Under the pieces are notes generated by a model, which saw only the letters and a program-made list of their open reading frames with translations, was not told the origin of the DNA and ran no database searches. Positions 1 to 64,000 of a DNA stretch of 64,000 nucleotides are shown one piece after another; within the stretch, counting starts at the first letter, position 1, and every line of letters starts with the position of its first letter. The position numbers and the translations under genes were made by a program. Source of the stretch: Eledone cirrhosa (taxonomy: Eukaryota). Where the stretch lies: assembly GCA_964016885.1 (NCBI GenBank), contig OZ024747.1, positions 42,470,001-42,534,000 on the forward strand, given 5' to 3'.

Positions 1-456
1 AAAGGAAAGTTCTGTTTTACTACTTGTTTCCAGAGATAAACAATACACACATATACACACACAAATAACCTAATTCATTTAAATATAAACTTGTTTTATA
101 TGTATTGTGTATGTATGTTTTTGCATTGAGTGTGAAACAATGTGTAAACAAATTAGTTTCTTAATATATACATGACTAATCTTGATATAAAAAATTAGTG
201 AATGTATATATGTATGTGTTTATGTATGTATGTATCTGTGTATGTATATATGCATGTATGTGTGTGTATGTGTGCATGTATGTATGTATGTATATATATA
301 TGTATGTGTGTATGTATATATGCATGTATGTATGTATATATGTGTATGTGTGTATGTATATATGTATGTATGTGTGTTTTCTCTTTCTCTTAATTTTGAG
401 TATATTTTTTGACCGGTCACCTTCCTGGTGGCAAGGTTGTAAAAGAAAAGAAATTG

Positions 457-1215
457 TCATCCCTTGAATCGCAAGAATGTTTTGCAAATTTTGAAGGTGC
501 CAGCTATCGCAGCCATTTGTAGACTATGAATTAGGGAGCTGCGCTTTTTGTCCGCAAATCCAAGTTCAGTCATACTTTGGTCCAAGCGGGTTGGTATATA
601 ACCCGTAACACCAATAATGATGGGTATGAAGCTAAAGGTGTATCTTGGATACTGGATTTGTAAACTCCTCATCAATGGTCCGTAGATGTCCTCCTTCTCC
701 TGTATTTTTCTGACAACGTTTACATCAAGTGGGCAGCTGATCTCCACAACAGAACACGTTTTCAATGTGTGGTCCCAAACTACAATATCAGGCCGGTTGT
801 GCTTTAATTTGGTGGCAGTTTTTATTTTCAGGTTCCACCAGTATTCCTTAGTGCCATCTGTCTCAATATATTCTTCCTCGTTTGTTGTTGATTTTGTTTT
901 CCGAAGTGTGTTCCAGATGGTTCTAGCTATCCCATCGTGTCTCATGGGGAGGTAGTAGCGAGATGACATTCTTTCGCAGCTGGCAACAATGTGGCTTACA
1001 TCCTCGATCTTTGTTTTACATAGCCTACATTTATTGTCAGCTGCTGGCCCTCCTCTTTTGTGCAGCAGATATTTGGTAGGGAGTTCTTGTTCCTGTATTG
1101 CATAGAGATATCCCTCAAGGTGTGATGTCATAAACTTGTTGGAACTCCATGCCAGGCTTTTTGAGTGGTTTATCCCCTCTATGGTCTGTGTTTTACGCCT
1201 CAAGTATCCATGCAC
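457..1215 (-). CDS. Zinc knuckle plus restriction-like endonuclease part of the same retrotransposon ORF
   Basis: AIQEQ, CRLC, HIVASC, RHDGIA, RPDIVVWD, EISCP, IIIGVTG motifs typical of R4-clade RLE domains. Confidence 0.85.
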   Translation of the reverse strand: MHGYLRRKTQTIEGINHSKSLAWSSNKFMTSHLEGYLYAIQEQELPTKYLLHKRGGPAADNKCRLCKTKIEDVSHIVASCERMSSRYYLPMRHDGIARTIWNTLRKTKSTTNEEEYIETDGTKEYWWNLKIKTATKLKHNRPDIVVWDHTLKTCSVVEISCPLDVNVVRKIQEKEDIYGPLMRSLQIQYPRYTFSFIPIIIGVTGYIPTRLDQSMTELGFADKKRSSLIHSLQMAAIAGTFKICKTFLRFKG

Positions 1216-1234
1216 AACTTTTTCTGTAAATTGG

Positions 1235-3280
1235 TCAATTTTTTTTTCCTTGTTTGAACATTGAATAGGATCTTCCGATTTCTCTGGGTGAGAGATTTAT
1301 ATCGGGCTTTATTCCATATCTCTCCTCCAGATCAGTCGCTATTCTAATGATATTTCTTTTTTCATGGTCATAAACCTGGGCAAGATGGTTGCCAACCTTT
1401 TTCCTCTGTTGAAGGTGTTGCTTCAGTGTCACTATCCGGGTCTCATATGTTGTTAATATTGATTTTAGACCCCGGCCACCTTCCTTGCGTGAGAAGTATA
1501 GCCTATCCACATCACCATTGATGTTAAAGTTCCCAGTAACACTGAGAAGTTTTCGAGTTCTAACATCCATCTCACTTAGTTCTTGCAATGACCAGTTCAG
1601 TAGGCCAAATGTTGGCGTTAGAATTGGCACAGCATAAGTATTGTGGGCAATGTATTTGTTGTATGCTGACAGTTCTGATGACCATATTTTCTTTACTCTT
1701 CTGAGGTATTCAGTTCTGGTTCTCTCCTTATTTATGGGTCCATCATATCTGACATTCTCATCCTGTCCAAGATATCTGTAGTTGTCACCTGACTGCAGAG
1801 GTTGTATTGTCAGGCCGTTCATCTCTAGATTTCTAGAGGAGGGCACAGCTCTTCCACGTTTTACTGCCAAATATGCACACTTGGACTCACCAAATTTCAT
1901 TTTGATGTCGGTTGAAAATTGTGTAATGAGGTCCAATTGTTTCTTGATGTCATTGATATTTGGCCCATACAACTTCAGGTCATCAACAAAGAAAAGATGG
2001 GAGATACTTTTGGTCCCACTTCTTTGTCGACCTTGTTTCCTGAGTAGGTAAGATAGTGGATTCAGTGAGAGAACGAAGAGTAGCACTGACAAGCTATCAC
2101 CCTGAAAGATGCCCTTCTGGTAATGTATCTTATCAGTCTTAACCTGCTCCTTCTCACCTCTAAGGATCAAACTGGTGTACCAGTTCTTGGTCAGGCGTTC
2201 AACAGCAGCTACCAATGGTTGTGGGACTTTAGCTAACTGTAAAGCCTTAACAATCCACCCATGAGGTACACTATCAAATGCTTTTTGATAGTCCAGCCAC
2301 ACGACAGTCATGTTTCTGCGATTCTTTGTTGTTTTTTCCTGAATCATTTTGTTAGTTAGTAGGTGATCTATGCAACCCCACACCTCCCTCTTTCCACCAG
2401 CTTGCTCAGGTGTTATGATGTTGTTGGTAGCACAGTGATCCTGTAAGAACAGGTTAAGGCACCCAGTATATAATTTATACATGATGTTTTGGCAGGCAAT
2501 TGGGCGGTAATTTTTAGCAAGGGTGGTTTGGCTATTTTTGGGAATGAGGAGAGTAGAGGCAGTTGATAACCATCTGGGCAGTTCTTGTGTGCCCTTAATG
2601 GTTTCTGTAAACAGCCGTATGAGATCTTGCCAATAGAAAGTGAAATTCTTCAACCAGTATCCTGTAATGAGGTCTGGGCCTGGCGATTTCCTATTCAACA
2701 TTTTCTGTAGAGCTGTTTCCAGTATTGACCCATCTATGTCATATTGTTTTGTCTGGACATGTTGGCAGTAGTCCTGTTCCAGTTCTTTTAGCCAATTAGC
2801 TTGTCTGTTGAATCCGTCATCCGTTTCCCATACAGATCTCCAGTAGCTCTCAACCTGTTCTTTTGAAGGGGTGTCATTTACAGAGATTGAGCTTTTGCCA
2901 CCGAAGCTGCGATAAACTGATTTAGGATCTCTGGCAAACAATCTATTTAGCACTTGTCGTTTATGTGCTGTTGACTTATATTTTAGTCTTTCTGTTGTAG
3001 CTGTGAGTTGTTGTTTCAACTGGTGTAATTTGGAGTTCAAAGTTTTAAATTTTGTATCTCCAAATCTTCTCTCTAACTTTTTCTTTAGGTCTTCCTGGTG
3101 TTGTGTGAAGTTGCTCTCTATGTTGCATTTCATAACGACTGCGATGTGTGAGATACTTCGTCTCAGGGACAAAATTTTGGTTTTTAAATTTCGCATCCAC
3201 GCTGGTTCAGGCTTTCTGTTTGTATCTTGATTGCGTGGTTTTAGATGTGTGTTATATGCTAGCAATGTGACAGCTGAAAC
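1235..3280 (-). CDS. Reverse transcriptase part of the retrotransposon ORF (the ORF-track extension to 3493 is flanking microsatellite/SINE sequence)
   Basis: Complete RT domain. The frame ends at a 9-A homopolymer (1239-1247); removing one A fuses it to the 457-1215 ORF (GKKIDQFTEKVVHGY). Confidence 0.85.
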   Translation of the reverse strand, partial: VSAVTLLAYNTHLKPRNQDTNRKPEPAWMRNLKTKILSLRRSISHIAVVMKCNIESNFTQHQEDLKKKLERRFGDTKFKTLNSKLHQLKQQLTATTERLKYKSTAHKRQVLNRLFARDPKSVYRSFGGKSSISVNDTPSKEQVESYWRSVWETDDGFNRQANWLKELEQDYCQHVQTKQYDIDGSILETALQKMLNRKSPGPDLITGYWLKNFTFYWQDLIRLFTETIKGTQELPRWLSTASTLLIPKNSQTTLAKNYRPIACQNIMYKLYTGCLNLFLQDHCATNNIITPEQAGGKREVWGCIDHLLTNKMIQEKTTKNRRNMTVVWLDYQKAFDSVPHGWIVKALQLAKVPQPLVAAVERLTKNWYTSLILRGEKEQVKTDKIHYQKGIFQGDSLSVLLFVLSLNPLSYLLRKQGRQRSGTKSISHLFFVDDLKLYGPNINDIKKQLDLITQFSTDIKMKFGESKCAYLAVKRGRAVPSSRNLEMNGLTIQPLQSGDNYRYLGQDENVRYDGPINKERTRTEYLRRVKKIWSSELSAYNKYIAHNTYAVPILTPTFGLLNWSLQELSEMDVRTRKLLSVTGNFNINGDVDRLYFSRKEGGRGLKSILTTYETRIVTLKQHLQQRKKVGNHLAQVYDHEKRNIIRIATDLEERYGIKPDINLSPREIGRSYSMFKQGKKN

Positions 3281-4170
3281 ATGTGTATGTATATATGTAT
3301 GTATGTGTGTATGTATATATGCATGCATGAGCAAGTACCGTTTACCATAGGCCCAGGTTGATCCAGTGGATGAAATTAGGAAGATGGAAACTATGTGGAA
3401 GCTCAACATATAATACAAAAGGTCAGCTTTATTGCAATGATTTTGTCTGAGAACTATGTCAAGGACACACATGTCTGTGGAATACTCAGTCACTTACACA
3501 ATAATGAACAGGCAGTACAGTTCATCAAACAGTTGGAATACTTATTGTTGAAAAGGTGGGAGATCTATTAACTTTGTATCTATATCTATAATTTTACTGG
3601 ACTAAGATCATGCTGGGTTACTTACTACCTTGAATGCTTCAGTTGATTGCAACTAACTCAATACTTAATTCAGTCAGATAAGTATTTTGTTAATCTTTAA
3701 TTACAACAACATAAAGAGAAACACAACATAAACAATGACACTTGGTTTTAAAACTGGTGTTAACATAAACAAACACACACACATACACAGCTGTCTATAT
3801 ATCAGATCAGGTTTGGTGAGGGATATATAACTGGAGAATATTTCTGGTAGTTACACTGATTATGTGTGGGTGCAATGCTACACAACGAGGTAGTAAGTCA
3901 CTGCAGATTATAACAGAAACTACACAACTGCAGCAGCATGTCCATCACTCCTATGCCAGTAATTCGTGCAGGTTGATTGGGTATAGTTTTGAACAATGTG
4001 TTTGATTTTTACTTTTTCTCGTGTGGTATTGATCTTGTAAGTGGAGGTGAGACTAGATTTGAGTTTGTGGAGAGCATAGGATTGGTGTAGATGTATTTGT
4101 GTTCAAGTTAAAGCATTGAACAGTCTTAGTTACACATACACACACACATTTCCTTTAGAATGGTGAGACT

Positions 4171-4344
4171 AAACCTCTGAAGAGTACCTGAGTCTCATGT
4201 GGTTTAATCATAATCGATAGTTTGTCTTCGATGATCGAATATATTAATTAATTTAAAAAACTTTTTTTTCTTTCTTTTAATGATCGATTACATAGATCGA
4301 CTTTTAGCCATACTATCCAGGTATGAAATAGCGCTATAAGGTTT
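4171..4344 (+). ncRNA. Type I hammerhead ribozyme with a very long stem II/loop
   Basis: Stem I AAACCU/AGGUUU; CUGAAGA at 4177; stem II GUACCUG...CAGGUAU enclosing ~127 nt; GAAA at 4325; palindromic stem III UAGCGCUA; UA cleavage site at 4337-4338. Confidence 0.7.
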
Positions 4345-4884
4345 CACTTACAATTCCATCTGTGTACATATTCTTCTATTGAATATATGGCCTTTTGTCT
4401 CTATATCATCATCATCATCATTTTACGTCCGCTTTTCCCTGCTTGCGAGGGTGGGACGGGAACTGATTCTGGCTTCATTTCTACAGTTGGATGCCCTTCC
4501 TAACACCAACCTCATTTACAGTGAGTGCTGGGTGCTTTTTTTTCCGTGGCACCTCCACATCCACTTTACAGTGTGGGCTGGGTGCTTTTTTTTTTTTGCC
4601 ATGGCACCTCCTTGACCACTTTGCAGTGGAATGATAGGGACCCCAGTCCTATCATCTCATTTCTACAGCTGAGTAAATTGGAGCAATGTGAAATAAAGTG
4701 TCTTGCTCAAGGAAACAACACATATATAAACATGAATATATGATAAACACTAATACAAGTATATAAGTGTTTGTATTGCAAATGACCAAGTTAGCTAGAT
4801 TGAAAAATACTAATTAATACAGTTTGCCTGTCTCGATTTAAAATAATAAATCAATAAAAACAAACCAATATTGGCAATAGTTGT

Positions 4885-4973
4885 GATACCTGGACAAATT
4901 TAAATTTCAAAACTCAAATCTGTTTCGCAACAATAAGTGAAAATTTCCATTTCTGTGCTCATCTGCAGGTATC
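4885..4973 (-). ncRNA. Type I hammerhead-like motif, U4A core variant (left arm copy)
   Basis: Reverse-complement counterpart of 5396-5484 with the same CAGAUGA core. Confidence 0.6.
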
Positions 4974-5395
4974 CAGAAATTGGTATGTTTCACTTCAAAA
5001 TACTTAGGAAGACTGAGAGAAATGTGTTGTTGAACGCACATGTGTCCCAGCGTCTAGCCAGTCCTATACTCATGCTGCCAGAAATAGCAGCCGGTTTTAA
5101 ATACAAACACTTATATACTTGTATTAGTGTTTATCATATATTCATTTGTATTACACAGCTCAGAAATATCTCTTTCTTTGAGCTATTTAATTGTAAAAGA
5201 CTGTTTGAGTTTATAACTCTATATATAGTATTCTTGGCTCCATATGTTGAGCTAAATTTTTTAGTCCCATAAAACCGGCTGCTATTTCTGGCAGCACGAG
5301 TATAGGACTGGCTAGACGCTGGGACACATGTGCGTTCAACAACACATTTCTCTCAGTCTTCCTAAGTATTTTGAAGTGAAACATACCAATTTCTG

Positions 5396-5484
5396 GATAC
5401 CTGCAGATGAGCACAGAAATGAAAATTTTCACTTATTGTTGCGAAACAGATTTGAGTTTTGAAATTTAAATTTGTCCAGGTATC
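5396..5484 (+). ncRNA. Type I hammerhead-like motif, U4A core variant
   Basis: Stem I GAUACCUG/CAGGUAUC (8 bp); CAGAUGA in place of CUGAUGA; imperfect long stem II; GAAA at 5443; 11-bp stem III (with G-U pairs); GUC cleavage triplet at 5474-5476. Confidence 0.6.
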
Positions 5485-5731
5485 ACGGCTATTGTCAATA
5501 TGGGTTTGTTTTTATTGATTTATTATTTTAAATCGAGACAGGCAAACTGTATTAATTTAATTAGTATTTTTCAATCTAGCTAACTTGGTCATTTGCAATG
5601 CAAACACTTATATACTTGTATTAGCGTTTATCATATATTCATTTGTATTACACGGCTCAGAAATATCTCTTTCTTTGAGCTATTTAATTGTAAAAGACTG
5701 TTTGAGTTTATAACTCTATATATAGTATATT

Positions 5732-5772
<41 letters not shown>

Positions 5773-8192
5773 TTGTAGCTTAATTGTTATAAATTAATGT
5801 TTTGTCTCTTGTCTCTTACTCCACTGGACAGCGTTTGGCTTGTGTCAGACGCTATGACCCTGGGTGGACCAGGAGAACCATTGGTAGGGATCTAAACTGC
5901 CAAAGTCCATCTCAACGGTTGATGACCATGGAGTTCTGTGTCCTTCGTTTGTATTTTTATTTTTTTAAAATAATTTTTTAAGGTTTCTTTCCCCTTAAAA
6001 AATTGATTTTCGTTTTGCCTTGTTTCCGTTTGTTGTCTTGCCCTCTTTTTGTTAATTTTCTTAAGTTTATTTATATAAATCATCATCGTTTAATGTCTAT
6101 CTTCTACGCTAACATGGGTTAGACAGGAATTGTCCCACTTGAGGCAAGATTGATCTGGCAGGTTTTCTATGGCTGGATGCCCTTCCTAACACCAACCACA
6201 TTTACAGTGTAGACTAGAAGCCTTGTTACCGTGTCTCCTACACGACCACTTTACAGTGTGGACTGGGTGTTTTTTGTCGTGACACCTACACAACCTCTTT
6301 ATTGTGGACTGGATGTTCTGTGGTACCAACATAACTTTACAGAGAAAGGGTGGTGTTGGTGGGAGTGGGAGGATGGAGTAGGGGTAGTTGGTTGGGGTGT
6401 ATATTTGGTTATGAGGTGCCTACTGACTGTAGGTTTAACTTTGTATGCATAGTGCCAAAGGTCTCAGTCCAGTGACATTTACACACACACACACACACAG
6501 TTTTCATCTACCAAATTTCACTGAGAATATATTGGTCAACTTCTAGCTTCAGTAGAACAAACCTCTCTAATGTGCTGTGTACTGGGATCAAACCCAATAC
6601 CATGTTGCAAAGCACATTTTTAAACCACATGTCTGCTCCCACTTAAGTATAGATAATAAGGAGTGATAAAAAAGGGTTAGGTTAGTTGATGTAAGTACAG
6701 TTAACTTCTAAAAGTTGACTTTCAAATCTTAAATGAAAATAACAACATTACAGGAAATTCTAATCTAAAGTAATATTCTATGGAATGAAGTCTACTGGAC
6801 ACGTACTTTATTAGTGTATTGTTGTTTAGTACCAGATCAAGTCTAACTAAGTAGAAAAAATGGGGGGGGGGGGCACATACTTCAAATTTAGTGTGTTATA
6901 GGTGTTTTTGTTTAGTGCTACATCATATCTGGTTGAGCAGAAAAACTGGGCACTTGTACATTAGAGTGTTATTGGTGTTGTTGTTTAGTACTAGATAAAG
7001 CCTGATTGAGTATTCCCTCAGGTAAAAATGCCTTGCAGTATTTATTCTCTTCTCTCCAAGTTCAAATTACATGGCTCAACTTTGCCTTTCATCATTTTGG
7101 GGGTCAATAAATAAATTACGGGCCACGCACTGGTTTTGATTCTCTCTCTCTCTGAATCAGCTATGTTGTGCTGTGTGATGGATCAGGGAAACCACTCACA
7201 ACATGCCTTCCTCTAGAAATAGAGAAGACCTGAGCAAATGGTTAGCAACTGCTTCTCCTAAAAAATATGATACGTTACTGGAACTATCCAATGTGGAGTA
7301 CAGCACTAAATGTAAATAAAGGAAGAAAGCACAAATCCTTACATCTAAGGAGAGGATATAACTGGCTATATCCACCTTCAGTACATCATTGGTAATTATT
7401 TCATTGTTTCCAGAAAGATTAAAGGCAAAGTCAACTTTGGTGAAATTTAAAGTTTGACTGCAAATAGGTATAACTAAATACCACATGGCCTTTTAACTGT
7501 TGCTTTATCAATTTTGTCAATGTGGAGGAATAATGACAGTTGAGAAGATATGAGAGGTCAGCATGTTTTACTGGAAGTGTAATGTAAGTGTGCATAAATG
7601 ATGGTGCACAAATGAGCTGAGATAAAAAGTAGAATCAAATATAATGTAGATGAGAGGACATAGAGCTCATACAGATATGTCTTCCAAATGAAAAATGACA
7701 GATGAGTAAAAATGTGGCAAGCAATCCAAATAGTAGGAACTCATGGAAGAGATAGACTGAGGAAAATATGTTAAGAAGTGGTGAAGGCTGAATCAAATGA
7801 CGGAGATGACAAAGGACAACAAGTGGGAGGATGCTCTGCTGGAGAAGATGCAACCTATACATGCAGGTGTGGAGGGATGGGCATGAGAATGATGATGTCA
7901 TGAAAAATGCAAAAACTTGCACATATACATGTACATATATACTCAGAGATCCACAGCTATGAAAACACATACTCATAGTCAAATCACTATAGATACATAC
8001 ACATAAGGACAGTTACTTTTAGTAAGAACTGTCCTGGCCTGTTATGACTTGTCCAACACATGCCAGTATGGAAAAACAGCCATAAAAGATGATGATGATG
8101 ATGACAAAGACAACAGTGTTAATGTCATATGATGAAGATTTATAGTTTCATGAAGGTATAGTTGTTGTTTTTATTGCACAATGTTTAGACTT

Positions 8193-8408
8193 TATCCCTT
8201 TAATGTTCAAACCGGCCAGAATTCTCTACCTTTTTCTGTTGAAACTGGCTGTAACTGGTCGCTCAAACTGATGTTAAGGTATTGTTCTCAAAATAAATAC
8301 TTTCAAAATCTCATAGAATCGATATTATGTGAGATAATTATGTAAGATAAAGCCTTTACCATGAAAATATAATAGTATATATAGAGTAATGTGAATGCTA
8401 AAGGGTTA
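8193..8408. mobile_element. Non-autonomous DNA transposon/MITE with CCCTTT..AAAGGG termini (piggyBac-like); related copies at ~33657-33870 and ~57323-57535
   Basis: Three dispersed homologous copies; termini (TTAA)CCCTTTAGCA / TGCTAAAGGGTTA. Confidence 0.55.
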
Positions 8409-10017
8409 TATGTAAGGTTTGCTATCAAGTGAAGGCATATATCATAATGATTAGGGCATTCGGATCATGACTGTAAGGGCATGCGTTCAATTCCCAGACC
8501 AGGTTGATGGCACTTTCTTCCACATTGCCTCAATCCACTCAGCTTGCAAAAATGAGTTGCACTTGTCATTAAAGGGACTGGCCTTGTTCCACTGAATATC
8601 CCTGAGAACTTCATTGAGGGTGCACATGTTTCTGGAATGCTCAACGAGTTATGTTAATTTTGCAAGCAGGCAGTTTAATTGATTGACTCAGCTAGAGCAT
8701 CGGAAACGACGGAGGTGCAATATGCTATATGTATAGATTACTTTTGTTGCTATAACACAGCCTATACAACACAATTAGGGAATGTGAAGGCTCTTCCATT
8801 ACAGTTTTAATTCTAAGTCAATTTAATCCACACTGTAATGTGGTTGGAGCTAGGAAGGGCATCCAGCTGTAGAAACCAATTCAAAATACAGATCCGTATG
8901 AGCAAGACATGGTCACCTGATTTGAATTGTCTCATAATGTGACAACCTGCCTAACCCATGCAAGTTTGGAAAATGAACGTTAAATGATGATGATGATTTC
9001 AGTCCCTGGACTGCCATTTTCTCCTGCAAAATTAGTAGGAGTGTATCTCATCTGAGGAAGGAACTTTGTGATGTGGAATGGCTGATGTAGTAGGTGTTGC
9101 TAGCTATTCCCTGTGGCAATGCTTTTGCCATCTTGTCTGTAGAGTGCAGCCAAAATATACTGCCTAGCCAGGGGTGTAGAGTTGGCCCCACTCCCTTCTC
9201 CTTTTATCCCTATTTAATTTTTCCTCTCTGTCTTTTATTTTCTCTTCCTGTTTATTATTGAAGAAACCAACCTATCATTCACCTTTCTGTGCATGCAACA
9301 CTATGCTCTTTATTTTAGTGTCATATTTATCTAAAACCCTTTCACCATAATTTTATAAGAACCTTTAAGTTACGAACCAACTCAATAATGAGAAAGTTAG
9401 TTATATTACTAAATTTTCTCCAAAATTTTTACTAATTCCAAAATTATTTGAAAACCATAGGCAGTGTCTTTATTCGCAATAGGGTAACGAAAGGGTTAAA
9501 CAAATTAATAGCTAAATACGAACGATAAGGCAGCCGATTACACCGTGTAACAAACGTTTTTTCTTTTTTTTTTACTTGTTTTTTTTTTCTTTGTTTTTCT
9601 TTGTTTGCTTTTGATAAGCTTGTGTAATAAAATAAATTTATACTCTGTTGATTTAATTATATGAACTGATAAATTTAAAAAAAAATGTGTTTTTCCTTGA
9701 AAAATATGAAAATTTCGAAATATCAAACTCCTGACCACAAACCCAAACTTCTGATTAAATAATAGTGTTTTTTATAATAATGGGATATAAAAACCATGAA
9801 ATGACACTTAGAACCGGGGAACAAAAAATATGTTACACGGTGTTATAAGCAATACAAAGAAAACGTTTTGGATTAAAATAACAAACAACATATAGCAATA
9901 TAAACGTGTGACATGTTTATCATCAGCTGTATGGATAGATGTTACCTAGCAACAAATATTTCAGGCATGCTAGGACATGTAACAATAACTTGAGACGTGA
10001 TCCCACTCCCAACTTAC

Positions 10018-10082
10018 TCTCTGCTCGTATTTCTCCTTTGTACATGCGACGACTCTTTTATAACAATGTATGTATGTAACTA
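10018..10082 (-). CDS. Candidate exon 5 of the unidentified divergent gene ((L)VTYIHCYKRVVACTKEKYEQR)
   Basis: ctttag acceptor (NAGNAG) and AGA|gtaagt donor; phase 1 to 0, consistent with the preceding exon. Confidence 0.5.
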
Positions 10083-11095
10083 CTAAAGTTAAAAGTTGGG
10101 GCGAGGAGATAACGAGGGAAGATCTAAGAGACCGATAGACCTGCTATAATCTTCCTGCAATCACACCCAGCATATTTAAATAAAGACATTAGATAATGTA
10201 GGTATGGAGCTCCATCTGTTTCGACGATGAATATTTCAGTTGATAGAACAAAAGAAAAGCTGGCTCATGAAATTAACGTGTAAGTGGCTCAGCCGTCAAC
10301 AAACACGTGTATCCATAACGTATGGTATGCCAAAGCCGGCCTTTAAATCACAGGTACAGTCAACTCGACAGTTTTCCAAACAGTTTCTATCTACCCAATT
10401 TCACTCAACCTATAGTAAATGACGCCCCAAATGCCATACAATGGGATCAAACAAGAGACCTAATGATTGCGAAGTGAACTTCTAAACCATGCTGTCCCCA
10501 CGTTACATAATGTAGTCCTACATATTCCCACAAGATATGATGGTCACAGGTCGAATGCTTTTGATTACAGGTTTACGTAACAAAGAAAGCTGACCTACGG
10601 CTAAACAGCAATAGTCAGTGTGGGTATCTTTTCGTAATTAGTTTAAAAAGAAAAAAAGATTGTTTAGCTCTAGCAGCGTCACTATTAAAGAAACATGTCC
10701 CTTGATTTAGTAAATAAAGCCCGAAATCGATTTTGATTATTGACGTGGCAAAATTTAGAAGAATAAGAGGTAAGCCTGGCGACACCCGAGATTAAAGGGT
10801 GGTCTAAATTTACAAGGTGAGGCGTCTTGTTACAATTTCATTTTTACTCTGACAGGTAATATAAAAGTGAAGTTGGCAAATTTCACGGTGTATGAAATAT
10901 AACAAAAAAAGGTTGAATGAATTTATTTCAATAGAACAGCCACATACACACTATATATATAAAGCGTCTTGCCGGTATCTGGGAAATACCAAGTTCGATT
11001 CCTCGTAGCGGCCGATGACAACATTTTTCTCCGTCTCTAACAGTCTTCACCCTATTTTATAGTACCTCTGTGCATACACTCACCACTCTTTACAC

Positions 11096-11168
<73 letters not shown>

Positions 11169-11247
11169 TATACACACATACAACTATAGACACATACACA
11201 CACATACAACTATAGACGCATACACACACATACAACTATAGACGCAT

Positions 11248-11278
<31 letters not shown>

Positions 11279-11445
11279 CACACACACAACTATAGACACA
11301 CACACACAACTATAGACACATACACACAAATATATATCGTGTATATATGTATATATATATATATATATACACGATGGCTTCCAAAAGTAACGGTCGCATT
11401 TTGAAAGGGTACGTCAATGTTTATTTATAAAACTGGTATATATTG

Positions 11446-11510
11446 TATTTTGTCTGATGAAGGCATACCATAATTTAACTTGGTATCCTTGAAATATGTA
11501 TAATGAAATA
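11446..11510 (+). ncRNA. Minimal type I hammerhead ribozyme (Penelope-type)
   Basis: Stem I UAUUUUGU/AUGAAAUA; CUGAUGA at 11454; stem II AGGCAUACCA/UGGUAUCCUU; GAAA; UAUGUA; UA; overlapping AATAAA. Confidence 0.75.
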
Positions 11511-11586
11511 AATATAGTTTTATAAATATAGTTTTTATTTGTTAATATCGTATATACACACGATATATATTTGTGCTTGTGTATAC

Positions 11587-11600
11587 GTGTGAAATTTTTC
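11587..11600 (-). CDS. Candidate 14-nt microexon of the unidentified divergent gene ((R)KNFT(L))
   Basis: Strong ttttgttttacag acceptor and a weaker CAC|gtatac donor; supplies the phase 2-to-1 link needed between the flanking exons. Confidence 0.4.
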
Positions 11601-11759
11601 CTGTAAAACAAAAAAATGAAATACAAGGTAGAAAAGGATGTTTTTCTGAATGACGAGACAACTTCTTGCAACTAAACTACCATTTGTTCAAATTTTTCAT
11701 TTTCAACATATTTTTAAAGAACGTTAAACTTTATTAATATTTAAAAAAACAGAAAAAGA

Positions 11760-11985
11760 AGGGAAAGGCAAGGGCTCTAGGATCACAGAAGAATGGGAGG
11801 GGGAAGGGAGAGGGTGATGGTCTCTAGGCCTAGGGTGCGGCGGTGTTGGGGCTACGCCCCGCGGACAAGACCGCAAAAGTATTTCCGCGGACAATGGCCA
11901 GCGACACCCGCTGTAACAGCCACCCACCTGGTGGGGCTGCGACGTTCCGTTCTTGCTGAGGAGCTCGGTAGTACGGGGTCCGACT
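11760..11985 (-). mobile_element. 3' fragment of a CRE-like RLE non-LTR retrotransposon
   Basis: GC-rich island encoding VGPRTTELLSK..(frameshift)..WLLQRVSLAIVRGNTFAVL, resembling the QRLSxAxxRGN C-terminal motif of CRE-clade elements. Confidence 0.55.
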
Positions 11986-11989
11986 ATAC

Positions 11990-12077
11990 CTGACGAGGTC
12001 TCGACGAAAGAATAAAATGTCTATATCACACAATTCAACCGGAACGCTGTGTGCATTTGGTGTGTATGAAAAGCGAG
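11990..12077 (-). CDS. Candidate exon 3 of the unidentified divergent gene (ARFSYTPNAHSVPVELCDIDILFFRRDLVR)
   Basis: catttctag acceptor, CAG|gtatag donor, open in phase 1 to 2. Confidence 0.5.
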
Positions 12078-12409
12078 CTAGAAATGTAGGTAGTTCCCTT
12101 TGATAAATCAATATGAATATGACAACAATATAACAATCCGAACTATTTCATTCCAAAATTAAGTTTGGGGTTAAGGTTTAGGGTTAATGTTTTCTGTTTG
12201 TGGGGCTGTAGGAAGTTGATTAAATTAAACCTACCGTTAATCTTTATTTGGAATATGTTAGTTCGGATTATATTACTGTCTTATATTAATTTTATCATAT
12301 GTATAGGGTCGGGTAGCACCGAAATATATATATATATATATATATCGGAAAATATATTTCTTTCACAACTTCCCTGTTAATAAGTTGTTGTCCTAGATGT
12401 ATGTATTAC

Positions 12410-12527
12410 CTGCTTGTGTTTTTCTTTCTTTCTTTTTTCCTTTACCTTTTCTTTCTCTTTTTAAATTATTTGAAATGTTATTTATAAAACTCTTCAGTAA
12501 ATAAATACAAGTTATAATATTTAATTT
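12410..12527 (-). CDS. Candidate exon 2 of the unidentified divergent gene (KLNIITCIYLLKSFINNISNNLKRERKGKGKKKERKTQA)
   Basis: Long pyrimidine tract with ttcttcag acceptor, CAG|gtaata donor, phase 0 to 1; basic NLS-like stretch. Confidence 0.5.
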
Positions 12528-12808
12528 CTGAAGAAAGATAAGAAAAGTCAAACGACAGAAAAATGAAATCGAGAGAAAAAAAAAACAAAAAAAAAAACAA
12601 ACAAACAATGAAAAGCATTGACAAGAAACACATTGTGTCTGGTAAGAGTTTCGGGTGGGTATATGTTACATCAGAAAAGTAGGACTGCACTAGCATCCAC
12701 CAGGCAATGTTAGAGTTGCTAGTGGATATCATAATAAAAAGAAAACATCAACAGTACAGCGTGCCTGACGTGGATATATTTATAGACGATCACGTTTGTT
12801 TCAGCATG

Positions 12809-13199
12809 AACTTATATATATAAACAAAGTTTGGCCATTCACCTAAACAAAAGCATACATGCACAAACATGCATGCATGTTTACTTCTAATTACTTATAC
12901 GTGCATGCACATGCATACACGTTTACCCCAGTAATCTCAACTTATATATATAAACAAAATTTGGCCATTCACCTAAACAAAAGCATACATGCACAAACAT
13001 GCATGCATGTTTACTTCTAATTACTTATACGTGCATGCACATGCATACACGTTTACCCCAGTAATCTCAACTTATATATATAAACAAAGTTTGGCCATTC
13101 ACCTAAACAAAAGCATACATGCACAAACATGCATGCATGTTTACTTCTAATTACTTATACGTGCATGCACATGCATACACGTTTACCCCAGTAACCTCA
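12809..13199. repeat. Tandem repeat, 130-bp unit x3
   Basis: Near-identical units; cttatatatataaac recurs at 12811, 12941 and 13071. Confidence 0.95.
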
Positions 13200-13491
13200 T
13201 ACCCCCTCCCTCATATATATATATATATACATGGTGTCCCCAAAATTGTATGCACATTTATTAGAATGACGTTGAAGTGTGTATACATTTTTTGGGACAT
13301 ACTGTATATATGCACACACACACATATATAGAATAGTAATATTAATTGTTTCTACTTTTTGGCACAAGGCCAGCAATTACCCAGTACATTACTGGTACTT
13401 TATTTTATCGACCCCGTAAATATTAATGAGAGTAAATTTTACTCAATAAATGCCTTGGCCTTTTAATTTTCGGTTTATAAGCAAATTGTAA

Positions 13492-13526
<35 letters not shown>

Positions 13527-13535
13527 TGAAGTTGG

Positions 13536-13572
<37 letters not shown>

Positions 13573-13573
13573 T

Positions 13574-13627
<54 letters not shown>

Positions 13628-13662
13628 CAGAGAGATGGTATATATCTTTATAAAAGCATATT

Positions 13663-13723
13663 TATTTTATTATACGTATTTCAAGCGTACTATTATCTAA
13701 GTACGCTTTCGTCAGATAAAATA
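13663..13723 (-). ncRNA. Minimal type I hammerhead ribozyme (perfect consensus)
   Basis: Minus strand reads UAUUUUAU-CUGACGA-AAGCGUACU(uagauaau)AGUACGCUU-GAAA-UACGUA-UA-AUAAAAUA: 8-bp stem I, 9-bp stem II, palindromic ACGU loop III. Confidence 0.88.
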
Positions 13724-13937
13724 TAATATTTGGTATTAAGATAGTGACATATCTTCATGTGAACTTAATGGTCTAAGTCCAGTGATGATACTGAATTGAA
13801 AGGTTCTTAACTTAAGGGATATTTTCCATTTATTAATATTATTAATAGTAATGATACTCCATAAAAAAAATTATAGAGTGCTTCTAATCTATTGTAAAAT
13901 TAACTTTGTTGAATAATCAACAAACCAAAAACTCATT

Positions 13938-13994
<57 letters not shown>

Positions 13995-14698
13995 AGCGAT
14001 ATTATTTATTGAAATGTACATTACTGACATTTTAAATACATATACAGACACACATGTATACACATACACACACACACCTATACACACACATATATATACA
14101 CACACACATATATATATATACACATATATATATACACACGCACATATATATACACACATATATACACACACATATATATATACACACACACATATATATA
14201 CACACACATTTATATATATATATATAAATAAAGATTAGTTGTCTTACGAAGCATTGGGCGTTCTGCCCATTTTTTCTAGTCGCCAAGGGTACTTTACTTT
14301 CGGTTTTTGTAACTATATTTATAATTATCAAATATTATTGTCGCAACTATATATATATATATATATATAAAATGTATGTGTTTGTACTATATATACAACC
14401 GCTAATGTAATGTTTATAAACTTACACATGTGCATGCATCTGTAAAACATACATAATATATAAGGAGGGTATTTTGGCTGCTATTACTAGTAAGTTGAGT
14501 GACAATGTTAAGGCTCTCGCAGCTCGTCTGCCATTTGGGTGTGTATATGTTAGGTAATGTTTGCCATTTCTGTGGCTAAAAAGCAAAATAAGGTGAGCAT
14601 ATTATACATACAAACATATATATATATATACATATATATGTATGCATATATATAGGTATGCATATATATATATTGTGAAATAGTTTTAGTGATCTTAC

Positions 14699-14917
14699 CA
14701 CATTACGAAGGTGAGCAAACTCAGCGTCGGAACCGTTCTTGGAAGGCGATCTACCTACAACAAGGTTGATAAAGACACCATCAACAATGTAATTACAATC
14801 TTTATCACCACTGCAGTATTTTTCTCTCAAAGCATCAGTAAAAGATTTCTTGCAAATACTCGTTTTCACAGATTCCAAGGATGCGATCTGACGTGATATT
14901 TCAACACAGGTTTCCAT
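14699..14917 (-). CDS. Candidate first coding exon of an unidentified gene divergent from clathrin light chain (METCVEISRQ...EFAHLRNV)
   Basis: ATG in aagATGg context, 73 non-repetitive open codons, GTG|gtaaga donor; 425 bp from the clathrin light chain ATG. Confidence 0.55.
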
Positions 14918-15342
14918 CTTTAGTGCATCGTTTGGTTTTGTAAACAATTCAGAGATAATGTTAACCAAGAGTTGTTATGAAATATTTACAGGTCAGCTCA
15001 CGTTTAGCGTATGCTATATTTAGACGTTGTTTTGATGGTGTTTCCTGATGCACCACTACCTAACTTCATTCTAAATTTCTATATTTGGTGCATTAATCAA
15101 CCCTAATAGAAAAAAAATTTCTTTGCTATGATTGTTATTTTTCATATTAAATCTCTAAATGCCAATAAATTATAATTATTCATCGAGAGAATTTTATATT
15201 TTGGATGTTTCTATGGACGCATTCGAAACTTTTTTAAGTGCATCACGATGTTAGAGAGCAAGACCAATCAGAAGGTTCGCCGAAATTGACGGAAATTTAC
15301 GGAAACAGTCGATCCTTGTTTGACGTAGTTCATTATCACAAA
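14918..15342. promoter_or_regulatory. Putative bidirectional promoter / 5' UTR region
   Basis: Lies between head-to-head ATGs; CCAAT box (GACCAATCAG, ~15262), two ACGGAAA ETS-like motifs (~15289, ~15299), TGACGT (~15321), locally CpG-enriched. Confidence 0.45.
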
Positions 15343-15490
15343 ATGGCTGATTTCGAGAATTTCGAGTCTGCTGGTGATGGAAATGTCGAAGAAGACCCCG
15401 CTGCCGACTTTTTAGCTCGTGAACAGACAGAACTTGCAGGTCTTGAAGATGATAATTTCCCCGTTGCAGATGCCACTCAACCCACTACAG
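15343..15490 (+). CDS. Clc: Clathrin light chain, coding exon 1 (MADFENFESAGDGNVEEDPAADFLAREQTELAGLEDDNFPVADATQPTT)
   Basis: Contains the conserved CLC consensus EEDPAADFLAREQxELAGLE; CAG|gtacgt donor, phase 1. Confidence 0.95.
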
Positions 15491-15993
15491 GTACGTTGCT
15501 GTTATCGTTGTTTAAAACTGATCGAATTATGACTCCAAGTAACACACACACACCCCTCAAAATTTACGCCCATTATAAAATGATATTGTGTCAGTGCTCT
15601 GAAATATACATCGATCTGTCATTTTATGCTTTAGATATTATATTGTCTTGGCTATTTAGACACGATTGAATCCATATTCACGAAATATTTATTCAGAAGA
15701 AACAGACTGAAATCTAAAACAACCTGTCAGATGACGTGATGTAAGTTCATTATATCGAATATAGTCGCTGTGTCATTCATTCACTTACAATGAAGTGTTT
15801 CGGTTATCGATCTGTGTTGTGAATTAGTGTAACCGTTTCAATATCACACAGAGCAACAAATAACCAGAAAAAAAAACCCAAAACCTCTATGTCAGTTGAT
15901 GTCTATTCACTCTATTCCTATATATTATCCGAACTAATATAAGATAATAATAATAATAATTTCTTTATTTAACAATAATGATTTAATAATAAT

Positions 15994-16038
<45 letters not shown>

Positions 16039-16841
16039 GTGTGGTGTAACGATAATGGTGTATTTAGCCTGGAGGACACTTTCATCAGCTGTATATTTGA
16101 CAGCTAATTTCTATAGAATTTTGATGTAACTAAGTCAAATAAAAGTATCTTTTGTAAAATGTTCGTGTACATTTTGTATTTATGTGTATGTGTACACGTA
16201 CGTATTTGTTAAAATGGTTTTCTTAATTCATTAGGAATAATTAAATTATCTTTTTGTTTCTGGGGGCGGTGAATTAGTCACATGCTCTGAACAGTCCTGC
16301 CCCTCCCCATAACCCATTACAAGAAAAACAAACAGAAAAAACCCATTGATTCCAAATCATTTTTTTTTCCTGACGGATATTCTCTCTTTGTTTATGATGT
16401 ATTCCTGGCACTAACATTAACATTACACTTTCCATCGATTTTTGATAACTTTGCCAATATGAGTTAGCTTCCTTTAGTTTCTTTTCCTCGTTCGATGTGT
16501 GCCGCCTCCCAGTTTTCTCGTGTCTGTATTTAAAGTAAATCCACATCTTATATCAAAAGAAAATACACACACCATCATCTGCGAGAGCGAGGAAGTGAAA
16601 TTAAAAGATGTTAATTGTTGAAATTGAAGGAAGGTGTAATGATATAACATTGCCACATTTCCCCTGCTAAGTGAATCAACCTTTCACCTACCAGACATAA
16701 TACATAGTCTCTTGATGGTAATTAGATAACATTTTTCTCGTCGAATTTCTACTCTTATCAGACCCCTGGTAGGGTCTGTGTATAAGTTTCTAACTCATTG
16801 ATCTTTTCACTGATCACACACACATATATATATATATATAG

Positions 16842-16892
16842 GTCTTGAAGATGACAACCTCCCTGTTGCAGAAGCCACTCAGCCTAGTGAAG
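16842..16892 (+). CDS. Clc: Clathrin light chain candidate 51-nt cassette exon A (GLEDDNLPVAEATQPSE), a duplicate of the exon-1 3' end
   Basis: tatag acceptor, AAG|gtatgt donor, symmetric phase 1-1; homologous to 15440-15490. Confidence 0.55.
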
Positions 16893-17843
16893 GTATGTAG
16901 TTGTTATAGTTGTTTAAAACTGACCGAATTAACACATCCACTAACTGCTCTGAAAGATTTACATTAATTTCCGTCAGTTCTCTGAAATACTACCCCATTC
17001 ATCAATCGTTTGTTCTTCAAATATTGTATTGTCTCGACGATGAAACCGTGATTCAATTCATATTCACTAAATTCTTATTCAAAATATTCTCAAGAAAAAG
17101 AAGGCTAAAAATAACGTGCTTACATAAATTCTCAACAGACAGGTTAAAAATAAAAATAAGTTAATGTTAGTCAATAAATGACATAGGGACTATTTGCAAT
17201 CATCCTCGAAATATATAATATAATTGTTTCTACTCTTGGCACAAGGCCAGCAATTATCCAGTACATTACTGGTACTTTATTTTATCGACCCCATAAGGAT
17301 GAAAGGCAAAGTTAACCTCGGCGGGATTTGAACTCAGACTATAAATCGCCGTAACTATTATGATATAATGGATTTATATCAGGTCGTTTATCAGGTTGTT
17401 CATAGCCTTCTTTTACTTGAGAATATTTTGAATAAGAATTTAGTGAATATGAATTGAAGAACAGTTACATCGTCGAGACAATACAATATTTGAAGAACAA
17501 ACGATTGAAGAATGTGGTAGTATTTCAGAGAACTGACGGAAAGTAAATCCACATCTTATATGAAAAGAAAATACACACACCATCATCTGCGAGAGCGAGG
17601 AAGTGAAATTAAGATGTTAATTGTTGAAATTGAAGGGAGGTGTAATGATATAACATTGCCACATTTCCCCTGCTAAGTGAATCAACCTTTCACCTACCAG
17701 ACATAATACATAGTCTCTTGATGGTAATTAGATAACATTTTTCTCGTCAAATTTCTGCTCTTATCAGACACCTGGTAGGGTCTGTAAGTTTCTAACTCAT
17801 TGATCTTTTCACTGATCACACACACATATATATATATATATAG

Positions 17844-17894
17844 GTCTTGAAGATGACAACCTCCCTGTTGCAGAAGCCACTCAGCCTAGTGAAG
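17844..17894 (+). CDS. Clc: Clathrin light chain candidate 51-nt cassette exon B (identical to exon A)
   Basis: Exact copy of 16842-16892 with the same splice sites. Confidence 0.5.
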
Positions 17895-18304
17895 GTATGT
17901 AGTTGTTATAGTTGTTTAAAACTGACCGAATTAACACATCCACTAACTGCTCTGAAAGATTTACATTAATTTCTGTCAGTTCTCTGAAATACTACCCCAT
18001 TCATCAATCGTTTGTTCTTTAATTCATATTCATTAAATTCTTATTCAAAATATTCTCAAGAAAAAGAAGGCTAAAAACAACCTGATATAAATCCATTATA
18101 TTATATATTTCGAAGATGATTGCAAATAGTCGCTATGTCATTTATTGACTAACATTAACTTATTTTTACTCTTAATCTGTCTGTTGAGAGATTGTGTAAG
18201 CACGTTAGTGTCATATTAAGAAAATAATTAGATTTTATATCGATGCAGCAGTTGTCTATCTAACCTACATTTTCTTATCCAGACAGATAACACTAATATC
18301 AGTT

Positions 18305-19400
18305 TTTTGTCCACTTCTCCATGCTTGCATGGATTGAATGTCTTCTCTAGCACAGTGTCCTATCTTTGGTTGTAATACTTTATCTCTTTCATGAGCTAGA
18401 ACTTCTTGAGATCAGCTTTCAGCATTTCTTCTTACATCTTCCTCTTCTGAATGATCTTTCCACTTGGATCACTTTAGATGTAATACCTAACTGTCTTTCT
18501 ACATACACGTTACATGGCTACACCAGTTCAGTCTTCTCTCTTGCACGCCATATCTGATACCTCTCATAACCAATCTTTTTCTGAACTTATTCTTTGTCAT
18601 TCATGCAAACTAACATTACTTATACAGCGGAGCATGTTCGCTTTATTTCTTTCCAACCCTTACACTTCTTCTGCATTTCATGCCTATGCTTTGCTACTTG
18701 GCACATTGTACATAACAATCATGCGTTGTTCACTTGATGAAAGAATCTCTTGTTTTCAACAAAGGTAATAGCTCCCTCAACATTTTTCACTGTTATGGCA
18801 CTGGCTGTTATACTTTCAGAACTCCCGCCTTCATTATTATTCATGTCACTTAGGTAACAGAAAATATCAGCTACATCAAGGGAGCTTTTTGAATATTTAA
18901 AAGAATTTATTTCTTGGATGATCCTACAGTTAACTACTCCTGTGTCTCTACTGCATATGAAATCGTTCTGTCAATCTGCCTGTGATCCCACTGCATGACT
19001 TGTACATCTGTACTTTACATTTGGTACACAGTACAGAGTTCCTACCTAGACTTTCTGCATATTGAGCATGGCAACCTCCCTAATGGTAGTAATGCTGTGT
19101 TTTTTGGGGGTTTTTTCTGATTGCAAAAAAATGTTGTCATTACATCATACTTTGAGGCCTCTTGGTTTTAGGCTTTTGTGTATAGGAGTTCTCCCAGACA
19201 GTCGGTCTTAAACACCTCTGTTAGGGCTTGGCAAACTATAATAAACAGGAGTGGATTGAGAAGTGTGCCTTGATGAACACTGCCTTACAGAACTGGTTAC
19301 TGACTCTCATCTTGCTGATGTCAACTCTGTTCATGACATAACATGATTCTTTGCAGCCACCAGATTACAGGGTGTTGAACCCTGTTAAATGACTTTTGTA
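18305..19400 (-). mobile_element. Degenerate RTE-like LINE fragment
   Basis: Decayed homology to the 20817-21810 element (RT and Cys-rich segments) with multiple stops and frameshifts. Confidence 0.5.
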
Positions 19401-20816
19401 GTTGTCTCACTTAGAAGAGAGCATTAGTGTTACCTGTTCACGCACAAACACACAACACTTAGCTATTTCTGTTATGTTCATAACCTTGTACATTATGTTG
19501 TCTCTAGTTGTTTCTTTCTAGAGTGTCTCCTTTCCCTACTAAGCATTGATGAATAGACTCACAAAACAGTAAGCCTATTTGACCGTTAGTTGGAGCTCTG
19601 TTAATGGCAATCTATGTAAGACAGTTGGGTTTGTTTTAATTTAGAGTTTTCCATTTCCTGGATGTATGTTCTGGCAAGAACTAGGGATCATCAGTCTCAG
19701 TGGTCTTACTGCATGCTTGATCACCAACTGGAACATTTCTGTCTTTGTATAGAGACATACTCTGACTGATTCAGTTCATTTATTTTTATATCTGTGTCAA
19801 AAATATGCCTATGTAACTCTCCCATCCAGTGCTATTACCTACCCCAAGGAATTTGAACGTGTGGTACTTACCTCCAAGGAATATGATTAAGGCTTCCCTC
19901 AATCTCACCTCAAGATCTATTTTTTATTGTGCCAATATTAATGGTGTCAATGTTATGTACATGACAGGAAGCCTGGAGTTTTCAATGATAGGTGGGTTGT
20001 ATGATGTCTGTTTTCTGTATCTGAAAGGGAGAAAGGTTTTATGATTGTTAAAGGGTTCTCATACATAACCAGATGTCTCCCCTCTACAGACCTACTGCTG
20101 TGTGCAACACTAATATGGTAAGTGTCAGTTCTATATCTGATATTAAGATGTTTCACTAATTTTGGCATGATTTTACTGGTTGGGTGTCCTTTCTATCACC
20201 AACCACTTAAAAGCATGAACTGGGTTCATTTTATCCTGCCAGTATCACTAGAGGTTGTGTGTTTGAACTAAAGTGTCCCCTGTACACTGTCAGGTTTCAA
20301 GGAATAATGCTATAATAATTCATTTCTTTGTAATATACATATGAATAACACGTGATTCATTTGTATATTTATGTATGTACATAATATATATATATAGTAA
20401 TAATAATAAATTTGAAGACTAAAATCCAAAGAGGGCTCAATAAGGATAAATATATATCAAATATATAAGAACCGTAGAGAAAATATTTATTAAAATAAAT
20501 ATATATATATATATTAAAATAACAGATTAAAGTTTAAGCAAAGAATCGCTGCTTTCACCCTTAAAAAAAGGGTGAAAGCAGCGATTCTTTGCTTAAACTT
20601 TAATCTGTTATTTTAATAAATATATATATATATATACTTACTAAATTTAGGGTTTATCAATACATATAAAATACATAACAATTATGTTTCTCAATAAAAA
20701 AAAAAGCATTAGTTCAGAGCATTAATTATATGAGTTTAAACGATATATAACAGGATATATATCAATTGAGAAACTACTAGTATTTTGTAAATGTATACAG
20801 AACAATTAATATAAGT

Positions 20817-21810
20817 TTATAGTGCCTTAGACAGATGGGTCTGTCTAAGGTACTGAAATTGAAGGAGCTTGCTTCCTGAGGGTATTTGCTTACTACCCCT
20901 GTGCAGGGAACACATGAAGTCTGCGTTTTTTGCTTGCCTGTCAATTTTCCCTCTACATCTCTTGTGTATCCACAATTTGCATTTGAGATACCAGATTGAG
21001 TTTCTGCCTACTCCTTTTTTGCATACCGAGCAGGGCCATTTCTCAGAGGGGACCAGAGCCCTGTTTTCTTTTCTACTCACGAGGATTTTGGTCTTTGCTC
21101 GGTTGACTTTTATTTCCATGATGTGCCTCCATGTCTGAAATTTCTTCTCTAATTCTGTCATAGAATTGGCTAAGAGAGTCAGGTTGTCAACATATAGGAG
21201 TTCTCATGGACAACTGGTCTTAAATTCCTCTGTTATAACCTGTAGGACAATAATGAAGAGGAGGGGTTAAGGACGGAACCTGGTGAATGCCCACCTGCAC
21301 ACTGAATTCCTCACTGTAATCATTGTTGATTTTAACTTTGCTGGTACATGGTTTGTACTGCTCTCACAAGCCACTCATCTCGCCATTGTTTTCTGAGGGC
21401 CCACCAGATTATGGGTTGAGAGACTCTGTCAAAAGCTTTCTCTAGGTCCATGAATGCTAAGTAGAGCAGCTTGCTTTTAGCCAAGTACTTCTCCTGCATT
21501 TGCTTCACAGGGAAGAGGTCCTCGCGGATGCTTTTTCCCGGCACAAGTCCAAACTTCATCTTGTCTAGGCATATACGATTTCTAATCAGTTGTGTGATGA
21601 CTCTTTCTGTAACTTTCATGACCTGATCAATCAGCTTGATGCCTCTGTAGTTACTTCTCTCTAAGGCATCTCCTTTACCCTTGTAATGGTTGATGATGAT
21701 GCAGCTATTCCAGTCATGGGGAATGACACCATTCTGTATCACTTGGTTTACAACAAGGGTGATTAGTGTGCGCCCTACCGTTCCAGATGCTTTCAACATT
21801 TCAGCAAATA
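20817..21810 (-). mobile_element. RTE-like LINE RT fragment with a PHD-like Cys/His insert
   Basis: IPHDW..YKGKGDALERSNYRGIKL, LAFMDLEKAFDRV and WPCSVCKKGVGRNSI..CKLWIHKRC; frameshifted. Confidence 0.8.
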
Positions 21811-22687
21811 TATATATACACACACAAATAGAATGTATGTTTAGAAAGTGGTGAGTGGAGTTCGAAAATTGATTTAGAAGACTTCATCGTTACGGCAAAG
21901 TCTCTCTCTCTCTCTCTCCGTAACGATGAAGTCTTCTAATTCAATTTTCAAACTCCGCTCACCACTTTCTAAACATACATTCTATTTGCGTGTGTATATA
22001 TATATCATCATCATCATCATTTTACGTCCGCTTTTCCCTGCTTGCAAGGGTGGGACGGGAACTGATCTGGCTTGATTTTTACAGCTGGATGCCCTTCCTA
22101 ACATCAACCTCATTTTACAGTGAGTGCTGGGTGTTTTTTTTTCTGTGGCACCTATACGTCCACTTTATAGTGTGAGCTGGGTGCTTTTTTGCCGTGGCAC
22201 CTCCACGACCACTTTGCAGTGGAATGATAGGGACCCCAGTCCTATCATCTCATTTCTACAGCTGAGTAAACTGGAGCAATGTAAAATAGAGTGTCTTACT
22301 CAAGGAAACAACACATCACCCGGTCTGAGAATTGAACTCACAACCTTTCGGTTGCAAGGCCAATGCTCTAACCACTAAGCCATGTGCCTCCATATATATA
22401 TATATATAGTAATGGAGTATTAGGTCTGAGTGTTTTAACTGATCACATTCATACATAGAGCTTTACATTTAAATCCTGTAGTTTATTGAACTGAATATTT
22501 AGAATATAATCAGTTTTATCTGTTTTTCTTAATTTCTCACATCATGAATTAACTATGTAGTTTCATTTTTTATGGAGCTGTAATAACTTAAAATCTAAAC
22601 ATCAAAGTAGGTAAAAGTAGTGGACATAAATCCTGTTTTGTTACACCCACTGACTACAGTTTATTTAATTAAACTGGTTTTTAATTA

Positions 22688-22857
22688 CTGTATTTCCCAG
22701 TGCCGAAGACACTTCATCCTCGAGAACACACCCTAATTTTGACAACCAAAAATTTGAAAAAAAAATAATAAACAACCTTCAGCCTCCAGGATGCATGCTA
22801 GATTTTTTTAGACTTATTTTAGGAAAAAGGTAGCGTCTTCAATGCCAGGAAATACAG
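22688..22857. mobile_element. Tc1/pogo(Tigger)-like MITE
   Basis: TIRs CTGTATTTCC..GAAGAC / GTCTTC..GGAAATACAG flanked by TA. Confidence 0.6.
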
Positions 22858-22902
22858 TATACTAATATCCCAGCCTTAATTATGTTGTCACTTCTATTCT
22901 AG

Positions 22903-22973
22903 TTGATGGGTTTAATACCTTTGAAGAACCAAATGGGACAGTTAATGGTTTGAGTGAAGCAGATGTACCACAG
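22903..22973 (+). CDS. Clc: Clathrin light chain exon 2 (VDGFNTFEEPNGTVNGLSEADVPQ)
   Basis: ttctag acceptor, CAG|gtattg donor, phase 1 to 0. Confidence 0.88.
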
Positions 22974-23276
22974 GTATTGATGGATTCTTTCATTGTATAA
23001 AGATTAACATATTAATCTAAAATAGTCTACATTTGGTGACTAAATGAATAAAAATGGTAGCCCTTAGAGGTTAGCTTTGTCTTTCATCCTTACGGGGTCG
23101 ATAAAATAAAGCACCAGTAATGCACTGGGGTCGATCTAATTGACCCCCCCCCCCAATTGCTGGCCTTGTGCCTACGTAGAAATTATTATTATTATTGTTT
23201 CTTTTTAATTGTGAAAGCAATTACTGTTTGATTACATACTATACTTAGGAATGAATATTTGACTTTTTTTTTTCAG

Positions 23277-23397
23277 ACTAATGGACCTACAGATGGGAGT
23301 GGTTATGCTGCTATTGCTCAGGTTGATAAACACCATCGAGAGCCTGAAAAAATTAAGTTGTGGAGAGAAGAACAGAAAAAACGACTTGAACAAAAAG
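23277..23397 (+). CDS. Clc: Clathrin light chain exon 3 (TNGPTDGSGYAAIAQVDKHHREPEKIKLWREEQKKRLEQK)
   Basis: Conserved NGPTD..YAAI..EPE.I..WREEQ..RL motif; canonical splice sites. Confidence 0.96.
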
Positions 23398-24030
23398 GTA
23401 TGATTTTATAGTAAAGAAAAAAATTAATTTTATCCGGATATATTGCATAACGTTCCTAGTCCTGATATAAAAATGTCTCTATGTTCATATCCAAATTCAA
23501 ACTTTCCATCATAATTTTATGTAAGAATATTTTGTTTTGTTCCAAACACCAACTTAATAATGAGTGTTTGGTGACATGTATTGATGATGATTGTTGGGTG
23601 AAGTGCTAGGAGTTTTCAGGGGAAGGAAACTGTAGTAAAGGAAGGTGAAGGTAAACCTGGGAGAAATGGTGAGAGTGGATCTCAAAATGCTGAACCTCAC
23701 AGAGGAGATGATGCAAGAATGCAACAAGTGGAGGGAAGTTGTGCTGGAAAAGACCCATCCAACTCATGTGAGCTTGGAGAAATGGATGTAAAAGGGATGA
23801 TGATGATGTTCTCTGTCTTTATTTTTAATTAATTAAAAAATATAGGCAGTATATTTTCTTGGAAATATGGTAACAAAGGGGTTCAATGAGCTGCGTATGA
23901 TGTTGAATAAAAACTTCATTTAGAACAGTAAATAAATAGATGAGATCATTCTTTCATTTATTTCCATAAGTCTATCTTCAAAATCATTTAAAAAAAATAT
24001 TTCTTTCTATATATTCTTTTATGCATCTAG

Positions 24031-24142
24031 ATGCTGAAGAAGAAGATAAGAAGGAAATTTGGCGTGAAGCTGCTAAGAAAGAGCTCGAAGATTGGTTGAA
24101 AAATCAAGCAGAGCAGCTTATTAAGACTAAAGAAAACAATCG
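24031..24142 (+). CDS. Clc: Clathrin light chain exon 4 (DAEEEDKKEIWREAAKKELEDWLKNQAEQLIKTKENNR)
   Basis: Heavy-chain-binding helix with W..A.KELEDW..EQL.KTK.NNR; ends in phase 2. Confidence 0.96.
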
Positions 24143-26321
24143 GTAATGTTACTGGTTAATTTATAGTTTTTCATCTATCAATGCTTTTTTCATTCAATAC
24201 AATTATAATGCTATAGAAATTGTAGTGTTTCCTTGATATTGAGAAAATCATCTTGGCTCTTTATTTACTAAACATTTGCCTTACTGTTGGGTTGATAAGT
24301 GTAGTATTTAACATTACTGTTTTACTAAGAAAGATTTGCAGGACAACTTAAACAAATTTATATTTTAATTAAATGTAAATTTTGATTAAAATTTTGTACC
24401 CTTTTTAATTTTTTGGAATTTCTATAATGATCTAGAATATAAAAATAGTAAAATATTTACAAATCAAAATGACAGTGGTGGAACTGAGCAATTTAAAACA
24501 GTATGTGGACATCAACATTGATTCAAAATACAATTAAGAAACAAAAGAAAAAAACGGACATGAATTAAAAAAAAAAAGATTTTCTTATGTTACATATTGT
24601 CTTTGGCTTAAATTATAGTTTTAGAACCCCGATTTTAGTTATAAAGACGTAAATTGGTAGTGGTGGTTTTGGAAAATACTTGAATTGAAGTTCATATTTC
24701 TACAGAAGATATTTAATTAGGTGTGTTTCTGTGAACAGTCAAACAATTAATTCCACTAGTGGATGTTTCAATATCTGGAATATTTATTCTTAAATTGCAC
24801 TCTGTTAAGTGGTTGGTGTTAGGAAAGCACCCAGCAGCAAAAACCGTGCTAAAAATGAAACATGAGTGAGACGGGGTCCTCCATCACATGTAGGACAGTA
24901 ACTCGAAATAAGAACTGACTGCGACCGTGACAATGTGTCCAACCCATGCTAGCGTACAACATGGACATAAAATGTTGATATAACACCCTCTTATTCTGGA
25001 TAGCTGAAAATAAATAGTAATTGTAAATTTATGTAACAAACCATGAGTTTGAGCATGTTTTAAATTTTAGTGACACCCTTATAGAATGTAATATCACAAC
25101 AGCCTTTAGGCATTGTAATATTACCAACATGAAGGGAGGCTGTGGAACCTAAATACTTCTTTGCTAATCATTTAACAATTAAATTCTATTTATTTCCATT
25201 CAACACTGAAAGTAATATTTATTCTGCATGATATCGTCTGTGAGTGAAGTCAGTAATGTATTGTTATTCTTTAAATAGTCTCATGTTATGTTTGTTGTTC
25301 TTCCATACAATTCATTGACATTGTTTCAACACCAGCTTTCTCCCTGGCACTACTTTTCTGACTGTGGTGATGGTGGTATTGCTGTTGTTATCTTTCAGTA
25401 TTTATATTTGCACTTTACCTTGTTCATGTTGTAGGATTTATTGCTTTCCTATTTAAATGCTGTAATATTTTGCTTTTTGGTATGAGCCTTGTTGGAAATT
25501 AAGGACATCACCAATAACAATTTCTAGTATTTAGGGAATTCATCTGATAAATTCTGATATTTAATAGTTTTGACTTTTATCAATATGCATTCACTCACTC
25601 ACACTCTCACACACTGCAACACAATCAAGTCTGTTCATTCTATGTTAACTCTTAATCAATTTAGGTAGAATATATTATGCAGCTCTTGTGAAATTATTTT
25701 AATATGAAATATACATTTTTGATAGGATGAGATATTTTTTTACATACTGTAGTTTTTGTAAACTGTAAAACTTGCTATTTAGTTTCCAATTTTTCTCAAT
25801 TATAATAATGATTTCTACTATAGTCACAAGGTCAGCAATTGTGCCTAGAGTAGAAATCATTTCTCAATTATAATAATAATAATGAAAATAATAAAATAAG
25901 TTTTAGTTTGAAAACATTATTAATGTGCATAGACTGAGAGGTCAGTAGCTCTGATTAAGTACTGAGGGCTTGTGGCCATCCATCCAACCTTTGCTAGCAG
26001 GGAAAATGGACATTAAATGATGAAGATGATTTTATATTTTAGGTCTAGGTTTTATCTTGTGCTTTTAGCTTTTGCAGAGATGGCATCATGTGATATGGTT
26101 TCATCCTCCTTGGATGATTGTCTGCTTATCAGCTTTTTATTACCTTAAATTGTCACTTTTCCACCTGAACAATTATAAACATTGTGAACACTCTAGATCA
26201 ATAATTCCCCCAATTTCTCAATGCTCTGTAACATCTTTTTGAATATAAACATGTCAAACTGATCTCTTCATACAATGTCTTTGGTGCACTTGTAAGTGTG
26301 TATCTCATTGTTCTTCCACAG

Positions 26322-26360
26322 AGCTGCTGCCGCAGCCGAGCTTGCAGACATCACTTGTGG
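26322..26360 (+). CDS. Clc: Clathrin light chain 39-nt cassette microexon (AAAAAELADITCG)
   Basis: ttcttccacag acceptor, GG|gtaaga donor, symmetric phase 2-2, no stop, GC-rich island in an AT-rich intron. Confidence 0.7.
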
Positions 26361-27837
26361 GTAAGACTAAAACTGTAGCGACGCACTCTTAGTAGACTTT
26401 AGACATTTGCTGTTGTTGTTGTTATCGTTGTTGTTGTTGTCACATTGTCTGTAATCTTTGATTATTTACCTTCAGTTCTAATCTAGAGATTTATTTTCTT
26501 TTCAAAGGGATCCTTTTATTTGTTTAGCATGACCGTCATTCTGATTATAGATGTTATATCACATCTTAGAAAATTCTCTCTTAATCCCCTTCAAGTCTCT
26601 ACAATTATTTCAATACACTGATTATAGGTTGTCATAGCATTTATCTGTTATTTAGCTTGTCAGATGTCTATATTGTATAATGTCCAAACAGCTCATTTAA
26701 TCAGTCTCAAACTTATTACCAATATTTGCTATTATTCTCATGTGATATTTTATCATAGAACAAACCATGACATTGTGAAAATTATAATATAAAAGAATAT
26801 ATTTAAACAAGATGACAATGGAAATATATTTATTACCTGTTGTTTCTCAAGAAATATCTCTCTATTGAAGCCTTCCACAAGACCAGTTAAAGATAGTTTG
26901 CAATGGTTTAGGCATGTAGAGAAAAGTTACAATATGTAGAATAATTTTAAAAGTTGATAAAATTTATTTTTTATTATAAACTAATTTTGACCAATTGCTA
27001 TATTGTCTTATATTAAGGTTGGCTCCACAAATCTTTGGGATAAATTATTGGATGCTTTTATCCTGTAGACCACTGTCTTGTTATTTATAAGAAGCTATAA
27101 ATAAGGTAGAGGTGGTGAGGTGATTAATGTTAAAGAGATATTAAAGTAATTGTATTGACTGTTAAAATAGTAACTAATTGCATATTAGAATAAATTTTCA
27201 AAAACAAAAGATGATTTTAACTATCTTGTATTTGTATTTTGCAAAGGTTTTAAAAATCTAGTATTTAGTTTTTTAATAGTTGTCTGAATTTGCTGATTCA
27301 AACTTGTGTAGAGAGACAATTAAAAAAAGTATGTTTAAAACTATCAAATTTCAGAATATAGCCCTCTCAGCTGAATATATACATAAAACAATATAGAAGC
27401 ATTGCACCATATTTTCTCTCCAGCTTTCATCTGAAATGTCTGTTTTTTCTTCTTTTTCTTTGACATTTCATCTGATTGAAGGTTTAGCTTTAATCAAATT
27501 CTTTCCATTTTAATGAAATGCCCATTTAGTCCTATAAGGTGTAATCATGGTATATTATTCAGACAAAATGTTGGACTCTCCATAGCATGTTGTAACATCA
27601 AATTTTGAAATATGATGGTGAATAAAATTAAATGTAGGAAACATTATTGAGAATATATATGATAAAAATAATTTTGTGTTTTTAATAAGTGGGAAGCATA
27701 GATGAGGTTATTCATGAAAATGTTATTTGTTTTGTCATATTTGGTGAAACACTGCAACAGCTAAAGAAATAAAGTGTTAAGGTGATACAGGGGAAATTAT
27801 TATATCAGACATCCATGAAATCTATGGTAGTTTAATA

Positions 27838-28025
27838 ATTGTTTCTACTTTTGGCACAAGGCCAGCAATTACCCAGTGCATTACTGGTACTTTATTTTAT
27901 CGACCCCATAAGGACGAAGGCAAAGTTAACCTCGGCGGGATTTGAACTTAGAATGGCAAGGGTCGTAATTCTATGTCTCAAAGCATGGCGTCCGACCCTC
28001 TACCCATACTGCCAATCCACCGCCC
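27838..28025 (-). mobile_element. tRNA-derived SINE (abundant family; copies or fragments also at ~13345, 17222, 23068, 39637, 49310, 56857, 62230)
   Basis: tRNA-like head GGCGGTGGATTGGCAG..GTTCAAATCCC and a shared core CTTTGCCTT(T)CATCCTT..GGGGTCGATAAAATAAAGTACCAG. Confidence 0.8.
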
Positions 28026-28677
28026 AATGGTAGTTTAATAATGGTGAATGATCTGGCTTTAGCTTTATATTTGTAAAATCTTAAGTTATATAATTTCTTT
28101 GCTATATATTGTTTTTTTTTTAGTTCCATTTTTGTTAGAGAAATTTAGAGAACTCTGTTGTTCTGTTTTCCTTTTCTTTTTTTCGAGAATTCCTAACATT
28201 TACTTTTTTCCTATAAAAAGGTTTTCATAGATTCTACTGTAAAATATTTATTTTCAGTGATCATCATCATTTAAGTTGGTGCTTCTATATATCAATGTAT
28301 ATAGAATATACATGTATTATATATATATATATATATAGCTTTTTTGTTAGTTTGTCAATGTTCTTTCATCACACATTCTGGGACCTCCTCAATGACTATT
28401 TGTTTTCTTTTGTGCCACCTCAAGGATGACATGTCAATTCCTGAAGCATTCCATGTTTTTTCTTATTAAAGAGGAGGCACAGAAAAGATCAAATAGTGAT
28501 TGCAGAGGTCACAGAATGTGTGTGACAAGAACTTTGACAAACTAATGAATAATTTGTAATATATATATAATCTATATACTACGATAAACAAGGCAGTAGC
28601 AAATGTGCAATTGTCACATGTTCTTTAGTTTTATTTACAATTTTCCCTCTCCGTTTCTTTACTCATTTCCTCTACAG

Positions 28678-28704
28678 GCACTCGGAGGCTTTGGAGAAAA
28701 AAAA
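28678..28704 (+). CDS. Clc: Clathrin light chain 27-nt cassette microexon (HSEALEKKK)
   Basis: Long pyrimidine tract with ctctacag acceptor, perfect gtaagt donor, symmetric phase 2-2. Confidence 0.7.
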
Positions 28705-29669
28705 GTAAGTATTCAATGTGGGTAATTTTGCTGTTTTGTAATAAGGTCTCTATATGCTGCTAATTTGGGGATAAATTCTTTTCTCTTCTATATATTTTGA
28801 TAATAATATCAATCAATATTTCAAATAATCTGTTAACTTCCATAATCTATACATTTATTGGTATAAGGGACTGGCCTTTTATTCTAGACTTTAATCTGTA
28901 GAAGCTTGGGGTGTAAATAGTGTAAAATGTAGTTTTGCTTTTTAAGTGTCAGGAAAACAGTTATTAAAACTGTTTTGTATCTTCGATCTTGGCTAACAAA
29001 TTACCCATAAAGCTTAATACCGGATTTTGATTTTGTTATGGTTGTTGTTCAATTTAGCTTTTTCCCTTTGCTTTTATTAAAAAATAAAAAAAATGAAGTT
29101 TGAAACTTTTGCATGATTTTGTTACAAAAAAATGTTAAATGGTTGATTATTATAAACAGCCAATTTAACTTCATACTTTGATGTTGGTTCTTTTAAGCAG
29201 GATTATTTTCATTGAATTGTTTTAATATTAAAAGTATTTCATTGTCAAACTATGTCCAATAACCTTTAGCATATTAATTGACTTAACATTTTATTGTAGT
29301 TTTGAGGTAATTATTAAATCTGTAAATCTTATATAATATACACTATATAATTGTTAATCATATCTTCTCATAATCGATGACTGATTTGAGGCATACTTGT
29401 ATCTGAATTTATTCTAAACAGTAGGGATTGAAACAATTTTGAACATCAGGGATGAAACGTATTTATTAAGTGACAGTGTGTTTGTTACTGTCTGTGATGA
29501 ATATACTTACATCATTCTGGCATGCTTGAATGAATGTTAAATATTCAATGCACATGGCTGCCTTTTAGATGTGTCAAATGCCAAATTCTAGTTAGTATAT
29601 GACCTATCTTCATATTTCAGATAAACCTATTAATCTACACTAAGTTAATATTAATGCCTTACATAATCA

Positions 29670-29985
29670 TCATAGTCCATCTATAGTTGACATCAATAGT
29701 CCATCTATAGTTGACATCAATAGTCCATCTATAGTTGACATCAATAGTCCATCTATAGTTGACAATATCAATAGTCCATCTATAGTTGACAATATCAATA
29801 GTCCATCTATAGTTGACAATATCAATAGTCCATCTATAGTTGACATCAATAGTCCATCTATAGTTGACAACATCAATAGTCCATCTATAGTTGACAATAT
29901 CAAGTCAATCTATAGTTGACAACATCAATAGTCAATCTATAGTTGACAACATCAATAGTCAATCTATAGTTGACAATATCAATGT
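29670..29985. repeat. Minisatellite, 24/27-bp units (atagtccatctatagttgac[aa]catca)
   Basis: About 12 tandem units. Confidence 0.95.
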
Positions 29986-30142
29986 ACTTATCGTATTTAG
30001 TCAATCTTCAGTTGACAATGACTGTCCATAGTATCAAACGTGTTCTCTTTGTTAGGGTTCTATTCTCGGCTGTTAATGTTCAATTTCCTCATGTTTAGCC
30101 ACATTGTGTCTTGTCGTCTACTTTAATTTCTCATATTACTAG

Positions 30143-30148
30143 ACAACT
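30143..30148 (+). CDS. Clc: Possible 6-nt microexon of clathrin light chain (adds QL)
   Basis: tttctcatattactag|ACAACT|gtgagt, frame-preserving; could occur by chance. Confidence 0.25.
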
Positions 30149-30419
30149 GTGAGTAAATAGATGATCCTGGCAACCAAGTTCCCTTCATTCTTTGAACATG
30201 TCGAAACCAGCAAAAATTTCATTATGCTAATATCTCTTCCATGCTAAAAAACTTGCTTTGTCTAGGATGAGGGCAATCTTCAGTTTGTCTTTCCATGTGA
30301 TGTCCCGGATCTGTCACAGGTGTCTCAAGAATGCATATAATTTTTATTTTTATGAAGGAATTTATAGTTTACTTGAAGCATAGTATATGGTATATAGAAT
30401 TCGAAGTTGGAAAGTCACG

Positions 30420-31877
30420 ACAATGCCGGTTTGGACAGAGAAAAAAAAAATCAAAGCGCAAAAAGTAGGGTTTGTTCTTTTTTACCTTAATTTATTCATA
30501 TTACTTGATATTTCAAGATTAGTATCTCTTCGACTGAGGAAAATAAAGGAACTATTCCAGTGTCTGATGTGGCTTGCTATACTATGCTGGCCGGAAGTGA
30601 TTTTAATATTTATTTATTTGTTATATTTATTTATTTATTTTAAACTCTTTTGTTTAAAATCAAAGGGGCAAAGAGTCGTTTCCCTTTAAATTCGCTTAGA
30701 CGCATATATATTAGTACGTGCCTGCCTAAGTGTGTGTAAGCACGCATGCAAATATGTAAACATGCATGGATGGAATATATGGTTTCTCACAGATGGATAA
30801 TGTTGTCATAAGCGGATGGCCCTGCAGATGGCTGGTGTGTCATCACAGAAATGTGGGAGCTTCAGGAAGCAAGTGTTGGTGGAGTTTGTGCTTTGAATGC
30901 AGTATTTCTTATTTCTAGCACGATTCACGGTGGATGCCGGGTAACTGTTTAACTTAAGCACTTCCAAGAAGTGTGGGTGTCTCAGTCTCCTGTGGTGCTG
31001 CATCTGTTCTGGATATGTGTTGGTTCATTCCTTATGTATCCAGACTTGGCACCAAGGGGGACGGCCGATTTGAAATGGATGAACAAGTCCCTGCTGGCGG
31101 CTTTTCTGTAGAAGTTGGTGTGGATACCGCCTTATTCCGTTACCCTGAGTTGGAAGTCTAGCAGGGAGAGGGTTCCAGTGTCATCTGGGTGTTCCATGCT
31201 GAACCTTATGTTAACGTCCATGCTGGAGAATGCTGTGTATATTTTGTCTGCTTCTTCATGGGATGGTGTAAGGATGAGTATGTCATCTACATATCGGGTG
31301 GAGAAGGCACAGGAGTGGCAGGTGTTCCAACTGGGTTCATACAAGTGATGGCCGGCAGGCCCAATAGGCTGGATCCCATAGGTAGTTCTGTATGTATGGT
31401 GGTGGAAGGTGAAATAAGTATTATGCACCATGATAGTTAGAAGCTGGTGTATGTCTGTCGGATTGAGGCCGTATCAGTAAATGTTATGAGATTATGTAGT
31501 CAATAAGTTGATGGCTGGGTGAGGAGGGGACTGTAGTATAGAGGGAGACAACGTCGAGGCGAAAGGCATATCTATTGAGTCTAAGTTGGTCAGGTTGGAG
31601 TTGGTGGAGTCTTTGTACAACTTCATCAAAACTACTGACATGCCCAGGGAAGGTGGAGAGTATAAGCTTAAGGATCTGGGTGAGAAGCCAGGAAATTTTA
31701 TGTAGGTGTCCTTCTATTCTGGAGACAATTGAATAGTTACCTTATTTTCTTCAGTCGAAGAGATACTAATCTCGAAATATCAGGTCATATGAATAAATTA
31801 ATGTAAAAAAGAACAAACCCTACTTTTTGTGTTTTTTTGCGTTTTGATTTTTTCTCTGTCCAAATCTGCATTGTCAT
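30420..31877 (-). mobile_element. Degenerate Penelope-like element RT fragment bounded by ~140-bp inverted repeats
   Basis: NTYFTF, RYVDDILIL, IRFSMEHPDDTGTLSLLD and FYRKAA motifs of PLE RTs; inverted repeats at 30420-30550 and 31740-31877. Confidence 0.75.
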
Positions 31878-33187
31878 GGTTTTCCATTGTGCTATGCGAG
31901 TCATACTTTTACAAACATCTAAACCTTGTAAATAGCTGTCCCTATGACAGTGTAAGGACTGTGCTATGTGAGTGACACTTTTCCGAGCATCTAAACCTTG
32001 TGAGTAGCTGTCCTTATGACTGTGTAAGGACTGTTGTACGAGTGACACTTTTCCAGGCAACTAAACTGTGAGTAGCTGCTACAGACCCAACTGGCTTACT
32101 GCCAGATGTTTTTGTTAAGTCAACACGTCATACTTTGTATTGTTTGACATGTTTTCCTTGTAGCTATCAGACAGACACTATATCCACGAGGCTTCTCTTT
32201 CTGAATCCACATTGAGTCTCAGATAGAACTATCATGATTTTCTCATTCAGTCTGTTGAGCAATATTTTTGTGAGACTCTTCCCAACAATAACAACAAGAG
32301 AAATTCATTGATAGGTCCCACATTCATTCCTATCACTTTAAAAACAATATAGGTGTAATACTAACATATTTCCAGGAGTTCACTAGCATACCATGATGTC
32401 AACATCAGCTAGTGATGTCTAATGTGATCATCACCTCCATTTTTTTCACATTTCTACTGGGATCCTCTGCATTTCTGGTACTTTGCTAAGTAACCTGCTT
32501 CTGACCAGTACCATCTCTAACATAAATGTCTTCCATAGACAAAAGGCAACATATAAAGAGGAAGGGAATTGGCTAATGTTGACACCTTTTTCAAGACCAT
32601 TACTGATATGGATAATGTTATTGGATAAGACTTGCTGGTAGCTTTTCAATTTAATAGAAATACTTCAGTAATTGGACCAGTAAATATCATTATTCAGAAC
32701 TACTTTATCTCAAATATATTATAAATTGTTATTTAATACTTACATACTGATTAGACTCACGCAGTGTTGATATTGTTTAGCTATAAGTTAGTCTTGGTAG
32801 GTTAGGGAATTTCTTCAGTTCAGATTTGAGCAGACAACCTGGCTGTAAAACAAGACCTCACTGTACCTACTTTGTTGATTACAAAATTGAATAAAATAAA
32901 CGCAAACGTAAAATGATCCAAGATGTTTAACGAACTTTAGAAGTGATGTGATAAATGATTTACCTAAATATAAATAATTCAGGGACTATTCAATGAATTG
33001 AGTTGATATGTGATGCAAGTCATATCAATGGTTCTATTGCTCTTTTTCTGCCTCAAATTTGTTTTTATAATGTTTGTTATTTTTTTATTTTGAATTAAAT
33101 AAGATTTTTATTCATAATCTGTTATAATATTCAATGAAATATATCTAAAAAAATGTGTTGTAGTAGTAGGATGTTCATTGGTTATAA

Positions 33188-33218
<31 letters not shown>

Positions 33219-35861
33219 CACACATATATATATGCACACACATATACATACACACACCTTTATTTAAAAATGTAAACTTCCCACACGATATACAACATTT
33301 CTGTTGTTCAGCAGTTGATGCTTCCTCCTTGCTTGTCAAAAGTTGCTCACTAAAATACACCTAATTATTATTATTATTATCATATTAACCCAGTTGTTAT
33401 TTTGTGAACCCAGTTATGAATGTCTTCTACTCCACTGTTTCCGCATTTTTGTCAATTTGCCAAATATTTTCACTGAATTGTTCTATATAAAATTATTCCC
33501 AGAGTTAAACAAAAACCTGTTTGGCTTTTATTGTGGCTGCATTATTTCTCATTAAAAAAAATATTATTCATTTCCTTCTTTAGTTAATTATATTTCTTGT
33601 TTTTACTGATATTTTGCAAGATTACTTTACACTTTCTTTCTCTTTCAAATTCCCATTAACCCTTTAGCATTTAAACTGGCCATATCCGGCCAGAATTCTC
33701 TCAGCTCTTTGTGTTGAAACCAGCTGTAACTGGCCACTCATACTGATGTTAGGTATTATTCTTAAAATAAATAACATCAAATCTCATAGCTTCAATATTA
33801 TGTGAGATAATTATGTGAGGTAAAGCCATTACCTTGAAAATACAATAGTATATATAGAGTAATGGTTAAAGTACCTTAAATCTTTTATCAATTTACTCAG
33901 TATACACTGTAAAGTGGTTTATATTAGGAAGAGCAATCAATTATAGAAACCATGCAAGATATGGAACATATGAGCAAGACATGGTCACCTGATCAATTTA
34001 GCCTTAGATGACTGTCTTACAGAACTGTTTCTGGCTTAGTTTCTACGGCTGGATACCCTTCCTAATGCCAACCACATTTACAGTGAGGACTGGGTGCTTT
34101 TTATCGTGGCACCAAAATGACCTCCTGACAGGTTGGAATGGGTACTTTTCCAACATATCACAAGTACTAACACCTTGCAGAGTGAACTGGGTGCTTCTGT
34201 TTTATTAATTGGTGACATTGTGCCTACATATATCAATAATAGGTTTATGATAATATTGGAAATGCATTGTTCCCTAACGACAACTGAACTGTCAATGTAA
34301 TATGATAATGTAATTTAGATGTATCATTAATATATTATTTGGGTGGTATCTGATTTCTGATTATTGTTTTGTATTATAGCATTTAAACTAAGCAACAAAA
34401 TGAAAGCCACAATCCATTATACACGCATTTACATTAATTGTAAGACAAATTGACCGATAAACTATGGAATGAAATTGAGGACATTTGTATTTTTTATATT
34501 ATTCATATTGTTAATGAATATTTTAAATTGACAGCTAAATACTTTAAATTAAATGTGATGTATATTTCCACTGTTCAGTAGGGCAGTTACAGTAACTTCT
34601 TCACTGAGGGTCTGTTCATGTCAAGCCATATACATTTATGTAAATATCAATATTTGTTAAAGCTTTATCAGTATTATAACACAGCAGGATAATATTAAAG
34701 ATTTCACATTATAGTTCAGATTGTTTTCTTCTTGATGTAAAAAAAATCAAAATAGATAATTCTCAATGTAGAAGAGATAATAGAAGTATATAATAATAAA
34801 ATTGTGTACAGTGCTCAGGTGCACTACAACTCATCAAAAGTGCATGTATAGTACATAGAATAATGTACAAATGCCAGGAAAATGAACAGCGTCATGATAT
34901 ACACACAGATACATGTGTGCATGTGTATGGAGGTGGAATATTAGGTGTAGTGTTGGCAAATTTCAGGAAGCATGGAAGTTTTGAAAGATGCAATTTTCAA
35001 AGATGTTTTTATTTTCTAAACACTGCTTCTTCAGCACTACCTATGTGAATTTTACATAATCTCTAGAATCAAATACTTTGAAAAAATACAATTTCTTGAA
35101 AAAGAAAATTTTTTTCTAAAAATTATGTTTCGTGGTTCTTTTATAAACTTTCTCTTATAAATTTTCAACTATTGTACAATTTTCAAAATGACTGAAATTT
35201 CTACAGGTACTGTTAGTATATAACACTTGGTTAATGTAAGTCACTTTATATTACTAATTACATGTCAAGTGATATTGGTTTATGTTAATTAGAAATATTT
35301 CAGGAAAGTTAGCTGGAATCAGTTCACCTAGCACCATGACATTCCCTTTAATTCCCTTTAATTTTGTATTTGATACTAAAAGTCTAGCTACTTTCCTTGG
35401 AGCAATACATAATAAAATAAAGTTGGACTGGTAATATAATTATATGTTTATATCATAATATTTACTGTTAAATGTCTATTTCAGAAATTGCAATAGAAAG
35501 ATTACATAAAACTTGTTTTAAATAAAAGGCTTCATAATTATTGTAAATCACTTCTCCCCGTTCTGTGTTTGTCATGTTCATGTCTTGTTATATCTCTGTG
35601 CACCAGCAAATAATAAATTTGATTACCTTTACATATCTAAAATCTTGTTTAGATATCTAATCATAAAAGTTTTTGCAATTACTATGATGTAATTTAATTC
35701 AGACATACACTTACTCTTCTATGGATATCACACTACCAATAGAATATGAAACATTTTTACTTTTACCAGCAATATAAATATGCTTGTTTTGTAAATGTAT
35801 TACTTTAGTTAACCTCTCTTAGTATTCTTGTATTAATTAAATATTGTCTTCCCTTCTCTAG

Positions 35862-36033
35862 GGCCCAAGAAGAAGCAAGTATGAAGGATCGTGAAGAGAG
35901 CATTGCTGGTCAAGAATGGGAGAAAATCTGTCGACTTTGTGACTTCAACCCTAAACATTCCAAAAACACAAAAGACGTGTCTCGTATGCGATCAATATTG
36001 CTACAACTGAAGCAAACGCCCCTGGTTCGTTGA
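35862..36033 (+). CDS. Clc: Clathrin light chain last coding exon (AQEEASMKDREESIAGQEWEKICRLCDFNPKHSKNTKDVSRMRSILLQLKQTPLVR*)
   Basis: Hallmark C-terminus EWE...LCDFNPK.SK..KDVSRMRS.L..LKQ.PL; AATAAA at 36210. Confidence 0.97.
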
Positions 36034-39000
36034 AGAATGTAGCTTCATGAAAGAGTTGTACGCTAATGAGGATGTTAAAGAAGAATCAGGATTTGTAAAA
36101 CTATTGTTTTGGTTGTAATGGTTGAAAATTTAACTAGAAGCAATTACTCTTCCTTCGAAGTAATTGATCAAAATCCATAGATTATGTTAACTAAATTTGT
36201 AGACTTGTCAATAAATTTGGGTTATACATCAGTTGTTGTTTTTTTCCCTCTTGTATTGCAACCTTTGTTGTTTTGAGAAGCAACATCAGATTTTCAAAGT
36301 AAATTGGCAACTGGCCTGTCCCTCCTCACAGTGGTGCCATCCTGTTCCGCTGTGAGAAGAGTTCAGTGTGGCCAATTTGCATGTCCTTCATAGCGGTGCC
36401 ATCTACTCCCAGGCTCCCAAACTGTGGTTCTTTTGTGAGATGGGTTTGGTGCAACCAACTGGCCTGTCACCTCATAGCAGTGCCATCCTGTCCCACACTG
36501 TAATTGTATTTGGTGTTAGTAAGGGCATCCAGCTCTAAAATCCCTGGCCACATTTACAGTCCCATTGGAGCAAAGTATAGTGTGGCCAATTCTGGCCAGA
36601 CCTGTCTCTTGACATGGACGACCCGTCTAACCTATGCAAGCATGGAAAATGGATATTAAACTGATTATCAAAAATATAGTTTAAATATGTATAAAACTGA
36701 TAATAAACAGTTTAGTCTAAGGTATGTGGACAGAGCATGCCAAATGGTAAAGATGTTTGCTTTACATCATTAAGTTCTGAGTTCAATCCCATGCCTTATG
36801 TGTGAAATTGAGTAGATGAAAACTATTTGGAAGCCTGTTGAATAGATAAAGTAAGAAGCGCGGGATGGCGTAAGGTTTATAATTTTTTTTATCCCCTTAG
36901 TAAAATAAGTTGGATTACTTTGAATATTACATAATTTATCTACTAAATACTAAATTTCGTAGCTGTTCATTAAATATATTTTATTATTTATTTAAAGATT
37001 CACTTCTTTAAACCTTTCAAATGTCAACACTTCCGGTTAGCGGTCGCTTAAATAAACACTCATATATTTCCGTCACTAATTTTCTAATGCAGTTTATATA
37101 TAATATCGTCTTTTTTTTAATGTATCATGGATTACATTACTGATTATATAAGAGAATGTAACGCAGTCTTTGTTCAATTTCTGTGTATATTGTCAATTAC
37201 GATTTTTGATGTATCATATCTACATACACTACACATGCTAGCAGAAAACCACCTGAAGTGTGGTTTTTCTCCTAGTACTTGTAATTCAAAAGGCCAGCCT
37301 TTTTTTTTACCCTGAAAATTGTTAAAAGTACACGTGTCTGTAGAATGTTCAGCCATGTTAATTTCATGAGCAGGTTGTTTCCTTGCTTGAATAACTGGAA
37401 CACTCATCGTAAAACTACTGAGGGCCATCTTACACTAAAGTAGGTAAATCAAGCAAAGGGGAATAACTTGAAATTATGATATAACTCTTACGGTGGGAAA
37501 AGAATGGAACTGTTTCAGTGAGATTGTGGTAGTTATTAACAAGGTCATCTAATGTATTAACTGTTGATAAATTCTGATATTACAAGTAGAGCTTTTAGTG
37601 GTTTGGATATAGTTGTCGAAATTGCTGTTGTTACTTAATGTAACAATTGTCAGTACTTCATAGCTATCCTGTGCTGGAAGTTAGATTGAGAAAATTATTT
37701 TCTTGGCTGGTAAATATCGATTTTTAATTTGTCAGAAGAAAAGTCAAACTTCATAATTGCTATTTTTAATTATCATAATTTGCTGTTATCATAATTGACA
37801 AAGATTGAGAAATTTACGAAGAGACAAAATTTAGGGAGTTAAATTATTGGATGTAGATAATTACTTAATAAGCTGAATTGTATTTAGAGAATGAGAGAAG
37901 TTTGATTATCATCATCATTTAATGTCTATTTCCATGCTTGCATGGGTTAGACAGCTTTTTAGAGGGGCACCACCATTACTACTTTACAGGGTGGATTATA
38001 TATAACATTTAAATTAATGAACCCATTTTTACATATTTTCTGCTAAATTTTTTACTAGATATTATACAGCTTGTGTTCATGTAATTAACTAGTAATATCT
38101 AGTAAAAAAATTTAGCAGAAAATATGTAAAAATGGGTTCGTTAATTTAAATGTTTATAGTATTTTTTCAAATGTTTATACTATTGTTCCTAGTTGACATT
38201 GTTGTAGGAAATTGTAGCAACGACTTCAATTTTTAATGTAATGCAGTCAGTTTTGTTTCATACCTTTGAAGAATGTCTAGCTGATGTAGTTTCATGTGGT
38301 ACAGGTCATTAAAAGTTAAGGGCTCATGTTTAACTAGAGTATTATTTTTTTTAGGTAAAACAAATACCAAAGTTTATACAATGACAAAAACCAGCATCAT
38401 TTGTTGGAAGAATCTCATATATAGAATATTTATTAGACAAATTTTAATTACATTTTATACTTTTACATTATCAATAGAGGTTAGGCTTGGAAAAACCCCA
38501 AAAGTATGAAAATAATACAAATATCAGTAGACCCCAGTCATGGCAAATGGGTATATTCAGTTTGGTTACCATGGCTACATTTATTTGTTAAAGAATGAAC
38601 AACCTTTGTCTCTTTTATAGGGTTGTAGCAATTAATAAAACAAACACACTGAACCAATCAATGCTTACTTAAACTTCTTCAATCTTAAGTTTAGGAGATA
38701 AATTCTTTCTCTAGCAGTTTCCCCGAACATACACAAAACTATTGCATTTGAGATGATATGAGTCATCATCTGCTTAAAACCCATTATATTAACAAAGATG
38801 AGATGAAATCAATTTATTTTATATCAATAAGTGGCTCTTGCATTATAAGTTTCACCTTGTAGTTGATGCAGCTAAGAAGTGAAACTTGTATTGCAAGCAA
38901 CTGTCACTAATTGATATAAAATAGATGATTTCACTCTACATATAGAAGTCTTTATAATTTGTAGCCTGTATAACATATACCAGTATATATTTAACAAGAA

Positions 39001-40339
39001 CCACACACACATTATATATATATATATAGCCTAGAATTTCCAAAGAATAGATCAAGGAAAAAAAGCGCTCTATGTAATATACAGAGCAAAAATATATATA
39101 AATAGACATTCTATGTCTTATGCTGTTTGAAACCTTAGGTAGCATGCATTTGTTTTGATATCTTATTCATTATATATTGTGCTTAAAGTAGAAACAATTA
39201 TATATATAATAATAAAAAAATTTTTTTTCGCTCTACATGGCTGAATACAATAAATGTAATCTAAATATATATATATATAGAGAGAAGTTACTAGTTAAGA
39301 CAAGTAAGATCATTATTCAACTTAGTAATTCAATTCATACTCAATGAAGGTATACTATAAACATTATTATAGGATATAAAGCCCATCTAATTCTATTGTT
39401 GCTTAACCTTGCTCTTGCAGCCCATGTTTTTAAGGGCTGCATATGACTATACTAGCTAATATGTTGTTGTTTTAGTTAGGAGATACCTGGCTTTGATCAT
39501 GATATATCTAGCAGAGTGTGTGACCACATAAAGGTTTCCCCATTGACTAATTCTATTTATTTTGTCAGGTTAGTCTGGCATTTTTAGATGATTCAATCAA
39601 AATAATTGTTTACGTGTAGTTGTGATCATTATTGCAGGGGTCGATAAAATAAAGTACCAGTAATGCAATGGGTAATTGCTGGCCTTGTGCCTAACGTAGA
39701 AACAATTATTGCATTCTAATAGATGATACTGCCATTAGCTCAAAGCTACTCGACCTGGTATTCTTCTTATGTTGTCAAGATAAAGAAAGTGGTATATAAA
39801 TGTTTGCAGCATATCAAGTGAAAAGATTTAATTTTAAGTTTTGAGTTTCCTTAAATGTTAAGAAAATCACATAAAAAATAAAACAGGCACAAGTATATTT
39901 TCAATTGGATAATATCTACATCTGTATTGATATTTCAGTAATTTTAATTTGGTCTCTCACATTCAAAGTATATTCACTGAGTTAGTTTTGTTTCTTCTCT
40001 CTTTGAGTTAATAAACAAACAAACAAACAATAACAACATGCATTTTAAGGCTATCTTCCCTGCTAAAGCAGGGGTTAGCCTTGCAGTCCCCATGGTAAGT
40101 TTTTCCATTTTTCCCTATTGTCTGCATCCTTCACTTTCATTTACACCTCTGTCATTTTTAGCAGTCTTTCTTAAGCTTCCCCTTCTACTTCCTTCCACAT
40201 TCATTTCAGAGTTTCTAGAGTTGATAAAATAAATACCAATTATATATTTCATTCCTTGTTTGTAAATTTATTTTACTTTTCAAACTAATAATTTCCTTAG
40301 ACTAGACTAAAGGAAAAAAAAATAACAATTGCTTTAATA

Positions 40340-40592
40340 TAAATCTGAAGTCTGTCTTGAGCCCGAAGGCTCATCAGGCTGGTGTTTATCCCGGTTTCCG
40401 TGGCATAAAGCGACTGAGAGTACAAGACTCCCCCCCAGGACAGGACACCAGTCAATGACAGAGTTAAACCTCCAGTTAATGCTGGTACTTATTTTCAGCT
40501 GAATATACTGGTGCAATGTGAAATTAAGTCTAGGAATCGAACCCAAGATGTTATGATCGTAAGTCCAACACACCACTAGGCCACTTGCCTCA
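40340..40592 (-). mobile_element. tRNA-derived SINE (second family; related copies at ~22230-22390, 46560-46870, 47080-47205)
   Basis: A box TGGCCTAGTGG and B box GGTTCGATTCC on the minus strand; flanked by an attgctttaatata direct repeat (TSD-like). Confidence 0.75.
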
Positions 40593-41182
40593 TTGCTTTA
40601 ATATAGTATATTCTGATTTGATCAAGATTAGCTTTATAGTCTGATTATAAAGATTTGAGTTTATTAACATTAATATAGGGAGAGTAAATTTGTAGAAACT
40701 CCTCACATTTCCCATGAAAATATTCAGTTTCTTTAGCAACTTAACTTTCATAATTTAGCTAAAAATCAAAATTATCAGAAATACAATGAATGATTTACTA
40801 CAATGGAACTTCATTGAGATTAACTCTTAACATACTGTAATGATTTAGTAGAAACTATCTAAAAATGAGGATTGTTAATTCAAATGTTTATGGTATCTTT
40901 ACTTGCAAATAGATAATTGTGAAAATAATGATATATTGATACTTCGTTACTGCTCATTATTACTATTATTATATATAAATTATAAATTATCATTATTATA
41001 TATAAAATATTGTTTATAATTTACATTCAAATTATAAACAATGTTTTATTAGATTTTTAATCCAAGTGATAAACAGTGTTTTCTTACTTCTGACAATAGT
41101 ACTTTATTAATATATTATTCTGTGCACTATCAAAGACATACATATACATACAAATATATATATACACACATACATTATATAT

Positions 41183-41229
<47 letters not shown>

Positions 41230-42157
41230 TATACATATATGTATACTGCCTATATATATATATATATATATATACATATACATACACACACATTCTATAT
41301 ATATGTACTTAATGTACAAATTCTTCACAACCAGATCTTTCAGAATCTACAACTTCATGTTTTCTGCCTCCTCCTTCCTTTTAATGCACATTGGTATAAA
41401 TAACACTGTTGTTCAGCTAAAATGTATTTCTTTTGTCCCTGAATAGAATTAAATCCAAAATATAGGTAAAAAAGATTAAAAGAAGCAATCAGTGAAATTA
41501 TATAGGCAAGAAGATTGGCAACACAATGATAAAATGTTTGAATTTTTGAGTATTTTTAACAAATCTTCTCTACTAGGCAAAATTAGCAAAATGACTGTAA
41601 ATTTCATAAAAGAAAGCAAAATAAAAATTAATTTCAAAAATAGATTGCTTGCATTCAGTTCTGTAATTTTTATTTATTTTTAATTGTTTTTTTTACATAA
41701 TACTATCGAAAAAAAAACGAGTTAGCAACCAAACACATACACAAATTCTGATTATATTTTGTGGAATTTTACTGCGAAGACTTTAATTTTGTTTCTAAAT
41801 AATTTTTTAGGTAAATTTATATTTAATCTCTCAAAATGTTGAGTTTCTTTCATTCATTCATTCATTCAAGGAAAAAGTTGACAGTAGTTTTGAAATTTCA
41901 CATGTGATTGGCTTTGAAACTGATATGTGTAAAAATATATTCTATATTCTACTGATAGGTATTGAGTCCTTTTCAGTTAATGTTTGAATGTATTTATGTA
42001 TGGTTATACATAAAACATACACATTAACATTACACACATATATATAGTAGTAGTAATAAATACAAAGACCAAAATCCGCTTTAAGGAGAAGGGAGAAATT
42101 CTTTGCTTAAACTTATAATGCGCTAATATATCTAGGGCGGGTAAAATTCCCAAAATC

Positions 42158-42505
42158 CATGGATGAGTTCTCTCCAGCGGTCTCTGTCCCTAATTATCGC
42201 TGCCATGTCCTGAATCTCCAACAGACCAGTGTCTGTCCTTAGGGCATCAACATACGTTAACCTTGGGCGGCGTGCCACAGTTTGAGATCGGTGTGGAAGT
42301 CAGACCTTCGTGAAGACCTGAAGATCCGCCTCTTCATTGCTGTAGTGGAGTCTGTGCTGCTGTACGGGTCTGAGACTTGGACATTGACCAAGAGACTCAC
42401 CCAGATGGTGGATGGGTGCTGCACAGGAATGCTGAGGATGGCTCTGAACATTAATCAGTATACACTGAGGATGAAACACTCCCAAAAGTCAGCTCAAAAG
42501 TGCTA
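42158..42505. mobile_element. Short RTE LINE insertion with 5' inversion
   Basis: Plus strand 42258-42505 encodes WKSDLREDLKIRLFIAVVESVLLYGSETWTLT; minus strand 42258-42158 encodes the RTE C-terminus TYVDALRTDTGL..RDRDRWRELI. Confidence 0.7.
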
Positions 42506-42524
42506 ATATATATATATATAAATT

Positions 42525-44365
42525 TTGAGTGGAAGACCACCATGTAACACTAACGAGAACCCCACTCTAGGCACGCAGAGGTCGACCACCCTCTGCAACT
42601 GCAGAAACCCTGAATCATGCCCCCTTAGTAATGAATGCCTTAAGAAGAACTTAGTATATGGTTGTAGTGTTAAAACCCCCAACTCCGAACACCTCTACAT
42701 AGGAGCCACATCAACGAGCTTTAAAGACCATTGGTATAACCATCACCATTCCTTCAATAAGGAGGCCAAAAGGAAAAGTATGGCTCTCTCTAACCTGATC
42801 TGGAAGCTTAAGCTGGACAGGACCCCGTACTCTCTGGCCTGGTCCATAATCAGGAAAGTACCACCCGATAAAAGGGGATCTGGCATATGTAAACTATGTC
42901 TGAACGAGACCCTCGAGATACTAAGAGGTGGAAGCCGCCTGATAAACCTCAGAACCGACTTCTTCGGGACATGCAGATACCTCAGGGCCAGGACCTTCCT
43001 CAAGATATATGGACAGTAGCAACACAATAAGATGTGAACTCCCCTCAAGCTATAGGGACTTCTCCAGAACATGTAGAAACCTCTCGGCTAGACCTCCCTC
43101 AAGCTATATGGGCAGTAACAACACCATAGGTTGGGTACTCCCCTCAAGCCATAGGGACGAACCCAGGCTGTGCAGACACCATGATAGCCTAGAGATTGAT
43201 TCTGACACAGCCTTTATAATTTGGCCAACATCTTTATAACACACACACATTTTATTTTACTTGATTTTTCATTTTTCATTATTCATTTGTTATTTGTTTT
43301 GTTTTCTTCACTTTATCACCTTATATTTATATTTAAGTTGAGATTGGTTATAACACACATTTTATTTGATTATCCTATTTCGTTTTATTCTTTTACCATC
43401 CTGTTCCTCCTACCACTTTATCCAACATATTTCTGACCCTGAGATTGGTTATAGCACACACACATTTTATTTTATTTGAATCTTCATTTTTATTTTTCAC
43501 TTTTCATTTTCATTTTTCATTAATTTTTCATTTATTCTCTATTTATTATTTATTTTCTTCATTTTATTGCCTTCTATTTCTTCATATACATGGTAGAACC
43601 CCCCCCCCCCCCCCCGAGAGATGGTGGCAGGAGGGATGAAGAAACACACACACATACTTCTAAATGTCAGCAGCAGCAAGACATAGGCTGACCACAACAC
43701 CAACAACACTACCAAAATAAGGGTAGAGGTCAGATGTACTTAACAATAGCAAACACTACAGGGACCCTCACCCCAGAAAGAATTTCTATAGACTTGACTG
43801 AGGAATGCTCTCAAAACTGACCAATGGGAAGAGTGACCTTACAAATCTTTATAACATTGAGATGGGTATAACACACATACACACACACACACATTTTATT
43901 TGATTATTTTATTTTATTTTGTTTCTTTACCATCTTATTCCTTCTACCACTTTATCATTTTTTTGAGCTGACTCCAACAACACCACCACTACCAACATAA
44001 GCATAGGGGTCAGATGTACCTAACAATAACAAGAACAACAACTACAAATTGGCTTGCCTCAATGAATTTTTATAGACTTTTGACTGAGGAATGTTGTAAC
44101 AACTGACTAATGAGAGGAGAAGAGGCCCTTTGACAATGAAATTTGTTTGTTTAAATTCATATGATTCCAGTTCCTCAGTGAAATAACAACCCAACCAGGA
44201 ACTGAGCATATCAGAGTATTGACAAAGTTATACACTTCAACAACATGTGTACTTGTCTCTACCACACTAATTCGGACTGCCTGAAGAGGTCACAGCCAAA
44301 GATGGCTGTCACCGAAATATATATAGCAGTAATAAACGAAGCCAAATTTTAAACATTTGACTTAT
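42525..44365 (+). mobile_element. 3' part of a Penelope-like element: GIY-YIG endonuclease plus 3' pLTR with hammerhead
   Basis: CNCR..SCPL..ECL..NLVY..YIG..FK..WYNH..SF..LS..IW..WSII..CKLCL.E; hammerhead and AATAAA at the 3' end; flanked by (TA)n. Confidence 0.85.
44276..44330 (+). ncRNA. Minimal type I hammerhead ribozyme in the Penelope pLTR
   Basis: ACUGC-CUGAAGA-GGUCACAGCCA(aaga)UGGCUGUCACC-GAAA-UAUAUA-UA-GCAGU, immediately followed by AATAAA (44331). Confidence 0.88.
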
Positions 44366-47300
44366 TTATTTTATTTTATATATATATAGAGAGAGAGATG
44401 TAGATAGATAGATGTATTATATTATATTACTTGAAGTTTCTTGCCAGAGTAATTGGCAATCTTCTGATAGTTATATTTTTGCTTGGAAAAGAAAAAAAAA
44501 ACCCCACCTTATCTCTACCCTGCCCAAAATAACTATTTTAGCTTTAAAAGCTGAAGTACCATATTTGATGGTATATTGGCTTGTGGAGACATCAGCTCCC
44601 ACACAAAGTTCAACGGAGATGCAGAGCTTGTCCTGACTGAGAGCACACCAACGTTGGCCATGGGAAAGGGCATCAATCCTGTTCCCCAATGGTTAGCAGA
44701 TATCTAAAAATTGAAGTCTTTACTCTAACACTGAACATTTTCACTGTCCACTAGTAAAGAAACTATAAACATCTGAACTAACAAACCCCATGAAACTACA
44801 TTAGCAAGATTTTCTTAAAAAATTACAATAAACATTTGAATTACCAAACCCATTTTTAGATATTTTCCACTGAATCACTAAGAGATAGTTTTATGTACAC
44901 CAGAGATAAGCACCATAACTAGTGGCTTGGAAGAAGGGTTAATTTTAAACTAAGATATTATAAATTCAGTGTACAGTAGGAGTTATTGCTGTGAATAATA
45001 AAATATATTTGGAGCAGAAAGGTTTCCTTAGACAATTGATGGAAATAATACACTCAGATTTTTATAAGGTATTCAGAGTGTTAATGGATGCAGCATAGCC
45101 AAATAGTTAAGAAATTTGCTTTACAATCATTAGGTTCTGGGTTCAATCCCACTGCATGGCATTTTAGGCAAGTGTCATTTACGATAGTTACAGGTCAACC
45201 CATACCTTATGAATAAAACTGGGTAGACAAAAAAGGGCTTGGAAGCTCATCAGATTGAATTTGTGTGAAATTCAAAGGGCCAGCCTCATTACACATGGTG
45301 TGATGAAGAATGTCTCTGAGAATTACATTAAAGATACATGTATTTGTGGAATGCTCAGTCACTTATATGTTAATTTCATGAGAAGACTGTTCCATTAATC
45401 AAACAACTGGAACACGAACCATCAAAACGGATGAAGGTCCATCACATTCATGGTATTAATTCCTTAATTTATTTTAATGTTAGTAGTTGATGGTGAGAGC
45501 ACATAAAAAATTATTCTATTTACATGACAAAGGAAAAAGAATTGTAGACTCAAGCAGTGTTTTTATATATATTACATAGTACATATATATTATATTATAT
45601 ACTACATATATATTATATACTACATATATATTATATTATATACTACATATATATTATATAGTACATATATATTATATAGTACGTATACATTATATTATAT
45701 AGTACATATATATTATATTATATAGTACACCCTATTATATCAAGTATTGAGTACTCTACTAGTTTAAACTGGTAAAATCCTGATATATAAGATACATATT
45801 ATTGGTTACTTCTGATTTTACTTGGGATATATATATATATATATATATGGTTTTCTGAAGGAAAACAGAAAGTAACCACAGTTAAACAAGATACTCAATA
45901 CATTAGCAGAGAAGATACATATTTATTACATCAAATACACATACACACATTTTTAGTAAAGTCGTTGGCTTTCTGCAATGTATTTATAGCATGAATGCAC
46001 ACAGGTGCACATACATACACAACCTGTTGACATCCTTACCTTGTGATGTTTCTATATTTATTCTACTGTTTTGTTATACATACATATATACACATGTGTA
46101 TATACATGTATATAGGAAAACAGTTAATTTCTAATTGATTAATTGAGCTAATTACCCAATGTAATTAGCTTAAAAAGGTCAAATGTGTTTTAATGGTGTG
46201 TTATTAGTGTAAACAGGTTCAGGTTTAATGCAAGTAATGTTCTGATGGTGTCAAGCTTGAAATGATTGGTTTCTTGGCAGATGTCCAGTGTCCAGAGGAT
46301 GTATTTCCAGTACATAGGTTGGACTAGGACAACAGTCTAAAATTGAGATGTTTACACATCATAACTGTGTAAACAATATTACTGTATATTCATGTTGTAA
46401 CTCTTACATGTTATATTTTAATGATAATTTATTTGAAGTTGCAGTAGCTTCCAGCAAAACAATGATCCCAAGAAGTACAAAAATAGAGTTAAAGTCTGTC
46501 CTAAGTCCAGAGGCTCATAAAGTTAGTGTTTATCCCAGTTTTATTGGTATCAAGTGAAAGTACAAGGCTTCACTTTGAACAGGGCACTACTGGACTACAG
46601 GGTTAAAAGCTGTCTCAAGACTGGAGGTTCAGCAGGTCAGTGCTTATCCCAGTTTTATTGGTGTTAAGTGACAGTGAGTACAAAACTACTTCCTGGACAG
46701 GATATCTGTCCATTGTAAGGTTAACCCCCATCTATTGCTGGCATTCATTTTCAGCTGAGTAAACTGGAGCAATGTGAAATGATTAAGAACATAATGCGTA
46801 ACCTGATCCAAGAATCAAACACATGACATTATGATAGTAAATCCAACAATCTAACTACTAGGCCACAAGACATGGCTAACTGGAAAAGGTGACAGATTAT
46901 TAGGTCATGGATTATGGGGTTACCATAATCCATGTGAGTAAAAAGAAAAAAAAGAATCAATTGGCAAGATCCCAGACCTCATTCACTTACCAAGTGAGGT
47001 AGAGCCCATCAAATTGAACCAAGGAAACACTATTTCCGTTTGTTTTTCCATTGCTGATACTATCTACTGGTTGCAACTCCTGGCAGAAAGAGCAACATGA
47101 AATAGTGTCTTGCTCAAGGACATAATGCATCACCTGGTCCAGGAATCGAACTCACAACCTCATGACTGGGAATCCAATTATCTAACCACTAAGCCACATG
47201 GTTTCACAAATTAGTAATTTAATAAGCATTCCAAATTATTTCAATTCCATTTTTAACCATCGTCTCATTAAATATACAAGATTTATTCAAATTCATTTGC

Positions 47301-48083
47301 CAATATTGAAGACATTAAAATAAAAATAAATTCTAAAAGCTAAATTATTCAACTTTATGACGTTCATTTGTTCAATGTTAACAATTATGAACTGCTTCTG
47401 AATAATAACAAATTGTCAACTTTTTAAACCTCTTTTAAATTATAGTTTATCAGTTATGAAAGGATTATATACTACAAACAGACAAATAAACACAATTTAT
47501 TCAAAAACTAAAGAGAAAAATAATACTGTAACAAAATAATCATAATAATGATTGGCCTATGTTTGTCTATTTGATTCTATGCAAGAAATATTTTCATGTT
47601 CTTACAATAAAAATTATTCTTTTAAAATTTTGTTACTTCATAAACACTATTTAAATTTGATTATTTAATTCCTAATAACACATTTCAAAAATAGAATCTC
47701 AACAGCGTAGACATATGTATGTATGTATATATGCATATATATATATATGTGCATGTGTGTATGTGTATATATGAGTGTGTGTGTATGTGTGTGTGTGTGT
47801 GTATATATATATGTGTATATATATATACACACACACACATATGTGTATATATATATATGTGTATGTATATATATAAGGAAAATGATAAAAAAAAAGGGTT
47901 TGAAAAGTGCACCTGGTATAAAGGATCTTTATAACACGTACAAAAATAAATATCAAAGATTGATGTTTATGGCAGCCTGGTTTCTCCGTATTGGATTATC
48001 AAAACATTTATTAGGTTACATTGTTTTTTTTCATTAAAACTCTCGACCACATTAGTTTTTTTGTACATGTTATAAAGATCCTT

Positions 48084-48143
<60 letters not shown>

Positions 48144-48453
48144 ACGTGTGCTTTTTAAACATTTTAAAAATCATTTTCCTTATATAACATGATCTGTATA
48201 GAACGTTTTCTATCATCCACAATTTTTCCACTATATTCACATACATATATTTACATATACATACACACACATATATATATACATACACACCCCCACACAT
48301 ATATCACTGTTTAATGCAACACACATACATATATATATATATACATACATACACACACCCACACATATATATCATCACTGTTTAATGCAACACACATACA
48401 TATATATATATATACATACATACACCCACCCACACATATCACTGTTTAATGCA

Positions 48454-48503
<50 letters not shown>

Positions 48504-51106
48504 CGAAGGAAATGTGGTAAGGAACCAGGTGGACCATAACGCACCAAAGTACTCAATACTTAGGGTAGTAGAGCGGGTAATAGGAACAAGTAAGACCCCG
48601 ACGGCTGAGCTCAAGCCGTTTCGACGGCTAATTCTGGACTAATTCCGTCCAGAATTAGCCGTCGAGGTCTTACTTGTTCCTATATATATATACTCATACA
48701 TACACACACATATACATATGCATGCATATATACATACACACAGACACATGTATGTATGTATGTATTTCTTGGTGGCAATTTTATCAAACAAAAATATTAC
48801 ATTTGAAAAAAACGCAACATTTTGAGAGATTAAATATAAATTTATCTAAAAAATAATCTAGAATCAAAATTTAAGTTTTCGCAGTAAAATTTCACAAAAT
48901 ATAATTAGAATTTATATAGAAATTAATGTTGTATTCTCTAAATAACATTGATGAATTATTTATTAATCTTTTCATGTTCTGGAGTAAGCTACAACATAGC
49001 TTGAAGTTAGGTAATAGAAATATCAATGTTTCTTGATTATAATATTCTCTTTAATTATATTTGTATAAGATTTATTATTACAATAAATATTTCATTCTAT
49101 ATTATGACATTTTGTAGAAATCTTTATTTTGAGAGAAAAATACACACACACAGATACATATATGTATAAAAGTAAAATATTTGTTTAATATTTGTTTAAG
49201 GAGTTTAACACATTTGAATTGTCGAGATTTTTGTTTGATTTTCTTTTCTTCAAATTATTTAGATTTTAACTTAAGATCATCTATTAAGAAATCTAAATAT
49301 CTTCTAATGGTTTCTGGTTTAGGCACAAGCCCAACAATATTGGGGGAGGGGAAAATCGATTAAATCAACCCAGTACATTACTGGTACTTTATTTTAACAA
49401 CCCCGTAAGGATGAAAGGCAAAGTTAACCTCGGCGGGATTTGAACTCAGAACGTAAAGGGCGTAGCTCTATGCCACAAAGCATGTTGTCCGATGCTCTAC
49501 CAATACTTCCAATCCACAGCAATTCTTCAATGACATAATATGAAATGTGATATTATTACATTTATATTTACAATCAATGATAATTGTATGTGTGGGTGAC
49601 AATATTCACAGATTGTAAACATACTGGATCTAATGAGAGTAAACTGTTAATGTATGTCCAATAAGGTATTTAGAATTTTGGTATGAAATGGGATACTGAA
49701 GCCAGAAGTTATCTGAATATATTTCCCATATATCTTATTACTGTTTACCATGACGAGGATACTGAAGAAATCTGAAACATAAGGAAGAATCAACAATAGC
49801 CACCCACAGGCCAGATGGGCACGGGAAAATATTTATGCTCAGTAAAGATAACTCAAAGAATAAATTTGAGTGATATTACATTAGTATTTAACAAAACAGA
49901 ACCACAGCTTGTTTCCACGAGGATTGTTCAACAGAGATTATACAAGGACGGTTACAAGAACTGAAAACTTCAGTAGACTATTGCAATTTGTAAATATCAA
50001 CTGTCAGGAGTGAGTTTGTTTGTGCAAGAATAATAAAGACACTGGACAACGAATCAATGGCAGAAAATGGGACTTTTTAAAGAAAAATTCCTAAGTAGTC
50101 AATGGACAAAACAAATTTTCTTTCTAAATAGAGAAAACTTCATTAGAAGTGGAAATCATATTGATTGAACCAATTGAGAATTCCTATAAAAGGAAGCTGT
50201 ATGTTTTGGGTATGTTGGTATTTTGTACCACATCAAGTAGTGGTGGTATGTTTGTGTCAGATAAAGTTTATTTTAAGTCGTATGTATGTGTGTAAGTTTG
50301 TATGTATGCATGTATATGTGTGTACATGCATTGTTATCACCGTCATGGGTTAGATGGGTTTTCATGCACTGAAGCTAAATAGGTTAGGTGACAATGTCTT
50401 GCTCATATGCTCCGTATTTGGCTTGGTTTCTATGGCTGGATCCTTTCCTAATGCCAATGTGTATGTATAATTACTATTACAATGTGTAATTACCTGACAC
50501 TGGTTTGTGGCAAGTAGTTGCCAATATATTTGGAAATAATCCTTTCATCTACCAAGATGTTGATGTCATATCCCTTTGATCTTGAAACAGCTCAGTGATA
50601 ATTTATTGTAACAATTAAATTCCTTAACCTTTAGCATAGTGTTGGCGACATAAAGCACCATAGATTAATCTCCCCTTAATACATAATGCAGTGTTAAGGA
50701 AAACAGCTCATAAAAATTACTAGCATGCTAAAGGTTAAATGACATGAGCAGCACATCAATCTCACCTGAACATTATTGACAATGTGTGACAACAAATGTA
50801 AAAAATCAGACTGTCTAATGAAATAAATGAGATTCAAAGTTTGTGAACACGACAAAAGCTTCCGAAGACTTCCATAAGAAGCTTATATGAGTATTATGTT
50901 TTCATTATTATTATTATTATTATTATTATTTGTTTTGAATATGGTGAGTTAGGTTATTTTAAGAGATTTTTTTCATGAATATATGTAATGTTTGCATCTC
51001 ACATAATCTTACCTCAACATGTGACACCCATAATTGTGTCCATGCTTTCAACATGTTTCACTATATGGGAATGTATATATATGAGAAAATGTTCATGAAA
51101 TATATG

Positions 51107-51176
<70 letters not shown>

Positions 51177-51316
51177 ACCAAAAGTTTATATGGTTCGTTG
51201 ATTATTCAACGAATTCAATTTTACAATAGATTAGAAGCACTCGACAGCAATTTATCTGGAGTATCTATAATATTATTCAAAATATTAATAAATGAGAAAT
51301 AATATCATAACCAAAG

Positions 51317-51387
51317 TATATATTTTATTATACATATTTCAAAGGTACAATGGTGTTTCAGTACGTTTTCATCAGATAAAATATATA
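51317..51387 (-). ncRNA. Minimal type I hammerhead ribozyme (left copy of an inverted pair)
   Basis: Reverse complement of 51420-51490. Confidence 0.78.
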
Positions 51388-51419
51388 AAAGATAGGGCTA
51401 TGTTGTATAACCAATCTCT

Positions 51420-51490
51420 TATATATTTTATCTGATGAAAACGTACTGAAACACCATTGTACCTTTGAAATATGTATAATAAAATATATA
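51420..51490 (+). ncRNA. Minimal type I hammerhead ribozyme (right copy of an inverted pair)
   Basis: 12-bp stem I; CUGAUGA at 51432; stem II AAACGUAC/GUACCUUU (one mismatch); GAAA at 51467; UAUGUA; UA. Same family as the 11446 and 13663 motifs. Confidence 0.78.
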
Positions 51491-51539
51491 CTTTGGTTAT
51501 GATATTTCTCATTTATTAATATTTTGAATAATATTATAT

Positions 51540-53392
<1,853 letters not shown>

Positions 53393-54109
53393 ATGAAAAG
53401 TTTATAGTTTATGTTAATATAACAGGTAATACAAGGAAGATAGAAATGGTTTTATAAGATATTAGATTTAGAACTGTTAAAATAGTTCACCAAGTATTGA
53501 GTAGTCACCAAATACATTAGTGTTTTCCACAAGTTTACAGTTGACACAGCTCCTTGAATAGTATCTGTGTAGCCCCCACCACATTGGTGGTACTTTATAT
53601 CAACCGATAAGTGTTCAAAAGACATAACAATCACTATTTTGGAATATTTCGCTAGAAATACTGAGCACAGTAAATGTTTCATTTATTTTTTTTGTTTTCT
53701 TTCTCCAAATAATCTTTAACAGGTTTTCTACAAAAATATAAGGGGAAACAAATTGTTTGATTTGTTAGTTTTTGGTGGGAAAGAATGAGAATATTTTTGG
53801 TCAGCAACTTGTAGCATCAAACAGAAGTTTTGGAAGGGAAGACAAAAAAAAAAAAAAAAAAGGAAATAAAAAATGAATAAATATAAAAATAAATTAAAAA
53901 ACTAAAAAAAAAAAAATGTAAAGGAATATTTTTTTTTTTTTTTCGCTAGCAATGCAACCTTAGCTAGAATTGATGTATCAACTGATCAGATGGGTTTTTG
54001 GTCATGAATTAAATACACAATTTTGGTTTCCTATGGACGAAACAAGTTGAGTTGCTCTTCCATTTGACTGATAACGATATCAAGTGGTATGTGCTCTTTC
54101 ATTGACATG

Positions 54110-54335
54110 CAGTCATCATCATCACTATCCTGCTCATCCTCTTTCTCATCATTCCCATGACCATTACTATTACCATCATCATCATTACCATCCTCCTCTC
54201 CATCATCATCATCCTCACTATCATCATCACCATCATTGTCATCATCACTATCACCATCCTCCACACTATCACCATCATCATTGTCATCATCACCATCATC
54301 ATTATCACCATCATCATTACCATCCTCCTCATCAG
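54110..54335. repeat. (ATC/ACC)n trinucleotide microsatellite in the syntrophin 3' UTR
   Basis: Degenerate CAT/CAC repeats ~70 nt downstream of the syntrophin stop. Confidence 0.9.
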
Positions 54336-54407
54336 TCATTGGAACAAGACAGTAAGACAGAACATTAGGTTATATTGGTTGATTACAGCAAAAATGTTTT
54401 CAAACTG

Positions 54408-54509
54408 TCAGAAATTGTGTAGAAAACCAGGATCTACTGACGCCAGCTTAGCTGAGAGAAACGCATGTATACAGAACAGCAAAGTCTGCAAATTGGTACA
54501 TTCTATTTC
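54408..54509 (-). CDS. SNTG1: Gamma-syntrophin, last coding exon (EIECTNLQTLLFCIHAFLSAKLASVDPGFLHNF*)
   Basis: Syntrophin-unique C-terminus (cf. LHCIHSFFAAKVACLDP); cctacag acceptor. Confidence 0.9.
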   Translation of the reverse strand, partial: EIECTNLQTLLFCIHAFLSAKLASVDPGFLHNF

Positions 54510-55548
54510 CTGTAGGTAAAGAAAGAATAGAAAAAAAAAAATGATTGATTTATATGTAAATTATATTGAATAGTTTGACTATTAGAACACTAACAAGAAA
54601 TATATTATTGAGTGAGAGACAACAATGGCAAGTGTCTTTAGCAGGGTTTCAATCACACAGTGTGGCCCTTTAGGAAAGTCTCCACTATAGCTTTGGATTG
54701 ACAAACTTTTGAGAATGCCTATCATGTGTGTATCATCATCATTTAACATCTGCTTTCCTTGCTAGCAAAGGTTGGGCACTATATATATACATATAAGGCA
54801 ATACAAGGAAGATAGAAATGATTTTATAAGATATTATCAGGGTTAGAACTGTTAAAATAGTTCACCAAGTATTAAGTATATAGTCACGAAATATATTAGT
54901 GTTTTCCACAAGTTTACAGTTGACACAACTCCTTAAATACATCACCAAATACTATCTGTGTAGCTCCCACCACATTGGTGCTACTTTATATCAACCGATA
55001 ATTGCTCAAGACATAATATGACAGTCAGACTTCATATCACTTGCATGCCAAAAATATAGTTTTCCCTTTTCATACATTTGTATACCTTAGTAGGTACATT
55101 ATGTAACACATACACTAGCAGAAAAGCAGCCGGAGGGTGGTGTATCTGCTATAATATAGTAAGAAATTTAACTCTGTCATGTATGTATGATTGACTGAAT
55201 TGATCCTAGTGTATTACTGGTATTCATTGAATGAAGCTCCCCCTCCCACTAAAGGATGAGTCAATGACAGTGCTTCTTTTGTTAGAAATCAATAATCAAA
55301 TACTTAAAATTATTTTATATATGTGGTCATTTTATACATGTAGTTATAATTAGTTATAATTAGTCATCCCATAATTAATTAGTCATCTCATACTTAATTA
55401 CATCATCTCATAATTAATTAGTCACTTCAAAATAAATTATACATCTCTTAATTAGTCATCCCATAATTAATTAGTAATCTAATAATTAATTTGTCATCCC
55501 ATAATTAATTAAGTCATCCCATAATTAATTAAGTCATCTTATACTTAC

Positions 55549-55659
55549 TCTTGTTTCAATCAACTTTGTGGAATCATTCTGGAATAATAGTTTTAACTTT
55601 GATTTGCCATCATCAGAAGAACCTTTCAGCTGAGAGAACCGGTATGTCCACATATAACT
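55549..55659 (-). CDS. SNTG1: Gamma-syntrophin exon (SYMWTYRFSQLKGSSDDGKSKLKLLFQNDSTKLIETR)
   Basis: W.Y.FSQLKGSSDDGKS motif diagnostic of gamma-syntrophins; 111 nt, phase 0-0. Confidence 0.95.
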
Positions 55660-57964
55660 CTGAAATATAATCAATATATCATTAATTATTTAACATTTGG
55701 GATTGATCTAAGAAGCATTGGGAAAAATTGGAAATTTAAAATGTGTACGTCCCAGTGGAAATGATCATAATAAGAGTCAATATCTATAACCAATGGTTGA
55801 GAAAATCAGGTAAAGTACCCCTGGAGCCAGACTACAATAATAGTTGATCTGAGAATTGAGAATCAACGCTTTTTTTTTTTTTTTTGCCCACTGATTAACT
55901 CACCTAACATCTGCGTTTAATTCATTGTAGACACTTTAGTCCACTTTTTTCTGGCATTCCTAATGCATTAGGACACACACATTTCAAATTTGTTTCTCTT
56001 GCATAAAATAAATACAACTAATCTGATATAAGTATATGCCATCCCTCACCAATGGTAGTTTTTATGGATTTAGTAGCAAAATGGATATTTTAAAAAAAAA
56101 AAATTAACCCTTTTATAGGTGGTAAATTGCCAGAATTGTTAGAGCACCACTTAGAATACTTCATGATATTCATTCCAACTCTGTGTTCAAATACCACAAA
56201 GGTCAACTTTGCCTTCCATTCCTAAGGAATCAATAAACAGTACTGGGTGTCACCCCCCTCTCTCACTGAAATAAATTAGCTGTAATCAAACTTGAAAAAA
56301 GATGGGATCTGCTAGGTTTAAAATGCTCAAGATGCACCTTATGTCTTGCCAGTGTCCCTATGTTTCCACTAGGGCTCAGGGAAGGAAAGTCTTTCAATTA
56401 AGTTGGAAAAAAAAAGAATTTGCAGGTATTTTGTAAAATAACTGTAATGAAAGGGACTTAAATGAAATTATGATGAAAAGTTTTAATTAAAATCAGAACC
56501 CATTAAAACAAGAACCTTTCTATTATAGACTGCGATGTGGTATCAAATGAAAATATAAAGTATTATATGAAATCAAATGAAAGTATTGAAAGAAAGCAAC
56601 ACTCGAAAAATTTAATTTAATCTAATGTTTTGATTAGAATATTTCTCATGAAATACACCATTTTAAAATTAATGAAGAATTTGAAGGGATTAACTGAATT
56701 TATTAATTATTTTATTATTACCATAGTATAACATAATTCAATTAAAAGGTCCTTATATGAAGTTATTTTGGAAGAGTTTAATTTAAATAGGAACTCTTTA
56801 AAATGAATGGTTTTGTTGTAAATATTAATTAGATTGATTGTTAATCAATCTAAATAATTGTTTCTACTTTAGGCACAAGGCCAGCAATTACCCAGTGCAT
56901 TACTGGTACTTTATTTTATTGACCCCGTAAGGATGAAAGGCAAAGTCAACCTCGGCGGGATTTGAACTCAGATCGTAAAGGGACGTAACTATGCTGGAAA
57001 GCATGGCGTCCGACTCTCTACCAATACTGCCAATCCACCGCTGTTAATCAATTTAAATAATGGAACATTTTTATTTTGGTTCATTGATCAATCAAAATTT
57101 TTTGTTTTTAAAGACCATATATTGAAATGTCCAATCTAAAGAATTTATGAAAATGTGAGAAAAGGAAAAACAAACATACACATACGCACGCACACAGACA
57201 CAAATATATACATACATATACGCACGCATACATGCACACACACGCACACACAAATATGTACATACATACAAGTTGACTTTGAGTTAAACAACAATGACAA
57301 CAAGCACACTTTTATGTGGTCATTTAACCCTTTAGCACCTAAACCGGCCATATCCAGCCAGAATTCTCTCACCTCTTTCTGTTCAAACCAACCATAACTG
57401 GCTGCTTTTACTTATGTTAAGGTATTGTTCTCAAAACAAATAATAGCAAAATCTCGTAGATTCGATATTGTGTGAAATAAAGTGTTTACCGTGAAAATAC
57501 ATTAGTAAATATAAAGTAATGTAAATGCTAAAGCTTTGAATTGCTAGAAACAGCAGTTAAAAACTCAAAAGAAGAACATGTGTCAGATAATCTAGTCAAG
57601 GATATATACACTTTCTGGGGTGAAGATCAGATGGTAATGGGTGAAACTCCTTTGATCATACTTGGTCAGAGCTGATCAGGTGCAAAACAACAACACCAAC
57701 AATACTAACAACACAAACAACAACACCACCAATACTAACAACAAGAACAACACCACCACCAATACTAACAACAACAACAACAACACCACCAATACTAACA
57801 ACAACAACACCACCAATACTAACAAAAACAAGAACAACATCAACATCACCAACAAGTCCTAACTTCAGTAATAAAGCAACTGTCCTAAAGTCTTAGTACT
57901 GTGACTGACCAGAAAGTCTACTACCACCACTACCACCACCACTACTACTAGTACTACTACTTAC

Positions 57965-58057
57965 CCGTGTTTCACTGTCATATAAGGAAAAACCAACATG
58001 TATGTCTAATGTTAATCCTGATAAACAACTTCTCCATGTACAGCCAAAGGTTTTACT
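57965..58057 (-). CDS. SNTG1: Gamma-syntrophin exon (SKTFGCTWRSCLSGLTLDIHVGFSLYDSETR)
   Basis: Aligns with KTYAC..GLTIDF..GF..FD; ttccag / gtaagt sites, 93 nt. Confidence 0.9.
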
Positions 58058-58079
58058 CTGGAAATAATTTAAATAAAGG

Positions 58080-58975
58080 TGAGAGAGAGAGAGAGTGGTG
58101 GGGGTGGGGGAGAGATAGCGAGAGAGAGGGAGGGAGTGGGAATATGTGTGTGTGAGGGAGAGATAGAGAAAGAGAGTGTGAGAGAGAGAGAAAGTGTGAG
58201 AGAGAGATAGAGAGAGTGGGAATGTGTGTGTGAGAGGGAGAGAGAGAGAGTGGGAATGTGTGTGCGAGAGAGAGAGAGAGAGTGTGTGAGAGGGAAAGAT
58301 AGAGAGAGTGTGTGAGAGAGGGAGAGAGAATGTGTGTGAGAGGGATAGAGAGTGAGAGGGAGAGTGTGTGAGAGGGAAAGAGAGAGAGAGGGAGAGAGAG
58401 TGTGTGTGAGAGGGAGAGATAGAGAGAGTGGGAATGTGTGTGAGAGGGAGAGATAGAGAGAGTGGGAATGTGTGTGAGAGGGAGAGATAGAGAGAGTGGG
58501 AATGTGTGTGAGAGGGAGAGATAGAGAGAGTGGGAATGTGTGTGAGAGGGAGAGATAGAGAGAGTGGGAATGTGTGTGAGAGGGAGAGATAGAGAGAGTG
58601 GGAATGTGTGAGAGAGAGAGAGAGAGAGAGAGTGTGTGAGAGAGGGAGAGATAGAGAGAGTGTGTGAGAGAGGGAGAGATAGAGAGAGTGTGTGAGAGAG
58701 GGAGAGATAGAGAGAGTGTGTGAGAGAGGGAGAGAGAGAGTGTGTGAGAGGGAGAGATAGAGAGTGTGTGAGAGGGAGAAATAGAGAGTGGGAATGTGTG
58801 TGAGAGGGAGAGAGAGAGTGTGTGAGAGGGAGAGATAGAGAGAGTGGGAATGTGTGTGAGAGGGAGAGATAGAGAGAGTGGGAATGTGTGAGGGAGAGAT
58901 AGAGAGAATGGGAATGTGTGAGGGAGTGATAGAGAGAGTGGGAATGTGTGTGTGAGAGAGATAGAGAGAGATAAT
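58080..58975. repeat. Purine-rich (GA/GT) minisatellite, ~32-bp unit
   Basis: gagagggagagatagagagagtgggaatgtgt repeated. Confidence 0.92.
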
Positions 58976-59349
58976 ATGAGGAAGAGGGAGAGAAACAATG
59001 TAGGGTGACAGTGGAAATAGAAGAATGTTTAATGTTACATATATTATGTATGTATTAACGGTTTAACATATCCATGCTTTATCTATTAGTTTCATAGACA
59101 TAAACAAATATGACTTAACTTTTCAGACACAGTATATTTAAATACCACATTTTGTGATGATTACTCATTTCATTCATTTATAAACACTTGTGTATGTGTG
59201 TGAATACATGTGTATTCATCATCGTTTAATGTCTATCTTCCACGCTAGCATGGTTTAGACAGGTTTGTCCCATTTGAGGCAAGTTGGGTCGGGTGACCGA
59301 GGACTGTTTCTGGCTGGTTTTCTATAGCTGGATGCCCTCCCTAACAGTG

Positions 59350-60430
59350 ACCACATTTACAGTGTGGGCTGGGTGCTTTTTGCAGTGTCACCTACACGAC
59401 CACTTTACAGTGTGGGCTGGGTGCTTTTTGTCGCAACACCTACACGACCACTTTACAGTGTGGGCTGGGTGCTTTTTGTTGCAACACCTACACGACCACT
59501 TTACAGTGTGGGCTGGGTGCTTTTTGTTGTGACACCTACACGACCACTTTACAGTGTGGGCTGGGTGCTTTTTGTTGTGACACCTACACGACCACTTTAC
59601 AGTGTGGGCTGGGTGCTTTTTGTTGCAACACTTACACGACCACTTTACAGTGTGGGCTGGGTGCTTTTTGTTGTGACACCTACACGACCACTTTGCATTG
59701 TGGGCTGGGTGCTTTTTGTTGCAACACTTACACGACCACTTTACAGTGTGGGCTGGGTGCTTTTTGTTGTGACACCTACACGACCACTTTACAGTGTGGG
59801 CTGGGTGCTTTTTGTTGTGACACCTACACAACCACTTTGCATTGTGGGCTGGGTGCTTTTTGTTGCAACACTTACACGACCACTTTACAGTGTGGGCTGG
59901 GTGCTTTTTGTTGCGACACCTACACGACCACTTTTCAGTGTGGACTGGGTGCTTTTTGTTGACACCTACACGACCACTTTACAGTGTGGGCTGGGTGCTT
60001 TTTGTTGCAACACCTACACGACCACTTTACAGTGTGGGCTGGGTGCTTTTTGTTACGACACCTACACGACCACTTTACAGTGTGGGCTGGGTGCTTTTTG
60101 CAGTGTCACCTACACGACCACTTTACAGTGTGGGCTGGGTGCTTTTTGTCGCAACACCTACACGACCACTTTACAGTGTGGACTGGGTGCTTTTTGTTGA
60201 CACCTACACGACCACTTTACAGTGTGGGCTGGGTGCTTTTTGTTGCAACACCTACACGACCACTTTACAGTGTGGGCTGGGTGCTTTTTGTTACGACACC
60301 TACACGACCACTTTACAGTGTGGGCTGGGTGCTTTTTGTTGCAACACTTACACGACCACTTTACAGTGTGGGCTGGGTGCTTTTTGTTGCAACACTTACA
60401 CGACCACTTTACAGTGTGGACTGGATGTTT
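59350..60430. repeat. 48-bp tandem repeat (~22 copies) expanded inside a dispersed repeat
   Basis: cactttacagtgtgggctgggtgctttttgttgcaacacctacacgac units; the same unit occurs 1-3 times at ~4510-4630, 6195-6320, 22100-22220 and 34070. Confidence 0.95.
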
Positions 60431-60442
60431 TGTGGTACCAAC

Positions 60443-60478
<36 letters not shown>

Positions 60479-60706
60479 CCTATATATATATATAACCAGC
60501 ACTAGAGATGTCATATCTTTGACATAACTGAAAAGTATTTCCAGCCCTTAGTTTGGCAATTTTTCAACAGCCGGATGCCTTCCTGCATGAGTGTAAGCAT
60601 GTGTGTGTCAATGTACTCATGCATAGTGTATGAACATTATCATCTGTGTGAGTGTGTGTGTGTGAGACACAACATTACTAATATTAGAATAAGGTCTGAT
60701 GATCAC

Positions 60707-60859
60707 CTTTAGTAGGCTCACTGCATGATGATTGGTCCGATACCAGGCTTTCTCTAATTGTAACACATCAGAACGACTCTCCAAACTCAGATAAATGCTA
60801 CTACCACTTCCTGTCTGGATAATAAAGCAATGCTGGCGGTCATCAGTTAACTCTGTGTC
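60707..60859 (-). CDS. SNTG1: Gamma-syntrophin PH-domain exon (DTELTDDRQHCFIIQTGSGSSIYLSLESRSDVLQLEKAWYRTNHHAVSLLK)
   Basis: Aligns with DSDLLDRRKQCFTVQ..YFSVE..DL.QWERAF; 153 nt, phase 0-0. Confidence 0.9.
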
Positions 60860-61029
60860 CTGCAACAACAAAAAACAACAATTGTGACATAACCATTGAT
60901 GTCTAGTGACTTATAGTGGTGTAACCTAAATTATAGCAGTGTAAGCTAAATCATAGCAGTAAAGTAAATTAGCAGTGTGCATTAACTTATAGTGATGTTT
61001 CTTATAGAGGTGCTTCTTATAGTGGTGTC

Positions 61030-61420
61030 TCTTATAGTAGTGTTTCTTAATTTATAGTGGAGTCTCTTAACTTATAGTGGAGTCTCTTAACTTATAGTGG
61101 AGTCTCTTAACTTATAGTGGAGTCTCTTAACTTATAGTGGAGTCTCTTAACTTATAGTGGAGTCTCTTAACTTATAGTGGAGTCTCTTAACTTATAGTGG
61201 AGTCTTTTAACTTATAGTGGAGTCTTTTAACTTATAGTGGAGTCTCTTAACTTATAGTGAAGTTTCCTAACTTATAGTGGAGTCTTTTAACTTATAGTGG
61301 ATTCTTTAACATATAGTGGAGTCTTTTACCTTATAGTGGAGTCTTTTAACGTATAGTGGAGTCTCTTAACTTATAGTGAAGTTTCCTAACTTATAGTGGA
61401 GTCTCTTAATTTATAGTGGT
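61030..61420. repeat. 20-bp minisatellite (cttatagtggagtctcttaa)
   Basis: About 19 tandem units. Confidence 0.95.
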
Positions 61421-61996
61421 GTTTCTTATAGGGAGGTCACCTATAGTGATGTCTCTTATAGTAGTTTCTCTTAACTTATGGTGGTGTAAGAAAACTTATA
61501 TCATTGTCCATTAATTCTTTTGTTACTGGATTTCTAATGAAATATACAGCCTATGGGTTTCAATTTCATTTGAAAATAATCCAAAATTTGAAAGAAATTT
61601 TATAAACTAACCAACTTTTCATTTCAAAATAAAGGTGGTTTCAGGTGGGTTGGTATGAAAAGTTATAGTGATACCCTTTACCTGTAGCGATATATAGTGA
61701 TGCTTGTTTACTTATGGTAATGTCCAAATGTTCATTATCATAAAGATGATCAAGCTCAGTGTTTCCCAAAGTGAAAAAAATATATATATAATTTATTGTT
61801 TTTTTTTCTTAAATATATTTTCTTTCTAAAAAAACATATTTGTTCAAACTTAAGATTGTTAGGAATATCCATAAAATATAGTCATTGGTCCTGTGATTGT
61901 TTGTAAAAATTATGTAAGGATTATGTGAGAGTTCTGTGATGAAATAAGCTTGGGAAGTTCTGATTTAGACTAACATAAGATATATTTCTCACTAAC

Positions 61997-62068
61997 CTTG
62001 AGAATCTTAAACATTGATTCATAAACCTTGGACACACGATCACATTGATTCCAGTCTCGAAGATCAGC
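61997..62068 (-). CDS. SNTG1: Gamma-syntrophin exon (ADLRDWNQCDRVSKVYESMFKILK); upstream exons lie beyond the window
   Basis: Aligns with DW..AEKTFSVYEIMCKILK; tttcag / gttagt sites, 72 nt. Confidence 0.88.
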
Positions 62069-63322
62069 CTGAAATACAGCATAATAGCAGAGTTACATCA
62101 ACAAACAACTAGCAGACAATGATGGCCAGAAAAAATAAAGAAAACACAAATGGAAAAAGATTATTTATATTTTACCATATTATGTCTTACATTGGTTGAA
62201 TTGTTAAAGCATTTATTCTTGCATCTTACATGGTGTTCAAATCCTGTCATGGTCAACTTTGCTCTTCATCCTTCCAGGGTCAATAAAATAAAATACCAGT
62301 AAAAAACTGGGGTTGATATAATTGACTTTCTGCTCTCCCAAATTGCTGGCATTGTGCCAAAATTAGAAACCATTATTGTTTATATCTAATTTAGGATGAC
62401 AAATTAAGGCTACATCATGCATTAAATATATTATTATTGTATTGCTCTCATATGATTCTTTTCATATATGTAAGGTGGTCATGTTGGTATATAAGACAAA
62501 AAGCATTTGGTCCTCCTTCTAATGTTGGTGAAAATGTTAGGTGGGTGTGGGTGGTGGTAGAGTTGGTATTGGTGGTTGTGATGAGGCTGATCATGAAGGT
62601 ATTTATGTCTACATAAAAGTGTTATCTGCTATAAACAAAGAGATAAACCAATCAATAATTAATATTGGAAATTAATCTCTGTTCTATATACTTAAGGACT
62701 GCTTTCTTTTCATTATTTATTTTGGATTTCACTCGGCTCTAGTAGCCAATAAAGAAGTCATTATTTCTCATTCTTTCTCTACAAATATTATTTAACACCT
62801 ATTTTGAACACCTTGTTAAAAGGATTTACAAAGCTTTTAACTATTTTTATGAGAAAATAAAATTTTTTATGATGTAAACAACAACAAGTTTTATATCAAA
62901 ATTTTTATAACAAGAAAACTGATAAGAAACATAAAAGTTAATCACAAAACCTTCTCATTTAATTCAAGTAACAAGTTTAAAAAAAAACTAAAAACAAAAC
63001 AAAAAAAATGGTAATCTTATAAACAGGAATTTGTTGTTTCTTTTAGATTTTCATCTGTGTCTGTGTATAATAGGTGTGTGTGTATAATATATCTGTCTGT
63101 ATATAATATGCCTGTGCATAATATATCAGTGCATCTGTGTATATTATATATGTGTGTGTGTATACAATATGTCTCTTGTGTCTGTGTATAATATATCAGT
63201 GTGTCTATGTATAATATATGTGTGTGTCTGTGTATAATATGTGTGTGTGTCTGTGTATAATATATCACAAGAAACAAATGACTGCTAATCACGATTTTAC
63301 TAAAAGCAACAGTTTTTCGGAG

Positions 63323-64000
63323 CAGACAAATATATTACATTAGTAATACTGCTAGCAATATCTGTCAGACATATATATTACATTGGTAATACTGCTAGCA
63401 ATATCTGTCAGACAAATATATTACATTAGTAATACTGCTAGCAATATCTGTCAGACATATATATATTACATTAGTAATACTGCTAGCAATATCTGTCAGA
63501 CATATATATTACATTGGTAATACTGCTAGCAATATCTGTCAGACATATATATATTACATTAGTAATACTGCTAGCAATATCTGTCAGACATATATAATAC
63601 ATTGGTAATACTGCTAGCAATCTCTGTCAGACATATATATATTACATTAGTAATACTGCTAGCAATATCTGTCTGACATATATATATTACATTAGTAATA
63701 CTGCTAGCAATATCTGTCAGACATATATATTACATTAGTAATACTGCTAGCAATATCTGTCAGACACATATATATTACATTAGTAATACTGCTAGCAATA
63801 TCTGTCAGACATATATATATTACATTAGTAATACTGTTAGCAATATCTGTCAGACATATATACTACATTAGTAATACTGCTAGCAATATCTGTCAGACAT
63901 ATATATTACATTAGTAATACTGCTAGCAATATCTGTCAGACATATATATATTACATTGGTAATACTGCTAGCAATATCTGTCTGACATATATATATTACA
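63323..64000. repeat. ~42-44-bp minisatellite (atattacattagtaatactgctagcaatatctgtcagacat[at]n)
   Basis: About 15 units running off the window end. Confidence 0.95.

Follow-up and report, generated by a model that had tools for sequence, protein, structure and literature searches.

Dense hammerhead ribozyme motifs in a stretch of the Eledone cirrhosa genome as a probable by-product of Penelope-like element amplification

The window, by which we mean the whole stretch of 64,000 nucleotides analysed here (Eledone cirrhosa, contig OZ024747.1, positions 42,470,001 to 42,534,000), contains one gene that we could identify, clathrin light chain, with exon matches at 15238-36030, and nine hammerhead motifs, all of which are real. 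None of the nine lies between the matched clathrin light chain exons, so the earlier proposal that such motifs were seeded through introns finds no example in the window. A descriptor for type I hammerheads that allows stem II to reach 170 nt recovers eight complete motifs (4171+, 5396+, 11446+, 44276+, 51420+, 51317-, 13663- and 4885-), with stem I ends exactly where the initial annotation had placed them, and 60 block shuffles of the window give a mean of 0.017 hammerheads and a maximum of 1 with that descriptor. Narrower descriptors, with stem II capped at 60-70 nt, return 7 matches and miss 4171, against shuffle means of 0.04 and 0.03. Six motifs have the canonical core announced for them, with a C3-A9 box, GAAA, an NUH site and three helices, helix I being open; their stems are paired and their count is far above the shuffle level. 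The ninth motif, 48580, is the 3' half of a hammerhead on the minus strand. Together the nine motifs represent 7 insertions, as the pairs 4885/5396 and 51317/51420 each belong to one insertion with an inverted 5' piece. They fall into five families, A (with subfamilies A1, A2 and A3), B, C, D and E, where at least four had been suggested, and the split is six motifs from Penelope-like families and three (4171, 4885 and 5396) from small protein-free elements. The features are as follows.

4148..4386, plus strand: family D, protein-free unit of 607 nt, truncated at its 5' end, from family alignment and descriptor
4171-4344, plus strand: family D hammerhead, core at 4177, 141-nt stem II, GAAA at 4325, palindromic helix III
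After 4338, plus strand: family D predicted cleavage site
4726..5099, minus strand: family B, inverted 5'-truncated piece, one insertion with 5100..5728
4973-4885, minus strand: family B hammerhead, core CAGAUGA
5100..5728, plus strand: family B, a partial and a full 497-nt unit head to tail, (TA)n at the end
5396-5484, plus strand: family B hammerhead, core CAGAUGA (U4A), long helix III, predicted cleavage after 5476
11373..11553, plus strand: family A1, a Hydra-type Penelope-like element represented by its 3' end, 91% to locus L274
11446-11510, plus strand: family A1 minimal hammerhead
13635..13796, minus strand: family A2, a Hydra-type element represented by its 3' end, with a minimal hammerhead at 13723-13663
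13818-13957: family A2, more tail sequence
42531..44379, plus strand: family C, a Hydra-type element truncated at its 5' end, with the GIY-YIG endonuclease frame as far as 43019, then 3' UTR
44276-44330, plus strand: family C minimal hammerhead
48503..48682, minus strand: family E, 3' end in which only the 3' hammerhead half is present, GAAA at 48622, C17 at 48600
51151..51396, minus strand: family A3, minus-strand arm, minimal hammerhead at 51387-51317
51393..51540, plus strand: family A3, plus-strand arm, one insertion with 51151..51396, minimal hammerhead at 51420-51490

The palindromic stem III ascribed to these motifs holds for most of them but not for all: a short palindromic helix III of 8 nt is present in only 5 of the 8 complete hammerheads and 4171 has a 10-nt palindrome, whereas 4885 and 5396 have a helix III of 13 bp in the minimum free energy fold. 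A scan of the window against Rfam gives 112 matches at E<=1 with no hammerhead family among them, and because the Rfam models miss all of the motifs, these are probably unannotated. Both 4171 and 48580 were at first taken as non-hammerheads, a judgement overturned by the family alignments. A further candidate at 11990 (CUGACGA..GAAA) was rejected; it matches no descriptor and the motif is absent in its relatives.

Families A, C and E are provisionally assigned to the Hydra clade of Penelope-like elements (PLEs) by their protein motifs. In the window only the family C motif at 44276 accompanies a Penelope ORF, as had been noted, lying 1.26 kb after the GIY-YIG frame, and in 16 of 19 related loci the C hammerhead comes after the endonuclease. 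By family, however, that restriction does not hold, since longer copies of A and E carry reverse transcriptase (RT) and GIY-YIG sequence. Of 30 long A1 loci, at least 14 have the endonuclease frame upstream of the hammerhead and on its strand, and the same holds for 6 of 30 loci for A2, 8 of 30 for E and 2 of 4 extended loci for A3, where one further locus has an ORF after the hammerhead. In family A the distance is about 1.4-1.7 kb (1.45 kb in L274, the relative of 11373..11553). The A1 loci were picked for a 1-kb upstream match and the A samples are length-selected, so these are not fractions of all copies. One A1 locus, L267, reads hammerhead-ORF-UTR-hammerhead with a period of 3,691 nt and a 662-aa frame, and four C copies fetched for long frames have open frames of 856-894 aa. 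A single ORF with RT plus GIY-YIG at the C terminus is thus seen as full frames in C and A1, and as fragments only in E, A2 and A3. The C protein has RWK at 39, DKT at 122, CxCX5C at 754 and its sole CxxC at 852, without CCHH; DKT and CxCX5C were seen in A1, and CxCX5C in E. A Pfam search with both full proteins gave no match, and a protein search returned 896 relatives, nearly all without names. All three families show (TA)n insertion and tandem or inverted structure. The motifs at 11446, 13663, 51317/51420 and 48580 are 5'-truncated ends of elements with an RT and GIY-YIG ORF. In the E copy of the window the 5' box is gone through truncation and inversion, and 49 of 53 hammerhead 3' halves like 48580, across all fetched loci, lack the 5' box. 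These families are abundant: the A pattern has 12,509 exact genome matches (control 0), full E cores with a U3-A8 core and position 7 left free have 4,567 (control 0), and one endonuclease query gives 58,151 first-look candidates. Neptune-like ORFs by L018 and L039 were considered as partners and set aside as neighbouring insertions.

Families B and D are organised differently. B has a period of 495-502 nt and occurs as dimers and one trimer, with tandem and inverted pieces and two 3' ends, 80 nt apart, that resemble a PLE tail. Among 41 B alignments that reach the unit start (five duplicate loci excluded), what precedes the start was classed as the 3' end of the unit itself in 31, as (TA)n in 1 and as other sequence in 9; by eye, most of these nine look like 3' ends that have diverged or pieces that are inverted, and foreign upstream sequence is shared by none of them. 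Family D has a 607-nt period, known from only 15 loci, and its stem II measures 141 nt and is closed by 7 bp; its 3' part has 56 exact genome matches, as in a dispersed family, and no Hydra ORF was found in the 15 loci. Between the two families the sole resemblance is a weak one of 29 nt (E=0.13). In B loci, matches to PLE proteins are scattered in position and strand, and the fetched loci gave no ORF linked to B or D and no shared 3' end. In copies of both, the 3' end of the unit leads on into its own start, and the PLE insertion signature is present. B and D are protein-free closed units that, by their sequence organisation, fit non-LTR retrozymes. Copies longer than one unit would need a circular or multimeric template, and mobilisation by a Penelope-type reverse transcriptase is likely.

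Very probably, seven insertions whose 3' ends carry hammerheads account for the nine motifs; five of them come from Penelope-like elements with an ORF and two from protein-free closed units. The hammerhead is located close to the element 3' end, and the insertions adjoin (TA)n, as had been noted, with tandem and inverted truncated pieces. On the model of published PLE work, the endonuclease would nick (TA)n and reverse transcription would begin near the 3' end and usually halt or fold back early, such that most insertions would amount to little beyond a hammerhead and tail in a (TA)n run. Target-primed reverse transcription that initiates inside the RNA, cutting of AT-rich DNA and an explanation of the tail were described by Frangieh et al. 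2024, and truncated PLEs were reported to leave thousands of solitary minimal hammerheads and opposite-strand pairs by Cervera and de la Pena 2014 (PMC4209133). In the same study a single minimal motif was not cleaved and dimers cleaved at a low level. Minimal hammerheads here would likewise cleave only as dimers in tandem transcripts, so solitary or opposite-strand minimal copies are likely inert; an opposite-strand pair would place one sense motif per transcript within a long hairpin and could not dimerise in cis. The B hammerhead may be able to fold alone, with its A4 core predicted to be slow.

An alternative is that every motif other than that of family C belongs to an independent high-copy system of mini-elements made of short non-coding units, as the initial annotation had it. 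Such a description is true of B and D, and most A copies seen are indeed short, only 3 of 30 unselected A loci sharing more than 600 nt upstream with another. But A copies have variable 5' ends and, in those shown, run upstream into RT and endonuclease sequence, and E does likewise, which makes A and E truncated 3' ends of ORF-bearing elements and a separate system for all of them improbable.

How unusual is this locus? One minimal-hammerhead pattern has 81,698 matches in the 3.0-Gb genome against 162 for a reversed control, in keeping with the earlier claim of high-copy, Penelope-type hammerheads. The genome rate of that pattern is 1.75 per 64 kb and the window holds 5 (P=0.03). With the descriptors, forty 10-kb stretches taken at round coordinates give 12-13 matches, depending on the descriptor, and 200 kb of window flanks give 5-6, the genome average; from 17 matches in these 600 kb, 1.8 would be expected where the window has 8 motifs, an excess of about 4-fold (Poisson P=0.0006), or P=0.011 if six insertions are counted instead of motifs. 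The genome holds about 46,800 windows of such size, of which a 1% tail is hundreds, and the window sits in the upper tail. One could take the local excess as a sign that the locus is a selected cluster of domesticated ribozymes regulating nearby transcripts. We consider this very improbable, still more so than the separate mini-element system: although the density is about 4-fold the sampled average, the flanks are ordinary, a window of this rank has hundreds of peers, no motif sits between the clathrin light chain exon matches, and the motifs, 86-98% identical to copies elsewhere, are each an ordinary member of a dispersed family. The motif set is not special to this locus, and for a genome so full of Penelope-like elements its density is nothing unusual. 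Derivation from the 3' ends of such elements and of closed units remains our preferred reading.

The elements resemble Hydra-clade PLEs as described by Craig et al. 2021 (PMC8557442) in their C-terminal GIY-YIG, RWK, DKT and CxCX5C motifs, and in having a canonical hammerhead close to the 3' end, insertion targets of (TA)n and truncated copies in tandem and inverted arrangement. They differ in that their 3' UTRs are longer (0.6-1.7 kb) and their copies far more numerous, and at about 3.7 kb or more they exceed typical Hydra elements (<3 kb). Hydra-1_Obim of Octopus bimaculoides also has a (TA)n preference and a hammerhead (PMC8557442 supplement), and the hammerhead sequences here differ from the one tabulated for it when compared without alignment. 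The pattern of Cervera and de la Pena 2014 (PMC4209133) is matched in the predominance of solitary motifs, the spacing of 100-700 bp within opposite-strand pairs, the palindromic helix III, the coexistence of several families in one genome and a U3-A8 core variant. The count of at least 81,698 in 3.0 Gb contrasts with about 9,000 in Xenopus tropicalis and 2,000 in Schistosoma mansoni (PMC4209133), though search methods differ, and the axolotl, with 126,247 motifs, has more in total but in a 28-Gb genome (PMC7229834; bioRxiv 10.64898/2026.07.22.740005). The density of about 27-30 motifs per Mb is high against the published counts compared. Families B and D resemble animal non-LTR retrozymes, themselves regarded as derived from PLEs (PMC7229834; Li et al. 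2026, bioRxiv 10.64898/2026.07.22.740005), in being protein-free with a type I hammerhead, in occurring as monomers, dimers and trimers, and in a unit length of 500-610 nt, within the published 51-972 bp range. Unlike known retrozymes, B has a lineage-wide A4 core and D a 141-nt stem II, and PLE-style inversions and tails are present. The main text of a 2026 Octopus vulgaris repeat paper mentions neither hammerhead nor ribozyme, and among the papers listed in a literature search on hammerhead ribozymes and octopus, only Craig et al. was relevant.

The core of family B deserves separate attention. Neither window copy has the canonical CUGANGA; both have A at position 4, confirming the U4A reading of 4885 and 5396, as do 100 of the 100 matches listed. 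The alternative register CUGCAGA was rejected, the register being fixed by homology to the U4 sisters and by a contiguous 8-bp stem I. A relaxed pattern finds 1,403 B-superfamily hammerheads in the genome, 587 of them with A at position 4, and since the search patterns fix several core positions, conservation of those positions cannot be read from such counts. In a midpoint-rooted tree of 81 copies, built with positions 4, 6 and 7 masked and without copies that were too short or had a (TA)n end within 200 nt, 16 U4 rows and 65 A4 rows are split by a 100/100 branch; we take U4 as ancestral because it is the canonical state. The A4 core is the norm of a whole lineage, and the U4A pair of the window is one insertion of that lineage and not two decayed copies. 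The covariation looked for among copies is present: stem I pairs 1, 6 and 7 swap between the U4 and A4 lineages (A-U/G-C, C-G/U-A and U-A/A-U), and within A4, stem I pair 2 is U-A in 44, C-G in 4 and U-G in 3 of 53 copies, while helix III pair 4 is A-U in 29, G-U in 18, G-C in 2 and mismatched in 4 of 53; in family E, U3 goes with A8. Forty copies have other bases at position 4 in the A4 context (32 C, 6 U and 2 G). C6 is present as well in 19 short-branched rows, a closely related subgroup that is over-sampled, the window copy having been the query, and need not be a single clade.

What such a lineage means depends on whether its ribozyme still works. The A4 change is predicted to weaken self-cleavage. 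When the CUGA turn of a type III hammerhead was mutated pairwise, every single or double mutant other than a C-G swap had low activity (PMC9901934). Among natural variants, Perreault et al. 2011 collected U3-A8, A6C, which has low activity, and U4C, found in a viroid that is still infective (PMC3088659). The main text of that paper does not contain 'U4A', and our literature search, which covered main texts, found no published report of a U4A core; an earlier one may exist, as figures of Cervera and de la Pena 2014 mark 'exceptional core changes'. We tentatively propose that a retrozyme lineage may have multiplied, with its helices kept under selection, after loss of U4, and that C4 and C6 were tolerated later. 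A possibility that we rate no lower is that the A4 lineage is catalytically dead, its fold being kept for recognition by the reverse transcriptase or a host protein, with copies arising by read-through of genomic tandems and not from RNA circles. The low activity of CUGA-turn mutants (PMC9901934) would fit a dead ribozyme, as would A at position 4 in hundreds of copies with C, U and G beside it, the additional C6 of the related subgroup, and the truncations near the B cleavage site, only 2 of 9 of which adjoin the site in this small sample of insertion starts. Against this, the infective U4C viroid and the low activity retained by A6C (PMC3088659) mean that slow cleavage may suffice, and helix III, important for monomer activity, is long and shows compensatory variation within the lineage.

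The dense hammerhead set follows from the amplification of Penelope-like elements, of which such sets are a known by-product. The pattern left by truncated PLEs has been in print since 2014, and hammerhead-bearing Hydra elements since 2021; the present additions are modest, namely the very dense occurrence of motifs, the 141-nt stem II of one retrozyme and the A4 core that marks a lineage of another. Family B is the useful part of the finding. Craig et al. 2021 considered the role of the hammerhead in endonuclease-bearing PLEs unclear and noted that the motifs might merely parasitise the elements (PMC8557442). The sister lineages of B, with a canonical and an altered core in one 500-nt element, offer a test of whether cleavage matters for mobility. 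If our tentative proposal is true, they would constitute a natural allelic series, U4, A4, C4 and A4+C6, within one element, from which the role of these hammerheads could be settled; if, in addition, the A4 ribozyme is dead, the hammerhead fold of PLEs would act as a structure that the mobilising enzyme recognises, not as a catalyst.

Hammerheads beyond those of the window were found in the sampled genome stretches, where an additional and abundant family has a U3-A8 core and a 10-nt palindrome as helix III, with four descriptor matches in the 40 sampled 10-kb stretches (loci L154 and L179, and two in L158). Another locus holds a tandem array:

L175:6165-7877, both strands: six copies of a ~311-nt unit, with a compact canonical hammerhead in every unit.

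This array looks like a classic retrozyme.

Within the window itself, we recorded the following features:

457-3493, minus strand: non-LTR retrotransposon with a long RT frame of 752 aa and a zf-RVT frame of 279 aa
12300-12345: short stem that lacks a 5' box and leads into GAAA and (TA)n
12809-13199: three near-identical copies of a 130-nt unit
15238-36030, plus strand: matches to exons of clathrin light chain, located at 15238, 23232 and 35809
59349-60431: 48-nt minisatellite of 22.6 copies, originating from a dispersed repeat

The short stem with its GAAA may be another decayed hammerhead end. The stretch directly after the first clathrin light chain exon is repeated at 16840-17084 and 17842-17933.

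Two further arrangements at loci outside the window involve Penelope-like elements (PLEs):

L085:3458-4540 and L086: additional family of PLEs, whose CxxxxCxxC linker is Neptune-like
L272:2083-4752 and L273:5444-8527: trimer of the protein-free family B unit fused directly to a truncated ORF of the PLE family C

Members of the Neptune-like-linker family are frequently nested beside hammerhead-bearing insertions. The trimer-ORF block occurs twice, in mutually inverted orientation, and it is possible that its junction arose through a template switch by the family C enzyme, or else through plain insertion.

Follow-up and report, generated by a model that had tools for sequence, protein, structure and literature searches.

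The clathrin light chain (CLC) gene of the octopus Eledone cirrhosa carries, in its last intron, two small in-frame exons, here M1 and M2, which are annotated as optional in related species and are predicted to lengthen the heavy-chain-binding helix. On balance, we favour the reading that both are tissue-regulated, probably neurally, and that the ancient intron housing them has been a site of repeated exon gain. The gene lies within a window of 64,000 nucleotides (the whole stretch of contig OZ024747.1 that was analysed), with the following features:

15343..15490, + strand: CLC coding exon 1, with the ATG and the conserved EEDPAADFL segment; 47/49 aa match the Octopus orthologues
16842..16892, + strand: predicted cassette D1, 51 nt, phase 1, a copy of the 3' third of exon 1
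17844..17894, + strand: cassette D2, 51 nt, same peptide as D1, within a direct repeat of ~0.6 kb
22903..22973, + strand: CLC exon 2, variable linker
23277..23397, + strand: CLC exon 3
24031..24142, + strand: CLC exon 4, ending inside the Arg codon of KENNR (phase 2)
26322..26360, + strand: alternative exon M1, 39 nt, peptide AAAAAELADITCG, splice context cag-exon-gtaaga
28678..28704, + strand: alternative microexon M2, 27 nt, peptide HSEALEKKK, splice context cag-exon-gtaagt
35862..36033, + strand: last coding exon, through the stop codon

Judged by homology and by its domain order (conserved N-terminal segment, long helix, C-terminal segment), the gene is a clathrin light chain (PF01086). 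Its last coding exon is 100% identical to that of named octopus CLCs with PF01086, the O. bimaculoides orthologue aligns to CLCb from the PDB with an E value of 1.8e-45, and a genome search returned a single match, making this the only clathrin light chain gene found in the E. cirrhosa genome. Upstream, the D1 peptide shares 10 of 17 residues with a cassette of O. bimaculoides, and the cassette is annotated in relatives.

The intron holding M1 and M2 (24143-35861; 11,719 nt) is the last of the gene and follows ...KENNR. On recheck, the coordinates, lengths, peptides and host intron given by the initial annotation proved exact, as did its description of two symmetric phase-2 exons: the coding phase ahead of both is 2, and the four combinations all remain open, at 207, 220, 216 and 229 aa. 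Its claim of strong splice sites is likewise borne out. Among 396 candidates within this intron, defined as frame-keeping, stop-free AG..GT segments of 3-60 nt and scored with an approximate splice-site matrix (octopus not used for training), M1 and M2 take the first two ranks with scores of 12.9 and 10.0, the third best reaching 3.9. Two candidates at or above the lower of these scores occurred in 0/100 composition-matched resamples; one candidate equal to M2 or better occurred in 1/100.

Conservation in related species, which the initial annotation had named as a check, was found in three octopuses: O. bimaculoides, O. sinensis and O. vulgaris have isoforms in which the M1 peptide is identical at 13/13 residues and the M2 peptide at 8/9, the linker encoded by exon 2 being less conserved (17-20/24). 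Isoforms that include and isoforms that skip these exons are both annotated, always in frame, and M1 and M2 are, as annotated in these relatives, optional exons. In O. bimaculoides, XP_014774089.1 and XP_014774094.1 contain M1, XP_014774092.1 contains M2 and XP_014774093.1 neither; XP_036361865.1 and XP_036361866.1 of O. sinensis contain both; and O. vulgaris has isoforms with M1 alone, M2 alone and neither, most of these entries being gene models. A 962-nt Logan contig (P0004) encodes a full-length protein including M1, and would therefore derive from a spliced transcript. A search of sequencing runs listed no matching RNA run, which counts neither for nor against inclusion. At the same site the cuttlefish Sepia has a 9-aa insert, which is likewise present in a Logan contig of 1056 nt (P0131, P0136). 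That M1 and M2 might be cryptic sites or annotation noise without function is consequently a highly improbable reading, already largely refuted by peptides conserved in three other species, by independent annotations and by the spliced contig, even if 8/100 resamples do hold one candidate matching or exceeding M1.

The initial annotation spoke of two microexons; under a definition of 3-27 nt (given in the available text of 10.1101/2024.10.23.619860) the term suits M2 at 27 nt and leaves M1, at 39 nt, outside. The RBFOX-type GCATG motifs that it placed at 26527 and 29111 are indeed there (+167 and +407 downstream). They are two of the 13 copies that the intron contains, where the other strand has 9 and the null averages 9.0; this is background density, and the RBFOX argument gains no support from enrichment. 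The layout of eMIC-dependent exons (UGC near the 3' splice site, extended AG exclusion zone, CUAAY branch point) is not matched. No UGC lies close to either acceptor, the nearest TGC being at -37 for M1 and -72 for M2; the AG-free zone measures 23 nt (M1) and 47 nt (M2), the M2 acceptor is 86% pyrimidine, and CTRAY matches fall at -63 and -136, respectively. Both acceptors are strong; for fly eMIC targets, weak acceptors have been reported. An exon-by-exon profile search of the genome for the eMIC domain (PF15230), run with no positive control, gave no match. The missing proximal UGC, the strong splice sites and the unenriched GCATG would suit genuine exons whose use is muscle-enriched, developmental or broadly alternative, at a position reused as the sole intron where the protein tolerates a helical spacer. 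In vertebrates, heart and muscle also use the 12-aa exon of CLCa (PMC8712872, available text), so that even there the insert site is not neuron-only. We regard this non-neural account as unlikely, since deeply conserved, tissue-specific small exons are mostly neural and convergence within the same gene is mainly neural, as far as the accessible parts of the literature report.

Comparison with vertebrates confirms the placement proposed by the initial annotation: the octopus junction is identical to the vertebrate insert site after NNR, in both codon and phase. The CLCb insert comes directly after NNR in 6wcj/6sct, and in lizard and cuckoo CLCa (P0364, P0365) N-R becomes N-S once the 12-aa exon is joined, a change that requires phase 2. 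The inserts themselves show no such agreement. Eight comparisons of M1 and M2 with four vertebrate inserts all gave p >= 0.14, with low power for such short peptides, and the best local matches (ADI/ADV and AEL/SEL) gave p of 0.37-0.39 by shuffling. The LADI stretch, in which the initial annotation saw a faint echo of vertebrate FADV/DADI, is similar at chance level (p about 0.4), and kinship on this ground is rejected. Short inserts diverge fast, however, and missing similarity therefore cannot prove separate origin.

Inserts at this junction extend well beyond octopuses and vertebrates. A 4-aa insert is annotated in dragonflies, a mayfly, a cricket, gall midges, bees, a scorpion and spiders, and in one member of an Ixodes cluster, as ESAK, EAAK, ESAV, EASK or EESK; scallops, oysters and a mussel have the 4-mers RGNM, KHNM or RDNM, which have no residues in common with those of arthropods. 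Inserts of 4 aa also occur in 7/80 contigs of the metagenome collection. An arthropod-like genomic contig (L078) has a phase-2 intron at the junction codon and, within it, a predicted exon of 12 nt that TGC and CTAAT immediately precede. Bivalves, gastropods and a nemertean have inserts differing from the arthropod 4-aa form, and other inserts at the junction measure 3, 4, 6, 7, 8, 10, 11, 12 and 18 aa, with no common motif. None of the named proteins retrieved from echinoderms, hemichordates, the brachiopod Lingula (8 isoforms), Tubulanus, Patella, Haliotis, cnidarians and sponges has an insert, weak evidence in that such groups were judged from annotations and one of the retrievals favours insert-free forms. 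The initial annotation offered a choice between convergence in one invertebrate and retention from a bilaterian ancestor: the alternative exons are real, but with inserts widespread in protostomes the either/or is too narrow, and the octopus is one case among many.

Unrelated inserts in insects, spiders, clams, snails and ribbon worms suggest that the spot has gained small exons repeatedly, and the distribution makes it likely that one ancient intron acquired unrelated exons several times. In some lineages, such an exon may have originated as a duplicate of the last exon's acceptor and beginning: gastropod 10-aa inserts match their own last-exon start in register (p 0.0003 and 0.0007), as does the 18-aa insert of Amia CLCb (p 0.0006), with a weaker match in Lineus (p 0.015) and no duplication signature in a fish CLCa-type 18-aa insert (L008; p 0.11). 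For the octopus exons this origin was rejected as not significant at the protein level: M1 gave p 0.04 under shuffling, yet 0.22 when pooled windows served as the null, with 11/39 nt identical, and M2 gave p 0.36, with 9/27 nt identical. Derivation from a repeat was also rejected, both exon regions being single-copy in the genome as far as the search resolves.

Repeated gain must be weighed against inheritance from a single neural microexon that the protostome or bilaterian ancestor would already have had here, kept in a 12-nt form in arthropods and bivalves and changed or replaced in vertebrates, gastropods and cephalopods. The 4-aa length common to arthropods, bivalves and other invertebrates fits inheritance, as do the 4-aa inserts of the metagenome contigs, the 12-nt exon of L078 with its upstream TGC and CTAAT, and the mouse, in which the 54-nt exon of Clta is classed as eMIC-dependent and Cltb as neural (PMC8797185, available text). 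The arthropod and bivalve 4-mers without shared residues argue the other way, as, weakly, do the insert-free proteins; no Drosophila Clc row appears among 17 'clc' matches in fly tables; and a 20-species study that included octopus, centipede, mayfly and bee confidently places only two neural exons, in APBB and MADD, in the bilaterian ancestor. Such single ancestry we consider unlikely. Slightly less probable again is a bilaterian-wide neural lengthening of CLC in which an ancestral neural exon left a 12-nt remnant in arthropods and bivalves, with separate two-exon expansions in vertebrates (CLTA) and octopuses; if true, the junction would join APBB and MADD as the third place where a neural exon is ancestral.

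Under the favoured reading of repeated gain, the inserts would add 13, 9 or 22 residues to the long heavy-chain-binding helix. AlphaFold tends to favour continuous helices, and its model of the O. sinensis isoform that carries both inserts runs through them as a single helix (residues 114-203; block pLDDT 84-95 over the helix, pTM 0.29). By analogy with vertebrates, lengthening the spacer that precedes the vertex-binding segment at the C-terminus may alter contacts to the knee of the adjacent triskelion, and these in turn could change lattice curvature and vesicle budding; vertebrate CLC inserts are reported to change cage curvature (PMC7519287, available text). Unrelated in sequence and 4, 9, 13, 18, 22 or 30 residues long, the inserts form a natural series for asking whether insert length or sequence sets curvature. 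Should the octopus and arthropod inserts prove neural, synaptic clathrin tuning through one junction would have been reached repeatedly or kept throughout bilaterian history. In one review, splicing of CLC is treated as a trait of vertebrates (PMC8712872, available text). Our literature search, beyond whose reach lay the 2019 eMIC paper and Wakeham 2005, found no description of invertebrate CLC inserts; the accessible portions of PMC6548504 and 10.64898/2026.09.14.751627 contain nothing on them, and CLC is unnamed in the main text of 10.64898/2026.09.05.749416, as available, whose supplements may list it.

Amongst known systems, the closest are vertebrate CLTA exons 5 and 6 (18+12 aa) and CLTB exon 5 (18 aa), which share with M1 and M2 the junction after NNR, phase 2 and symmetric cassettes. 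In CLTA, as in octopus, two exons yield four isoforms, and one exon of the pair adds a cysteine (M1 in octopus, the 12-aa exon in vertebrate CLCa); the octopus differs in having 13+9 aa, no significant similarity and one gene in place of two paralogues. The arthropod 12-nt insert (ESAK class) has the same junction and phase, but is 4 aa long, unrelated in sequence and conserved from insects to chelicerates. Microexons dependent on eMIC/Srrm234 are likewise short and frame-preserving, M2 resembling them in its 27 nt and 47-nt AG-free zone, whereas both octopus exons have no UGC near the acceptor and M1 has 39 nt and a 23-nt AG-free zone. Neural exons that converge on one position have been described as a pattern (10.64898/2026.09.05.749416, available text), in whose Type I class orthologous genes of distant bilaterians have unlike small exons at an equivalent point of the protein; the octopus CLC resembles this class by position, with differing lengths and sequences and, in some lineages, a duplication signature. 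It may be a further case of that pattern, unreported for the CLC gene in the literature searched.

The window covers positions 42,470,001-42,534,000 of contig OZ024747.1 in the 3.0-Gb Eledone cirrhosa genome, in which a search with the last exon of the clathrin light chain (CLC) gene returned one match. At the peptide level this exon shares 98–100% identity with named CLC proteins of octopods. The five coding exons, listed here with two small exons of the last intron, M1 and M2, join into 207 aa, and the CLC protein differs from that of Octopus sinensis at 14 of 229 residues.

Exons of the CLC gene (window positions)
15343-15490, CLC coding exon
22903-22973, CLC coding exon
23277-23397, CLC coding exon
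24031-24142, CLC coding exon
26322-26360, M1, 39 nt
28678-28704, M2, 27 nt
35862-36033, CLC coding exon (last)

A second variable site adjoins the conserved N-terminal segment: two predicted 51-nt phase-1 cassettes encoding an identical peptide (D1, 16842-16892; D2, 17844-17894), copies of the 3' third of exon 1, lie inside a direct repeat of ~0.6 kb (542 of 553 aligned bases identical), with an AG following a (TA)n run as acceptor. Such a repeat occurs once in proteins of O. bimaculoides and Argonauta and up to twice in O. vulgaris; either recent duplication or misassembly could account for D2.

M1 and M2 are real exons at the positions given by the initial annotation; each has AG/GT borders and is phase 2 at either end, and all four combinations leave the frame open. 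An approximate splice matrix puts them first and second among 396 candidates in the intron, the third being far below; on resampling, a pair at or above the lower score arose in 0 of 100 trials, and a single match as good as M1 or M2 in 8 and 1 of 100, respectively. The acceptors of the four constitutive exons score between -2.1 and 7.7; those of M1 and M2 reach 6.1 and 9.2. The fourth-ranked candidate (26078-26089, 12 nt, unannotated, AG..GT borders, weak donor, score 3.0) encodes DGIM, recalling the RGNM, RDNM and KHNM inserts of bivalves, probably a chance likeness. Elsewhere the intron holds a tandem array downstream of M2 (29672-29983, period 27, ~12 copies, 94% matches) and a GC-richer stretch (31000-31730; 40% GC in bin 30001-32000) that looks by eye like a minus-strand retroelement fragment.

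Annotations of three Octopus species (O. bimaculoides, O. sinensis, O. vulgaris) include the orthologous peptides, in forms with M1 only, M2 only, both or neither; the double form is annotated for O. sinensis and the skip form for O. bimaculoides and O. vulgaris. Identity to the Octopus orthologues is 13/13 for M1 and 8/9 for M2, and lower (17–20/24) for the linker exon. Two Logan contigs, so short that they presumably represent spliced transcripts, encode inserts: one of 962 nt a full-length protein that includes M1 (P0004), the other, of 1056 nt, the 9-aa insert of Sepia (P0136). The Sepia insert has the length of M2 and begins HS, a marginal likeness (p 0.21 by shuffling, 0.044 against pooled windows); the single Argonauta protein retrieved has no insert.

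That the octopus inserts, which follow ...KENNR, share the vertebrate junction holds: CLCb chains of bovine/porcine type in 6wcj and 6sct carry 18 aa directly after NNR, and in lizard and cuckoo CLCa Arg becomes Ser on joining of the 12-aa exon (P0364 and P0365 versus P0235 and P0197), so that the junction follows the second base of that codon. The genomic contig L078, which among the fetched proteins matches insect CLCs best, has a 165-nt phase-2 intron at the same codon. Coral-like fragments with apparent intron read-through (P0071, P0107, P0116, P0118) also have R before last-exon sequence, which suggests that the intron is older than bilaterians.

Between two anchors, 366 of 381 fetched proteins were measurable, 286 without extra residues and 30 with four more, one of which (P0287) reflects a downstream length change without insert.

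Inserts at the CLC junction
4 aa, arthropods: odonates, Cloeon, Gryllus, gall midges, bees, Centruroides, Stegodyphus, Uloborus
4 aa, bivalves: Mizuhopecten, Pecten, Crassostrea/Magallana, Mytilus
6 aa: Mya
3 aa: Dreissena
10 aa: Pomacea, Littorina (also 7 aa), Physella
11 aa: Lineus
12 and 18 aa: vertebrates

No insert appeared among retrieved named entries of Lingula, Tubulanus, Patella, Haliotis, Liolophura, Periplaneta and Strigamia, or of echinoderms, hemichordates, cnidarians and sponges; such absence is weak evidence, because the sample comprises lists of the 120 best matches and the cluster members of 30 selected proteins, one retrieval favouring insert-free forms. Among 80 metagenome-collection contigs, 59 lack an insert, seven have +4, one has a 30-aa insert of vertebrate CLCa type, nine show other small length changes, three were unparsed and one is L078. 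Within the L078 intron an AG/GT-bounded 12-nt segment (1011-1022, EAAI), with TGC and CTAAT just upstream, is a predicted microexon of an arthropod-like CLC gene with an eMIC-like layout (eMIC being a domain of the Srrm234-type regulator of neural microexons). A separate group of animal CLCs (P0285, P0319, P0332, P0350, L010) has a helix ending NNK and, at this same junction, a 4-aa V-[TNS]-N-K insert; the related P0327 lacks it.

Kinship with the vertebrate inserts finds no such support: neither M1 nor M2 is significantly similar to any of four (all p >= 0.14), and the proposed LADI echo falls away (p 0.37). A likeness of M2 to Physella and protein P0096 (p 0.02–0.07) was lost once 30 comparisons were counted. 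Across 16 in-register tests, a resemblance to the beginning of the gene's own last exon was found at p <= 0.0007 for the inserts of Pomacea, Littorina (10 aa) and Amia CLCb, and at 0.015 for that of Lineus; M1 (window and P0129) and the 12-aa insert of L008 reach ~0.04 by shuffling and >0.2 against pooled windows, and the others are not significant. The resemblance of gastropod and Amia inserts makes it plausible that in some lineages, the octopus outside this claim, new exons arose by duplication of acceptor and exon start. The likeness of the gastropod, nemertean and fish CLCb inserts concerned (P0256, P0259, P0020, P0366) to the residues that open their last exons suggests birth by duplication, and the vertebrate 18-aa neuronal exon may have been born likewise.

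An AlphaFold2 model of the O. sinensis double-insert isoform (32-row alignment; mean pLDDT 67.9, pTM 0.29) has one helix, residues 114–203, spanning both inserts (169–190). On this model, the stretch that binds the heavy chain and the C-terminal segment would be set apart by ~3.5, 2.5 or 6 more turns of helix, altering the latter's distance and angle. According to PMC7519287, vertebrate inserts at this junction bias clathrin to larger cages via the neighbouring knee; by analogy, octopus inserts may play a similar spacer role.

Neural use of M1 and M2 is likewise argued by analogy, since the mouse Clta 54-nt exon is eMIC-dependent and Cltb neural (PMC8797185), and most small exons that are conserved or convergent are neural (10.64898/2026.09.05.749416). 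Against this, the CLCa 12-aa exon is used in muscle too (PMC8712872), and the eMIC signature, as described in PMC8797185, is not clearly present at M1 or M2. RBFOX-type GCATG motifs, initially pointed out downstream of the two exons, occur at background density: the intron has 13 sense versus 9 antisense copies (null mean 9.0), TGCATG occurs 5 and 3 times (null mean 4.5), and the motif at 26527 reads AGCATG.

Public annotation of related species already includes the M1 and M2 exons; no description of invertebrate CLC inserts at this junction was found in the literature searched, subscription papers and preprint supplements lying outside its scope. Neural exons recurring at the same position are a described class; as bilaterian-ancestral, 10.64898/2026.09.05.749416 accepts only those of APBB and MADD. 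The CLC inserts at this junction form a useful comparative series.
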